Shown: one piece after another, positions 1-64,000 of the stretch
Position numbering within the stretch: position 1 is the stretch's first letter
Layout: each line of letters begins with the position of its first letter
Assembly: GCA_958009085.1 (NCBI GenBank)
Contig: OY253670.1
Coordinates: forward strand, 1,364,001-1,428,000
Direction: 5' to 3'
Origin: Protoeuglena noctilucae
Lineage: Eukaryota
DNA length: 64,000 nucleotides
The notes under the pieces: generated by a model
What the model saw: only the letters and a program-made list of their open reading frames with translations
What the model was told of the DNA's origin: nothing
Databases searched by the model: none
Made by a program: the position numbers and the translations under genes

Positions 1-2391
1 GCGCCACATCCACCTCCGCGCGGCCCCTCTCCACGTCCGCCTGGGCTGCCGCCAGGTCCACCTGCGGCCGTCGAAGAGGCACTGGTCGTGCTGGGCTGGA
101 CATGATCCCACGGCCGTGTGGCGGCACGCAACTAGGCCCCCTGCTGCCGCGTGCAAGGTGTCGCCGCACTGGGGTGTTCATTGCGGCCCTCGTCACCTGC
201 GCTGCCCGGTCTCGCTCGTTCAGGCGGTGCTCCAGGGCGGACAGCTCGTCCCGCACGCGTAGCTTCTCCGCCTCCCACTCGGAGCGCTCCCGCTGCACCT
301 CCAGGCGGGCCTTGGACCGCGTCTCCTGCGACGGGGCAGTGCGGGGACGTCGGCACTCCAGGCCATACACACACATGGAGCGGAGAGCTCCCAGGCCTCC
401 TGGCAAGCAGAGATGCCCGACATTCGCGCACGACCACCCGTCACCTGGGCTTCCTTGGCCGCCTGCTCGCACTCCTTCCTCCACCGGTCGCGCTCCGCTG
501 AGATGCCCTGCAGCTCCCTCATGACCGCGTCGTACTGCGCGAGAGGCACGGGGGCGTGCATGCGTGCCCTGCGCGGTTCACAACCTTCAAGGCACCCTTA
601 GAGCCAGCACCCGTCTCGCCCCATCCCCACACGGCTCCCCTCACCTCATCCCGCACTGCCCGGACCTCCCTCCGCGCCTGCTCCAGCGCCTCCTCCGATC
701 GAGATCGGGCCTCCTGCAGGCCACGCACCGCGGCCCGCTCCGCATCCACCGCGCCCTGACGTGACCGCTCCAGGTCTTGCAGCCGCTCCCGAGCCTGCTC
801 CGCACGGGACCTGCAAAGACACGCGGCACGACCATTCTACCAGAACTGGAGGCGAGCAGTGCCGCGTTTGGTGACATCACCGCGGTGCTACAAGCACCGG
901 CGGCAGTGCTGCGCTCGCAAGGTTGCCAGGCCTGCAAGTCACCTGAGGCCCGTCTCCTCGGCCCGAAGTGCCGCCACCGTCCGCTCCAGCTCCGCTGCCT
1001 CTGCCGCTGCCCTCGCCGCGCCCCGAGACGTCTCCGCCGCCTCAGAGTGCAGCCGCGCCACCTCTGCCTCCTTGCGCTGCGGGAGGCAGGAGGCATGCAG
1101 GTGGCACTGTGGTGTGCCACTTGCACACCTCGTGCACAGGCCCATCCAAGGTCCTGTAGTAACCCTGGCAACTCAATCACCTGCAACGTCTCTTCCCACG
1201 CTCGGAGCTCCTCCTCCCTGCGGCCCACAGCGCCCTCGAGCCGCGACAAACGCTCCTCCTTCGCACGCACCTCGCGCATGCGCACCTCTGCATCCGCCTC
1301 GCGTCTGCATAGCGGGGCGTGTCTGGTGATGAGGAGATGAGAACAAAGCACCTGCTCAAAGCCACCTGCGACTGCGAGAGCCCCTTTCCCCTGACCCTCA
1401 CCGGACCAGCAGGCTCTCGCGTTCGTTCAGGGCCCCCTCAAAGCCACGCAGCATGGCTTCCCGCGCCTTAAAGGCCTGTACGCCCTCGTCCATGCCCCCG
1501 AGCTCCGCCTCCCGCGCAATCACCGCGCGTTGCGCCCCCAGCACCTCCCTCTCACGGCGGTCCACTGCGGCAGGGGGCTCGCCAAGGTCAGTCGTGGCCG
1601 GTCCCAGCGGGGTGCAGGGCCCGTCCAACGGATCGGCACTCACCGCTGTCGGTTATCTCGCGCAGCTGCGCCTCACGCGCCGCCAGCTCCTCCCTCTCTC
1701 GCTGCAGACCCGCCCGCGAAGCCTCGCGCTCGGCCGCCGAGGCCCCTGGGCGAGGGGGTGGTCAATGAGTGTGGGCGCGATGCCGACCGGTTCGCACAGA
1801 CAGCCCGGCGTCCACCGCGCGCGTCACCTGCCGCGGCCTCCTCCATGGCTCGCATCCCTGACAGATGCACCTCAGCATCCCGCAGTTGCTCGCGGACCTC
1901 CCGCAGCCGACGCTCCGCTTCCCGCGCCTCGTCCGCCGCGTCGTCCCGGGCGCGGGCCTCCCCCGCGCGCGCCCGCTGCAGGCCCCCCAGCTCCTCCTGC
2001 AGCGCGTCCACGTTGCCCTGCAGCTCCCGCCAGACCTCGTCTGCGGCCTTGGACATGCTCAGCTTGAGCAGCGGCTCCAAGTCGTCCATGTCGCGCCCGC
2101 GGGTACGCGCCGCTGCGACCCGCGCCGTCCGCAGCCCCTCGTCGGCCGACGCTGCGTCGTCCGCGGCCTGCACCGCGGGCGTCGGCGGCGAGACGGGCCC
2201 GCACTCCGCATCTGCGGACGTCGCCGCGTGTGTTATGAGCCAAAGAGTGCTACCGCAGGCGCCGACAAGACAGCGGAGTCGCCGCGGGGCGCGGCGTCGC
2301 CTGAGGGCTCGCTTGCAGTGAGGTGCTGCCACCGCTTGTCGCATTCCGAGAAGCGCGCTAACAGCTCCTCCGCCTTCTCTATGGCGCTCAT
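1..2391 (-). CDS. Long coiled-coil protein, multi-exon, runs off the window start
   Basis: ATG 2391 (MSAIEKAEELLARF). Frame-preserving GT-AG introns at 2168-2253, 1746-1827, 1565-1643, 1305-1401, 1077-1180, 811-942, 535-644, 326-444 and 62-196 join E/R/A-rich heptad exons. Confidence 0.75.
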
Positions 2392-2722
2392 GATGGTACC
2401 TCAAGCGCGTCTCCTGGGGCCGGCGGCGTCAAATCAGGCGCGTAAGGACCCCGACAGGTGCGCGCCGGCGTTTGAAAGCGCGGACGCCATGTGGTCCCGG
2501 AAGTCAACGAGACTCGGGATTCATGCACTAGGTTTGTTACCCTAATCAGTGGGCAGCTGGTCGATCGATTGCGGGGTGACGTCGGGGCACAGCCAGAGTT
2601 TCAAGCAGGGCAAAAGCCTACAAAGCTTCTCAGAGGGCCTCCAGCCCCACGCGCGAATCCAGAACGTGTTGCCGTGTCCCACACGGCTGCCGGGCGATGA
2701 CGCCGGCCGGGCTTTAAGCCCG

Positions 2723-4256
2723 ATGCCGCGGTTTCACGTGGCCCTGGTCGGGGCCCTGCTCCTGCTTGTGCTGCGCGTGAGGGCTGACCTCTCTGGCATT
2801 CTGAGCGTGGGTCAAAGTCCCGATGCACGGGTGCTCCTGGCACGACTAGCGGTGGCTGATGCTAGCGCACTAGCACAGCTCTACTCGCGGTGCAGGCGAG
2901 GCCGCTCTGGCGACTGCGTTCGGCCCCCGCGTACGGTGATGAATGCCTGAAGATGCTACGGACTCTTGCATGTGCAGCGTCGGGAGCGTGGCCGAGGCCG
3001 AGGCGCGGGAGGCAGTGCGGCTCTTGTCGGAGGCGGAGATTGCTTTGTCTGAGGCGTTGGGCCACGTTCGCACCGTACAGTCTGCGGTGGTGGCGGTGGT
3101 GGCGGGTGCGAGTGTGGAGACGTCATGCGGGGCGTCTCTGGACTCCGAGTTCGGCTCCCTGAGTCATGCCGTGGCGACGATCCGGTGGGTGCTGCGGATG
3201 GATTGGAATGGAGCCGTTTCTGAAACCCCGGCTAGCGTCATCCAGACACGTGCTGTTGCCGCGTGCCGCAGAGCGGACCTCGCAAGCTCCGGGGGCACGC
3301 TGCAGGGGGCTGCCAGGGCCGTGTCGCGCCTTGTGTCCGGGCGTGCAGGTCGGGGGTGGCTGGGCGCAGCAGCGGACCTGCTCGCGCTCGCGGGCAGGCT
3401 CATGCAGGCAGTCGCAGCGCCTCTGCGGGTCTTGCTCAGGATGATGCGCCTCGTGTGGGTGAGAAACGATCAGAGGGGGGGGACCGTAGATACTCTGGAA
3501 GGCCAGGTGGCATCGCACACGCACTTGAAAGTTCGCACGCCGCAGGAGGAGGCAGTGCAGTGGGCCGCGTTGGTCTTTCGGCTCGTCGTGGCCACTTTGG
3601 GGGCGGAGGCACAGGCCCTGCTGGGCGGTGTGGGCGGGACGGTGAGCTCGGTGGCGCGGTGGGTCCCCGTCGTGGTGCGGGCAGTTGGGAAGCTTTTGGG
3701 GTTGCTGGGCAGTGTGGCCGCGCCGATCACCGCCGCCCTGCGACCCGCTTTGGCCGTCTTCCTGCAATTGGTAGAGACGATGGGGGTGGCCGTGGGCGTG
3801 CTCGCTTCCGGCGCCGCCACGGGAGCCGTGGGGGCGCTGGGGCCGCTGGGCGACGCGGCGGTCGCGGTGGCGTCTGCGCTGGGGCGTGCGTGGCGCAGCA
3901 CCGTGAGTGCGGTGGGGGCCCAGCCGGGCACGTGGATGGCACGGGTCGCCTGGTTGTGGAGAGCGACCTGCGGTGTCGTCGCGAAGGCCTGGGCGCTCAC
4001 CGTCGGCCAGCTGCTGGGGCTCAAGCTTCACTTGTCGTGGGAGCCGTTGCAGACCCAGGCGGACCTGGTCAGCCGCGTCTGGGCGTCGGCATGGGCAGCG
4101 TGGGCGCAGTCCAGAGTGGTAGCTACGGTCGTGCAGGGGGCCGCGGAAGCGTGTCGGGGCGTACCCGGGCAGCTGTGGCGTGCCTACACGTCCGCGCGCG
4201 ACTACTTCTGGCCCGTGATGCAGTGCATCGACCAGTCCTACGCTGCGTCGGGGTGA
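2723..4256 (+). CDS. Hypothetical protein with signal peptide and Ala/Val/Trp-rich amphipathic helices
   Basis: MPRFHVALVGALLLLVLRVRA signal-like start. An intron ending at 2977 joins the 437-aa ORF. The 3' end may splice onward (see findings). Confidence 0.55.
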
Positions 4257-5091
4257 CCTGCGGCTTAGATTCCTGCCTGGTCCACTAGGCAGCCTTCCGA
4301 CATGCGCCTGGCAATCGGTTTTGCCATGGTAGACTCGTAGCACTTACAACACACGGTAGCTGGTCAAACTGCAACATCCTCCACAGGGTAAGCACCATAT
4401 GTGTGGTCCCCAAGCCGACGTGATCGCCGGTCTCTACAGACGCGCATTTTGTCTGAGGAGCTGGGTTGCGTACCGCCAGGGAAGGCGTGGGCCCTCCCGC
4501 CGCGGCTGGGGTCTGACGGGGCATTCCCTGCCCGGGACGGGCTTTTGAGGCCCCCAATCCAGTAAAAACAGTCATAATTCTCATCGGCAACCTCCACATC
4601 CCCCGAGCTAAGCAGTCGGCCTCCTCGAGAAGCCGCAGTCTCGCCGCCCAGACCCTCGCGCCACCGCGCATCTCCCGACCCCCGGGCACTATGCCGGAGG
4701 GCGGACGCGGGCAGGTGAGACACCCGCCGGTTGGCTCAGGGATGTTTGCGAGTCGCAGCATCGGTGGCGACCCGTGGGCGTGTGCCGTGGCTCGCCGCGC
4801 GGGTGGTGCACGTTAGCATTGTGCTCCCACCGACCGGAGCGCGGTCACCGCCGCGGGGGCCGATGCTGCGATCCAATGCGCGCGTGTTTGAGTCAATGCG
4901 TACGATGCGCGCTACTCTCGGCGACGTGGCGCAGCGCAGCCGCGACGCGATGTGATCGATGGAGCACTGTGCTGCCGATGTCTCCCGACCCCCAGCCCGT
5001 CGTTCCATGACCATAGCGCACCGCGGTTCCTTCCGCAGGGCAGCAAGCCATCGGGTGGCTGAGGCCACCAGGACTCCGGTCGCGGCCACAG

Positions 5092-6537
5092 GAGCCCCAG
5101 CAAGACCAGCCATGGCAGTCGGGCCAGCACGTCGGCCGTGTCCGCCCCCACCAACGCCGCCGTGGAAGGCGTCAACTTCACCGTCACTGATACGCGGGGC
5201 GGCGCAAACAAGACGATCGATGCCAGCTTCGACCAGAAGGTCACTACCAAGTTCCACAACAGCTTCACCATCCTCATCGACCGAAGTGCATCGATGGGCA
5301 GCAACGCGGGGGGCGGGAAGACGCGCATGGAGGTGGCGCATGAGGCCTTCGAGACGTTCGTGAACGAGGTTGCTGAGAAGTGAGCCCGCGCTCGCAGCAC
5401 GGTTGATGCATGGGGCATTGCTTTCCGGAGTATGCGGCCAACTGGCCATAGGCTGAGACCGCGCCCGCGTCGAGTGTCAGTTATACGAAACGCTCCCAAC
5501 GATTCCCATCCCCCGGATCGACAGCGCGCACGCCAAGTCCCTGCCTCCCGCACCGCCCCTGCAGGCGGCGCAACGAGCTGAGCGACCTCATCTGCGTGTG
5601 GACCTTCAACCACGAGGCCCACCGCGCCATGGTCGGTCCTGCCCACAACTTTAACCTCAAGCACCGCGGGCTGCAGGGAGACTTCCAGCCATCCGGCGGC
5701 ACCGACCTGCCCTACGCCATGCAGACGGCCCTTGCCGGGATGAAGGAGTACAACAAGAAGGTTAAGCAGAAGCACAAGAACGCCGTGGTACAGTGGCTGG
5801 TCGTTCTGACGGATGGCGACACCAGCAGCCTCCGCCTGACGCGGGAGCAGACCATCGCCATGCTGCAAGAGGCCTCACACTCGGTCTGGAACTTCAAGGT
5901 CTGCTTCATCGGCATCGGCCAGAGCGCCAGCGAGACGGCCGTCCTGCAGGAGATGGCCGCGGCCGTCAAGGACCGCCTCCGCACCCCCGGGGGCATCGTG
6001 TGCGCCATGCAGGGCACGGACATCGCGTCCATGCGCAAGGTCTTCCAGGAGGCCAGCACCATGGTGCGCAAGATCCAGGACAAGCTCGTGGTCGAGAAGG
6101 GCAACGAGAAGATCATCTTCCGGGGGCAGGCCGCGCAGAAGGCTGCGCAGCATGTGCTGGCGGGCGGGGCTCTGGGCCAGCTGAGTCTTGGTGGCGGCAG
6201 CGGGGCGAGCAGCCAGCACCTCCTTACGGCGCCGCTAAGTGGAGACATAAGCGGCGGTGCCTGCAGCAGCAGCAAGCTTCTGTCTTGCCAGCAACGTGGG
6301 ACGAGTACCGGCGTCGCCACTAAGCACACTTCAGCTGCCAGCAGGCCGGTCGTCAGCAGCAGAGTTCACAGCCACACCAGTTTGGGCACCAGCTTTGCCG
6401 ATTTGTATTCGAGCTCGCAGTTTGGTCGCAGCCGCTCGCCTGAGCCCGCCCAGCCTGCGCAGCAGGATGGACTCAGCTGGGTGGCCATTGCCCTCATCGT
6501 CCTTGCCCTCCTCGTGGTCGGTTCGTTTTTAGCGTAA
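5092..6537 (+). CDS. vWA-domain protein, copy 1, with C-terminal transmembrane helix; 5' end unresolved
   Basis: MIDAS residues IDRSASMG, GGTDL, VLTDG. GT-AG intron 5380-5564. C-terminus WVAIALIVLALLVVGSFLA*. Confidence 0.75.
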
Positions 6538-6692
6538 TTCCTTTCAGCGAAGCATGAGATGTCTCGGAAGTTGGCTTGAATGTCGCGTCGCTGACTGCGT
6601 TCATCGCGTCTGCCCCGATCCCGCCAGCACGTGGCGCATGGCCAGGATGCGGTCCCTCATGTCGCAGGCACCATCGTCCGCCCCCGCCAGGG

Positions 6693-8975
<2,283 letters not shown>

Positions 8976-9722
8976 TCAGCGGAGCTGCGGCCGTCGCAGG
9001 AGAAGAATGTGACCTCCTGAGACGCGATTCCGAGCGCTCCGAGCTAGTGTCTTCCTCACGAATGCCACGGCGACGGACGGGGCGCATCCCGTCTGGTGGC
9101 TCTTGACACCGCCTTCCTACTGACGGAAGGGGCGCGGGGTGCCGCGGGCCCTCGCGCCCGCTTTCCTGCGGCCGAGTTGTGCGCACCTGGTCAGCGATTG
9201 TGCAATTTGATCCGCTCACGTCCCTCGTAGCTCGAACGACGCGTTCGCCCCGCCGCTCGCGAGGAAGTCTCCGCCTGTCGCGGCCCACCCGCGCCTCGCC
9301 TTGTCGATCCGTAGAGCCGTGGCTTTCGACGTCCTCGGAGTAGCGCTGGACCTCCGAAACCCCGCACAGGCCATCCAGGTGGGCGAGCTCGCGGAAGGGC
9401 AGGGGTACCAACGCAGTCGCCGCCTCGGGCTATCAGGAATGCTATCGCGTTATTCGGCGAGTGTGGGATGGCAGCGCGGTCCACCCCGAACGCGCGCTGC
9501 CCCCTCGATGCGTCAACCTCGTCCTCCTTCGGTCACCGCTGTGCGCGGGGTGCCCCGGATCGACCGTGTCCGAGCTGACCGGCTCGTTCGTGTCCATGCG
9601 GACGCGCGTGCTTGCCCCGCGTCCCACGCAGGAGCCCCGCGCGGTCAGGGCCGGCCCACGAGCGCCACCGGGCTCCGTCGCTGTGAGGAGGGGCGCGGCG
9701 CTGGCCCGTCGCTCCCTCGTCC

Positions 9723-11376
9723 ATGGGAGCGAGCAGCTCCAGGCATCATGCGCAGCCCGCGCAGCAGCCGCAGAGCAACGCCGGGGGGCAATTCAACAGC
9801 AGGCGAGTAGTGCGAGGCCTCGCAGCGGCCCGGCCTCGCCCTCGCCCCGCGTCGTGGGAGCCCATAAAAGCAGGACACTCTTTGCCCGTTGCTCGCGCAG
9901 GTTCACTAGTCAGATAGCAGGGGCCGCCGCGACGCAGCCGTCTTCCTTTGGACAGCTCCCGACAACGCGGCAGCAGGGCTTCTCGCCCCAGCCCCCGCCC
10001 CGGATGGAACCCCCGCGGGACGCTGCGCCACAGGCTCGGAATCGACAGATGCTCGAGGAAGTGCCCACGATCAAGAATGCCGTCAACCTGAGGTGTGGTG
10101 CGGTCCTCGCGCAACTGTCCAAGATTGTGGGCCGCGTGAGGCGCTGGACACCCACCACGCCTCGCGTTTCGCAGACCCAAGACCCTGCAGGTGTTGCCGA
10201 GGGCCAACGCGCCGCACATCCTTGACATCACGTTTGTCTTTGACGCCACCAAGCCCTGCACGGTCACCACGCACGTCGCGGCCATGGAGATTTTGCGGAC
10301 GATGGAGCTGTCGACCCCGCAGCTCCCGCCCCCGCGCATCCAGGTGAAGCGGGGCTCGCGGGCAGGCCACCCACTGCTCCCGTTTCGCCTGTTGCGGTTG
10401 TCATGGCAGCAGCCCTCTCGCTTGCGCAGTTCAACGCGGGTCTGGGGCAGAAGTTCCAGGACCAGACGGGTCGCCATTGCGTCAACCTATCCTTGTACGA
10501 GGAGGACGCCCTGCAGGCGGCCCAGGGTGCCGTCTACCCCCTGGTGGTGCGCCTCGAGGTCTTGGCAGACGGCAGCCAAGTGAGCGGCGCCTTTAGATGT
10601 GCGGCCGGCCGGCAGCGCGTCACGTCAGCCCTTGTTCACTGGAACCCGCCCTTTGGACCTCCTTTCCTGCAGGGCAAGTCGCTCGACTCGCTGCCGCCCG
10701 GTGCCGCGCAGCCGGAGTGGGTGCAGTCGCAGACGACGTTTGCGGAGCTGAAGAAGGGCGAAGACGGCACGTGGAGCGCAAAGGTCATCAAGCAGAAGAT
10801 CTGGGTGAGCCATCGCCGGAAGCGAGGTGGCCGCGACCTGGGCAGGTGTGTCGTGCGCTTGCCTCACGTGGCTCCCTTCCCCTGCTCCCGCAGTTCGACG
10901 GGACGCCCTACGAGCTGCAAGAGATTTACGGCCTGCAGAGCAGCAACGACCAGGGGGGCGGCGCAGCAGATGACGACAACAGCACGGAGTGCATCATTTG
11001 CATGACGAACGACAGGCGAGGTTGGGCTGCGCAGGGTTGTTGGCATGCGAGGGGAAGGGCGTGCGCCGTTGACTCGGGCCCTCCCCGTCTCTTCGTATTG
11101 TCGCAGGGAGGTGGCGTTGCTCCCCTGCCGTCACATGTGCATGTGCGCCGAGTGCGCTCGGATCATGATGTCACCCAACAACCCCTCGACGAGTCGCGCC
11201 AAGGTGAGCGGAGGGCTGTTTGCAAACGTGGCGCCAGCAGGCTTGGCAGGGAATCAATGGGTTGCACCAAGCATCGGTTCCATGTTTCGCGCCCGCAGTG
11301 CCCTATATGCCGGCGCCGGGTCCACAACTTCCTTTCCATACGCAAGACCGGTGCGCGGGGGCCAGAGAACGTCTGA
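9723..11376 (+). CDS. LOG2/MGRN1-type RING E3 ubiquitin ligase, N-myristoylation motif
   Basis: MGASSS; IKNAVNL; GLGQKF; KQKIW..YELQEIYG; RING CIIC..LLPCRHMCMCAEC..CPICR. Seven introns, two GC-AG. Confidence 0.9.
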
Positions 11377-11683
11377 GCGCTCGTCTTTGCAAGGCATCGG
11401 CCGTTGGCCAGGGCCTGCCGCCCTTGCTCCCCGTTCCCGCCTCACTCTTCGCCTCGCAGCTCCTCTCATCGCCTAGTTGAGCGCGCGCCCCCACGTAGGC
11501 TTGACCTGGCTACGTCATACTCTCGAATTGACTTGTTGGATTTGATGGCGGGGGCTGGGCGGACGTTGAAACTCGGGTCTGACGTCATGGCTCCCCAGAG
11601 CGCGGGCGGTTTATGCCCTGCCCCAATGACAGCATTCACACATTCCTCGACGACCACCCTGCGCCGATACTGCAACTCCTCGC

Positions 11684-14147
11684 ATGCTCACGGCACGTCC
11701 CCACCTTCGGGGGCAGTTGGCGGGCCCCACCCCGACCCCAAAGGGTGCCCGACAGGTGTCCCGGGCGTCGCTTGGCCGTGACGGAGTCCGGAAGAAGCTG
11801 GTACAACCGCCCGAGGTCGGCCGCGATCACGAGCGACACGCGGGCGACGAGGCCTCGACAAGCACGGCTGAGCTCGCGTTTTGGCCCGCGGAACGTCCTT
11901 TCCAGGACGTCGCGCTGGACCGCACACTGGCCCTCTTCAGCGACGTGTTCGTGCATGCCAAGCGGGCGTTCATTCCAGGTGTGCCATGCCCTAAACCTAA
12001 ACCAAGCCTAACGAAGAAGTGTGCCACCAACAGCGTCGTTTGGCTCGTTGCAGAGCGCGATGTTCCGGGGCAGGCTGCAACGACCAAGTCAAAGCCCGTG
12101 GTGCTCGTTCTGGGCACGGGCTGGGCCGCTCACGCGCTGAGCAAGGTCGTGGACCATGAGAGGGCGGAGGTCGTCATCGTCGCGCCCCGCAACTTCTTCA
12201 TCTTCACCCCCATGCTGCCTTCGTCCGCTGTCGGGAGCGTGGAGTTCCGCAGCCTCCTGGAGCCCATCCGCGAGGCCAACCCGCACGTGCAATACTACGA
12301 GGCCGTCTGCGACCACATCGATGTCAAGGAGAAGGCGAGCGTGTGAACGTGCCATGCATGTGCATGTGTCCCGCGCGTCCTCGTCGCAGCAACCGCCTCG
12401 CTTCCGCCCCAGGTGGCCTACTGCACGTCGTCTTGCGGCGGGGACAAGCGCACCTTCCAGATACGATACGACTCGGCGGTCCTGGCCCACGGCGAGGTGC
12501 CTGGCACCTTCAACACCCCGGGGGTGTCGGAGCACTGCTTCTTCATGAAGGAGGTGCAGGACGCCAGGGCCGTGCGGCGCGCCATTGGAGAGGCCTTCGA
12601 GCTCGCCAGCATGCCAGGCACGGACGAGGAGGTGAGGTGCTTGTGGGCCTTGGGCGGCGTGGCACTGAGGCTGCACGATGTGTCAGGCCGATGGTGCGTG
12701 TGCCGGCCCGTCCTCGTGCAGGAGCGTCGTCGCCTGCTGCACTTCGTGGTGGTCGGGGGTGGCCCGACGGGTGTGGAGTATACGGGGACTCTAAAAGACT
12801 TCCTCAAGCAGGACCTTTCGCGAAAGTATCGCAGCCTGATGTCATACGTCCAGGTCTCCCTCGTGCAGGGCCAGAAGAGCGTCCTCACGCAATTCAGGTG
12901 AAAGGGGTGGCGCGCAGGATGAGGCGTGGTCGATGGCTCACCTTACTACCTTACACGCGACCCTTGACGGTGCCCTGCCGCGCTGCCTTCGCAGTGCGGG
13001 GCTGCAGGAGCGGGCGCTGGAGACGCTGACCAAGGAAGGCATCAACGTGCTGCTGAACGAGCGCGTGGTCGAGGTCACGGAGAGGGAGGTCGCGCTCAAG
13101 AGCGGCAAGCGGCTGCCCTACGGCGTGTGCGGTGCGTGGGGGGCGGCGCGCACGCATGCATGCAAGCGAGCACCCATGCAACTCTGGCCTAATCATCCAC
13201 CCCTCTCCCGTGCAGTGTGGTCCGGAGGCAACGCAGCGCGTCAGCTAACGCGGGACCTGGTGGCCTCGATCCCGGAGCAGGGGCGGTGGCAGCACAGCAA
13301 CCCCGACCTCGCCAAGCTCGCCGTGGATCCGTACATGCGGGTGATCGGGGCCGAGGGCGTCTTCGCCATCGGGGATTGCAGCCGGTTGGTCGGGAGGCCT
13401 GTACCGGCCACTGCCCAGGCCGCCGCGCAGCAGGGTGCGTACGTGGCACGCCTGATCAACGAGGGCTGGAATGTTGGCGAGGGCTCGCTTGCGGGCCCCG
13501 CGCCCTGGCGCCCCAACGCGGCCGAAGCTGGAGCGCGGTACACGCCTCTCCTGGCCGACGGCGCGTCCCCCTTAGAGTGGATCGAGCGCGTCTTGCTTCG
13601 CGACATGGGGCTCCCGCTGGTCAACAGCAACGCTCTCACCGAGGTCGGCCTGGCGTCGCTCGCGCGGCGCTGGGGCACGGAGGAGTCCCTCAGGGCCTTG
13701 GAGAGCGTGATGGGTGAGGAGGACGCGGACGACTTCGTCAACAGCGGCCGCGTCAATGACACCGTCCTGGTGGGACGAAGCTCTGCCCTGCCTGTATGCA
13801 GAGGGACGGAGGTGCATGGCACTTGTGCGGGACCTGTGCGGTGCCCATGCTGCTCGCATGATGCCCTGTGGGTGCGTCACAGGAGTGCCAAGGACGTCCC
13901 CGTGGAGTTCCTCCAGCGCCCGTTTGAGCACCTCTCATTGGGCGTCCTGGCCTACCTCGGCGGCGGCTCGGCCCTCACGCAGATCGGGCCCACAGACACG
14001 GTCAGCCTCAAGGCATCGGGAAGCATCGGGTACCTCCTCTGGCGCAGCGTCTACATCACCAAGCAGGTCTCGACCCGCAATCGAGTGCTCATCCTTTTTG
14101 ACTGGCTCAAGAGCAGGGTTTTTGGCCGAGACATCTCCATGCTCTGA
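11684..14147 (+). CDS. Type II NAD(P)H dehydrogenase with N-terminal targeting peptide
   Basis: VLGTGWAA, PRNFFIFTPML, VVVGGGPTGVE, AIGDC, PATAQAAAQQG, LWRSVY..VSTRNRVLILFDWLK..FGRDIS. Confidence 0.92.
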
Positions 14148-14722
14148 GCCCAGTGGAATGATTTTGGGCCGACGTTCTCACTGCCTTTCCCGATCCACGT
14201 CTGCGGTGCTCTGACCGCTCGCACCCGTACCCGTACCCTGCCTGTGCACCCAGCTACCCTAGCTCCTGACGGAACACCGCCTTTGGTTCTGGCGGGTAGG
14301 AGTCTGCCTGCCGCTCCTTGAATCCCTTGACCCCTCTGGTGCAGAGCAGAGTCACAAGTAGCGCCTGCCGTACCGCCAGAATCGCGAATGCGCGGCCATC
14401 GACCGAGTGCTCTTCCTTTAGTCGTGTGACCTGCACCGGCCGAGCAGGGGACCTGTATAGCAGGCGCTGGAGCATCGTGGTTGGTTCGACATCGTCGTTG
14501 GAGGACAGGAGCGTGGCAGAGGCCGCGAGGTCGCACTGTTGTGCGCCTGGGCACCGCCCTTGGATTTGGGGGAGGCGCGAGGAGGTGAGGGCGGGGAGAC
14601 GCCCGCCTCCTGCCCCTTCACGCCCACAGTACGGTCGAAACGAGACGACTTGTTCTTACTTAGCGGTGCCGGCCGCTGCGACGCCTCGGATCGATGGCAT
14701 CGGAAGCCACGCTCCCCGCAGG

Positions 14723-15652
14723 ATGATCAAGCTCTTCTCCGTCAAGGACAAGCAAAAGAAGGAAGCGGAGGAGAAGAAGGAGGGGAAGAAGCAGACGCCG
14801 GGGGAGATCCGCCTGCAGAAGGGTGCGGGCGGGGAAGTGCAGCTCGTGTGACGTGCGCGGGCCGACGCACGCGCAGCTGCAACGCTCGCTGCCCCGCGCT
14901 CGCGCAGATATGTCGGAGCTGAACCTTGAAGGTAACACGACCATCGATTTCCCCGAAGGCCGCGACAAGCTCACGAGCTTCTACATCATCTTCAGCCCCG
15001 TGGACGGCATATATGCGGGCGGCACCTACACGTTCAGCTTCAACGTCGGCGCAGCGTATCCTCACGAGCCGCCCAAGGTGATGCCATGCATGCGGCCCCC
15101 GGGAGACGGGAGACTCCCTCGAGCTCTCGAGACCCCGCCGTACCCACCGCGCCCCAGGCCCAACGCGCCTTCGCTGGGGCTGCTCGTCGACTCGCGCCCC
15201 CTTGCCGTCGCAGGTCAAGTGCTTGACCAAGGTGTATCACCCGAACATCGACCTGGAGGGCAACGTGTGCCTGAACATCCTCCGTGAGGACTGGAAGCCG
15301 GTGCTGTCCATCAACTCCATCATCTACGGCCTCCAGGTGGGCGTCGCGCGGCGGGGAGTGCCCGGGCGCAGGCAGGGATGCCCTGCGTGCGGGCAGGCAC
15401 CGAGGGGCGCGCCGTGGGCCCTCGCAGTTCCTCATGACGGACCCGAACCCGGACGACCCGCTAAACCGGGAGGCAGCGGAGGCCATGCGCGCCAACCGCG
15501 CCGCGTTTGACGTCCTCGTGCGGCGGCTCGTGCGTTCGGGGGGTGAAGTGGGGGGCGAATACTTCCCAAAGTGTCAGGGTGAGTGCCTGCCTGCATCCAG
15601 AGGGGCCAGCTCTCACCCCTCTGGGCGACAAGCAGCGCACGCGCGTTCCTAG
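14723..15652 (+). CDS. UBC12: NEDD8/RUB-conjugating E2 enzyme
   Basis: MIKLFSVK docking peptide, [32 protein letters not shown]. Last exon uncertain. Confidence 0.93.
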
Positions 15653-16118
15653 GTACATGCAGCAGCTGTCCTCGACCCCGCCGCAGGGGTGACGCTCAAG
15701 CCTCGGTGACGACGGCCTCACTGGGCTGTGCGACCCTGCCGGCCCCGGCGCGCCTCGTCAGGGATTTGTGGCTCTCAGGGCTCGATTCTCCCACAGCCAT
15801 TCGTCCCAAATAAATCGCACTGTTGAAAGAACAATTCAAGCCCCATCTTGGAGGTGCCTTTATCCATGCCACCCACGCAAGGCGCAGCGTGAAGAGCGTA
15901 GAGCCAGGGACAAGCGCGATGCATCCCCCGGCACGGCACGGGCAAGAGAGCGGCGCGGCCTGGCAGCTGCCTGCAATGCTATGGCCAGCTCGGCGGCACT
16001 GGCGCAAGGAGTCGTGGGCCTCGCCAATATCAACCGCACCGCAGGTCCGGTGTCATGACGCGAGCAAACCAGAAGAGGCAAAGAACTCGTGGGTCGCTGC
16101 TTAAGCAATGCGGGCGCC

Positions 16119-18359
<2,241 letters not shown>

Positions 18360-18687
18360 CTCGACCCGTCTCGTGCGCTGGGGCCCGGGTTCGCTCCGAT
18401 CGGATTGCAGCGCAGCAGGGGAAAAGCAGGATGATGGCCGCGCGCCGCCGGGCGGCGGTCGCTTGCCGGGTACCGAGCTCGTTGCACTGGCACCCAGATC
18501 CTGCGCGTCATGCGCTTCAGCAACGCCCGGCTCGTCGTTCAATAGTTACATCTTGATCCCTGCGACGCTGGCGCGCCGCGCCGGGGCATCTGACGCGCAC
18601 TCCCAACATCCCTTCGCCACTCGGCCCACCCCCTCGCCACGAAGTGTCGGGAGGCCGTCGTCGTGTGGCCCTCGTGGTCGGGGCAGC

Positions 18688-20642
18688 ATGGAGGGCTCCG
18701 GGGCGTCCGCCACGAGCAGGAACCCTGCCGTGAAGCGCGTCCTGCAGGTGCCCCGCGCTTTTGCGCTGACCGTGGGAAGCGAGGCCTCAGATGTCTCCCG
18801 CATTCTGCGAGCCCTGCCCCTGGTGGCCCTGGCAGACGCGCGTAGCGCCTTCGAGTGGCCCAAGGCCCCCGCCCTCTGGCGAACAGGGGACAGGAGCGCG
18901 CGCCTCCGTTTCCTCGCAGGAAATTCGCGAGCTACAGCGCGAACAGTCGAAGGAGTTTGCGGCCGAGGCGCTCGAGAGCAATCTCTTCGAGTGGATTTTT
19001 GCCATCCGCGGCCCGCTGGGCTCGCCGTTCGAGGGTGGCATCTACGTGGGCCGAATCATGCTCCCACACAACTACCCTATGGCCCCGCCGTCGTTCATGT
19101 TCATGACAGCCAACGGGTGGGCTGCCACCTCGCACCGACACCCACGCTACGCACAAGGCCACGGGCAATGACGGGAGACCCACGTGGACGTCCCTCCCCC
19201 CTGTGGCGCAGACGTTTTGAGCGAGGGGCGAAGATATGCCTGTCTATCTCCCAGCACCACCCGGAGGAGTGGCAGCCGTCGTGGGGAGTGCGCACCGCCC
19301 TCACCGCACTGGTGCCCTTCCTCGCGACCCCCGGCAACGGGGCCCTGGGCTCCCTGGACATGCCGGACGACGACCGCCGCGCGCTCGCGGCCCAGTCGCG
19401 GCTCGCCCCGCCCAACATGGGGTCCCCGGAGGGCCAGACCGTCGCATCCAGGTGCCAGACCGACTGCCCCCGCCGCACGTCTGGGCAACATGGGCGTCTT
19501 CGGCGCGATGAGTGACCCCCCTCATCTTCCTCTTCCTTTCCCAGGCTCCACCGCTACATGCTAGAGACAGAGGACGACTACATCCGGCAGCACACGGGCG
19601 TACCCCAGCCGGCGCCCTCCGATGCGGCCCAGGGGGGCGCCGCGACTGGCCAGGTGCTCGCCAGTGCCTCGGACCGCCGCACGGCAGCCGCGGAGGCGGC
19701 TGAGCGTCGCCTGAGGCACGCAGCGGCCCATGAAACAGAAGCTCAGCCGGAGGGGGCCCCAACGCAGGGGGAGGGTGCACAGGAGGCTCGGCAGGTGGAT
19801 GGGCCCCACAGCGACTCGCCCGCATCGAGCGCCGCGGCCGCTGGAGTCAGTCCCCGAAACTCGTTGAGCCGGAAGCTGTTCCGCCCCCGGACGGAGGGCC
19901 CGCGAGACCCTTTGGGGGGGCCTGGGAGTTCGTGGCCGGGGCGCTCCGAGGGGGCGGCCGTCGTGACCGGTGGTGCGGCAGAAACGGCCGCAGATGTGGC
20001 GCGCGATGTCCCGGAGGCGGGCGCGTCGCACGTGAGGGCTTCACATGGCACCGTCAGCGCGGGGACGGGGCCTGTTTTCGAGAGCCAGACGGAGACCAGG
20101 GAGGCGGCGTGGCGTCCCGCGCAAGATGCGGCACGTCGACGGGTCGCGGGCCGGAGCATCGACGTGACGGGTGCTGACGCTGGGGCGCAAGGCGATGTCC
20201 CTGACCTCACTGGAGCGAGGCCGGGAGAGGAGGGGTGAGCACCCGGTCGCATGGATACGCGCACCGACGCTTGCTGTGATGGGATCCGCTTGATAGGCCG
20301 ACATGGCGCGCTTTCGCCCGCAGGAACGGGGCGGACGGGGATGGCGCCGGTCCGCTGCAGCCGGAGGGTGGTCGCAGGAATATGCAAGCCGGCGCTGGTC
20401 AGATCATCCAGACAAATGCGTACGGCGCCATGATCAGGCAAGCGCTTCTGCTCGGTGCTCATGCTGCCCTGCCAGCGACGGCCGCATGCTGACGGGCAAC
20501 CCCAGTTGCCCGCAGTCCCGAAACAGGCCGCGTGGACCGCATCGACGCCACGCTGACCATCGTGTTGTACGTGCTGCTCCTCTGCATCTTCGTTTTGGCA
20601 GGCAACGTGGCGAGGCGCATTATGTCCCTGGACATCGCATAG
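18688..20642 (+). CDS. Tail-anchored ubiquitin-conjugating enzyme, UBE2J1/UBC32 type
   Basis: NLFEWIFAIRGP, YPMAPP, NGRFE..KICLSISQHHPEEWQPSW; C-terminal TM TLTIVLYVLLLCIFVLAG reached through GC-AG intron 20438-20515. Confidence 0.88.
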
Positions 20643-20956
20643 AGCTGGTTCAAAGCAAAGCAGCACATGCGTCAGCGCGCGGCGCGGCCCTCCGCTAGCC
20701 AGTACATGTCCCGTGACAAGCATGTCCCGTGACCAACCGAGGCTGCTGCCCAGGGCCCCGCCACCGCTGGCGCTGCTCGCGGCAGACGCCGTGGCCCCCC
20801 ACACAAAGCCATAGAGTCATTCTAGTCAGTACGTCACGCGAGCGTCCTGTAGCTCGCCCCGCAGCTCCTGCTCCCCCCGCAAAAGACCCCAACATTGCAA
20901 GCGGCCGACGCCCCGGCCAGGAACCCCGGCCCCCTGGCCCGCCAGGTCAGGCGGGC

Positions 20957-23386
20957 TCACTTGCCGGAGCCGTACATCGAGTTGAAGCTCGACTGCTGGT
21001 TGGGCATGGCCGGCGGCATGCTGTAGCCGTACCCGCCGTAGTTGTTCGTGTAGTTGCCGTAGCCCGAGCCCTGCTGCGGGTACGCCCCGTCCTTGCCGGA
21101 GAAGCCCGACACGGGCGCGGCCTCCTCCGCGCCGTAGCCGCCGCCATAGGCGTAGCCGCTGTTGTAGAAGGAGGGCGTGCCCTGGCCGCCCTTCTGGCCG
21201 GGGCCGGAGGGGTAGCCCTGGTTGGGGAAGCCCGACGACGCCTGCGCGGGGTAGGGCGTCCCGTAGCCCTGCGGCCCGCCGGGGCCGTACTGCTGGCCGT
21301 AGTACATGCCGGGGAACCCCATGTTGGGGTACATGTTGCCGTACATGCCGTAGGCCATCGGCGTCTGCTGGAAGGGCACGCCGTGCCCCATCTGCGGGAC
21401 GCCGCTCGCGCCGGCCAGCGAGCCGGGGGCCTCGGACGCCGTCACGTTGGGGTTGCTGCCGGCGTTCCCGCCGAACTTGCCCGAGCCGGGCGCCTGGCTG
21501 CCCGTGGCCGCCTGGGACGTGGAGGGCGCCGCGGTGCCCTGCCCGTAGTTGCGCGAGTAGGGGTTCAGGCCGCCGTACGAGGGCTGGAAGCTCGGCTGGG
21601 CCGACTGAGACGGGGCAGCCTGCGCGGGCTGCGGCGGGGCCGGCTGCACCTGGGCCTGCGAGCGCGGGGAATGGGGCCAGGTCACTTCCCGACGGGGTGC
21701 CCACCGCAGGGGGCGAGGGGCAGGGGCGTGAGCCTTGCCTGGGCGGGCTCGGGGGCGGCGCTGGAGCCCATGCCGAAGTTGTTGTAGCCGCCAAAGTAGG
21801 ACGGCGTGGAGCCCTGCATGCCGTAGTAGTTGGCGTACTGGCCGGCCTGGTAACCGCCCAGGCCCGGCTGCTGCTGGGGCTGCTGCTGCTGCTGCGCCGA
21901 CGCCTGGACCGTCTGGGTCTGGGCGCTGGCCGCCGCGGGCTGCCGAGGCTTGGGGGGTGCCGGGGCGTCCGAGGGCCCCACGCCCACGCCCACAGACGAC
22001 GCCGCAGGGGCGGCCTCAGCGGCGGCAGTGGCGGCGGCGGCGGCGTGGTTGAGTCCGAAGGTCGAGAAGGCGCTCGTGTCGACCGCGGGGGCCGTGGAGG
22101 CCGCCGCCGTGTCCCGCACGAGGGACAGGCCCCCGAACTGCACGTCCAGGCCGCCCGTGGAGGACGGTTGGAGCGAGGGCGGCAGGCTCAGCACGCCGCT
22201 GGTCGAAACCGCGGCGGCCGCGGCCTTCGAAGGGGCGTCCGCGGACCCGGACGACGTCTGCTGCGGCACTGCGGGGGCGCATTGGGGGTGGTGCCTCCAG
22301 GGTCAAGGGTCACAGCTGGCAAGGCTCCTAGCCAGCCGGCCGCTGCCGCTACTCGCCCATCCTCACCGGCGGCTGCCTCGGCCTCAATCTCCTCGTGGCG
22401 GTACGCGTGGTGGTCGGCGGAGCCGAGGAGGCTCGTGATGTCCTGCTCGACACTCGTGCCCTGGTCTGACTCCTTGGAGGGCTCGGCGGGCGCCGGCGCC
22501 TTCGCGGCGCGCCCGCGGATGATGTCGGCCATCGAGGGAGGGGCGGCCTTGCGCGGCGCGGGGGCGGCCGCGGCGTCGGCGGCCGCCGGCGCAGCCGCAG
22601 CGTCGCCGTTGGCCACCACCACCTCGGCCACCTTGACCTCGCCGGCGGCCTCCTCCCCCTCCGCGCGGCGCGGCTGCGGCCTCCGGCGGTTCTGCGCCTC
22701 GCGGTTCTCGCGCGCGCGCCGCTGCGCCTCCTGTCGAGCCAGCTGAGCAGCCTTCCGGTCCTCCGCCTCCCTCTCCTGCGGCAAGCGCCGGGATCGCACG
22801 CGTTCCGACGTCGTCTCTGCCAACTACCGCATCGCTCCAATCGCACGGCCATTCCCGAGCGCGCCACCGCGCCTCTGGGGTCGCGCGCGTCCCCCCGGAC
22901 ACTCCGCAGCAGCACACCGCAGCCTCCGCGCTCCCGAGCGCGCCTCACCAGCCGCCGCTGCTCGGCCTTGTCCTTCTTGGACATCACCTCCTGGAACGGC
23001 GCGACTGCGGGCACCAAGGCGGCGCGGGTGGGCGCGGGACGGGGTACCGAGGGCCGAGGGCGGGAACCGCGCGATTGCGGCGGGGGAGGGTCGAGGGGCC
23101 CCCGCAGCGCCCCTCCCACGACCATCAGCCAATTAAGACGAGGACGCAACGCCGCAGCCCTGTTCACCCCCCTGCGCGCCGTTCCCAAAACGGGCCTTCG
23201 AGCCGGCTCGCCTTCGAACAGCTTGTTGGATGCCTCGATGATGTCGCCGCCGGCATCCCGCAGAATCTGCTTGATCTCATCGCGCGAGTGTCCCGTGCCG
23301 AGCTGCGCCAGCTGATCGATGGCGTCCTTGCTGCTCAGCCGGGCCCCCCCTCCCTGGCCGGCGCCTCCCTTCCGCTGCCCGGACAT
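20957..23386 (-). CDS. GIP1-N (DUF1296)/UBA-like protein with G/Y/Q-rich low-complexity tail (UBAP2-like)
   Basis: DEIKQILRDAGGDIIEASNKL..PFQEVMSKKDK; LDVQFGGLSL; Y/G/N/Q-rich last exon. Two GC-AG introns. Confidence 0.72.
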
Positions 23387-24120
23387 CCCTGCGGAGCAAC
23401 CGCGGCGATGCCCGTCAAATCGCGGGCGCTGGAAGGCGGGGACGGCGCAGAGCGGGCCGGGCAGCCGGAGCGGCCGGGCGCCAGGAGAGCGCGCCGCGAG
23501 ATCGGGGGCGCCCGACACCGGGCTCGGCTCATCCCCCCTGTCGATGCCGATGCAGTGCGGCGCGGCCGTGTCGCCCCGCGACCCAGGGCGACGCGGGGGG
23601 GAGCTGGGCGTTGGCACCGTGCTCCCGTCGCGGGGGCGCGATTCCGCGGCCCCGCTGCCCCCCCAGTCGCTGTCGGAGCCGGCACGGCCCCGCTGGGCAA
23701 TGCGCGGGCCCCTCGCCTGGTCCGGTCTGCGAGCCCGTGCGTGGGGGACGCCCTTCCGCTCCTCGGAGTCGGATGAATCAGTCGATGAGCGACGGTGGGA
23801 AAAAGCGACACAGTGCGCATCTGTGGCGATCGGTGGCAGGGCGCCATCGCAACGACGGCGCGAAAGCAAGCGCTGGCAGCGAAACCGCCAGTAGTGCTTG
23901 GGCTCCTCGTGCCAAAAGTGCTTCTCCCCTCGCTGTGTAGGCAGCGACGAGGATATGGCGACGATCCGTGCATCCCGCTGCGGAGTTGCTGAGGCGCTGC
24001 CTTTCTTTTGTCCCCATTGACAGGAAGAACTGCTGCGCACCCCTGCAGGGCCCCCGGTGCGCTTGGCGCCCGCTCGGAGATAACGCAGCGCCACTGTAGG
24101 AGGACGGCCGTCCTGGAGCC

Positions 24121-26978
24121 ATGGCTTCGAAGCGCAAGGTCAGGGGCTTGGGTTGGGGGCGCACCGCGCCACGGCTGCGGCGCGTGACAGAACAAGTCGG
24201 AGGCGCCCTTTGCAAATGCGCTGCTGCATGCCTTGTTCGTATGGATCTGTAGCTCGGGAGGCGTGATCCCTGCTTCGCATGCGGGTGACGGCCCTCGCAC
24301 CCCCCCCAGAGGGCCCCGGGCTCGTTCCGGCTTTCCTGTCGCCACCCTGGCATGTTACCCGCCGGTGGATCACGCGATGCTCCTCGGGCAAGCTGGTCCG
24401 CTCATCTTTTGCCCCGATGCGCGCGGCCTGGACGCGTGGCGCCGACGGTGCTGCGGGTCGGCGTGGCGCGATCCTCGGCCCGACCCGGGTGGCCCGGGGC
24501 GCTCCAGCACGTCCCGCGTGCCGTTTACGGCACGATCGTTTGCGTTGCAACGCCTCTGCGCCTGCGCGCCGTCGCGTCGTCCCCCCTCGCTCGTCTCTGT
24601 GACCACCTCCCAGCTGGCCCCGCCCCCACAGCGTGCCTTCGCCCGCGCCGCAGATCTCCTACTTTTACGATTCCGACATCGGGAACTACTACTATGGCCC
24701 GGGCCACCCCATGAAGCCGCACCGGGTGCGCATGGCCCACATGCTCGTGCTCCACTACGGCCTCTACAAGAGCATGAAGTGCCTCGCCCCCGTGCCCGCG
24801 GACGCCGTGGACATGACGCGCTTCCACAAGAAGGAGTACATCGACTTCCTTTCCAAGGCGAGACGCCCTGCTGGGGGGGCTGGGGGGGCGCGACGGCGGC
24901 GTGCGATGGTGTGGCTGGGCACGTCGCTGTGCCGACCCGCTGGAGCCGTCGTGGGCGCAGGCGAGCCCCGACGGAGAGCATCGCTCGGAGCGCCGGCAGT
25001 TCAACCTGGCGGGCGACGACTGCCCCGTCTTCGATGGCCTGTGGCCCTACTGCCGCTCGTACGTGGGCGCGACCCTCGGGGGCGCCGTGGAGCTCAACTC
25101 GGGCGCCGCGGACATCGTCGTCAACTGGTCCGGGGGTCTGCACCACGCCCACAAGGCGGAGGCGTCGGGCTTCTGCTACGTCAACGACATTGTGCTCGGC
25201 ATCCTCGAGCTCCTGCGCTACCACCGCCGCGTGCTCTACATCGACATCGGTGAGACCGAGTGCCGGCGCGCTCCCTGCGGCCCTCGGCTAGTGGGCTGCC
25301 TGTCAGCAGCATGGCCTCGTTGATTGCCTTGTTGGAGCTGGAAGTCGAACACGCACCCCTCGGGACCCCCCCCAGACCTCCACCACGGGGACGGCGTGGA
25401 GGAGGCCTTCTACACGACGGACCGCGTGATGACTGTGTCCTTCCACAAGTACGGCGACTTCTTCCCGGGAACAGGGGACATCGACGAGGTCGGGGAGGGC
25501 AAGGGCCGTGGGTACAGCCTCAACGTGCCCCTGTCGGACGGCATCACCGACGAGGCGTACGTCTGGCTCTTCAAGACGGTCATGAAGGCGAGGGGTCGGA
25601 AGTCTCGGCCTCAAGCCGCGGGGGGCGGCTGCGGCCGCGGCTGTGGCCCACGAAGCCGAGCGGCTCTCTCAATCTCTGCGCCCGCAGAAGGTCGTGGAGG
25701 TGTTTGACCCCGAGGCGATCGTGTTTCAGGCTGGGGCCGACAGCCTGGTGGGCGACAAGCTCGGGTGCTTCAACCTCACGACGCGGGGGCACGGCGAGTG
25801 CCTCAAGTTCATGCGGAGCTTCAACCTCCCCATGCAGGCGAGGGCGAGGTGCGAGGCGGAGCGTCGAACAACCCACGTGTCGTTTGTTCCAAAACCCCGT
25901 CTGCGCCAGCGACGCAGGTGCTGGGGGGTGGGGGGTACACGATCCGCAACGTGGCGCGGTGCTGGGCGTACGAAACGGCCATTGCGGTGGGCCAGGAGGA
26001 CCAGGTCGGGCCGCAGGTGCCCTCCCACGCCTTCTTCGGTGAGATTAAGCGCGGGGCGTGGTGGCGGCGCCGGGGCCGGGCAAGACCTGCCATGACGCGG
26101 CCGCGCCCGCACGCATGCACCCACGCAGAGTACTATGGCCCTGACTACGAGCTGCATGTCCGCCCGGACCCCGGCCGCAAGGACGAGAACGACCGCGAGG
26201 TGCTCGACAAGGTGGTGGCCCGTGTGCTGGAGCGTCTGTCGCGTCTGGGGGGCCCCCCGAGCACGGAGCTGAAGGAGCGGCCCGAGTCGCTGATCAACGA
26301 CGAGGTGGAAGTGCGACCCAAGGCGAGGCGCTGGGGGATGGCCAGCGGACGTGATGCGGGGTCGGTGGGCGCACGAGCAGGAGCAGCAACTTGCATCGCC
26401 CGGCGCCCTCGCAGAAGGAGGACCCGGACCAGCGGCCTTCCATCCTGGGAATGGCGCAGGGCGCGCGTGGCCCGGGGGAAGTGCATTTGGACGACTACGA
26501 GGGGCCGGAGGAGAAGCCGAGCAGGCACAGGGACGACGGGAGCACTGCGGAGGCCCCCGGCACATCGCGGGGCGGGAGCGGGGAGGCGGGCGCAGGGGTG
26601 GTGAACGGTCGGGGAGAGCAGGGCGGGCATGGCGCGGAGGGGGGTCAGAAGGCGGAGGGCGAGGGGCTGGGTCCGCGCGGCAGTGGGGCCGAGCCGCCGG
26701 AGCCCCTCCCCGGCGTTGGTGCGGCGGACGGTGCCGGCGGCACGCGGCGTGTGGGATGCAGCAGAATCATCGCCCTGTGCGCGCACTGACGAGCGTGCGC
26801 TTGGTGCCGTGCAGGTCCCAGTCAGGACGGCAACCCCGGGGAGGGGCAGCCTACGCGTGTGTCTGTGGTGGGGAGCGCGTCGCCGGCTGAGGAGGACGTC
26901 GAGATGGCGGACGGCGCAGAGGGTGGGGCGGATGCGCAGGGTGACTCCAGGGGCAAGGGAGGGGAGGGCAACGCATAG
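24121..26978 (+). CDS. Class I histone deacetylase (RPD3/HDAC1/HDA19 type)
   Basis: [72 protein letters not shown]. 515-nt first intron; at least three GC-AG introns. Confidence 0.95.
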
Positions 26979-27109
26979 ACTGGGCATAGACTGGTGACGC
27001 CTGCACTGGGTGCCCAGGACGAGCCAAGAGCGACAGAGGAGGGCACCTTGTTTGCTACGACGTCAGCAAGATTGAATGAGGACTAGGTTTCGCGAGCGCA
27101 TTGCAGTGG

Positions 27110-28018
27110 CTAGGACTCGAGGACGGTTTCTTGCGTGCCGAAGTGGACGTGGTTGCGGGCAAAGTCCTTCACCACCACGCAGAGGCGAGCATGCACCATG
27201 CCACGCGACTCGGTCTGCAGGAGGAAGCGCTCGCCTGCGAGCAGAGGGGGTGCAGTGCGGGCGGGCGTCGCGTGTGGCCCCATCGCCCCCCTTCCTGGAC
27301 CCACAGTGCTCGGCGCGCACCTGGCTTGTAGACCACCTGGCTGTGCTTCAAGCGAGGGTGCCCCCCGACGAAGAAGGACTTGTACGCGTCCATGCCCAAT
27401 CCTTGGGGAATCCATGTGGGGCACGAGACGTGGTGGGCGCCGGGGGCGCAGGGGACGTGGCAGAACCTGCGGCTGGGGTCTCGGTGCGTCAGCCAGCCAA
27501 CGCCATGTCTGCGAGGGTCTCCAAGAGCACAGCCAGCCCCGGCCAGGGGTCACCCGTAGCCGCAGATGTCGGTGCGGCCTCCGTCGTCGAGCTCCCACAC
27601 CTCGAAGAAGAGCCTGGGCCAGCCCGTCAGGCCCTGTGTGAGCGAATGAGCTCCGTTGCGCCCAGGATAGGGCTTTGGACAAGGTGGTTTGGCGTGGGTG
27701 GGATGGCGCGGGCAAGCACACTCGCGCACCTTGCATACGAGGTGGACGTCGATGGGGTGCGCCCACACCGCCATGTCGGCGTCCCCGGGGTGGTCCACCT
27801 GCGTCTGCCCCGAGTCCAACCCCTCGATGACCTCCCACCCTGATCCCGCCGTCATGGCCCACTGCGGACGGACGTGCGGGGCTTTCCTACCGTGTCTGTG
27901 CAAGTGCAGGCGCGACACCTTTCCCCACGGAAGCAAACGCTCGCACCTTGCAGAAGACGTTCCGCCCCTCGAACCCCGTCGCCCCCTGCAGCTCCCCCAC
28001 GATGTGCAGCTCGGCCAT
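27110..28018 (-). CDS. B9D2: Ciliary transition-zone protein B9D2/MKSR2
   Basis: MAELHIVGEL..GATGF, GQTQVD, WAHPIDVH, GWPRL, FFVGGHPRL. Four GT-AG introns. Confidence 0.9.
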
Positions 28019-28489
28019 GGTGCCGCCCCCCGTGCGACGCCGTGAACGGCACGCCCTGCCCTCGGCCGCCCAGACGTCAGGGAGGGGCCACGACCGCGGG
28101 CGGAGGAACAAAGCTCGTCGCGCGAGCGCTGAAAGCAATTCAAATGTATCTGTGCACTGCTCTCCCCGGCTGGCGCGGTGCTCTCGGATATGACGACGAC
28201 TTCGGATGGCCGGCGTCCTAAGACGTCTCTACTGGGAGACGGCGCGCTCGGAGAGCTCGGAGACCGTTCCTCGAATGCCCTCGTCTGAAACCATGGGGAG
28301 CGAGCAGGCGACGCAAAGCACACACTCGGGGGCTGCCGGGCTCAGAAGAAATCGAGCTCCAGGCCTGCGACCCTGTCTGGCTCGCCGTTATCTCGATCGG
28401 CCCCGGGGCCCACGTTTTTGCCCCGACCCTCACACCCGAGGTCGCGCGCCGGCCGAGGCGAGGATTGGGAACCGAGCACGGAGAGGGAG

Positions 28490-30690
28490 ATGCAGATATC
28501 GTCGACGGCTGCTCAGGTATCGCGCTCGCGACGGGGGCGAGCGATGTTGCCCACGCCTTCGAGGCGCTGCAGCGAGTCGATGCGTCCGCGCCTGGCCCTG
28601 TTCGCGCGGTCACGAAACGGTTTCGTGTCGATTGATGCATGTGGGCTTTCATCGACGCAACATAGCACCCTTGCGAGGCACCCACCTCGTTGAGCTTCGC
28701 TGCGAGGTTCCGCGGCATGGCAGAGCCCATCCAAGACCACGACCCGCTGCTTCTTCCGCAGATCCATCGGGTCGCCTGCCACTCCAGGCGCCCGGCCCCG
28801 CGGCCCCAGCAGCTGGGTGCCGCGAGGGGAGTGGTGAGAGACTGGCGCACGGGGCGGCCCGCAGGCGATCATAACTCGGGCCGATGCGCTCTCGAAACTG
28901 TTGTAGCTTCGCCCGCCCTGCAGGTCCGACCCCGCCACTGTCCCTCTGCACAGCCGGACGGGGAGGTCTTGGTGCATGCTGCGGGTGATGATGGCCAGGC
29001 CCGTCGACCAAGCCTGGCAGCCAAGCTGGATGGTCAACCTGTCAAGGCAAGTCGCGAGGGCTGAGTCGTAGCCTGGCTCAGGGTGCGACGTGGTGGTTAT
29101 GACCCGCCTGAGCATGGCCCCCTCCGTGTGGGTGCAGCCCATGGGCCTGGCTGGCCGCGTGCTGAGCAAGATCGGTGGAGCTGGCAAGGCTGCCATCCTG
29201 GCGGGTCTCGCCATGACCACGGCGTCCCTGGCCATGCCGCCTAGCGCACAGGCCCGCACGCCTGTGGCTACTGCGGCTGCCCAGGACGCTGCGCCCTCCC
29301 GGGCCGCCCAGCCCCGTCGGGCTGACCCCGCCGTCAACCCGGTGGCGGAAGTGGCCAGCGGGCCGTCGGGCGGCGTGACGGTCGACTCGGGAAACACCGC
29401 ATGGGTGCTGACGTCGACCTCGCTTGTGCTGTTCATGACCCTCCCAGGGCTGGCTTTGTTCTACGGAGGCCTCGCGCGGCAGGGCACCGTGCTCACGGTG
29501 CTGGCGCAGTGCATGTTCGTGACGTCCATCGTCACGGTCCTGTGGACGCTGTTCGGCTACTCTCTGACCTTCTCTGACGCGGGGATGAAGGAGGGCGTGG
29601 TGTCGCTGGCGTCCTTCATCGGCAACATGGACAAGGCGCTGATGAAAGGCGTTGAGACGGGCATCGTGGGCACCATCCCGGAGTCCCTGTGGTTCTGCTT
29701 CCAGCTCACCTTCGCCATCATCACCCCCGCGCTCGTGGTGGGCGCCTTTGCCGAGCGCATGAAGTTCTCCGCCTCCATCCTCTTCCTCACGCTGTGGTCC
29801 TGCCTCGTCTACTACCCCGTCGGCCACATGGTCTGGGCCGGCCCGGGGTCCTTCCTCGGGGACCTGAACGCCCTGGACTTTGCCGGCGGCCTCGTGGTCC
29901 ACCTCACGTCGGGGGTCGCAGGCGAGCTTTGCTTGCTCCGGGGGCCGCCTGTGGGACCGCTGCCAAACGCGGGGCTCCAACCCGTCCTACCTCGGCCGTG
30001 CTCGCAGCCCTGGTCGCGGCGTTGATGGTGGGCCGCCGGCGCAAGGCGACGATGGCGCCCCACAACTTGCCGATGGCCGTCACGGGCGCTGGGATGCTGT
30101 GGGTCGGCTGGTTCGGCTTCAACGCGGGCTCGGCCGTGTCCGCGTCGACGGCTGCGGCCATGTCGATGGCTGTCACGCAGATGGCGGCAGCCTCCGCCGC
30201 GCTGGCGTGGAGCCTCACGGATTGGGTGCAGCACGGTCGGCCCAGCGTTGTCGGCCTCATCTCGGGCATCGTCGCGGGCCTCGTGGGCATCACGCCGTCG
30301 GCCGGGTTCGTGGGCCCCGTGGGTGGCCTGGCCATCGGCGCCATCACGGCCCTCCTGTGCCGCTTTTTCGTCGAAGTCGTCAAGCCCAAGTTCGGGTACG
30401 ACGACGCGCTGGACGTGGTTGGCGTGCACGGCGTCGGAGGCTTTGCGGGCAACGTCCTGGCCGGAGTGTTTGCGGCCCCCTACTTCGGGGGTAAGAACAT
30501 CGCCATGGGCATGGCCGCACAGACGGGCGTCCAGCTGATGGCCTCCCTCGTGGTCATCGGCTACACGGCAGTTGTCACGGCCGCCGTCCTGGCGGTGGTC
30601 GGCGCTGTCTGCGGCGGGCCCCGCGTGACGATCGAGGAGGAGACGTTCGGCATCGACATGGCGTCCCTGGGCGAGACCGCGTACCAGTGA
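28490..30690 (+). CDS. AMT: Ammonium transporter, AmtB/AMT2-MEP type, with long N-terminal targeting extension
   Basis: DSGNTAWVL..LFMTLPGLALFYGGL, FQLTFAIIT, DFAGGLVVH, WFGFNAGS, DDALDVVGVHG (twin His). Introns 28517-28761, 28834-28923, 29047-29137 (GC) and 29922-30007 (GC). N-terminal exons are less certain than the core. Confidence 0.92.
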
Positions 30691-30984
30691 CCAACGGCGG
30701 CGTGTAGAGCTGGGGATGCGCGCCGTCTTCCTCCCCTAGTTCTACAGTACGTCACTAGCCATGATGATTCAATGCGTGGGCAGGGCACATGCGACAAACG
30801 CGGTCCCCGTCATGGCAGCGGCAGCGGCCCCACAGGGCGCTGCCTGCTCAACCGCAGCTCGCCAACGCGCTGCGGGTCTCGGGGGACCTGAGCTGCGGGA
30901 GGTCGCACCGGCGCTAGGCAAGGGTCTGTAACAACGTCGCTCGGAGCAGTGCGCGCCGGAGAGAGTCCGGGCTGTTCCAAACCC

Positions 30985-33110
30985 TCACACCTTCCGCGTG
31001 GGGATGACGCTGGTGGTCTTCTGGAAGTGGGCCACGGCCGCGCCGACCCCGGACCCCGGGGTGACACGGACACCCGCATCCATCATGGCCATCTCGACGC
31101 CGGCCAGCGCGCCCAGCAGCATGACCTCGTCCATGTTGCCGAGGTGACCGATCCGGAAGACCTTGCCCTGGACCTGGGACAGCCCGACGCCGATGGACAG
31201 GTTGTAGCGCGCGTAGGCGTTCCGGACCACCAGGCCCGAGTCGATGCCCGCGGGCGTCTCAATGACCGTGAGCGAGTCCGACCGCCACCGCGGGTTCTTG
31301 CAGAGGAGCTCGAGGCCCCAGGCGCGGACGGCGGCGCGGCAGCCCTCGGCCAGGCGGTGGTGGCGAGCCACGACGCGGTCCATGCCCTCCTCCCGCAGCA
31401 GCGCGCACGACTCGCGCATGCCGTAGAGCAGGGGCAGGCTGGGCGTGTAGGGCACGGACCCCACGGCGTTGGTCTTGATCATGTCGGCGAAGTCGTAGTA
31501 CACGCGGGGCAGCTTGGCCGTCTTCATGGCCGCCAGCGCCTTCTGGCTGGCGCACACCAGCGCCAGGCCCGTCGGGATGGACAGCGCCTTCTGCGAGCCC
31601 GTTACCGCCACGTCCACCTTCCAGTCGTCAAACTTAAACTCGAGCGCCCCGATCGACGACACGCCGTCCACCAGGAGCAGGGCGGGGTGGCCCAGCTCGT
31701 CCAAGACCTGCCTGCGTGCGGCGAGAGGGGCGGCGGACAATCTCGCTGCCGCTCCTGACGGCTTCTGCCCCAGCCATTGGGTACGCCCAGCCATTGGGTA
31801 CGCCCTGCCCTGCCTCACCGAATCCTCTTCACGTCCGACGTGACCCCCGTGGTGGTCTCGTTGTGCACGACGGCCACCGCCTTGATCTCCGCCTTCTTGT
31901 CCGCCCTCAGCACCTCCGCCATCCGGTCCTCGTCTGCCCCGTCACCCCACTTGCACTCGATCACGTGCGGGTTCAGGCCCAGCCGCTGCATCATGTCGAT
32001 CCACAAGTGCGAGAACTGGCCGTACCTGCGGCGGGGGCGGACTCCCTCGCTATGCGGCCGGGCAGCAGCGCCTACATGGGGAGGGCGCGTGGGGGGCGCA
32101 AGGCACACACCGGAACGTGAGGACCTTGTCCCCAGGCGACAGCGTGTTGCACAGCGCCGCCTCCCAGCCCCCCGTGCCCGTCCCCGGGAAGATGAACGGC
32201 GTCCCCTCCTTCGTCCTGGGGACCGGCAGAAGGAGTCGCGTCGCAGGCCGTCGCCGAGGGGTCGCACATGCGAGCCTGCGGCGCGTCGCACTCACTGGAA
32301 CAGCCACTTGGCGTCATCCAGGCACTTCAGGAAGAAGTCCGCGAACCATGGGTCGCGGTGATTCTGCCCCGGCACAGACATGGCCCGCAGAACGCGCTCG
32401 TGGATGTTGACGGGGCCTGCGCAGCAGCCGGGGGCGCGCATTCGCGTCAAGCACGGCTCAGCCATCCCCGGGGTCTTGGCCAGAGATGGCGACGGGGCAA
32501 GGCGAGGGGGGCGACGTGCGCTGCATGCTGACGGGCCGTCTCAGGGGCAAGGATTCGACGCGCGTCCCGTGCGCGGCCCCCGCGCTCCGTACGAGGTCGA
32601 TGCGATCGGAAAAGGTCATCCGCAACGCCGAGGCGGGGTGAGCGATCGCGCTGGGGTCGGAACCTCCGACGGGCACCCTGCCTTTTGGCTCCCACGCACC
32701 TGGGACGAACAGGTGGTTGCGACCGGCCGGCGAGTACGTGTAGTCCCCCAAAGCGAACGACCTGGAGCACTGGGGACCCGATGCGCCCAGCCCCTCCTGC
32801 GCGCGGGGGAGCGGGTCCGGGCCCTACCATCGGACGACGCACGCGGGAGAAAGCCACCCCGCGAGCGAGGGGGAGGGGCGAAGGACGCGCGGGGAGGGCC
32901 GCGCGCGGAGGGATCGCGCCCCCCGAACGGGCTCTCCCAACAACGGTTGACGGGGCGAAATCCGTACGGGGGAGGGCACCCGAGACGGCTGCGATGCGAC
33001 CCATGGACTCGAAAGTGCCGTTGCGAGGGGACGCGAAGCGCATCGACACGCACCTGGGCGGCCAGGGCCAGGCGCGCCCGGAGGACCGAGCTCGCTCCCC
33101 TGCGCAACAT
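30985..33110 (-). CDS. SGAT: Serine:glyoxylate / alanine:glyoxylate aminotransferase with mitochondrial-type presequence
   Basis: GRNHLFVPGPVNI, PGTGTGGWE, VHNETTTGV, VDGVSSIGA, TGSQKAL, PYTP, FRIGHLG. Presequence MLRRGASSVLRARLALAAQ..RSFA. Confidence 0.93.
31769..31805. repeat. Perfect 17-bp tandem duplication in an SGAT intron
   Basis: (CCCAGCCATTGGGTACG)x2 followed by CCC. Confidence 0.9.
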
Positions 33111-33320
33111 TGTGTGAATTGCGTCCACCCAATCACGCGCGATGCTGAGGCAGACGTCAAGGGCACAATCTCGACGTCTCTTCGCCGGCGCGCCTCGAGA
33201 TGGACCCCGGGGGGCGCAACCCTACCCGGTAGGGCTGGCACTCCAACCGACATGCGGCTCTGACGTGCGCCGTGGCACCCCCCATGCGTTGCTTCTCGAC
33301 CCTCAGAGTCAGGTGCCTCT

Positions 33321-34597
33321 TCACAGCGCGGCAGGGGTCAAGATGCCGAACTTGTCGTGGAGGTTGGCCAGGCTGTCGGCTATGACGCGCCAATTGCGCG
33401 GCGCATACCCTCCCGACGTGGCCATGACGATGGGGCACGCGTGGTCCCGGGCAGCCGCGAACACCGTCCCGTCCCGCCGGACGATGGCGTCGGCCGACAC
33501 GCGCAGCCGCCCCAGCGGGTCCCCGTCCAGCACGTCCGTGCCGGCGTTGTACAACACGAGGTCCGGCTCGCGGAACTCGGCGAACGCCTGCCCGAGGACC
33601 GCTCGCACCGCCTCCAGGTACTCCTCGTCCCCCGTGCCCGGCCGCAGCTCGGCCCTGGCCCTCACGGCCCGCTTGGCCTCGGCATCCATGGGGAAGATGG
33701 ACCCGCAGTACACGTCCGCCACGTGGAAGTCCCCGTCCTGGAAGTGCAGCACGTCCCGCGCCACGCCGTTGCCCTGGTGGACGTCCAGATCGATGTAGAG
33801 AAATTTGCGCACCCGCCCACCGGACGCGCGGCGCAGGTGCCGGGCGGCGAGGTACCAGTCGTCGTAGGCGCACCACCCCGCGCCCTGCTCTCAGCTGGCG
33901 TGGTGCATGCCTCCCCCCAGATTGATGGCCACCCCATGGGCTGCTGCCACGCCGGCCGCCATGACGGTGCCGGTGGCCATCGTGCGGAGGGGCCGCAGCA
34001 CGCGGGCCTGAAGGACCGAGTTGGGCAGGTGGGCGAGAACACCCAGCTCCACCACCAGAGCGACCTGCGAGGGAGGAAAACATGATAGGCGGTGTGCCGG
34101 GGGGAACGCGCTGTGTAGCCGAGGGCAGCCCGACGCCCACCCCACCTGGGCACTGTTGCTGAGGCTGTCGAGGTAGGAGCGACTGTGGACGTCCTCGAGC
34201 ATGTCCCGCGGCAACTCCACTGCCGGTTTCAGCAGGCGGTCTCGGGAGACGAGACCCCGCCGCACGAGGTCGCCGAGGACGCGCCGGTACTGCAGTGACG
34301 ACGGCGTGGGATGAGTGTGCGATGAGTGTGCGCGGCGGGCACCAATGTGCCGTGCCAATGCTGATGCGACCTCGCCTTGCAGCTGTCGAACGGGTGCAGC
34401 TTCTCTACGCCGTAGAATGTGACGTTGTAAACATCGCTGTACACGAGCGGGTGCGCGCCGTCCACGGCCCTCCACCCCAGCGACTCATAGGCCGGCTGAA
34501 GCTGGCGGGGGCGCATGCGCGCGCACGGCGCAAACGCGCTCCCCTCCGTCGACGATGTGGGCCCGGCAGGCGGACCGCGGGAGAACAGGGACCCCAT
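33321..34597 (-). CDS. HDAC11/HDA2-like deacetylase with one in-frame TGA (33891-33893); recoded gene or recent pseudogene
   Basis: EKLHPFD, INLGGGMHHAS*EQGAGWCAYDD, IDLDVHQGNG, YNAGTDVLDGDPLG, SGGY. GC-AG intron 34290-34375. Confidence 0.88.
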
Positions 34598-34876
34598 AAG
34601 TGGTAAAGGCGTAGGGCACCTCTTGGCAATGCCGCCTCTTTGGGAGCAGGGCACTGTCCCTGCTCAAGGGCCTCGGAAGGCTCTTATTTCAATGTTTGGG
34701 TGGGATTTTTTTCAAGCACTTGACTTTGACCTCCCTGGCCTCTGCCAGCCCTAAAGCTCAACCAACAAGCTCACGGTCCATCGCTGGCAAACGCATTGTC
34801 TGTATAATGTCGACATCGCTCCTCCCCTGTCTGTCCCGCGCAGCCGATGCAGTGCTAGGGGGGGCGCGTGGCGACA

Positions 34877-37800
34877 ATGCGGCGTAACTCGGCGAATTCG
34901 CCGGGCGACGGCCGTCCCGGTATCCCAGTGGACAGTTTAGAGGACGATCTCGATAGCATGAGCCGGCCAGCTGGCCTCGTTAAGAGGGTCGAGAGCAGCA
35001 GCGACAGCGAGAGCGACGACGCGCCGGTCCGCCCCCCGCGCGTTCCACGCGCCCCAGCCGCCCGCGTTCAGCGTTCGTCGCACACGGCAGCGTGTGTGGA
35101 TGAGCTTGTCGACCGCGTCCAATCGCTGGAGGTCGTCGATGGCGATGCGTTTCGCGAGAGGAAGGAGGGCGGTGGGGGCGGAAGGAAGCCAGGGGGCGAG
35201 GAGGCGCAGGAGCGGGCGAGGTCGGACGCGTCGTCAAGATGTGCCGGGGCAGAGGGCAGCGGGGAGCGCGCTCCCTCGCCGAGAGACGCGGGTGATGCTG
35301 GGCCCGAGGGCGCCGCGGTGGGGCTGGAGCTGGGGGAGGGCCGCTTCCGGCTGCCACGCCCCGTTTACGAGGGTCTCTTTGCGCACCAGGTCGAGGGCGT
35401 CACGTGGCTGTGGGGACTGTACGACCAGGTGCGACGTGGAGCTGGCGGGGGGGCGCTGTATGCCGCCCACCGTTGCGACCGACACCACTTCTGCCTCCCT
35501 GCGCCTGCAGGGCCGTGGGGGCATCCTGGCTGACGACATGGGTGAATGCGCGTGCTGCTGATGATCGCAGCTCCAGCCACGGCCAGGGCAAGAGCAATCC
35601 CGCATGTCACTCTGCTGTTGCGCCCTCGCAGGCCTGGGGAAGACCATGCAGGTGTGCGCCTTCTTGCGAGGGCTGCAGGCGTCCGGGCTGGCCACGCGCT
35701 CCCTGGTGGTGGCGCCCGTGAGCCTGACCGCGCACTGGGCAGCCGAGCTGGGCAAATGCGGCCTGGGAGACCACGTGAGGGTCACAGGGCAGGCTTGCGC
35801 TGCTGCTCGTTCCGCGACCCTGCCTGTTCCACGCCGCCAACTCCCCTTCTCCCCAGGTCCACCTCTTCTGCGAGGGCTCCCGCGCCGACAAGCTGAGGGG
35901 CCTGCGCGCCTGCCTCTCCCGGGGCGGCGTGCTCGTCACCACGTACGGCATGGTGCTGCACCACCGCGACGCCCTCGCCCTCGACGCTGCGGCGGCCACC
36001 GCGCTGTGCGGGGAGGGGCCCTGGAGTGCCTCCCTGGGGCACGGCGCACGGTGGGACTGCGTGGTCCTGGACGAGGGGCACAAGATCAAGAACCCCAAGA
36101 CCAAGCTGGCGCAGGCCGCGCGGGCCATCGCCTCCCGCGTCCGGTGGGTCGCCAGCGAAGCAGCGGGGGGGCGGGGGCGCCCGTGGCAGGCTGGCTCAGT
36201 CGCCGCAACGCTCTGTGTCCCAGGCTCGTCATCTCCGGGACTCCCGTCCAGAACCACCTGGGGGAGATGTGGGCTCTGTTCGACTGGGCGCTCCCCAGCC
36301 TCCTGGGCGACGCCAAGTTCTTCAAGAACTACTTCGAGCGGGCCATCACGGCGGGGGTAGACCGGGAGGCGGACGTGCACGTGCGCATGCGGGGGCAGCT
36401 GGTGGCGCAGGTGGGCGGGATTGGAGATCGCAGCGGGGCCTGGCGTGTCGGGCCTGCCGTAGCTTGACCAGGCGGTCTGTCCCCTGCAGGAACTGCGTGC
36501 CCGCATCGCGTCCTACTTCCTCCGACGCGAGAAGGCCGAGGTGCTGCTGACCAGGGACAAGACTGCGGAGTGGCGCCTGGAAAAGGGGGGCCCCGGCGGG
36601 GAGCGGAGCGGCGCCCTGTCCGAGGGCAAGCAAAGCGCAGATGAGGCGCGTGAAGACGCGCGCGCAACGTCCGCCGAGCACAGCGAAGCGGGGTCGGCGT
36701 CGAGCGGCCCCGGTCAGCAGCTGGGCCGCAAGAACGACCTCATCGTGTGGCTGCGGCTGTCGGCCACCCAGCGCCACGTGTACGAGGCTTTCCTGAACTC
36801 GGCCTCGGTGCACGCGGCCCTCAACCAGGCCAACTCGCCCCTCGCGGCCCTGACAGGTGACGGGCGCCTCTGGCCTGCGTGGACAGGGAAAGACGTCGGC
36901 GTGAGGGCGCGCGTGGGCCTCGGACGGACGCGTGAGGGTCAGCGCAATGTTGGTCCCTCGCCCTTCCAGTGCTCAAAAAGATCTGCGACCACCCGGCGCT
37001 GCTGAGCCAGAACATGACGCGGGAGGTGATTGAGGGCGCGGCACGCAAGCTGGGCCGGAAGGGACGCGGCACCCGGCATGCGAGCGACCGCGACACCGAC
37101 GAGTCGTCTGACAAGGACGACGAGGAGAGCGACGTGGGGAGCGCGGGGAGTGATGGGGAGGGGCGGGGGACGCCCGTCGGGCGTGCGGCGGGGGCGGTGC
37201 TGGGGGCGCCCCCCACGCCGGGGCTCGTGGCCGGGGGCTCGATGGACGTGGGCTGGTGGGAGGAGGCGGCGCGGGTGAGCCCTGAGAATGACTGCGAGTT
37301 CTGGCCGAAGGCTGACGGCGGGCTGCGGTGAGCACGGCCACCCATTCCTGTCCCCCAGACGAGTGGCGGCGTGGAGGCTCTGCTGAGCCGGGAGCTGTCC
37401 AGCCAGGGTGTGGGAGCGTCCCCGAAGACGACCTTCTGCCTCGACCTCATCCGCGAGCTCAGCGGCCAGGGCCACCGCACACTGGTCTTCAGCCAAAGGC
37501 GAGCAGGGGCACGGGCGGGTGATGGGGCCCGCGCTCTGCATCCCCGCGTGCCATCCCCGGCCAGGCTTCCCCCCGCAGCAAGGTGATGCTCGACATTGTG
37601 CAGGCGGCGCTCTCGGCCGAGCCCATCACCTTCCTCCGCATCGACGGGGACGTGGCCTCGGGGGCCCAGCGGCAGAGCCTGGTGGAGCGATTCCAGGCGA
37701 GGAGGCGGCACGGGCGCGTGATGTGCATGCGGATGCGGGTGGTCGCCTTGCGGGCCACTCATGCCAGCCGCGTGCCTCGCAGACGGACCCCGCGATTCCC

Positions 37801-39107
37801 GTCATGCTCCTGACGTCGGGCGTGGGCGGGCTGGGCCTCACGCTCACTGCTGCCGACCGCGTCGTCATTCTGGACCCCAGCTGGAACCCCAGCACCGACA
37901 ACCAGGCCGTGGACCGTGCCTTCCGCATCGGACAGACGAGAGACGTGGTCGTCTACCGCCTCATCACGTGCGGGACGGTGGAGGAGAAGATATACCGGAA
38001 GCAGGTCTTCAAGCACGGTCTGTCGCGGAGCACCACCGGGGAGGAGGATGTGGTGCGCTACTTCAGCAGCCAGGACCTCCGCCAGCTCTTCATGGTGTCC
38101 GCCGCGGGCCTGGAGGTGTCCGAGACGCAGCGGCAGCTCAGCCGCATGCACGCCCACCAGCGCGTCGCCACAGAGGAGGTGCAGGCGCACATCCGGCGCC
38201 TGGAATCCCTGCCTTCCGTCGCGGGGATCTCTGACCACGATCTTCTTTTTCGCAACGATGCTGCCGACTCTGCGCAGGGGGCGGCTGGCGATGTCGGTGA
38301 GGCGCCCGCCCCTCGCCTCCCCAGCGCGCCTGTCTTGCCTGGCGCCGCCGCCTCCACCGCCCTCGCATGCGCCCTGGGTCCCGCAGGCAAGCAGCGCGCG
38401 GCGGCGCGGGCCGCCTGGGGCAAGCAGAGGGGCGGACCTCTCGCCCGCATCGCTGCATCCGCCACCACGGCCGCGGGGCCCAGCGGCCCAGGTCCCTCGG
38501 GGCTCCTCGCCGACGTGCGCCTGGGCCCTGCTCCGTGGCACCCCGTCGACAGAGCCGCGCTGCAGGCTATTCCTGTCGGGGGCGAGGCGCTGCAGAAAGC
38601 GGGCGACGGACGGGGCACGGCGGGGTCGCTGGACATGACGCCCCTGGCCCAGTCGCTGGCGGAGGTGGAGACAGAGGTAAGCCGTGGCGGCGGCAGAGAG
38701 TGTCGGGGATGTCGCGAGCAGCGCGTGGGGTGATCCGTGCTCGCGCCGGCACCTCGCAGTCGTCGTCCCGCCAGGCGCGCGCGGCTGCCCACGAGCTCCG
38801 GGACAAGCAGCGTCGGCTCGAGCGCATGCTGGCGGAGATGGCCGAGCGCATGCCGGACGGTGGCCAGAAGCTGAGGGAGCAGCTGGAGGACACGCGGCGG
38901 AAACTCGCCGCTCTGGGGGCGAGCGCGGAGGAGCCGCAGCGAGCCTCCCTGGCACAGCGGCCGGACGACACGAATCTCCTGTCGAAGCTTGACAAGTACC
39001 GCCGCATCGTCGAGAGCCGCGACTTCGCGGCCCGCTATTCCGCCGAGGAGCAGCGGAAGATCCGCGAGCGGTACGACCAGTACGCGGCGGCGGTGGGGCA
39101 CAACTGA
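34877..39107 (+). CDS. SNF2-family translocase, ERCC6L/PICH (CHR24)-like
   Basis: GILADDMGLGKTMQ, VLDEGHKIKN, SGTPVQN, KKICDHP, VFSQSKVMLD, RIDG, DPSWNP..QAVDRAFRIGQ, YRKQVFK. Two GC-AG introns. Confidence 0.93.
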
Positions 39108-39243
39108 GCATCGCCGCGGGCTGAAAGACGGACTTTGTCTTTGGTAGTCCTGTTAGCGTAGGGATGGTGTCGAGCTGTGCAGGCTGGTATCACCGGCATC
39201 GGTGCGTCTGAGTTGGGGAGTCTTGAAGATCGGTGGACACCGG

Positions 39244-39915
39244 CCGTGCTCACGGTGCTGGCGCAGTGCATGTTCGTGACGTCCATCGTCACGGTCCTGT
39301 GGACGCTGTTCGGCTACTCTCTGACCTTCTCTGACGCGGGGATGAAGGAGGGCGTGGTGTCGCTGGCGTCCTTCATCGGCAACATGGACAAGGCGCTGAT
39401 GAAAGGCGTTGAGACGGGCATCGTGGGCACCATCCCGGAGTCCCTGTGGTTCTGCTTCCAGCTCACCTTCGCCATCATCACCCCCGCGCTCGTGGTGGGC
39501 GCCTTTGCCGAGCGCATGAAGTTCTCCGCCTCCATCCTCTTCCTCACGCTGTGGTCCTGCCTCGTCTACTACCCCGTCGGCCACATGGTCTGGGCCGGCC
39601 CGGGGTCCTTCCTCGGGGACCTGAACGCCCTGGACTTTGCCGGCGGCCTCGTGGTCCACCTCACGTCGGGGGTCGCAGGCGAGCTTTGCTTGCTCCGGGG
39701 GCCGCCTGTGGGACCGCTGCCAAACGCGGGGCTCCAACCCGTCCTACCCCGGCCGTGCTCGCAGCCCTGGTCGCGGCGTTGATGGTGGGCCGCCGGCGCA
39801 AGGCGACGATGGCGCCCCACAACTTGCCGATGGCCGTCACGGGCGCTGGGATGCTGTGGGTCGGCTGGTTCGGCTTCAACGCGGGCTCGGCCGTGTCCGC
39901 GTCGACGGCTGCGGC
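39244..39915 (+). pseudogene. Truncated, near-identical internal duplicate of the AMT gene
   Basis: Matches 29487-30158 at offset 9757, intron included; one substitution seen. Lacks the N-terminus and the second pore His. Confidence 0.93.
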
Positions 39916-40118
39916 ATTGTGCGGGCTTTTGCGAGCTGGAGGGTTTGACCTCAGTAGGAAATCACGCCCCCAACGAACCTCTCCCGACGGCTTCCCGACG
40001 GACCATCGTTCATTTCATTATACCGTTGATGCATTCGACGGGCGTGGGCAAGCTAAATTAGCGCTAGTAGCGGCACTTTCTCTCGCGACGGTTAGGTCGC
40101 ATCGTCTCGACATCAGCC

Positions 40119-42092
40119 ATGCTGATCCTGCTGAGTGGATCCCGAGCGTTTCGGGAGGACGAGATTCCGGGGCGTCTGTCCCCCCCGGCGCTGTCCTGGA
40201 CCCGCGCAGCACTGGACGCCCAGCATGCGCTCGTCTTGGAGCAGCTGCGAGCGCTATCCGCGGAGGAACTCCACAATGTCCTGGGAATCAACATGCGGGC
40301 CGCGGAGTTGAACCACTCGCGCTATGCGGGCTGGGAGGAGCAGCCCAAAGCCCCTGCGCTTTTGGCCTTCTCCGGCGAGGTATGGCCGATTGATAGGCGG
40401 TCTGGCATGCCGGACGTCGTCACTGTCTTACTGACGCTCTTGTCGATGTCCTCGCAGGGCCGGCCCGCGAACCAGGCTTACCGGAGCCTCGCAGCACATG
40501 ACCTGTCTGTGGCGGACGTGGAGTGGGCCCAAGAGCACGTCCGCATTCTCTCGCCGCTCTACGGAATCCTCCGGCCCCTGGACGCTATCCGCCCCCACTG
40601 CCTGGATGCCACATCCGTGAGACGACGCCTTGCATCGCCCTCACGTTTGCGAAACTGTTGCTGACACCATGCTGCCCAACGAGCCCTTGTCCCCCTACAG
40701 ACCCTCACCATGCCGGGAGGCGTGTCCCTGCCGGCGTTCTGGGGCGCGGCCGTCGCGGAGCACATCAACTCCTGCCTGGAGGGGCAGCCCGCCTCCGAGG
40801 GGCGTTTCGTGCTCCACTGTGCGGCGGACGAGGACTGGGCGCTGGTGGACGCGGCAGCCCTCCGGTTCCCGGTCGTACGGTGCCGCTTCCCGGAAAGCGC
40901 GTCGTACGAGCGGCAGGGGGAAGGGTCCCTCACCCGGCACCTCATCGAGCAGCGGGTGAGGGCGTCAGAGGGCTCCGTGACATTTAAGACAGCGCTAACC
41001 CCGACCTCCACTGCGGGGCTGGTCATCCTCCGATGCGCACTCGCTCCCTCGGCGCTCGCAGGCCACGTCCCTGGACCAGGTGCGGTCCTTCTCTGGAGAC
41101 CGCGGCAGGGGCCACGACTGGAGGCTCGACGAGGCGGCGTTGGACGACCAAGTGCTCGTGTGGATCGTCTCGCGGCTGCACGTCCCGCTGACGGGGTCGA
41201 GGGCGGAGGCACAGCGGCAGCTGGAAGGTGCGGTGTGGGGATAGCACGAGGGTTGCACCCGGCTCTCTTCGCTCGTCGTAAGCAGCTGCGCAGCCAGTGA
41301 CTCATAGAATCTGTATCACGCGCCCCAGAGGCCCATGCGGTGGAGATGGTGCGAGAGAAGGAGGAGCGGGAGCGGGAGCGGGAAGAGGGCGCAGGAGAGG
41401 CTGGCATGGAGCTGGCGGAGGTGGCCCAGGTGGGGGCAGAGCCCCCCGCGGAGGCCCCCGTCGAGGAGGAGGGCGAGGGCGGCGGTGATGGCGCTGCGGG
41501 GGCGGAGGCCGTGGCGCCGGCCCAGGTAGTCGGGGCGGGGGGGGTCGAGGTGCCGGTGGACGCGGTGGCGGCAGACCAGGCGCATGGCGAGCCGGCGATT
41601 GCGCCTCCCGAGGCGGAGGGAGCGGCGGACGTGGAAGAGGAGGGCGAGGGGGAGAGGGCGCAGGAAGACGTGGCGGGAGCGGGGGAGGCGGAGACGGGGC
41701 TGGGGGAGGAGGGGGACGGGGGCGCCAAGCCGCCCGCTGATGTGGGCGCCGGTGGCAGCGAAGAGGGCAAGGATGCCGAGGAGGAGGGGGCGGGCGCGGA
41801 GGGGGAGCACGTCGAGGAGGAGGTGAAGAAGCCAGGGAAAGGGAAGGGACGGAAGGGTGCGAAGAAGAAGGGGGCAGCCAAGAAGGGCGCCAGCAAGGCG
41901 GGCTCTCACACGGCGAAGGGCCGGCGCGCCCCTTCCGCGGCTGCGGAGGGGGGGAAGGGCGCGGCTGTGCAGGAGGAGGAGCCGGCGCGTGAGACGCGGG
42001 CGGGCAAGGGCAAGAGGAAGCGGGCGGAGCACCAGGAGGAGCCGCAGCACGAGGACCCGGTGGCGAAGCGCACCAGGTCGAAGCGGGCGTAG
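40119..42092 (+). CDS. Divergent YaaA (UPF0246)-like protein with long acidic then basic tail
   Basis: MLILLS, ALLAFSGEAYRSL, RILSPLYGILRPLDAIRP, LPAFWG. Introns at 40956 and 41228-41328 join the E-rich/K-rich 250-aa ORF in frame. Confidence 0.78.
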
Positions 42093-42248
42093 TAGCGAGG
42101 CGGGCTTGGCCGGCATGGACGCGAGCAGCGCGTTGAATGGTAATGGCTGAGTCAGGGTGCTGCCGGTGGCTGGCAACGCACCAATGTGCGGCGTTTGAAG
42201 CCCCACGAGTAGCCATCTTCCTGTTTCTCGCCCGCTTCCTCTTTTGTC

Positions 42249-43901
42249 ATGGTGCATCATTGTCACTGCTGCCATCAGCGAAGGGGGGAAGACGAGACGG
42301 TCGTGTGCTGCGGGACCAGCACCGGGCGACGGCACGCGTGGTGCACGCGGTGCATACGGGTACGCAGCCGGCCCCGGCGATGTGCGCTTGCGCGCATTCG
42401 AGGCTCACGCTGGCAAGCTACGCGAGCTTCCTCTCGCGCCTGCCGCAGAGGTGGCTGAAACAGAGCCCACAGCTCGCGCGCGACCCCGACGCGAGGTGGC
42501 AGTGTCCCAAATGTAACGGAGGCGTGTGCCCGTGCCCCGGATGTAGGAGGAGCCGGCGGCAACCTGCTCTCTGGGCAGGTGAATCACCTGCCCTGCGTGC
42601 GGCGTGTCGATTGAGCCGCACCGCCGATGCCGTCGCTCAGCGACCTGTCCAGACTCCGCCGCGGATGCAGGGGACGACGATGGTTCGGACGACTTTGCCT
42701 CTGTCGAACCCGCGGGACTGAGCTCCCAACAAACCCCATGCCCAGCTCCCAGCACACAGCGCCGCGGCGACGCGTCATCTCTCGACCCCAATGAGCGCGC
42801 TGCTGACGCGAGCGCGCCGAGAAGCGCGAGGCCTACTCGCCGCAAGCGCCCTCCCGGCCCCGACCTGCCCGCCACGCCCGTCCGAGATGTGCTCTCGGCG
42901 CTGCGGAGCCCCCACGCGCAGTCCCCGCGCGCCACGCCCGCGAGTGCCGTCTCAGCGCACGAGGGACCTTTCGCGGGCTTCCTCTTCGTGAGCCCTTCCC
43001 AGAGCCCTGCCTCGCACGCCGTCCCGACTCCCGCTCGGGCGGACGCCGCAGCAGGCTCGCATGGAGAGGTGCGGTCGTCGAGGCTCTCGCCCGGCTCTCC
43101 GTCACTGCCATCGTCGGGCCCGCCGCCGACTCCCGAGCGAGTCGCACCGCGGCGGCCACCCGTGAGACGGCACCCGCGTCCGCAGCCGGCGCACCGGATC
43201 AAGCTGGCAGCGCTCCAGGGACCCGCTCAGCTGTGGACGCGCAGGCGAGGGCGTGCTCATTGAGATGCTCCCTGGCGCGCACCGCTAGACCCGGGCGGGG
43301 AGCATGGTAGCACGGTGCATGCGCTGCGCTTCACGCGGACCCTTCCCTTGCGCCTTGGGTTGCAGGAGGCCAGACTGGGAGCCTCCGCCGTCCCCGTGGG
43401 GGTTTCTGCAGGAGGAGCTGTGGCGGGAGCCTTGGAAGGTCCTCGTGGCGTGCATGCTGCTGAACCAGACGACGGGGGCGGCCGTGCGCGACGTCATCTG
43501 GCGGCTGTTTGAGGCCGTGCCGGACCCGGAGCGCGCGGTGCAGGTGGACGCGGCGGTTATCGAGGGCATCATCCGCCCGCTGGGGCTCTTCCGGAAGCGC
43601 TCCGCAGACATCCAGCGCATGTCGCGGGAGTTCATGCACGCCCCATGGACGGACGTCGGGCAGCTGCATGGGTGAGGCGCCGGGGATGGACGCATGCCTG
43701 GCATAGAGCCTGGCCTGCGCGGTGACCTCGCCCATGGTCGTGCCTCCCAGGGTGGGCAAGTATGCCTCGGACGCGTACAAGATGTTTGTGGAGGGGCGGT
43801 GGCGGGAGCTGGCCCCCGACGACAAGGAACTCAAGAAATACCACGAGTGGCTCGTCGCCACGGGCGGCCAGGGTACGGGATTACGCAGGGAGGCCGGGTA
43901 G
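42249..43901 (+). CDS. zf-4CXXC_R1-like zinc finger fused to MBD4-type HhH DNA glycosylase
   Basis: Finger CHCCHQR..C..HAWCTRC..WQCPKCNGGVCPCPGCRR. Glycosylase PPPSPWGFLQE..PWKVLVACMLLNQT..PLGL..LHGVGKYASDAY..PDDKELKKY. Confidence 0.85.
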
Positions 43902-44001
43902 AGCAGTCGAGATGCGGTGCAGGGCAAAGCCCTTGATGGACATGTCGCATTCAATGCTAGTACTAGTCTGCCGAAGGAGCTCGCAGCGCCCTGCGGAGGC
44001 C

Positions 44002-47000
44002 TCAGCCCTCCAGCCCCTGCGTTCCCGGGCGCAGCGCCACGTCCCATGCCGAGTCCAGGATGGCCGGCGCGGCGTCCCCTTGGCTGAAGCCGTCAGGCGC
44101 CTCCGCCGCGTCCGACTCCTTGGGAGGTGGTGCAGGGCGCCACCGCATCGCCCCCTTCAAGTCTGCGATAGCGGCGGGAGGAGCAGCGTCACGCAGGCAC
44201 CATTGCATCCCCGACAGCGTTGGCTTCCCCCCGAGCCTTGCCGCGTCTCACCGTGGCTGAACCGCCGCTCGAGCGCCGACCGCCGCGCGGCGTAGACGGT
44301 GCCCAGCGCACGCTTGTAGTGGTCCGGATTGTGGTAACGCGAAATGGAGCCGTCCACGCCGTAGGCGGGGCCTGCCAGAATCTCAAGGGGGTGCGGGCTG
44401 TCCATGAAGGCCAGGAAGGCCTCGCGCACGCAGCCCGGGTCGGAGAACTCCGGCTCAGGCTTGGCGCGGGCGGCGGCGGCGCGGCGGAGGTCGTTGGCGT
44501 GGCGTCGCGCGTTGGCGCGGGACGTGGGTGTGGGCGCAGAGAAGGACCAGAGGCCGGGAGTGGGGGGCAGAAGAGGGTGGTAGCCGTCCTGCAAGCAGAC
44601 GGGTCTTCGCGGTCAGCGGTGCCAGTTCCCACTGTTGGGTCCAACCCATGCCAGGACAGCGCTGCCGGCCGCAGCGCTCGTCACCTGCCCGACATAGACC
44701 TGGTCCTTGTGCGGCTGGAGAGCAAAGACGCGCCCGATGTGCGAGTACATGAGCACCTTGCCCGAAAGGGGCGACGCCGACTTGAGGGGACCGTGGTCGC
44801 TGTACTTCTTGCCCCACGACCGCATGAAATCGCGGACGGGGCTGTAGTCGCAGGTGAAGGCGCGAGGCACGATATCGCGGTGCATGATGATGTTGCGCAC
44901 CATGTCCTGCAGAGCCAGGCGCGGGGGGAGCACCGATCAGCACCGTTGCGTGTGGCTGATGGCGTGCCGTGCCTGCCCCATCGCCCGGCCCCTCACCTCC
45001 GGCAGGCCGAACCGCTCGAGGATGCTGCCGTGGCTGTCGGACGTGTCGGGCCGGTCGCACGCCTCGCCGTGGTAGTCGGCGTGGCACCCCGTGGCCGAGC
45101 ACTCCCAGGCGTCCCAGAAGGCCGAGGCGACCCCGAAGGTGTACGTGGGGGCCATGGCCCAGGCCGGCAGCACCCCCCGGTGCTTGTACATGAGCATGAG
45201 GGCGATGCCCAGGGCGCCCCCCAGCGAATGCCCCGTGAAGCACACCTTGGCAAAGGGGCTCCGGGCCAGGTGCTCCTCCACCAGGGGAAGCAGCCGGTCA
45301 TACAGTTGCATGGCCACCGAGTAGACGCCCCGGTGGATGATGACGCCGATCCGCGGGTCCTCGAACTCCACGGGCTCGAACGTCAGGTTGGTGATCCAGC
45401 TCTCGAGGTTGTCGGTCCCCTGCACCACGACGTACCGCGTCTGCGACACGGGGTCGTCCGCCACGTACCACTCCACGGGGAGGGTCGCACCCTGGTCGGG
45501 GCCGCAGGGGTACTCCGGGGAGTACTCGCGCGACGCCGCCCCCTCCCCCGCTGCCGCCTTGCTCTCCTTCTTCTCCCGCTGCCACGCCAGGAAGGACGTG
45601 TTGCTGGTGCCCTCCAAGATGCCCGCCACTGCGAGCAGACGCAGGCGGCGCGGGCTCGGACTCGACGGACGAGGGGCGACGGAGGAAGCCGCCGCTCGCA
45701 GCGACCACGCCTCACAAGTGCTGCTGATGGCCGACCCCGCGTACCCCGCCGCATCCGACACGTGCCCCGCCAGCCGCTCGTGCAAGGGCCTCCCGGCCTT
45801 GACCGCCGCGTCCTTGGCCTCCTCCAGCTTGACGCTCACCACGCCCTGGGGCGTCGGGGACCCCTCCGCCGCCGACCCCGGCGCCCCCTCCGGGCGGGCC
45901 GTGACCGTCACGTCCACGCGCGCGGCCACCTTGGGCACGCGCGAGATGCGGTCCAACGCGTACGCCGTCGCCTCGTCCATCTGCCCGTGCGCCGCTGCCC
46001 GCGGCTCCTCCGGCGGCACGTCGCACATGCCGTCCGCCATGGCGAAGACGCCGTGGGCCGAGTCGGAGGGCTTGAACAGCGGCAGGTCGCAGGCCCGCGA
46101 GGTCGTGATGAGCACGAGGCGGTGGAGACGCATCAGCGAGGACGGCGTGAGCTTGTGGAACTGCGGACAGTGCAGCGGCCGGCCTCCCGTGGGCCATGCG
46201 ACGCGGGCTGGGGGCGGGCTGCGCGGCAGGCCGGCTCGGCGCCACGCAGACGCATCCCCAGCGCGACTATCACCTTGTAAGTCAGGCAGCAGAGGTCGCA
46301 GAGCATGCGGACGTAGCGCATCTCGCTCGTGCTCGCTGGCTTCAGGTACGACACCACGTCAGCCAGCACCGAGCGCTTCTCGTTGCCCTGCGAGCGCGGG
46401 GAGATGCGCACGCTTACAAGGACGCGGGCGCAGGGGCGCGAACCTCCCGCAACGCGCCGGGCGCGTGCACGTCCCGGGACGCAGCGACCCGCGTGTCGGG
46501 CCCGCGGCTCGCCTTGGCCGCCGTCCCCTCCGCGAGGTCCTCTCTCCGGGGGTCCGAGACGCTGGCCGTGCGCGCGTACTGGACGAGGCGCTCGGTGCTC
46601 AGGTAGCCCCCCACCGTCCCCAGCCACGGACCGACATGGCCCACCGTGCTCGTGGCCGTGTTCCACAGCGTGGACACCGCGGAGGTCCACAGCCCGCCCT
46701 CATTCCTAGCAGGGCGCTCCGGGGACCGCTCGGGCTTGTCGCGGTCCACGGGGGCGTCGACCGGCGCGAGAACCGAGACGACCGGCGCCCGGGCCGTGCC
46801 CTTCTTGCCCTGCGCGCCGGGGCGGGCGACGTTAATTCGAAAAGCGAGCCGATGAAAGAGGGAGACGGGCGCAGATAGTCGAGGGCGCGACGCGGCCGCT
46901 GCCCGAGTGCGCTGCACCCCCGCGAATGAAAGGCTCCGCTCGCCCGGGGTCGACGGGGCCCGGCGCGGCTCGAGGGCGGCATCGGAAGGCGACACGGGGC

Positions 47001-47280
47001 CATTCGAAAACGCGCGAGCCGCTGGGAGGCCCTCGGGAGCGCGTTCGGGGACGGGCAAGGGACTGATGGCGGACGTCGCGCGGGGGGGACCGGAAACCGC
47101 AGCCGAAAAGGGCTGGGCGTGCTCGTCGACAATGCGGGACACGGCACGCGCGGCGCGAGGCGTTCGGGCTGTATTAGGCTGCCGAGCTGGCGAAGCGACT
47201 CCGCAGCCCCCTGGGCTCGCCACGCGCGGTTCCGGCACCGTGCGCGGTCGGGGTGAGGCATGAAGAGGCGCGCGGAACAC
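44002..47280 (-). CDS. Class 3 lipase, PGD1/PLIP-type plastid lipase; start uncertain
   Basis: EWYVADD, QGTD..W..NLTFEPVEFE, HRGVY, GHSLGG, YTFG, MHRDIVPRAFTCDY, PHPLEIL..YG..GSISRYH. Confidence 0.88.
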
Positions 47281-47650
47281 ACCTGGAAGCGCGGACCTCC
47301 GCAGGACGCGCCCGGGCCGGCCTTTTGGGCGCCCGCGCTCGCGGCCTTCGCAGGAGGCACAGAGCCAAACATCTAGCCGCTCATTCTACCCGTGCAGGAT
47401 GCCGACATTGGCACTGCGTGGCCTGGGAGCTCCGCGATTCACCGCTGACGGCAGCCAGTACATACGTCCGACTCAGCACCCGGACCGACCACAACTCGCG
47501 GGGGCGCGAGCAGATCCCGACAGCAGAGACGTTCAAACACGCGCGGAGCACACAAGCGCGAAGGGACTTCGTCCGTGCAGTTCGCGTGGTTCCATGTGAA
47601 CAACGTCGCCCCGCTCCTCCGCCCTCCCCGGCGCCCGGCTCAGCCGCCGC

Positions 47651-48306
47651 TCACTTCTCGTTCTGCTGGCGTGCCGTTTTGAGGAAGAGGCTGATCGCCT
47701 TCGCCTCATCCACCTGCTGAGTCATGAAGTGCTTCCCCACCGCGACGACGAGCTGCTCCTTCGTCGAGTCCGGGCCCACGTCCGAGAGCTGCGGGGGGGA
47801 AGGAGATGGTCACGGCCTTGAGACGAGGCGGATCTCACCCGCTGCGAGGGCAAGGGACCGCGCGGGGGCCGCAGCCGGCAGGTCCGTCAGCGCGCCCGGC
47901 GCCCAAAGGGGGGTGTGCCACGCCCCCGCTCGGCACACGACGACGTGCCCTCGCCTTGTAAAACTTGCGGTAACGCTTGAGCGCCTCCGTGTCCAGCTTG
48001 TGAAAGTTCACTCGCACCCCCAGCCTGCGGAGCGCGGCCAGGGCGGCCGCCAGTGCCGCAGGGGCCCGGCGACGCCGAGAGCAGCCGCTGTGGCGCGGGC
48101 CACCGGCGACGCCGCCGCATCCGAGCGCCGCCGCGCGCGCACCGGTTCTTGTTGCGCAGGTCCGTCCACGCCTTGGGCAGCGTGCCCGGCTGCACCGTCC
48201 CAATGACCGTCTTGGGCCGCCTCGCCCGCGTCTGCTTGGCCGTGTCGTCCACGCCGTTGGCCCGAGCCCCCTCCGTCCCCGCCCCGCTGTCCGCGTTCTG
48301 GTCCAT
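47651..48306 (-). CDS. SAP30: SAP30 Sin3-binding-domain protein
   Basis: VNFHKLDTEALKRYRKFYKL..STKEQLVVAVGKHFMTQQVDE..ISLF. GC-AG intron 47789-47954. Confidence 0.85.
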
Positions 48307-50216
48307 CCTCCCTGCGACGCGAGCAATCTCCCGCCCCGCCCCCCCCGGCTCGTGATGGCCCTCCGTCCCGCGCGCTCTGAACCTCTGCGGGCGGCAAGGG
48401 TCACCGGGGCGAGATGCGGCGCGACGCAGACGCGGGGACCGGGCGGGCACCTGGCGCGTGGCCTAGGGTGGCATCAGGCGCTCCCCGCGGGCGCTCGGGA
48501 AGGGGCGCGTCGGGCGAGCGTGCCACCAAATGCCTATCCCTCGCGCGAGGCGACACACGGGAGGGTTCGCGCCGCATTGCCCGCGCCGAAAAGCTGCGGT
48601 CCGGGGAGCTGTGGCAAGCAGGCGCGCCTCGCGCGGTGGGGCGGGCACCCTGCCATCGCTCGACGTCAGCGCCTCGTAAATCGACCGAGGCAGCCGCTGC
48701 CCGAGCGGGTAAGGCCATCGCCGCGCCACGACGCCGTCGCGGGCGGAGGGTTCCGTCGGGCCCTAGGGCTGGACCGCGGCGACGGCAGGGGGAGTCCCGC
48801 CAGCCGCAGCACGCGAGAAACGAGCCAAACGCCCCGCACGCGCAAGCGCGCTCGGTGGTCGCCGGGAACCGTTCACCTGCAGCCGCCCGTTGCCGGTAGC
48901 CGCCAAGCCCCTCGCAAGGTGCGCCGTCCGTCCTCGATACCGTCAAAGGAGCCACACTGTGCACCTGAGGTCGAGTCCGCAGGGCCTCTTCGGTGACACT
49001 TTCTCGTTTCTAGCAAGGGTAAGCCGAACAGTCACCGCGGACGGCGGGCGAGCACGACCGCTTGGCAACGCCGCCTGCCCATCATATCGAGCCACGTGGC
49101 CATCCTGCGCGATCTGTGTGTTCAGAGCCGCGTTGCACCTACGGACGCGCGCTGGGCGACGAGCAGGCACGACCCTCGGCGCCCGGGGTCTGAGGTAGTA
49201 ACTGGGGTTGGTGGGGGAGGATGGAGGGTCGCGGTGGGGAGCACGCGGACGCCGGTGAGTTTGGCTCGCTCTGGGCCCGTAGGGATCGGCGATCCTGCCC
49301 ATCCGAAGCACGCGACTGATCCACTTTTGCATGGATGCTCCGGTGCGAGTGCGTTTTCGGTGTCGGGGCGTGGCTACCCGCCTCTGCGGCTCGACCTTGG
49401 GCCGGGAGGTTGCTTGGATGTCGCATCTGCGCTGCTCTGCGGTGGAACGTGTTGCGGGACCAGGTGGCTATCGCATCCCCGCGGCCTGGGGTCTCCTGCC
49501 GTGCAAGGGGGGGTCGACGCCGCGGCGCTCGTTGCGTTTGCTTGTTTGAGCCCTAGGAGGCCGCGATGCCCGCGATTCCTGGCGCTCGTCCGGCGACTGG
49601 TCGCGCCACTTGGGACGGACAGAGGGCCGATGCGCCGTATACGCAGCGCGGCCCCGGCATTGCTCTGCGCGCTGGCAGGTCGACGCTCGTCGCGGGGACG
49701 CCCGGCGCGCCTTTGACCCGTCTTCTCCGCGCCTGCTGGTTGTACGAATAGCGTTTGGTCCACTGGGCTGATGCCGGACCCACTTGCGTCGCTTGCAGAG
49801 CAGGGGGGGCGGACCGGGTCCAGCAACGGCCAGCCGGTGAGCCCTGCCGCGCCGGAGCTGCGCTTCCACCCGCGCCATGCTTTCCGTGTCACTGTGATTG
49901 CACGAGGCGTGGGTGCCGAGCAGTGGGACTCTCGCCCAGCCCCTCACGCCGCTGCGTCGCACCGGCCGACCTGGGCGAAAGCGCTCTGTGGGGTCCGCGC
50001 TTGCAGGGAACAGCGGCCCACGACGCGGGGCAAGATGCGGGCGTCGCTGGCGGTGGCGAGGCCCCCGGGACGCCCGTCCCTCAACGCAGTGGCCGGCGAG
50101 CGGCCGCCGCAGCCAGGGGTGAGTGTGGCGCACGAGGTCTGGTCTTGCGCTAGACGGTGACGGCGACTGCACTTAGGCATTTCTCCACCCTTCTACCCCC
50201 CCTTGCAGTGTTCCAC

Positions 50217-53200
50217 ATGGCAGACTCCCCACCTGAGGAAGGGGGCGGCAAAGGTGACGGTCCTGGGTTGGGGCTCCAGTTCGCTTGTTCTTCGCGAGTG
50301 CTCCAGACGCGCGGCGCCTGTTACTTGGATGAAACGCGAAAGCCCCTTTGACGGAATTCGCTTGCTCCCTTTCCCTGCCCCCAGGCCCCCCCCGCAAGCG
50401 CCTGACCAAGAAGACCCCCGAGCAGGTGGCGGCGCTGGAGGCGGCCTTCGCGTCGAACCCCAACCCGTCGTCGGAGGAGTGCCATGAGCTTTCCGAGGCG
50501 TGGGGGCTGACGCTGGCGCAGGTGGAGCAGTGGTTTGGGCACCGCCGGGCAAAGGAGCGCAAGCGGGCGCGGGAGGAGGAGAGCGGGGCGTCGGGGCGGG
50601 AGGGCGCGGGGCGGGGCGTGGCGTCGCTCGCGGACGCGTCGCGAGCCTTCTCGGCGCAGCCCGAGTGGGCGGCGGCGGCGGGGCAGGGTCGCCTGCCGGA
50701 GGTGGCGGTGGACCCTGGGGGGTTTGACCCCGTGCCCGGCGAGGAGACGGACGGGGAGGGCGCAGGCGGGACCGGGGCCGGGGCGGCGGGTTCCGGCAAG
50801 CGAGGCACCAAGCGCCGGGCGTCGGGGGCGGGGCCGGAGACGGCCCAGGACAAGAAGCGTCGGCTGGAGGAGGGGCGGTTGGGGAAGGAGATGGAGCGGC
50901 TGGTGGCGCGTGCGGAGGAGATCCGTGCGCGCATGGCGTCTCGGGAGGAGTTCCGGGCGCGGGGAGGGCAGGGGAAGGAGGAGGAACGGGCGGCGGGGCC
51001 GGGGGCAGCGGGGGGGGAGGCCATGGCGGTGGACGCAACGGCGGAAGGGGAGGCGGCGGGGCAGGTGAAGGGGGAGAGCGGGGAGGGGGAGAGGGGGGAG
51101 GCGGGGGACGGCGGGGCGGCTGAGCCGAAGGGCGAGGGCGAGGACTTGGCGGAGGAGGACGCCAAGGACGCGGAAGTGAGGGACCTGAGCGCGCCGTGCC
51201 CGCGCATCCACGCCAGTCTCTGCGCGTGTTGGGCATCTGGCGTGTGCATGACTGCCCTGACGACCCCCTTCCCCTCTGACATGGCAGGCTCTTGCGGACG
51301 TGGAGGCGCGGCTGGCCCAGATCCAGGAGCGCCTGGCGCAGCTGGAGGTGCAGCGGGAGGAGGCAGAGGAGCGGAAAGCGAGGGCGGAGGAGGCGAGGGC
51401 CAAGGTGGGGCCTGGCGCAGGGCGCCTTGCAATGTGCAGCCGGGCGCTGTGCTGGCGCGCCGGTGGACGAAGTGTTGGCTGGCGGTGGATGGTCGCAGAA
51501 GGAGCGCGAGAAGGAGCAGGAGCGGCTGCTCCGTGGCATGGAGAAGGAGCAGGCGCGGCTGCGGAAGGAGGCGGAGAAGGAGCGGGCCAAGGTGGAGCGG
51601 GAGGCGGGCAAGCGGCGGTCGGGGGGGCGGGCAACCAAGTGAGTGGTGGAGTCGCGGGGTGCCGCGGCACCTGCGGGTAGACCTGGCCCCGTCGGTCGCC
51701 CCGTGCGGCTTCGCGCACGGGTCGAACCCCGCCCCCCGCGCTCCCAGGGAGATGGACAAGGCGGCCAAGGACACACTGCGGCGCATGGACCACAAGCGCG
51801 CACGGCTGGCGGCCGAGGGGGCGCTCTCGGAGGACCAGCACATCGAGTGGGAGCGGGTCATGATGCCGCACGTGGAGCGCGTGGCAGAGGCGCACGGGGT
51901 CGGGGCTGCGGAGTTGCGGTGAGAGGGCGGGGGGCTGCCTGGGGTGACGGTGGGACGATCCTACCCGTGCTGCGCCTGGTTCGATCGCAACGCCGGCCCT
52001 GTCACCTGCAGGGAGTCCCTCCGCGAGTACCGCGTCCTGGGCGACGACTCCATCGTCGGCATGGCGTTTCGGTGGATGGACCGCCACGCAGCACCGCCTG
52101 CCCCGGCCGGCGCCCCCCCCGCCCCCCCTCCCGTCCTCCTGGAGCCGACCCCGCGCGAGTCGCAGCTGGCCCTGGCCGTCCGCGACGTGCTGCGCCTGCC
52201 GGACCCCGACCTGCCGACCTTCCCCCCCGACTCCCTGGGCCTGCCCCCCGCGTGGGTCGCCGGGTTCGCTGACGGCGTCCTGGACGGCGTGCTCGAGGTT
52301 CACGGCGTGCTGCACGGCTTCGCGTGCCTCCTGGGCGTGCTGCCCTGCACCGTTGCCGAGCTGGCCCTGGCGTTTGAGGAGGGGCAGCGGTCGCAGCTGC
52401 TCAGCGAGGTGTTCGTGGCGGCGCTGCAGCTGCTGCAGGCGGACATGGAGGAGAGTCTCGCGGTGATGGCCAGGTGAGGGACGAGGAGGGGGTTGAGGCT
52501 TGGCTCGAGCCTGGGTGTCGCTCGCTGCCTGTCGCCGACTGCAAGGACCCCAGCATCGGCGCCCGCTGCACTTGCAGGGGTGGCCCGGCGTCCGCATCCC
52601 AGGGGGACAAGCAACCCGTGCAGACGGCGTCGGCCCTGCTGAACGAGGCCTGGGCGTGGGGGTTCGAGCATGACCTGTGGCGCGCGCACCTGAACCCCCT
52701 CACGTGGCCCGAGGTGCTGCGGCAGGTGGCCATCTCCTGTGGATGGGGACCCCGGCGCAAGAAGACAGTCCGGCAGGTGGCGGCGGGGTTTGTGGCTGAG
52801 GTGAGGGGGGGGCGGGGCAGGGTGGCAAGGGCACCGGTCCAGAGAGCGTGCCGATGGGGCCAGGGGCAACAGGGTCCGTCTGTCCCGTGCCTGCGCAGGA
52901 GGTGGAGCACCCGACGATCCCTGGCCTCACCCTGAAGCTCCCCCAGGAGATTGGGCCAGGCACGGTCAAGTACGCCGTATGGCACGTGCTGGCCACAGGT
53001 GAGGGGCGGCGTGGATGGAAGCCAGGCATTTCAAATATCTATGCGCTTTTGAAGTCATCTACGGCCAAGCCCGCAGTGACGTCCGAGGGCCTGAAGGTGG
53101 AGGACATCCTCGAGCGCATCCAGAACCAGGGCATCCGGGAGATCGGCGGCCGGACGCCCAAGATCACCGTGGCGGGGGCGTGCCGGGAGGGCCTGCAGCA

Positions 53201-56200
53201 GGGCATCTTCTTCAAGGTCAAGCCGGGCGTGTTTGCCCTGCGGTGAGCGTCCCTGGCCCGGCGGGATGGGTGGTGTGGTGGGGATCGCCAGCCCTGTCGA
53301 GCTGTCTGCTTTGCTTCCCCCCAGGGATGTCGTGGAGCACCAGCGCGGCAAGCAGCCGGAGCACGGGCCGGGGGGCAGCAAGATCAAGTGCGGGGCATGC
53401 CACCACTGCCTCAACCCGAGCCACAAGAAGGCCTGCCTGAACCCCACGTACATCAACCGGAAGGAGGAGGAGGAGAAGGCCGAGTTTGAGGAGCAGCGGT
53501 TGCAGAGCATGCGGCGCGAGTGGGTCGAGGTGAGGCCTGGGTGGCGGGGGGTGCCTGGCGCAAATGCGGCCGGGGGTGTTGGGCCGCGGGTCACCTCGCA
53601 CCTCGGCACCCCTCCCAGCGCCTCCTTCTCGGCGAGTTCGACGACCTTCCCGTGGCGGAGCGTGTGGGTGCGTGCCTGGACCTGCTCCACCTGTGCCTGG
53701 AGATGCCGTCCATGCGGGGGGAGCTGGTGGCGCGGCTGGAGGAGGAGGAGGCGGTGCACAAGACGCTGGCGGACATGCGCGCGCACGAAAAGCAGCGCAA
53801 GGCCACCGCTACGGCAACGGCACAGGTGACAAGCCTGGTAGGGCACGTGGTCGAGGTTGTCGCTGCAGGTCGCTGGAGGTCAAGGATGGAAACGAATGCT
53901 TGCTTTGTCGTGACGACTCGCAGGCCCTGCACCACCATTCCAAGATCCTGCAAATGCAGCTGCAGACGGGGATGAGTGTGCCCCTGGCGGCCCCGCTGCC
54001 CCCGGCTGTGGTGCAGGTCCTGGGGCACAGCGAGCCGAGGGTGGGGGAGGGGGAAGGACCCTCGCCAATGTCAGGTCAGTAAGGCACGGGGACATTCCAG
54101 GCCCCCTCTCCGCACCCGCCTGGCCTCGACAGTTGGCCCGCTTGCGCCCCCCCGCAGAGGCCGACCGGGCGCAGGCGCGCCACGACGTCCAGCTGCTGGC
54201 GCGGGAGCAGGAGCGCGTGGAGCACGCAGACCGCGAGGCCGAGGCGTCCTTCCGGGAACGCGAGCGGGCCGTGGCGGAGTGGCGTCCCCGGCGGCACGTG
54301 CGTGGGGAGCCCCTCGGCTCCGACCGGCGCTTCAACCGGTGAGACGTGTGACCCTGGGTGGGTGGGCGCGGCGTGCCGCGTGCCTGGTCTTTGTCCCTCC
54401 CCGTATGCCGCGCCACCCCACCCCCGCAGCTACTGGATTCTCTCTCGCGGCTCATCCCGGCCCGTCCTCCTCATCGAGAGCCCCCCGTCCCACGACCGCG
54501 TGGTGTCGGATGCGGTGCCGTCTCCCAGGTGGCGCGTGGTGGCCACCCCGGCGCAGTTCGAGGGTCTGCTGCGGAGCCTGGACCTGTCCGGCTCCAGGGA
54601 GCGCGCCCTTCACGCCGAGCTGACGCGCCTGGCGGACGAGCTGGTCCCGGAGATGCAGAGGGTGGCGGGCGAGGCAGGAGGGGGCTCGCCGGGGCCGCTG
54701 GGTTGGGAAGCGGAGCCCACCACCGACGAGGCCCTGGCTGCGTACTTGGAAGACCGCGTCGACTGCCACGCGCCCCGGGCAGACAGGTGGGGGAAGATGG
54801 CGGCGCTGCCTGTGGGTTGCTGGCTGCCAAGTCCTCCGTCTGCCCCGTCGCTTGAAGCTTCGCTGCTGCGAGCGCTGCAGGGCCCACATGGACGTGGCGC
54901 TGCGGCCTGTGGCATCGACTCACGACACCATCTCGAGCAATGGCCACGCTGACGACGATGGAAACGCGGAGAGCATGGGGCAGGAGGGCGAGCGCAGCGA
55001 GCGACGCGCGGGATCAGGGGCGGAGGGCGCTCCGTCCGGAAGTGGGGAGCCCGGGGCAGCCGAGGGCGGGAGGCGCGACTGGAGCACGAGCCCGCTTTTC
55101 GCGCGGGTGAAGGAGGACTTGCTAGCCGTGGGGGGCTCGCTGAGTGCCAAGGCATTCCACGCGGGGTTCGACCGAGGCGCATGGCTGGCGGCCACGGGGC
55201 CGGCCAAGGTGGGGGGAGGGGGCCCATGCCGATGCTTTCTCTTGCAAAGAATGGCGTGGGTGCTTGTGACGATGTTCGCCCTGCTTCTCCCTCCCCAGAC
55301 GGTCCTGGCCCTGCGCAAGTGCCTGGGGGAGCTCGAGGAGGCCGTGCTGCTGTCCCGCTTCCACGAGGCGTACGGGGTGGGGCCGCGGCTCAAGCTGGTC
55401 TTTGGCGCATGGCTGGAGACGCCGGGGCAGTTTGCGACGATGGAGCGGGCGGCCGACGGGTGGGCAGGTGTGCCCATGGAGGTGAGGCACAGGGTGGAGA
55501 AGGACGGCGCTTGCATGGGGCAGGGGCTGCTCGGGACTGGCACCTCCCCTTTGTGCTTGCAGGAGGTCCTGGTGGAGGACCTGGAGTGGGCGTCTGAGGT
55601 CGGGTGCAGCAAGTGCCAGTTTAGCAACCGCGGCTGCCGCACGTGCCTCTTCCGCATCATCGAGGCGTGCTACACCAAGGGCCAAGACGTTCCGCCCCTT
55701 GTGGCCGAGCTGGCAGGTGGGCGGGTGACGGCCTGCTTCCGATGCAGGTGCTGAGCGGTACGCTTACTGATGGGTCTAACATGCCCCTTGCCCTGCAGAG
55801 CGCTTCCAGCCCTGGCCCCCGCGCCCTCCCCGCCCTGGCGACGATGCCCCGGATGCAGCCGACCCTGCCGGGGCCCCCGGGCAGTCCGGCGGCTTTCGTC
55901 CGGAGGAGTACGTGCGCCCCCGCAAGCTCGCCTGGCTCCCCGCCACCTTGTCGGCCGTCGCGCTCCGCCTCTACTCAATGGATGCCAACGCGGTGTACCG
56001 CGACCATGGCCGCGCGGCGCGCGACAACCTCCACACGTACCAGTTCATCCTGTTCCCGGTGCCCAAGGCCCCTCCGCCGGACGACCTGGGACCCCAGACG
56101 CATGCGGTTCCAGTGACGGTGGCGCAGGATGCTCTGCCCCGGGCGTGCGTCACTGAGGTGAGCGGTGCCGCGGTGTCTGAGTCGCTCTTGTGTCGAGTGA

Positions 56201-56674
56201 GGTGGCTGGGAGGTCGAGCGCTGGCCGGGGCTGCGCCGACGCAGGCGGAGGAGGCAGAGATGCACGCGCGGGAGACGGAGGTGGAGCAGCGGCAGCGGGA
56301 CACGAAGCGGAAGAAGGATGGACCTGTCAAAAAAATTACCATCAAGAACATCGGAAAGGCCGCGGCGGGAGCAGGCGGGAGGGGCGGAGGGGGAGCTGCG
56401 GGGGGTGGCGAACGGCCTGCGCTCATCAAGCAAGCCGAACCACAGCAAGCCGAGCCGCGCTTGGCAGTGGAGGCGGAGGTGAGGCGGAGATTTGACGATT
56501 AAACTGACGATGTAAGGAAGTTTCACTGGCGCTAAAAATGAAAATCGTTATGGCTTACACGTGCAGATGCTCGAGGACGAGCTCAGCGAGGAGGAGGAGG
56601 AGGAGGGCAAGGAGGGGAGCGAGTACAATGCCAGCGATGACGATGCTAGCATGGAGGAGGATGACGACGACTAA
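50217..56674 (+). CDS. Homeobox-DDT chromatin protein (RINGLET/RLT-like ISWI partner) with HARE-HTH, CXXC and WHIM motifs
   Basis: Homeodomain KTPEQVAALE..QVEQWFGHRR; DDT region ..LNPLTWPEVLRQ; PGTVKYAVWHVL; CGACHHCLNP..KKAC; LGSDRRFNRYW; LSAVALRLYSMD. About 19 GT-AG introns; acidic C-terminus. Confidence 0.85.
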
Positions 56675-56832
56675 ATGAATGAATGCACGGACACACTTGC
56701 GAGGGAGCGGAAGTAGTGGAACTCAGCACTATGGCTTGCCTGACCTGTTGACTTCGACTCTTGAACGGTTTCTGAAAAGGTGGTTAAAGTAGGCGGTTAG
56801 TTTAACGGATCCCCCTCGCTTGCGGGTGGATC

Positions 56833-58153
56833 ATGGACCGCGCTCCCCCTGGCACGCCGCGGCTGGGGTCTGACGGGGCTTCTTCACGGGATGATGAGAA
56901 GACAAGCCGCAGTCTCGCCGCCCAGACCCTCGCGCCACCGCGCATCTCTCTGGGCACTGTTGTGCCGCCCGAGGCCAAAAAGACTCCGGTGGGGCCCAGC
57001 AAGACCAGCCATGGCAGTCGGGCCAGCACGTCGGCCGTGTCCGCCCCCACCAACGCCGCCGTGGAAGGCGTCAACTTCACCGTCACTGATACGCGGGGCG
57101 GCGCAAACAAGACGATCGATGCCAGCTTCGACCAGAAGGTCACTACCAAGTTCCACAACAGCTTTACCATCCTCATCGACCGAAGTGCATCGATGGGCAC
57201 CAATGCGGGGGGCGGGAAGACGCGCATGGAGGTGGCGCATGAGGCCTTCGAGACGTTAGTGAACGAGGTTGCTGAGAAGTGAGCCCTCGAGCCCGTGATC
57301 GCAGCACGGTTGATGCATGGGGCATTGCTTTCTGGAGTCTTCGGCCAACTGGCCATAGGCTGAGACCGCGCCCGCGTCGAGTGTCAGTAATACGAAACGC
57401 TCCCAACGATTCCCATCCCCCGGATCGACAGCGCGCACGCCAAGTCCCTGCCTCCCGCACCGCCCCTGCAGGCGGCGCAACGAGCCGAGCGACCTCATCT
57501 GCGTGTGGACCTTCAACCACGAGGCCCGCCGCGCCATGGTCGGTCCTGCCCACAACTTTAACCTCAAGCACCGCGGGCTGCAGGGAGACTTCCGGCCATC
57601 CGGCGGCACCGACCTGCCCCACGCCATGCAGACGGCCCTTGCCGGGATGAAGGAGTACAACGAGAAGGTTAAGCAGAAGCACAAGAACGCCGTGGTACAG
57701 TGGCTGGTCGTTCTGACGGATGGCGACACCAGCAGCCTCCGCCTGACGCGGGAGCAGACCATCGCCATGCTGCAAGAGGCCTCACACTCGGTCTGGAACT
57801 TCAAGGTCTGCTTCATCGGCATCGGCCAGAGCGCCAGCGAGACGGCCGTCCTGCAGGAGATGGCCGCGGCCGTCAAGGACCGCCTCCGCACCCCCGGGGG
57901 CATCGTGTGCGCCACGCAGGGCACGGACATCGCGTCCATGCGCAAGGTCTTCCAGGAGGCCAGCACCATGGTGCGCAAGATCCAGGACAAGCTCGTGGTC
58001 GAGAAGGGCAACGAGAAGATCATGTTCCGGGGGCAGGCCGCGCAGCAGGCACTGCAGGCCGTGCTGAGTGGTAGTGCTCTGGGCCAGCTGAGCCTCGGCA
58101 GCGGCAGCGGTAGTGGCAGCAGCAGGGGCGGCAACAAGAGGCTTCTCAAGTAG
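56833..58153 (+). CDS. vWA-domain protein, copy 2, no transmembrane tail
   Basis: Own ATG; same intron as copy 1; nearly identical to 5100-6140; ends SRGGNKRLLK*. Confidence 0.78.
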
Positions 58154-59112
58154 ATGGCCAGTGACACCGACGCATGGTGTTGCCCCGTGAGACGCTCAGC
58201 GGTTGAAGTGAAGCAACGCAATGGTGGTGCACCATACCCATACCTGGTCACAATGCCATTGTGGCTTACCAGGCAGGCGACGAGGGCCATTGCGTGGAAC
58301 GCAAATGGACCCTGCTGCCCCTGCCACCCCTGGACTTCCGCTGGCTTGCCGTCGCATGTCATGTGCATGCCTGATAGCCTTGCCCGAGTCTGCCACAGCA
58401 GCACAGCGTGCCATCGTGGAAGTGGATACCTGATGACACCGCTCGCTGTTTCTGAGAGCGTGACGGGGTGAAGCAGGTCGGTGGATCCATGGAGGCACTG
58501 TGCACGTAGCTGGCGTGAGACGACGGGGAGATGTGTGGGTTGAAGAGGAGCGAGCACGCATGCCGTGCATCCACATGCATCCACGGCATTTACATGCCCG
58601 ACGTGCCCGACGTGCATGACATGACTAGCAAGGGTCGCCCAGCGCTGTCGGTCGGACTTTGATCATATTGACGTCGTGGGTATGTAAGGGACCTGACGTG
58701 CAGGTGGATAGCATTGCTAAAAACCGAACCCTGACAATGCAACCATTTGAAAGCGGAGGGCCGTTTGATGGAACGGTACACACGCATCCAAGAAAGCGTC
58801 CTTGTCGTTTTTAGGGCGTGCCGTTGCGTGTGAAGGATCTTGTGAGCACGAGGCGCTGGAAACAAAGGGCGAGCAATGCGCCAGGCTAGCCAGGCAAGGG
58901 GTGTACGGGGCGGGTCCCCGCCGTGGCCGGCAGTGCGTCACAAAGCCATGCCAGCTCCTTGAACGCTGGCAGTCGGCTAGATGGAGCTGTACCTGCTGAC
59001 CTCATCAGGCGGCGAGCTCAGCGGCAGCTGCGATGGCAGCACGCATGGTTATTGCCAACCTCGGTCAATTCCATTGCGCAAGAAGAGATGGCGTCTGCCA
59101 GACGATCTGGCG

Positions 59113-61194
59113 TCAAGCGGACGAGCGGACGCTCGCCAGCACCCGCTTGTTGCTTGAGTGACGCTCTGAAGCGTTCAGGCGACCATGAAACGCTTGACCG
59201 CCGTACGACAGAAGCTTGGGCAAGCTCCGTGGCTCTCTTCCCTGCGAGCAGGGTTAGGTAAGGGTACAACGCAGTGTTGAATTCTCTCGCATCCAGCCAT
59301 GCATCTTATGTTCCAATGCGTCGCAACGCCTGTAGCCTGTACACCTGGGGGCAGTGGCCGGAAAGCTTAACTACGCCTGAGCCAACCAGAAGGACGTCGC
59401 CAACGCCATTACCCCAAAGGCGGACCAGCTGCCGCCCCCTGTTCACAGATAAGCTGCCGTGTATCACGAGCTTCCCACCGCCCGCGCTGACGGCAGGAAA
59501 CAAACTCCCCATCACGTCTAAGCCGAACGCCACGCGCGCAAAGCGCTGCCTCGCCCTTGGCTGACGACCCCACACACCCCGCTCCGCTCGATCCGACACG
59601 ACTCCAGGTTCACGGTGCCCATGTCATCCGCGCGTGCCCCCCATGCCTGTGCGCCTACGATGACGCAGCGATGCATCTCCACCTGAGAAGATGGAGAACA
59701 GGCGCCCTGAGATGATGTTCACCTTTGGGTTAGGATTAAGCCCCAGAACCTAGTGTGAGTTGCGAGATGAGTCACACCTGGCCGCCCTCCGTGGCCCAGA
59801 CGCCGCACTGCCCTGGACAGGAAATGGTGCAGTCCTCCAACCGAACTCGCGCGTTTGCTTTGGCCAGCACACCTCCGCCCTCGATGGCAACGGATTTGGG
59901 CAATACGTGAGCGATCCCTGCCACGCCATCCACTTCAACCATGCCTCCAGCCTTGAACTGCAACCCCACCCCCTCCAGGATGATTAACCGACGGATCCGC
60001 ACCGACCTGCCGACCCAAGCCGTCCCTGCCTCGCGCTGAACCTTCTGCGCCCGTGAATTATTCCTGACTGCCGGCCAGATCCCATCCTCATCCCCGGTCG
60101 CCGTCTCCTGGCCCGTCTCCGTCTCCTCCCCACCAGGGGTCCCGAGAAGCAACGTGGGAGTGTCCCTCGCCCAAGATGCACTTGCTTTGGCGACGGCATT
60201 CGTTTGCTCGTCGCCTGGGTCCGGCAGCTGCATGCTGCGGACTTTGGCCGACACGGCGGCAGCCCGGACTGCATAGCCGAACGGCCGTGCTTGCTCCTCC
60301 GGCCCGTGGCTCAGGGCATCCGCTGCCTGGAGTACTCCTACTGCCCCTCCGTTCAAATCCACCAGCAGTCCCCCCGACATACCGGGGTTCACAGGTGCGT
60401 CGCACTTGAGAAGCCAGGGGTCGTCCGGACTGGCGTCCCTGCGCAGGACGTGCAGCGACCTCAGATGACATGTGCTCCTGGCGAGACGCATGCCGTGACC
60501 CCGCCTTATGCAGCGCCCGTGACTCACCTCCCAGTCACGGCTATGCCAACTTCCAACCGCACGAAGCCCGACTTGTGATACGTGAGTGCGGTCGCACGCA
60601 GCCTGCACGTGCGGAGCAGATATGGCGCGTCGTGAACAGCACACTCAAACTGGAACCCACCCGCTCTCACGGCACATAGGTGCGCCTCCACGTGGTCATG
60701 CTGATGGCCCGCTCGAAACGGTGGCCCTCTGTCGGGCACAGGAGGGCGAGGTCGAGCGGGCCGGAGTCCCAGTCCAACAGATTAGCGGTCCCGAGATTGA
60801 CGAGATCCCCGTGGTCGACGAGTCGCGCCCTGACTGTCTGCACAGACGGCATCGGTACCCGGTCAAGCGGCGCCCACAGTCAAGCCACGCTCGTGTAGCA
60901 TCTGCGTAGCATCCGCGTCACCGCGGGGCAAACACGCTTTCTGAGCACCGCAGTGAAGCAGACCGTGTTGCCTCGGATGGGAAGGTGTGCGCAGGTAAGG
61001 ATATACGGGCTTGGGTCGCCCTCGCCCTGCACATCCCGCACCACCACGCCCGTCCCGTGGGCCTCGTGGCCCCAAAAATCGAATGTAAGGTGCACTATGC
61101 TCTTCCGAGCGTCCGCATCCCCGGGCAGGCCGCGCAGTTGGCTGGCTGCGGACCCGAAAACCGGGCCCTCTGGGGCCTCGTTGACGCGCTCCAT
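59113..61194 (-). CDS. Trypsin-like serine peptidase fused to right-handed beta-helix-like repeats
   Basis: GTGVVV..YILTCAH, DLALL, NPGMSGG; then VRLEDCTIS..GVWATEGG, VEMHRCVI, VNLESCRIERSGVCGV. About five frame-preserving introns; 3' end inferred. Confidence 0.7.
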
Positions 61195-61299
61195 GCCCCT
61201 TGCCGTGGAGAACCCAGCTACTGAGCCGTCGCGTTGAAACTGGGGTCTGGAGCTAGCGCTGCAGCTGCCAAGTCACAGGGGACGTTTCATGCGGCCGAG

Positions 61300-62257
61300 T
61301 CATGCGGGCGCGCCAGGCCCCCGGGCAACAAACTCGCGGAAGGACGCCTTTGCACACCGCGAGAAGCTCCGCACCACGTCCCCGCATCGCAGCGGCTCCT
61401 CGGGGTTCTCCTTGTAGCACTGGATGCACGCGTCCCGCTCCTGAGAGCACAGGCTATGTGCTCGGGTGGGTCAGCGGGATGGGGCCACCTCGTGGTGTCG
61501 CTGCCGCCGCCTTGGCGAAAGCCCGCACCTGCGCACATGCCGGCTCCCTCCGCGGAATGTGATAGTGGTCAGCCACCAGCTGGTCCGCCATCGCCTGCAC
61601 CTTGGCCAGCTCCTCCTGGTTGCGATTCACGAGGAGGTGGCCCACCAGCTCACTGTTGGGCAGTCGAGGGGCGTAGGTGGGTAGTTCAGCAGCGCAAGGC
61701 GGCAAAGCGCAGCTGCGATCCTGCGCATGCAAATCGATTTGCGGCTGGCTGGCCGAATTTCTGCGTTGGCCCGCACACACCTGGCCTCCAGCTCCGCCTG
61801 CAGATGCCGCGCGCGGTCCTCGGCTATCGCACGCACAGACTCTTCCCCGATCTCGTCGAGCGCCGCGGGTCTCTTCATTGCGGGCGGGATGAGGGTGTCC
61901 TGCTCAGGCGCATCCTGCTCGCTCGCAACAGTTCGAGCCGTCCGGCGAGGCGGCCACGGACGCGAGCGAGGCACTCCGGCAAGCGTCTCCAGCAGCGGCC
62001 GGCTGACCTGCGGAGGGACACCGCGCACACAAGCACGTCAGCAAAATGTGGGCCGCCATTCATCGGTGACAATGGAGTCGCGTGCATGCCCGCTGCACAC
62101 AGATTAGGCTGAGGGGCAGTCATGCGCGTGGATCGCCGGCGTGGATTACCCCATCGCGTCCGCGGCCACGCACCGTCACGGTGAAGGCGTCCTCACTCGT
62201 CCCCGGCGCTTCCGGAGGAGCCGCTTCTCCAGCCAGCGAGCTCAGTGATTGACCCAT
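61300..62257 (-). CDS. MICOS subunit Mic19/CHCHD3-like protein
   Basis: MGQSLS myristoylation motif, coiled coil, twin CX9C (CAQERDACIQCYKENP..LRCGDVVRSFSRC). Three GT-AG introns. Missed as a unit by the ORF track. Confidence 0.75.
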
Positions 62258-62650
62258 TTCCCGGGTGCGTCTTTAAACTCACGCAGGCGCAGACAAATAT
62301 GCTCTTGACACCGCGGCCCCTGGCCGAACTCTCAGGACTGCCGGCTTAGATGCTAGCGGTCTGCAGGCCACACGACCTAGGACTAAAGACACAGTACGGT
62401 GGCCACCCACGACTGACGCCGCCCACGCAGCCACTGGCGCTTTCGTGCCAGGTTCCCCGCCGTGGAATCCCATTCGTTTTCCCGCGCACCTACGAGGTCG
62501 TCCAAACGCGAGGCTCTGTGCGTTCACCGACTCCCAATCCGCCTCCCCTCTGTCCGTGCGGCTCGACCTTTAGAATACAGGGGTCCTCGCAGGGCGAACA
62601 GCGCCTAACCCTAGCCGCTTCGCGCGACAGGGGTCGCTGTACTGGGGCTG

Positions 62651-63953
62651 ATGGCGAGCTGGGGGAGGATGGCCGCGGCGGGCTCTTCTGCCGCGGCAAG
62701 GGCCTCCTCCGCGCCGCTGGGAGGGCGAGGGTGAGGGTCTGTGCATCGTTCGCGCGACCGTGGCCGCGCGAGTGGCTTTCTTCTGTGGCTGTGTCCGCGC
62801 CCATGTGCCCGTTTCGAGCAACGCGCGGCCGGCACCTGCGCCTTCATCGACGCGGTGTTGCTCGACCGAGATAGCTCTCATCGCCGCCGCCGGCGGGCCC
62901 ACGCCATGTCGCAGGCGCATCTCATGGGCGGGACGGTTCACCGCGCCGCTCCCGCGGAGGGCGGCGGCTGGTGCCGCTGACTTCTCCATGGATCGCGTGC
63001 AGCAGATGGAGGCTGAGCCGCCGAAGGTTTTTCCGCGCGCCCGGGTTGCGGACCCCTATAAGGTGACCGTCGTAACGCAACCGTCGCGTCCTAGGCTTGG
63101 GCCGGGCCCACGCTGCGGCTCGAGTCTCGTGCGCGCCATCTGCATCCGGCGGCTCCCCGTGCCTGGTGCAGCGGCTGGGTGTCGAGCGCGAGGCGGACTT
63201 CGAGGAGGTGGAGAGCGCGAGGACGTTTCTGCTGGAAGAGTACGGGGCGCACCGGGCGTCGCGGGAGGCCGTCGAGCTCGCGTACGACCGGATCCTGAAG
63301 GAGAAGTATGACATCCGGAAGAAGACCGGCTACCGCTCCGTGAACAAGAAGACGGGCCGGCGGGAGAGGGGGCGCAGCGAGTCGCTTTTGCAGAAGCTGC
63401 AGCGAAGCTTGGACCACGAAGTGACACGGTGGGTGGCGCCGCGCTTGGGGCCCCTGGGCGCGGCGTGCGCCTAGAGAGAGTCTTCCCCGCTGAGCAGTGA
63501 CTGCTTCTTGCGGCGCAGGAACAAGATCATCAACGAGGCGGTCGTGTACGGGCTCATGATTGTGGCAACCTTCGCGGACGATGTGGGAGGCCTCCTGGCC
63601 TTCACCGCCGTCTTCGTATCGATGCTGATGACCACCTTCAAGCTCTACAAGAAACGACTTGCCCAGAACCCTGATGGCCCGTATTTCATGGAGACCCCTG
63701 TGGTGAGGACCCTTGCTTCGTCGGCGAGCGCATGGCGTCTCGGCAGCAGCGCCTGAAGCGGCTGAGAACCGCGCCTGCGTCCATCTGCCTGCAGCCGGGG
63801 GCATTCCGGGACACGATGCTGGGTCTGCTGGCCGGCGCCGGGCTGGGGTCGGCCCTGGGCCAGATGGGCCTGATTAGCACGGCAGTGCAGGGGTCGTTCA
63901 CGATCGCCCTCGGTCTCTTGGCCAACTTCGTGTGGGTCACCTTCTTAAAGTAA
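62651..63953 (+). CDS. CPP1: Chaperone-like protein of POR1 (CPP1/DUF3353), plastid J-like membrane protein
   Basis: VFPR..DPYKRLGV..ADFEEV..AR.FL.EEY..H..SREAVELAYDRIL, C-terminal TM helices ending TFLK*. Confidence 0.85.
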
Positions 63954-64000
63954 ACGGTGCGTTGCCACTAGTCGACTTATCTCGCGGCCCATGCACTTAG

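Follow-up and report, generated by a model that had tools for sequence, protein, structure and literature searches.

Abundant GC-AG introns with fuller donor consensus in a GC-rich 64-kb window of a green-algal genome

GC-AG introns are confirmed as real in the window, that is, the whole 64,000-nucleotide stretch of Protoeuglena noctilucae contig OY253670.1 that was analysed. In the curated set, an ab initio set corrected with RNA, 24 of the 127 introns in this 64-kb window (19%) belonged to the GC-AG class. The sequence-only reading had counted 17 among about 130 introns (~13%). With a probability of about 0.85, we consider these to be ordinary U2-type introns that have a C at +2, make up for it by pairing with U1 at every other donor position, and are common through high G+C.

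All 20 sites named by the sequence-only reading carried the motif, and 19 of them did so at the named base as ag/GC[GA]AG, with gg/GCGAG at 59554 (the slash marks the exon-intron boundary); the site given as 2897 was one base off, its G being at 2896. No gene-finder intron had its donor at 59554 or 2896. However, the motif by itself is weak evidence for GC donors: AGGCRAG occurred 40 times on both strands of the window, while dinucleotide shuffling gave 27.1 +/- 5.7, with a count of 40 reached in 2 of the 100 shuffled versions. The case was therefore built on splicing evidence.

RNA contigs were placed on the 20 kb with the most claimed sites, and 15 of their 37 joints were used. Five of these each gave one GC..AG placement and no GT..AG placement within the alignment ambiguity range (21738, 23211, 23389-23716, 29047 and 29922). 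None of these joints was present in DNA run X7; the introns are there in DNA and are removed in the RNA contigs (X1 and X2). Likewise, ORFs P0001 and P0121 contain no introns, and three junctions (37499, 37697 and 12335) resolve to GC..AG. Altogether, RNA contigs or intron-less ORFs show GC-AG splicing at nine introns, and profile continuity supports it at four more. Twelve of the 17 main introns claimed beforehand were thus backed without relying on the motif, through RNA-contig joints (4), intron-less environmental ORFs (3), length arithmetic (1) and Pfam profile continuity (4). One further claim was partially backed and none was refuted, while for the remaining four (9803, 34375, 43245 and 46512) the ab initio gene finder was the single source. 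The RNA also revealed one GC-AG intron beyond that list, at 23389-23716 on the minus strand. The supported introns are as follows.

12335..12412, plus strand: GC-AG intron, NDH2-type NADH dehydrogenase gene, aag/GCGAGC..CCCCAG; ORF P0121
20438..20515, plus strand: GC-AG intron, cag/GCAAGC..CCGCAG; length arithmetic on RNA contig X1 record 1, also ab initio
21656..21738, minus strand: GC-AG intron, cag/GCAAGG..TCGCAG; RNA-contig joint X1+X2
23005..23211, minus strand: GC-AG intron, aag/GCGAGC..CCGCAG; RNA-contig joint X1+X2
23389..23716, minus strand: GC-AG intron of 328 nt, newly found, cag/GCGAGG..CCGCAG; RNA-contig joint X1+X2
24858..24960, plus strand: GC-AG intron, class I histone deacetylase gene; Hist_deacetyl profile 50 to ~51
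25588..25687, plus strand: GC-AG intron, same gene; profile 220 closing the exon, 223 at the second residue of the following one
25838..25917, plus strand: GC-AG intron, same gene, FNLPMQ/VLGGGG; profile ~271 to 276
29047..29137, plus strand: GC-AG intron, ammonium transporter gene, aag/GCAAGT..GTGCAG; RNA-contig joint X1+X2
29922..30007, plus strand: GC-AG intron, ammonium transporter gene, SGVA/ALVAA; RNA-contig joint, Ammonium_transp profile 163 to 165
37499..37578, plus strand: GC-AG intron, CHR24/ERCC6L-like SNF2 helicase gene, VFSQS/KVMLD; ORF P0001
37697..37782, plus strand: GC-AG intron, same helicase gene; ORF P0001
39679..39764, plus strand: copy of the 29922 intron; Ammonium_transp profile 163 to 165
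47842..47954, minus strand: GC-AG intron, donor 47954, acceptor 47842 or 47789; SAP30_Sin3_bdg profile

ORF P0121 (679 aa, from an environmental contig of 2251 nt) mapped exactly in six blocks with a block boundary at the 12335 intron, and the Pyr_redox_2 profile positions were continuous over it. An in-frame GT alternative had been pointed out at 12335; this option does exist, but P0121 shows that the GC donor is used. In the helicase gene, 474 aa of ORF P0001 (478 aa in all, from an environmental contig of 1542 nt) were identical to the spliced product, spanning five introns. Length arithmetic at 20438 had three solutions with a GC donor in all, and only the claimed one gave a normal intron length. 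At 24858 the upstream exon ended at Hist_deacetyl position 50, and the start of the downstream exon at ~51 was obtained by extrapolation. For donor 47954, the exon ended at SAP30_Sin3_bdg position 14, and position 16 corresponded to the third residue of the following exon; the 3-nt exon modelled after 47842 is doubtful. The 29047 intron was missed by the gene finder. Since 29487-30158 and 39244-39915 are an identical 672-nt duplicate, the 39679 intron is not independent of that at 29922 and was excluded from the counts.

The X4 contigs were unspliced even across introns confirmed by X1 and X2, and X4 was therefore taken as neither for nor against any intron. Splicing levels are not readable from the contigs. 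The public protein collection contains read-through ORFs of these genes as well (P0002, P0122 and P0123). One joint, 25034>25946, was rejected as a short-repeat artefact, as it was also found in the DNA run.

The following introns are predicted, the one at 11016 being probable.

2212..2312, minus strand: predicted GC-AG intron, not previously claimed, caa/GCGAGC; gene finder only
6718..6803, minus strand: predicted GC-AG intron, not previously claimed, gag/GCGAGT; gene finder only
9803..9900, plus strand: claimed GC-AG intron, predicted; gene finder in 2 of 3 runs, within a merged model
11016..11106, plus strand: probable GC-AG intron, RING E3 gene; partial evidence from zf-C3HC4_3, gene finder in 3 of 3 runs
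26323..26414, plus strand: predicted GC-AG intron, variable tail of the deacetylase gene; gene finder only, 3 of 3 runs
34290..34375, minus strand: claimed GC-AG intron, predicted, HDAC11-like gene; gene finder only
43245..43365, plus strand: claimed GC-AG intron, predicted, before an HhH-GPD glycosylase exon; gene finder only
46388..46512, minus strand: claimed GC-AG intron, predicted, class 3 lipase gene; gene finder only

The exon downstream of the 11016 intron begins at position 15 of the zf-C3HC4_3 (RING) profile, and its upstream exon had no Pfam match even at E 10. A homologue search with the RING exon returned the window's own ORF as the sole match, and P0123, a genomic read-through ORF, was all that the representative search gave. 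For 9803, too, the homologue search returned just the window's own ORF. At 26323 the upstream exon aligned to HDAC1 residues 336-392, in-phase GT alternatives were present, and the solved-structure search gave no relative of the downstream exon. Pfam and solved-structure searches yielded nothing usable for the exons flanking 34375, and those flanking 46512 had no Pfam match, including a re-scan at E 10. On read-through at 43245 a stop codon is met 16 nt into the intron. The 6718 intron falls outside the TsaD profile match. At least three gene-finder calls were false, being contradicted by ORFs or RNA contigs (13770-13907, 33890-33952 and 39093-39266), and predicted introns longer than 400 nt were gene merges.

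Self-training with priors of 3%, 30% and 60% GC-AG converged in all cases at 19-22%. In the independently supported subset GC donors made up 13 of 42 introns, a proportion biased upward because the RNA contigs were placed on the 20-kb stretch with the highest number of claimed sites. The 13 supported GC donors alone imply a rate of about 10% or more. When a curated set of 130 introns was divided by position, the rate was uneven, with 16 of 43 at 19.8-39.8 kb compared with 10 of 87 elsewhere in the window. Such unevenness is not predicted by uniform GC pressure, and gene-finder errors may contribute to it.

GC and GT donors differed sharply in their surroundings. As the sequence-only reading had proposed, GC donors carried the fuller context: within the supported subset (n=42) the complete AG/GY[GA]AG context was present at 13 of 13 GC donors and at 2 of 29 GT ones (Fisher p=4e-9). 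Viewed from the other side, GC was used in 13 of the 15 full-context donors and in none of the 27 others; the curated set (n=130) gave 20 of 33 and 6 of 97, respectively. Inside introns C/(C+T) was 0.67, and the frequency of C at +2 among full-context donors (13/15 and 20/33) did not differ from this value (binomial p=0.17 and 0.35). GT donors rarely combined exonic AG with RAG at +3 to +5, as only 2 of 29 supported ones did and the odds ratio was 0.10 for the 103 curated GT donors. In other respects the two classes were alike, with median lengths of 92 (GC) and 91 nt (GT), a CGCAG acceptor in both and similar composition. The U12-type GC donor motif is GCATCC (PMC1557818); it was absent, all GC donors being GC[GA]AG.

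From this context difference we infer a pairing logic in which the donor would still be read by U1 snRNA, canonical U1 pairing being assumed. A C at +2 would then be a mismatch, tolerated only when all other pairing positions are filled (exonic AG, G, [G/A], A, G). GC-AG donors are described as having a stronger consensus that makes up for their mismatch at +2 (PMC1557818). G+C was ~0.69 overall in the window and 0.62-0.72 per 4 kb within it, and third codon positions reached ~81-96% G+C. A 69% G+C genome would favour the T-to-C change at +2, and in fully complementary donors this change would be under little counter-selection; hence most such donors would have become GC. Incompletely paired donors would retain GT, and the outcome would be that about one in five introns is GC-AG. 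The earlier proposal that +2 recognition is relaxed and GC pressure acts on it, with compensatory U1 pairing, fits all the measurements (the context split and the C share near 0.67). The same reading offered a variant U1 or U6 as its other option, and its interpretation is thus supported in part. A variant U1 is not needed, as the GC donors act as if the C at +2 mismatches canonical U1 and is paid for elsewhere. The case for GC pressure is correlative. A weak link was reported by Iwata and Gotoh between G+C and GC-AG share outside their three most GC-rich species, and Micromonas RCC299, at 64% GC, has only 2.7% GC-AG introns (PMC3033335).

Other explanations were weighed against this compensated mismatch. 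The GC donors might have been mis-inferred, with transcripts actually spliced at a nearby GT, since each of the six GC sites tested has an in-phase GT no more than 60 nt away, the motif exceeds expectation just mildly (40 occurrences, 27 expected) and four claimed sites come from the gene finder. Nevertheless, at the nine junctions fixed by RNA contigs or intron-less ORFs a GT..AG placement is impossible within the ambiguity, and the 12335 transcript takes GC despite the available GT. Junctions at nearby GT, one of the two results that the sequence-only reading regarded as fatal to itself, were thus not found at these nine sites, where GC is used, and mis-inference is extremely improbable. An introner origin of GC donors has been proposed for Micromonas pusilla. 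That the GC-AG introns here are copies of such a mobile family bringing its own GC donor would suit their uniform length (quartiles 85-110 nt in the curated set) and stereotyped ends. However, GC and GT introns are equal in length and acceptor, and all-against-all blastn of 128 curated introns from this window found no sequence sharing beyond the splice sites except a VWA paralogue pair and one 15-nt match, which makes an introner origin highly unlikely.

A lineage-specific change in the machinery (U1 5' end, U6 ACAGAGA box, U5 or Prp8), such that C at +2 does as well as T or better and drives the excess, would suit the fact that GC is the majority form of fully complementary donors in both the supported (13/15) and the curated (20/33) introns, and Iwata and Gotoh left base modification or U1 snRNP proteins open for other algae (PMC3033335). 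We regard it as very unlikely. The lack of GC donors in weak contexts (0/27) is characteristic of a mismatch that has to be compensated. The same study found the U1 5' end to be canonical in the two GC-AG-rich algae where it was examined, and gives canonical U1 5' ends for Aureococcus and both Micromonas species, whose GC-AG shares differ widely (PMC3033335). The window itself contains nothing in favour of a variant: a search of the 64 kb with Rfam at the gathering threshold gave 0 matches and no snRNA gene, and ARAGORN over the same window gave 0 matches. Selection could also keep GC donors as weak regulated sites, for alternative splicing or intron retention, alongside compositional drift. 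GC donors are reported to be associated with alternative splicing in animals and plants (PMC2490688), and intron retention is reported to be high in Emiliania (PMC4028052), but the GC donors here are in housekeeping genes, with several possible per gene, and such regulation is quite improbable as their cause. Finally, in this lineage the second base might be under no effective constraint wherever the donor is otherwise fully paired with U1. GC would then be the normal form of the 'perfect' donor and GT donors would be systematically incomplete, so that a ceiling on U1-donor pairing strength, with C at +2 as one way under it, and not passive drift alone, would be indicated. This last idea is tentative and rather unlikely.

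The abundance of GC-AG introns in the window matches the pattern already published for other GC-rich algae. Reported shares are 39.6% in Aureococcus anophagefferens, 22.2% in Micromonas pusilla and 7.7% in Chlorella sp. (Iwata & Gotoh 2011, PMC3033335), or 14-17% in Aureococcus and ~14% in Pelagomonas calceolata (bioRxiv 10.1101/2024.10.30.620910). The 19% found here lies within this range, being a figure for one window set against genome-wide figures. As in those algae (G+C ~66-70%), the AG acceptors are canonical and GC content is the explanation offered. The sequence-only reading had cited haptophytes and dinoflagellates as precedents and missed the closest ones, namely high-GC Aureococcus, Micromonas pusilla and Chlorella. 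Unlike Aureococcus, with 0.4-0.9 introns per gene (bioRxiv 10.1101/2024.10.30.620910), the present organism is a chlorophyte-like green alga and far more intron-rich (~2 introns per kb), and the introns of the window form no repeat family. In the haptophyte Emiliania huxleyi, GC donors are dominant (56-61% GC; Feldmesser et al. 2014, PMC4028052). Both are GC-rich, intron-rich marine algae with transcript-verified GC donors, unchanged AG acceptors and an explanation through GC content; however, GC is the majority overall in Emiliania and only among fully complementary donors here, where it makes up about one fifth of all donors. U2-type GC-AG introns account for 0.4-0.9% in animals and plants (Sheth et al. 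2006, PMC1557818). These share with the present ones a donor that mismatches U1 at +2 and matches it better at the exonic positions and from +3 to +5, but they differ from the ~19% share and from the G at +3 (GCGAG), which is also seen in the GT donors of this genome (GTGAG).

The abundance itself opens no new question. It adds an intron-dense green alga, without introner families in the window, to the short list of GC-AG-rich algae, and gene finders restricted to GT would mis-model about one in five introns in this organism. The clean split between full- and partial-context donors could serve as a test of how strictly the spliceosome reads +2.

A comparison of orthologous introns for GT-to-GC switches was sought in relatives. 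The ammonium-transporter exon had no relative in the metagenome contigs, and the deacetylase exon returned 80 loci, of which the best was 80% identical over 70 residues and too distant for this purpose. Prasinoderma coloniale resembles the window in G+C (69.6-69.8%), but its annotation, where genes have 2.2 exons and introns measure 225 nt (supplementary table 7), does not fit, and Chloropicon, with fewer than one intron per gene, is also unlike it. The protein atlas yielded no usable taxon. The best named relatives were green algae, which speaks against Aureococcus, and in the helicase tree the long branch of the window fell within the chlorophytes and had a weak link to a pedinophyte (SH-aLRT 89, the fork being drawn open).

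The GC donor motif proposed by the sequence-only reading was present at all 20 named sites, and its coordinates were correctly placed apart from 2897, which was one base off. As AGGCRAG occurs 40 times in the window against 27.1 ± 5.7 times in shuffles, the motif alone proves little, and contigs from three RNA runs, along with those of a DNA run, were therefore aligned to 19800-39799. Any rate from this stretch is biased, because it was picked for holding most of the claimed sites. Among the RNA-contig joints listed (15 of 37), 14 each had a single canonical placement, five being GC-AG (donors -21738, -23211, -23716, +29047 and +29922) and nine GT-AG. None of these 14 joints was found in the DNA run. 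The other listed joint, present in the DNA run too, was a repeat artefact. Length arithmetic on one RNA contig added the GC-AG intron 20438-20515.

Two environmental ORFs from short contigs, P0001 (478 aa, a CHR24/ERCC6L-like SNF2 helicase) and P0121 (679 aa, an NDH2-type NADH dehydrogenase), were identical to spliced products. They fixed 37499 and 37697 (P0001) and 12335 (P0121) as GC donors, together with seven GT-AG introns. In Pfam scans covering 142 predicted exons, profile positions were continuous across 24858, 25588, 25838, 29922, 12335 and 47954. Support independent of the motif, from RNA joints, ORFs, length arithmetic or Pfam continuity, was thus obtained for 12 of the 17 main donors claimed. 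It was partial for 11016, four donors are predicted only, and none of the 17 was refuted. The public protein collection also holds three ORF calls from the window DNA that apparently read through introns:

~37.8-38.7 kb, P0002, sequence continuing into two introns
~9.9 kb, P0122, apparent intron read-through ORF
50.3-51.9 kb, P0123, length equal to the genomic ORF 50348-51922

A two-strand Viterbi gene finder, self-trained on the window from GC-donor starting priors of 3%, 30% and 60%, converged in all three cases on 30-33 GC donors among 151-157 introns, and its introns included 17 of the 20 named sites as well as 10 of the 14 RNA joints. For the curated set, introns of 50-300 nt common to all three runs were kept and RNA-only introns added, while three calls at odds with RNA or ORFs and one duplicated copy were dropped. 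The resulting GC-AG share in the window was 24/127 (19%), which makes the earlier hand count of 13% fair, if slightly low. The 13 supported GC donors alone make up about 10% of all introns, far more than 2% (binomial p=2e-5, taking 160 introns). GC-AG introns were unevenly spread, with 16/43 in 19800-39799 versus 10/87 outside (curated 130, before the last removals). The finding of abundant GC-AG introns in the window holds, and both its coordinates and its count are sound.

The tight donor context was also borne out. Among 42 supported introns, AG|GC[GA]AG was seen in 13/13 GC donors, versus the full context AG|GY[GA]AG in 2/29 GT donors (p=4e-9); GC donors accounted for 13 of the 15 full-context donors and 0 of the other 27. 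In the curated set, the GC share was 20/33 at full-context donors versus 6/97 at the rest. GT donors carried exonic AG or RAG at +3 to +5, seldom both (odds ratio 0.10, n=103). The C share at full-context donors was compatible with the intron-interior C/(C+T) of 0.67. GC and GT introns had median lengths of 92 and 91 nt and shared the CGCAG acceptor and composition, and no sequence families were found among the introns. There is no unused exon-sense AGGT[GA]AG, while five exon-sense AGGC[GA]AG go unused.

The simplest reading is that these GC-AG introns are U2-type. The C at +2 would be a U1 mismatch offset by full pairing at the remaining positions, a compensation described for GC-AG donors by Sheth et al. 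2006 (PMC1557818). GC-biased change may make the T-to-C step at +2 frequent, and at fully paired donors this step seems near-neutral; we infer both the compensating U1 pairing and the contribution of GC pressure. Iwata and Gotoh 2011 (PMC3033335) give GC-AG shares of 39.6% (Aureococcus), 22.2% (Micromonas pusilla) and 7.7% (Chlorella), link the share to G+C content and report canonical U1 5' ends. In a 2024 preprint (bioRxiv 10.1101/2024.10.30.620910) the share is 14-17% in Aureococcus and close to 14% in Pelagomonas, and PMC4028052 gives 56-61% GC donors for Emiliania. The abundance in the window is therefore another instance of an already published pattern. Prasinoderma coloniale has a G+C content like that of the window but an unlike gene structure, with 2.2 exons per gene and introns of 225 nt (supplementary table 7), and Chloropicon likewise gave no match; our literature search found no paper combining Prasinoderma with GC-AG.

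G+C is 62-72% all along the window, and its intron-rich eukaryotic genes are tightly packed. The closest named relatives of the CHR24/ERCC6L-like SNF2 helicase were green algae (66-69% identity), with land plants at about 60%; a quick tree placed it on a long branch within chlorophytes, weakly paired with a pedinophyte and without a close relative. Adjoining exons carry homeodomain, DDT, HARE-HTH and WSD domains in the Pfam scan, a combination that we take to be plant-type, and a ciliary B9 protein is also encoded (Pfam). Four marine metatranscriptome runs contained roughly half of the words sampled from one 10-kb stretch, and four runs sharing one organism label contained them all. CCCTAAA-like (plant-type telomere) repeat units lie at 11984-12000, within the GT-AG intron 11979-12053.

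An in-frame TGA lies at 33891-33893 on the minus strand, within a deacetylase gene that is presumably HDAC11-like. When read through, the Hist_deacetyl match is unbroken over it (profile 83-293, E 9.8e-40), and the downstream part by itself gave 1e-31. Three RNA contigs span the TGA unspliced with zero differing letters. It could be a selenocysteine codon, a read-through or a nonsense allele; no SECIS-like Rfam match was found in 32700-34000.

In an RNA contig, a run of 24 A trails 27090, where the class I deacetylase mRNA is probably polyadenylated; the 3' end of the convergent B9 gene, predicted at 27110-28018, lies some 20 nt away. An identical 672-nt direct duplicate (29487-30158 and 39244-39915, spacing 9757 nt) includes part of the ammonium transporter gene with a GC-AG intron of that gene, and its DNA-run contig was roughly twice as deep as its neighbours. 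A von Willebrand A-domain gene is likewise present in two copies (5096-6537 and 56995-58153); these lie some 51.9 kb from each other and share 97-98% identity, with their GT-AG intron kept at 97%.

Follow-up and report, generated by a model that had tools for sequence, protein, structure and literature searches.

A gene of five exons lies on the forward strand at positions 42249 to 43901 of the window, which is the 64,000-nt stretch of Protoeuglena noctilucae DNA that was analyzed (contig OY253670.1, positions 1,364,001 to 1,428,000). Translation of the joined exons gives an open frame of 423 codons followed by a TAG stop codon, with the same start (42249) and stop (43901) as in an initial annotation of the stretch. 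The frame begins with a Cys-rich finger, continues through a long linker, and ends in an MBD4-type glycosylase.

The four introns were found to be spliced out in RNA contigs of all three marine metatranscriptome runs that were used (X1, X2, and X3, from one study), whereas the contig of the DNA run X5 spans the whole stretch unspliced and shows none of the four joints (0 of 1). Exon 1 (42249 to 42359) contains the start codon and encodes the first finger half (residues 1 to 37), and the shortest 5′ UTR seen in front of it is 42241 to 42248, with RNA contigs starting at 42241, 42251, and 42259. Intron 1 (42360 to 42448, GT..AG, 89 nt) interrupts the finger, the second half of which is encoded, together with a basic tail, by exon 2 (42449 to 42578). 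Intron 2 (42579 to 42670, GT..AG, 92 nt) is followed by the linker exon 3 (42671 to 43244), and the removal of intron 3 (43245 to 43365, GC..AG, 121 nt) links the frames of the linker and the glycosylase. A 5-letter ambiguity at the intron 3 joint leaves six possible cuts, of which GC..AG is the only canonical one. Exon 4 (43366 to 43671) encodes the N-terminal two thirds of the HhH-GPD domain and, after intron 4 (43672 to 43750, GT..AG, 79 nt), exon 5 (43751 to 43901) encodes the remaining glycosylase and the stop codon (43899 to 43901). The splice sites that had been read from the letters in the initial annotation (donors after 42359 and 42578, a GC intron at 43245 to 43365, and an intron end at 43750) match these RNA joints; for intron 2 it named no acceptor.

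The contig X1 record 2 (1130 nt), which extends from 42241 to 43672, carries finger, linker, and glycosylase exons, and X2 record 5, which runs from 42251 to past 44592, also contains these exons together. The finger, linker, and glycosylase are encoded by a single spliced mRNA, in agreement with the initial annotation, and the opposite case of a finger and a glycosylase on separate transcripts is contradicted by RNA contigs that span both. The RNA basis consists of assembled contigs from a single study, and additional, shorter isoforms are compatible with such contigs. Upstream of 42241, the RNA contigs had no loose end and no joint. Positions 41484 to 42209 were without RNA cover, which is a weak hint on the transcript start from which nothing more is concluded.

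Domains of the Encoded Protein

In the spliced translation, CXXC motifs are present at residues 5, 32, 56, and 66, and the stretch from residue 5 to 69 includes 12 Cys. Exon 1 contributes the finger residues Cys5/Cys8, Cys20/Cys21, and Cys32/Cys35 along with His9 and Gln10, and exon 2 contributes Trp39, Cys56/Cys59, Cys64, and Cys66/Cys69, with an acidic/Gly stretch after the last finger Cys. The finger, which is split by intron 1, was scored against Pfam exon by exon. It was found that exon 2 alone matched PF10497 (zf-4CXXC_R1) with 19.4 bits (E 0.0012), whereas exon 1 alone had no Pfam match. Exon 2 by itself is thus just below the gathering score of 22.7 bits, and the aligned fingers of five relatives (P0037, P0050, P0153, P0154, and P0162) passed it with 32 to 35 bits; the finger of a sixth, P0013, had 21.6 bits.

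When the two halves were joined, residues 3 to 75 aligned, uninterrupted across the exon junction, with the N-terminal fingers of the relatives (42.9 bits for P0013, about 35 for P0050, P0153, and P0154, and 31 for P0037). The Cys order and spacing of zf-4CXXC_R1 are present, collinear with the relatives and, via them, with the CDCA7 chain 8yv8_K. The zf-4CXXC_R1-like spacing noticed at the outset was therefore borne out, with the four CXXC motifs, Cys20/Cys21, and Cys64 in the order of the family. The PF10497 match stops at model position 76 to 78 of 99, both for the window's exon 2 and for all relatives, which indicates that the C-terminal part of the CDCA7 domain (about 79 to 99) is missing. 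Judged by these alignments, the finger is a diverged zf-4CXXC_R1-type multi-zinc module at the extreme N terminus (residues 5 to 69).

The linker (about residues 76 to 270, roughly 195 residues) is rich in Pro, Ala, Ser, and Arg, has a pI of 11.2, and contains an RRKR run at residue 137 of the protein. A Pfam scan of exon 3, which encodes it, matched no family.

Exon 4 alone matched HhH-GPD (PF00730) with 36.0 bits (E 9.5e-9; gathering score 26.2 bits), and its best matches among solved structures were 15 MBD4 glycosylase sequences (E about 1e-17 to 2e-18), compared to 1.6e-6 for endonuclease III. Exon 5 matched only MBD4 among solved structures (E about 1e-7) and aligned to positions 112 to 145 of the MBD4 chain, directly after positions 12 to 111 covered by exon 4. 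Residue Asp381 (codon 43770 to 43772), which from the MBD4 literature we take to be the catalytic Asp, pairs with the Asp of the MBD4 chains, and 99% of 140 relatives share it. Conservation among these relatives reaches 90% or more in 40 columns; the window protein agrees with 35 of them, and the five mismatches are conservative. By these matches, the C terminus is a complete MBD4-type HhH-GPD glycosylase with an intact catalytic core, as the initial annotation had held.

The protein resembles vertebrate MBD4 (MED1) in the type of glycosylase (E about 2e-18 over 100 residues), in the retained Asp, and in its layout, with a DNA-reader module at the N terminus that a long linker separates from the enzyme at the C terminus. 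It differs in the reader: a Pfam scan of each exon, with matches considered up to E 10, found no MBD (PF01429), and the multi-zinc zf-4CXXC_R1-type finger is present instead. Arabidopsis MBD4L (AT3G07930) and the land-plant MBD4-like proteins share the MBD4-type catalytic domain and, as described in the accessible text of PMC6728418, plant MBD4-like proteins are without an MBD; unlike the window protein, the land-plant proteins sampled have no finger. According to the same text, mammalian MBD4 and Arabidopsis MBD4L excise T, U, and 5-substituted U opposite G, with a preference for CpG.

Distribution and Probable Origin of the Fusion

The same architecture was found in six public proteins, one from Chlorokybus atmophyticus, three copies from Spirogloea muscicola, one from Closterium sp. 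NIES-53, and one from an unnamed transcript. A finger was detected in 6 of 161 proteins by a regular expression combined with a family-specific HMM. In all six, the MBD4-type domain is C-terminal and the finger begins within about 35 residues of the N terminus. Three of the 150 best glycosylase relatives carry the fusion (two others, P0060 and P0126, have an MBD with the glycosylase), and this number, together with its presence in green algae, indicates that the architecture is conserved but rare.

The public records of these fusion proteins bear no descriptive name. In our own Pfam scans, none of the six relatives had both families above the gathering score, and the same was true of the precomputed Pfam annotation of four representative relatives (0 of 4). 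A Protein Atlas query with P0050 gave no cluster with both families, the best score being 0.79, which is a lead only. In a word-index protein search, which is a weak search, the glycosylase exon retrieved three proteins, the Chlorokybus finger region matched itself alone, and the finger alignment retrieved its three source proteins and the Closterium protein P0162. The full-length window protein is not in that protein collection (no 100% match longer than 180 residues), which contains fragments of it (P0004, P0155, and P0156).

A search of the literature found no description of a zf-4CXXC_R1 finger fused to an MBD4-type glycosylase. In PMC10538959, the main text contains no mention of glycosylase, MBD4, or HhH, and the 10 supplements contain none of these terms and neither ENDO3c nor Nth. 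The initial annotation presented the fusion as not known to have been described. The fusion is not unique to this species, since public proteins of green algae share it. It is also present, and apparently undescribed, in a few freshwater green algae.

The relationship of the fused proteins was evaluated with trees of the glycosylase domain, from which 18 rows with fewer than 120 matched domain positions were excluded. A first tree had 142 rows. The second tree (LG+G4), on which the AU test was also run, had 67 rows, namely the window row, five outside rows, and 61 of the 63 rows on the side of the first tree where all finger rows lie; P0156, a fragment of the window protein itself, was left out. 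Resolution of the glycosylase tree is poor, and by itself the tree does not unite the fused proteins, with four changes on it. A single clade of fused proteins is not rejected (p-AU 0.155), by a test weakened because the tested clade was chosen after the first tree had been seen. A group of 27 rows (SH-aLRT 94) contains the window, five of the six finger-bearing proteins, and five land-plant-type rows picked as outgroup, among which only P0048 (Anisodus) is named. We infer that the window gene and the Chlorokybus, Spirogloea, and Closterium proteins probably form one fusion family with a single origin in green algae.

CDCA7 Contact Positions and Possible Methyl Reading

The ICF positions of CDCA7 were mapped from the window finger to its Spirogloea relative and from there to the CDCA7 chain 8yv8_K. 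The best matches of the Spirogloea finger among solved structures were CDCA7 chains (8yv8_K, 8tlk_A, and 8tle_A), which covered the whole finger at marginal E values (0.076 to 0.2) with a high Cys bias. In the window, R274 of CDCA7 corresponds to His9, Q275 to Gln10 (kept), R304 to Trp39, and S330 to Pro67, and G294 corresponds to a one-residue gap adjoining the conserved His29. Of the residues H, H, and W that had been assigned to R274, G294, and R304 in the initial annotation, His9 and Trp39 were confirmed, whereas the middle one is replaced by the gap beside His29.

The accessible text of PMC11343034 describes R274 as contacting the methyl group of 5mC and the neighboring G, R274 and Q275 as reading hemimethylated CpG, R304 as a backbone contact, and R274H/C as ICF mutations predicted to disrupt DNA binding. 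The His at the R274 position, an ICF-causing change in CDCA7, therefore suggests that DNA or methyl reading may be lost. Of the three ICF residues (R274, G294, and R304), all are kept in Spirogloea P0050, along with Q275, whereas the window protein keeps only Q275. The relative P0037 (the unnamed transcript) keeps R, Q, and G and has Lys at R304, and the Chlorokybus finger keeps part of the key residues.

The window finger and CDCA7/CDCA7L belong to the same Pfam family, with the same Cys ligand order, nearly the same spacing, and Q275 in common. In CDCA7, however, the finger is C-terminal and not joined to an enzyme, and the domain is complete. The fourth Cys of CDCA7 is unaligned in the window, where a conserved His is nearby instead. 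Nothing lies ahead of the window finger, and it shows no HELLS-binding N-terminal part. CDCA7 and CDCA7L are class I zf-4CXXC_R1 proteins, which sense hemimethylated CpG and activate HELLS (PMC10538959; PMC11343034, accessible text). Class I requires all three ICF residues, class II proteins have DDT/WHIM1 or CHROMO domains, and class III proteins (IBM1, JMJ24, and DMM-1) have JmjC (PMC10538959). The window protein is like classes II and III in that a diverged zf-4CXXC_R1 is joined to a catalytic or adaptor domain related to chromatin or DNA methylation, and like class III in not keeping the ICF residues. The partner domain is different, being a DNA repair glycosylase.

One explanation of the fusion, put forward in the initial annotation as a convergent mode of repair targeting, is that the finger would read hemimethylated CpG (or 5mCpG/TpG) as CDCA7 does, steering the glycosylase to deaminated 5mC as a stand-in for the MBD. 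We regard this as rather unlikely for the window protein. The finger is in the Pfam family of the CDCA7 hemimethyl-CpG sensor, but class I excludes variants without the ICF residues, and IBM1 and DMM-1 affect methylation only indirectly (PMC10538959). Gln10 matches one of the two selectivity residues named in the accessible text of PMC11343034, but there is His9 at the contact to the methyl group and G, Trp39 at the backbone contact, and Pro67 at S330. The known task of the partner enzyme, which acts on deaminated 5mC at CpG (PMC6728418, accessible text), is circumstantial evidence for methyl reading; on the other side, Q275 is described as clashing with a methyl group at a place where thymine has one (our reasoning from the accessible text of PMC11343034). 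The residues retained in Spirogloea and P0037 favor this explanation, and the idea that repair is targeted to deaminated 5mC appears better supported for the Spirogloea orthologue than for the window protein. On these residues, methyl reading by the finger in this species is doubtful. The observed/expected CpG ratio in the window was 0.97, which says nothing clear on methylation.

Possible Functions of the Fusion Protein

We consider it fairly likely that the locus is a five-exon gene for a 423-residue protein in which a diverged finger tethers an MBD4-type glycosylase, with weakened or changed methyl discrimination. A nuclear gene would encode the finger (residues 5 to 69), a basic disordered linker, and a monofunctional HhH-GPD glycosylase. 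By analogy with the characterized enzymes, the most likely substrates of the glycosylase are T, U, and 5-substituted U opposite G, which it would excise preferably at CpG. The finger would most likely be a DNA or chromatin tether that replaces the MBD of animal MBD4, and it probably binds DNA with weakened or altered methyl discrimination. The change in discrimination is proposed from the His, Gln, gap, and Trp at the CDCA7 positions, compared to all four residues kept in Spirogloea.

We judge it improbable that the finger is instead a zinc module, PHD-like or of another kind, with histone tails or a partner protein as its target, so that the glycosylase would be recruited to chromatin indirectly. 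When exon 2 alone was compared with solved structures, PHD fingers were the only matches, through its W-x-C-P-x-C end motif, but these matches are weak (E 0.18 to 3.6), not significant, and only 17 to 23 residues long. Of the four positions at which CDCA7 contacts DNA according to the accessible text of PMC11343034, three are changed, and the Pfam model is unmatched in its C-terminal part; the whole finger nevertheless aligns with relatives that are above the zf-4CXXC_R1 cut-off and whose best solved matches are CDCA7. Furthermore, the C-x-C-x2-C tail that follows W-x-C-P-x-C matches the CDCA7 alignment, and PHD fingers are not known to have such a tail.

That the gene model is an artefact of two separate genes or transcripts, for example with a glycosylase-only product from an in-frame ATG at about 43304 within the GC intron, is highly improbable: GC splice donors are rare, and with intron 3 retained the linker frame meets a stop at 43261 to 43263 and the glycosylase frame has an ATG upstream, but 43245 to 43365 is skipped and both frames are joined in contigs of three of three RNA runs, X1 record 2 and X2 record 5 reach from exon 1 to exon 4 or exon 5 with all introns out, and the two domains share one protein in six relatives from other organisms.

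Beyond the reading of a diverged finger as a tether, we tentatively raise the possibility, which we hold to be somewhat unlikely, that the fusion is an ancestral MBD4-like enzyme of the green lineage in which a finger reading the CpG dyad guided repair. The finger would have sensed hemimethylated CpG, or 5mCpG opposite a TpG/UpG lesion, and base excision would thereby have been directed to deaminated cytosines in methylated DNA. Land plants would have dropped the finger later, and the marine species studied here would have re-tuned it (His9 and Trp39). If this were true, the fusion would have solved independently what animals solved with the MBD, and the CDCA7-type finger would be a transferable methyl-CpG reader with uses beyond maintenance methylation.

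The sensing of hemimethylated CpG by the CDCA7 finger was recognized only in 2023 to 2024 (PMC11343034, accessible text), and the known partners of zf-4CXXC_R1 are remodeller-related or histone-demethylase domains (PMC10538959). Fusion to a repair enzyme for 5mC deamination in at least four algal lineages offers an independent, comparative link between this finger family and methylated CpG. Across the orthologues there is a gradation, from all key residues in Spirogloea through some in Chlorokybus to the ICF-type His in this species, which may serve as a compact natural test system for DNA binding and repair targeting. The fusion hints at a second natural route for steering mismatch repair to CpG sites, and it suggests a way in which plant MBD4L, an enzyme lacking an MBD, could once have been directed to its sites.

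The glycosylase domain and the zinc finger

The G+C content of the window is about 69% throughout, and spliced eukaryotic genes are present. On the forward strand, 42249-43901 opens with an ATG (42249) and a Cys-rich frame; next are a Pro/Ala/Ser/Arg-rich frame and two pieces resembling MBD4 glycosylase. In Pfam scans, exon 4 (43366-43671) alone scored 36 bits against HhH-GPD (gathering score 26.2), and no MBD was found in the exons of the gene. In the Protein Data Bank, exon 4 matched 15 distinct MBD4 catalytic-domain sequences at E values of 1e-17 to 2e-18, compared to 1.6e-6 for endonuclease III. Exon 5 (43751-43901) aligned to positions 112-145 of the MBD4 chain, directly after positions 12-111 covered by exon 4, and retained the Asp of the G-x-D turn. 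Therefore, the splice at intron 4 restores an unbroken glycosylase domain. Among 140 relatives, 40 columns were at least 90% conserved, and the window was identical at 35 of these, the five mismatches being conservative (F/L, A/Q, F/Y, M/I and V/C). These results bear out the intact MBD4-type glycosylase proposed in the initial annotation. After the conserved Leu-Asn, the window has Gln, as do 15 of the 140 relatives, whereas 48 have Lys and 46 have Arg.

The finger (residues 5-69) is encoded by exons 1 and 2 (42249-42359 and 42449-42578), with CXXC motifs at residues 5, 32, 56 and 66; Cys is also present at 7, 20, 21 and 64. The linker that follows is basic and disordered, with an RRKR run. 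Pfam scores are for single exons, and exon 2 alone scored 19.4 bits (E 0.0012) against zf-4CXXC_R1, whereas the gathering score is 22.7; exon 1 alone had no Pfam match. The membership of the joined finger was assessed by alignment to relatives' fingers, which was continuous across the exon junction over residues 3-75, with scores of 42.9 bits for a Chlorokybus atmophyticus protein (P0013), about 35 for three Spirogloea muscicola proteins (P0050, P0153 and P0154) and 31 for a protein from a transcript-sized contig (P0037). The proposed zf-4CXXC_R1 assignment thus stood on the relatives, whose fingers align and, in five of the six, pass, but not on the scores of the window's separate exons. In the whole finger family, the Pfam matches end at model position 76-78 of 99, so these fingers lack the C-terminal part of the CDCA7 domain. 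Exon 2 alone also gave non-significant PHD matches, such as might be expected of a protein or histone reader, a role that we consider improbable for this finger.

Transcript and neighboring genes

Among public runs searched with the words of the stretch, four marine metatranscriptome runs, all from one study, contained 0.61-0.68 of them, and four runs labelled with one organism contained all of them. Three RNA runs (X1 to X3) were aligned to 41000-44600, as was X5, one of the runs with all words, the kind of which is not on record and which was taken as DNA. It was found that the joints of four introns on the forward strand, 42360-42448, 42579-42670 and 43672-43750 (GT..AG) and 43245-43365 (GC..AG), were present in all three RNA runs. 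They agree with the sites given in the initial annotation, namely the donors after 42359 and 42578, the GC intron and the intron end at 43750. The third joint has a five-letter ambiguity that allows six possible cuts, of which GC..AG is the sole canonical one. None of the four joints was present in X5, which covers 41000-44600 as one unspliced piece.

One assembled contig of X1 (record 2, 1130 nt) covers 42241-43672, one of X2 (record 5) covers 42251 to beyond 44592, and two overlapping contigs of X3 cover the same ground. Therefore, a single spliced RNA carries finger, linker and glycosylase, contrary to a placement of finger and glycosylase on separate transcripts; the joined coding exons amount to 1272 nt (423 codons and TAG). 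An artefact of the gene model is highly improbable, because the joints in X1 to X3 link all three parts.

The RNA contigs start at 42241, 42251 and 42259, and neither a loose end nor an upstream joint accompanies these starts; this weakly hints, from a single study, at a transcript start just 5′ of the ATG. All six finger-bearing relatives begin with Met-Val or Met-Ala and have the finger within about the first 35 residues, in agreement with such a start.

Record 5 of X2 continues into a convergent Lipase_3-domain gene on the reverse strand (43902-46358, ORF 44940-46358) through a joint at 44163-44251 (CT..AC), an intron of that gene. One transcript across both genes was rejected, and the record was ascribed to overlapping 3′ ends in assembly; because RNA contigs are shared, the two 3′ ends abut or overlap. 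Upstream, the stop (42090-42092) of a Lys/Glu/Gly-rich forward ORF (41301-42092) lies only about 150 nt before the first glycosylase RNA base, a very tight spacing, and an intron of this gene (41226-41326) was seen in one RNA run. Other neighbors are forward ORF pieces with SNF2-related and Helicase_C domains (35565-38730, about 4-6 kb upstream), ammonium-transporter pieces (39162-40390), a YaaA-like peroxide-stress piece (40071-40661) and a homeodomain ORF (50333-51919).

Relatives, prior description and descent

A HMMER search of the glycosylase exon against 1.84 billion representatives gave 1844 matches at E ≤0.001. In a Pfam scan of the best 150 of these, an N-terminal zf-4CXXC_R1 was present in three (P0037, 34.6 bits; P0050, 34.4; P0013, 21.6), an MBD in two (P0060 and P0126) and a Myb/SANT-like domain in one (P0048). 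Passing scores of 32-34 bits were also obtained for P0162, a Closterium sp. NIES-53 protein retrieved by finger alignment, and for the cluster mates P0153 and P0154. The MBD4-type domain is C-terminal in all six, and of 161 proteins examined with a regex and a family-specific HMM, only these six had the finger. The finger and glycosylase architecture is confirmed as real, expressed and conserved, and other green algae share its layout.

In about 8.4 million full texts, no paper combined zf-4CXXC_R1 with glycosylase or 4CXXC with MBD4, and 4CXXC with glycosylase gave unrelated reviews only, judged by listing; among the matches listed, titles indicated no fusion in CDCA7 and MBD4 papers and no zinc finger in MBD4L papers. 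A survey of zf-4CXXC_R1 architectures reports CDCA7, DDT/WHIM1, CHROMO and JmjC partners (PMC10538959); glycosylase, MBD4 and HhH are absent from its main text, and these terms, ENDO3c and Nth from its 10 supplementary files. The layout was thus not found described in these sources. The relatives are public but have no descriptive name, and a precomputed Pfam column listed both families together in none of four representatives. Each of the six has one of the two domains below its gathering score, so the architecture would be hidden from Pfam-based listings.

When 67 glycosylase domains were placed in a tree (quick search under LG+G4; few supported branches), a 27-row group (SH-aLRT 94) held the window, all finger-bearing proteins but P0162, the MBD-bearing rows and five land-plant-type rows that had been chosen as outgroup; P0162 fell outside, on a very long branch. 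Constraining the window to one group with all six finger proteins, a set defined after a first tree had been viewed, cost 31.6 log-likelihood units and was not rejected (p-AU 0.155). Because the group was named post hoc and few branches are supported, a single origin of the fusion is allowed by the tree and not more. An invariant His before Trp-Cys and L-[KH]-[QK]-S after the sixth Cys, both absent from the aligned CDCA7 chains, are common to the fingers and would favor common descent.

A short N-terminal double-CXXC motif (G-C-x-K-C-R, about five residues, G-C-x-R-C-R, then P-x-F-[RK]-P-R) occurs in 11 of 159 MBD4-type proteins (P0006, P0157, P0008, P0011, P0012, P0017, P0021, P0022, P0033, P0137 and P0113), one of them from Sanguina aurantia, with no Pfam match at these N-termini; it may represent another zinc module, as yet undescribed, of MBD4-like enzymes in algae. 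Seven of the ten tree rows with this motif formed part of a separate 23-row group. In the Protein Atlas, the nearest cluster to the Spirogloea protein (score 0.79) was a giant-virus one of 54 members (HhH-GPD 63%, zf-PARP 57%), a lead to another zinc-finger and glycosylase combination. Land-plant MBD4-like proteins of Anisodus species (P0048 and P0158) carry the Myb/SANT-like DNA-binding domain N-terminally (31.2 bits), a further alternative module on this glycosylase.

Comparison with CDCA7 and possible function

The best solved relatives of the Spirogloea finger were the CDCA7 chains 8yv8_K, 8tlk_A and 8tle_A, at marginal E values (0.076-0.2) with the whole finger aligned. Chain 8yv8_K has 108 residues, the length of the 264-371 construct in PMC11343034, and was assumed identical to it (position n being residue 263+n); the window finger was mapped indirectly, through this alignment and its own alignment to the relatives. 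R274, Q275, G294 and R304 are all retained in the Spirogloea finger, whereas in the window R274 is His9, Q275 is kept as Gln10 and R304 is Trp39. The His and Trp agree with the initial annotation; the His that it placed at G294 is instead a one-residue gap adjoining the family-invariant His. CDCA7's fourth Cys has no counterpart in the finger family, and this invariant His may take over its ligand role.

According to PMC11343034, R274 contacts the methyl group and forms a pair with the G that follows; Q275 recognizes the unmethylated strand, where a second methyl group would clash, and R304 and S330 hold the DNA backbone. ICF mutations include R274C/H and R304H. Therefore, on this account, His9 is a patient-type residue at a key position. 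Reading of CpG methylation state is plausible for the Spirogloea-type proteins but doubtful for the window species, in which the changes at R274 and R304 weaken a functional reading that is attractive but unproven.

According to PMC6728418, MBD4 and AtMBD4L excise T, U and 5-substituted U that are mispaired with G, and favor CpG sites. By analogy with these families, the window enzyme would remove the same bases with the same preference, and its finger would tether it to DNA or chromatin, as the MBD does in animal MBD4.
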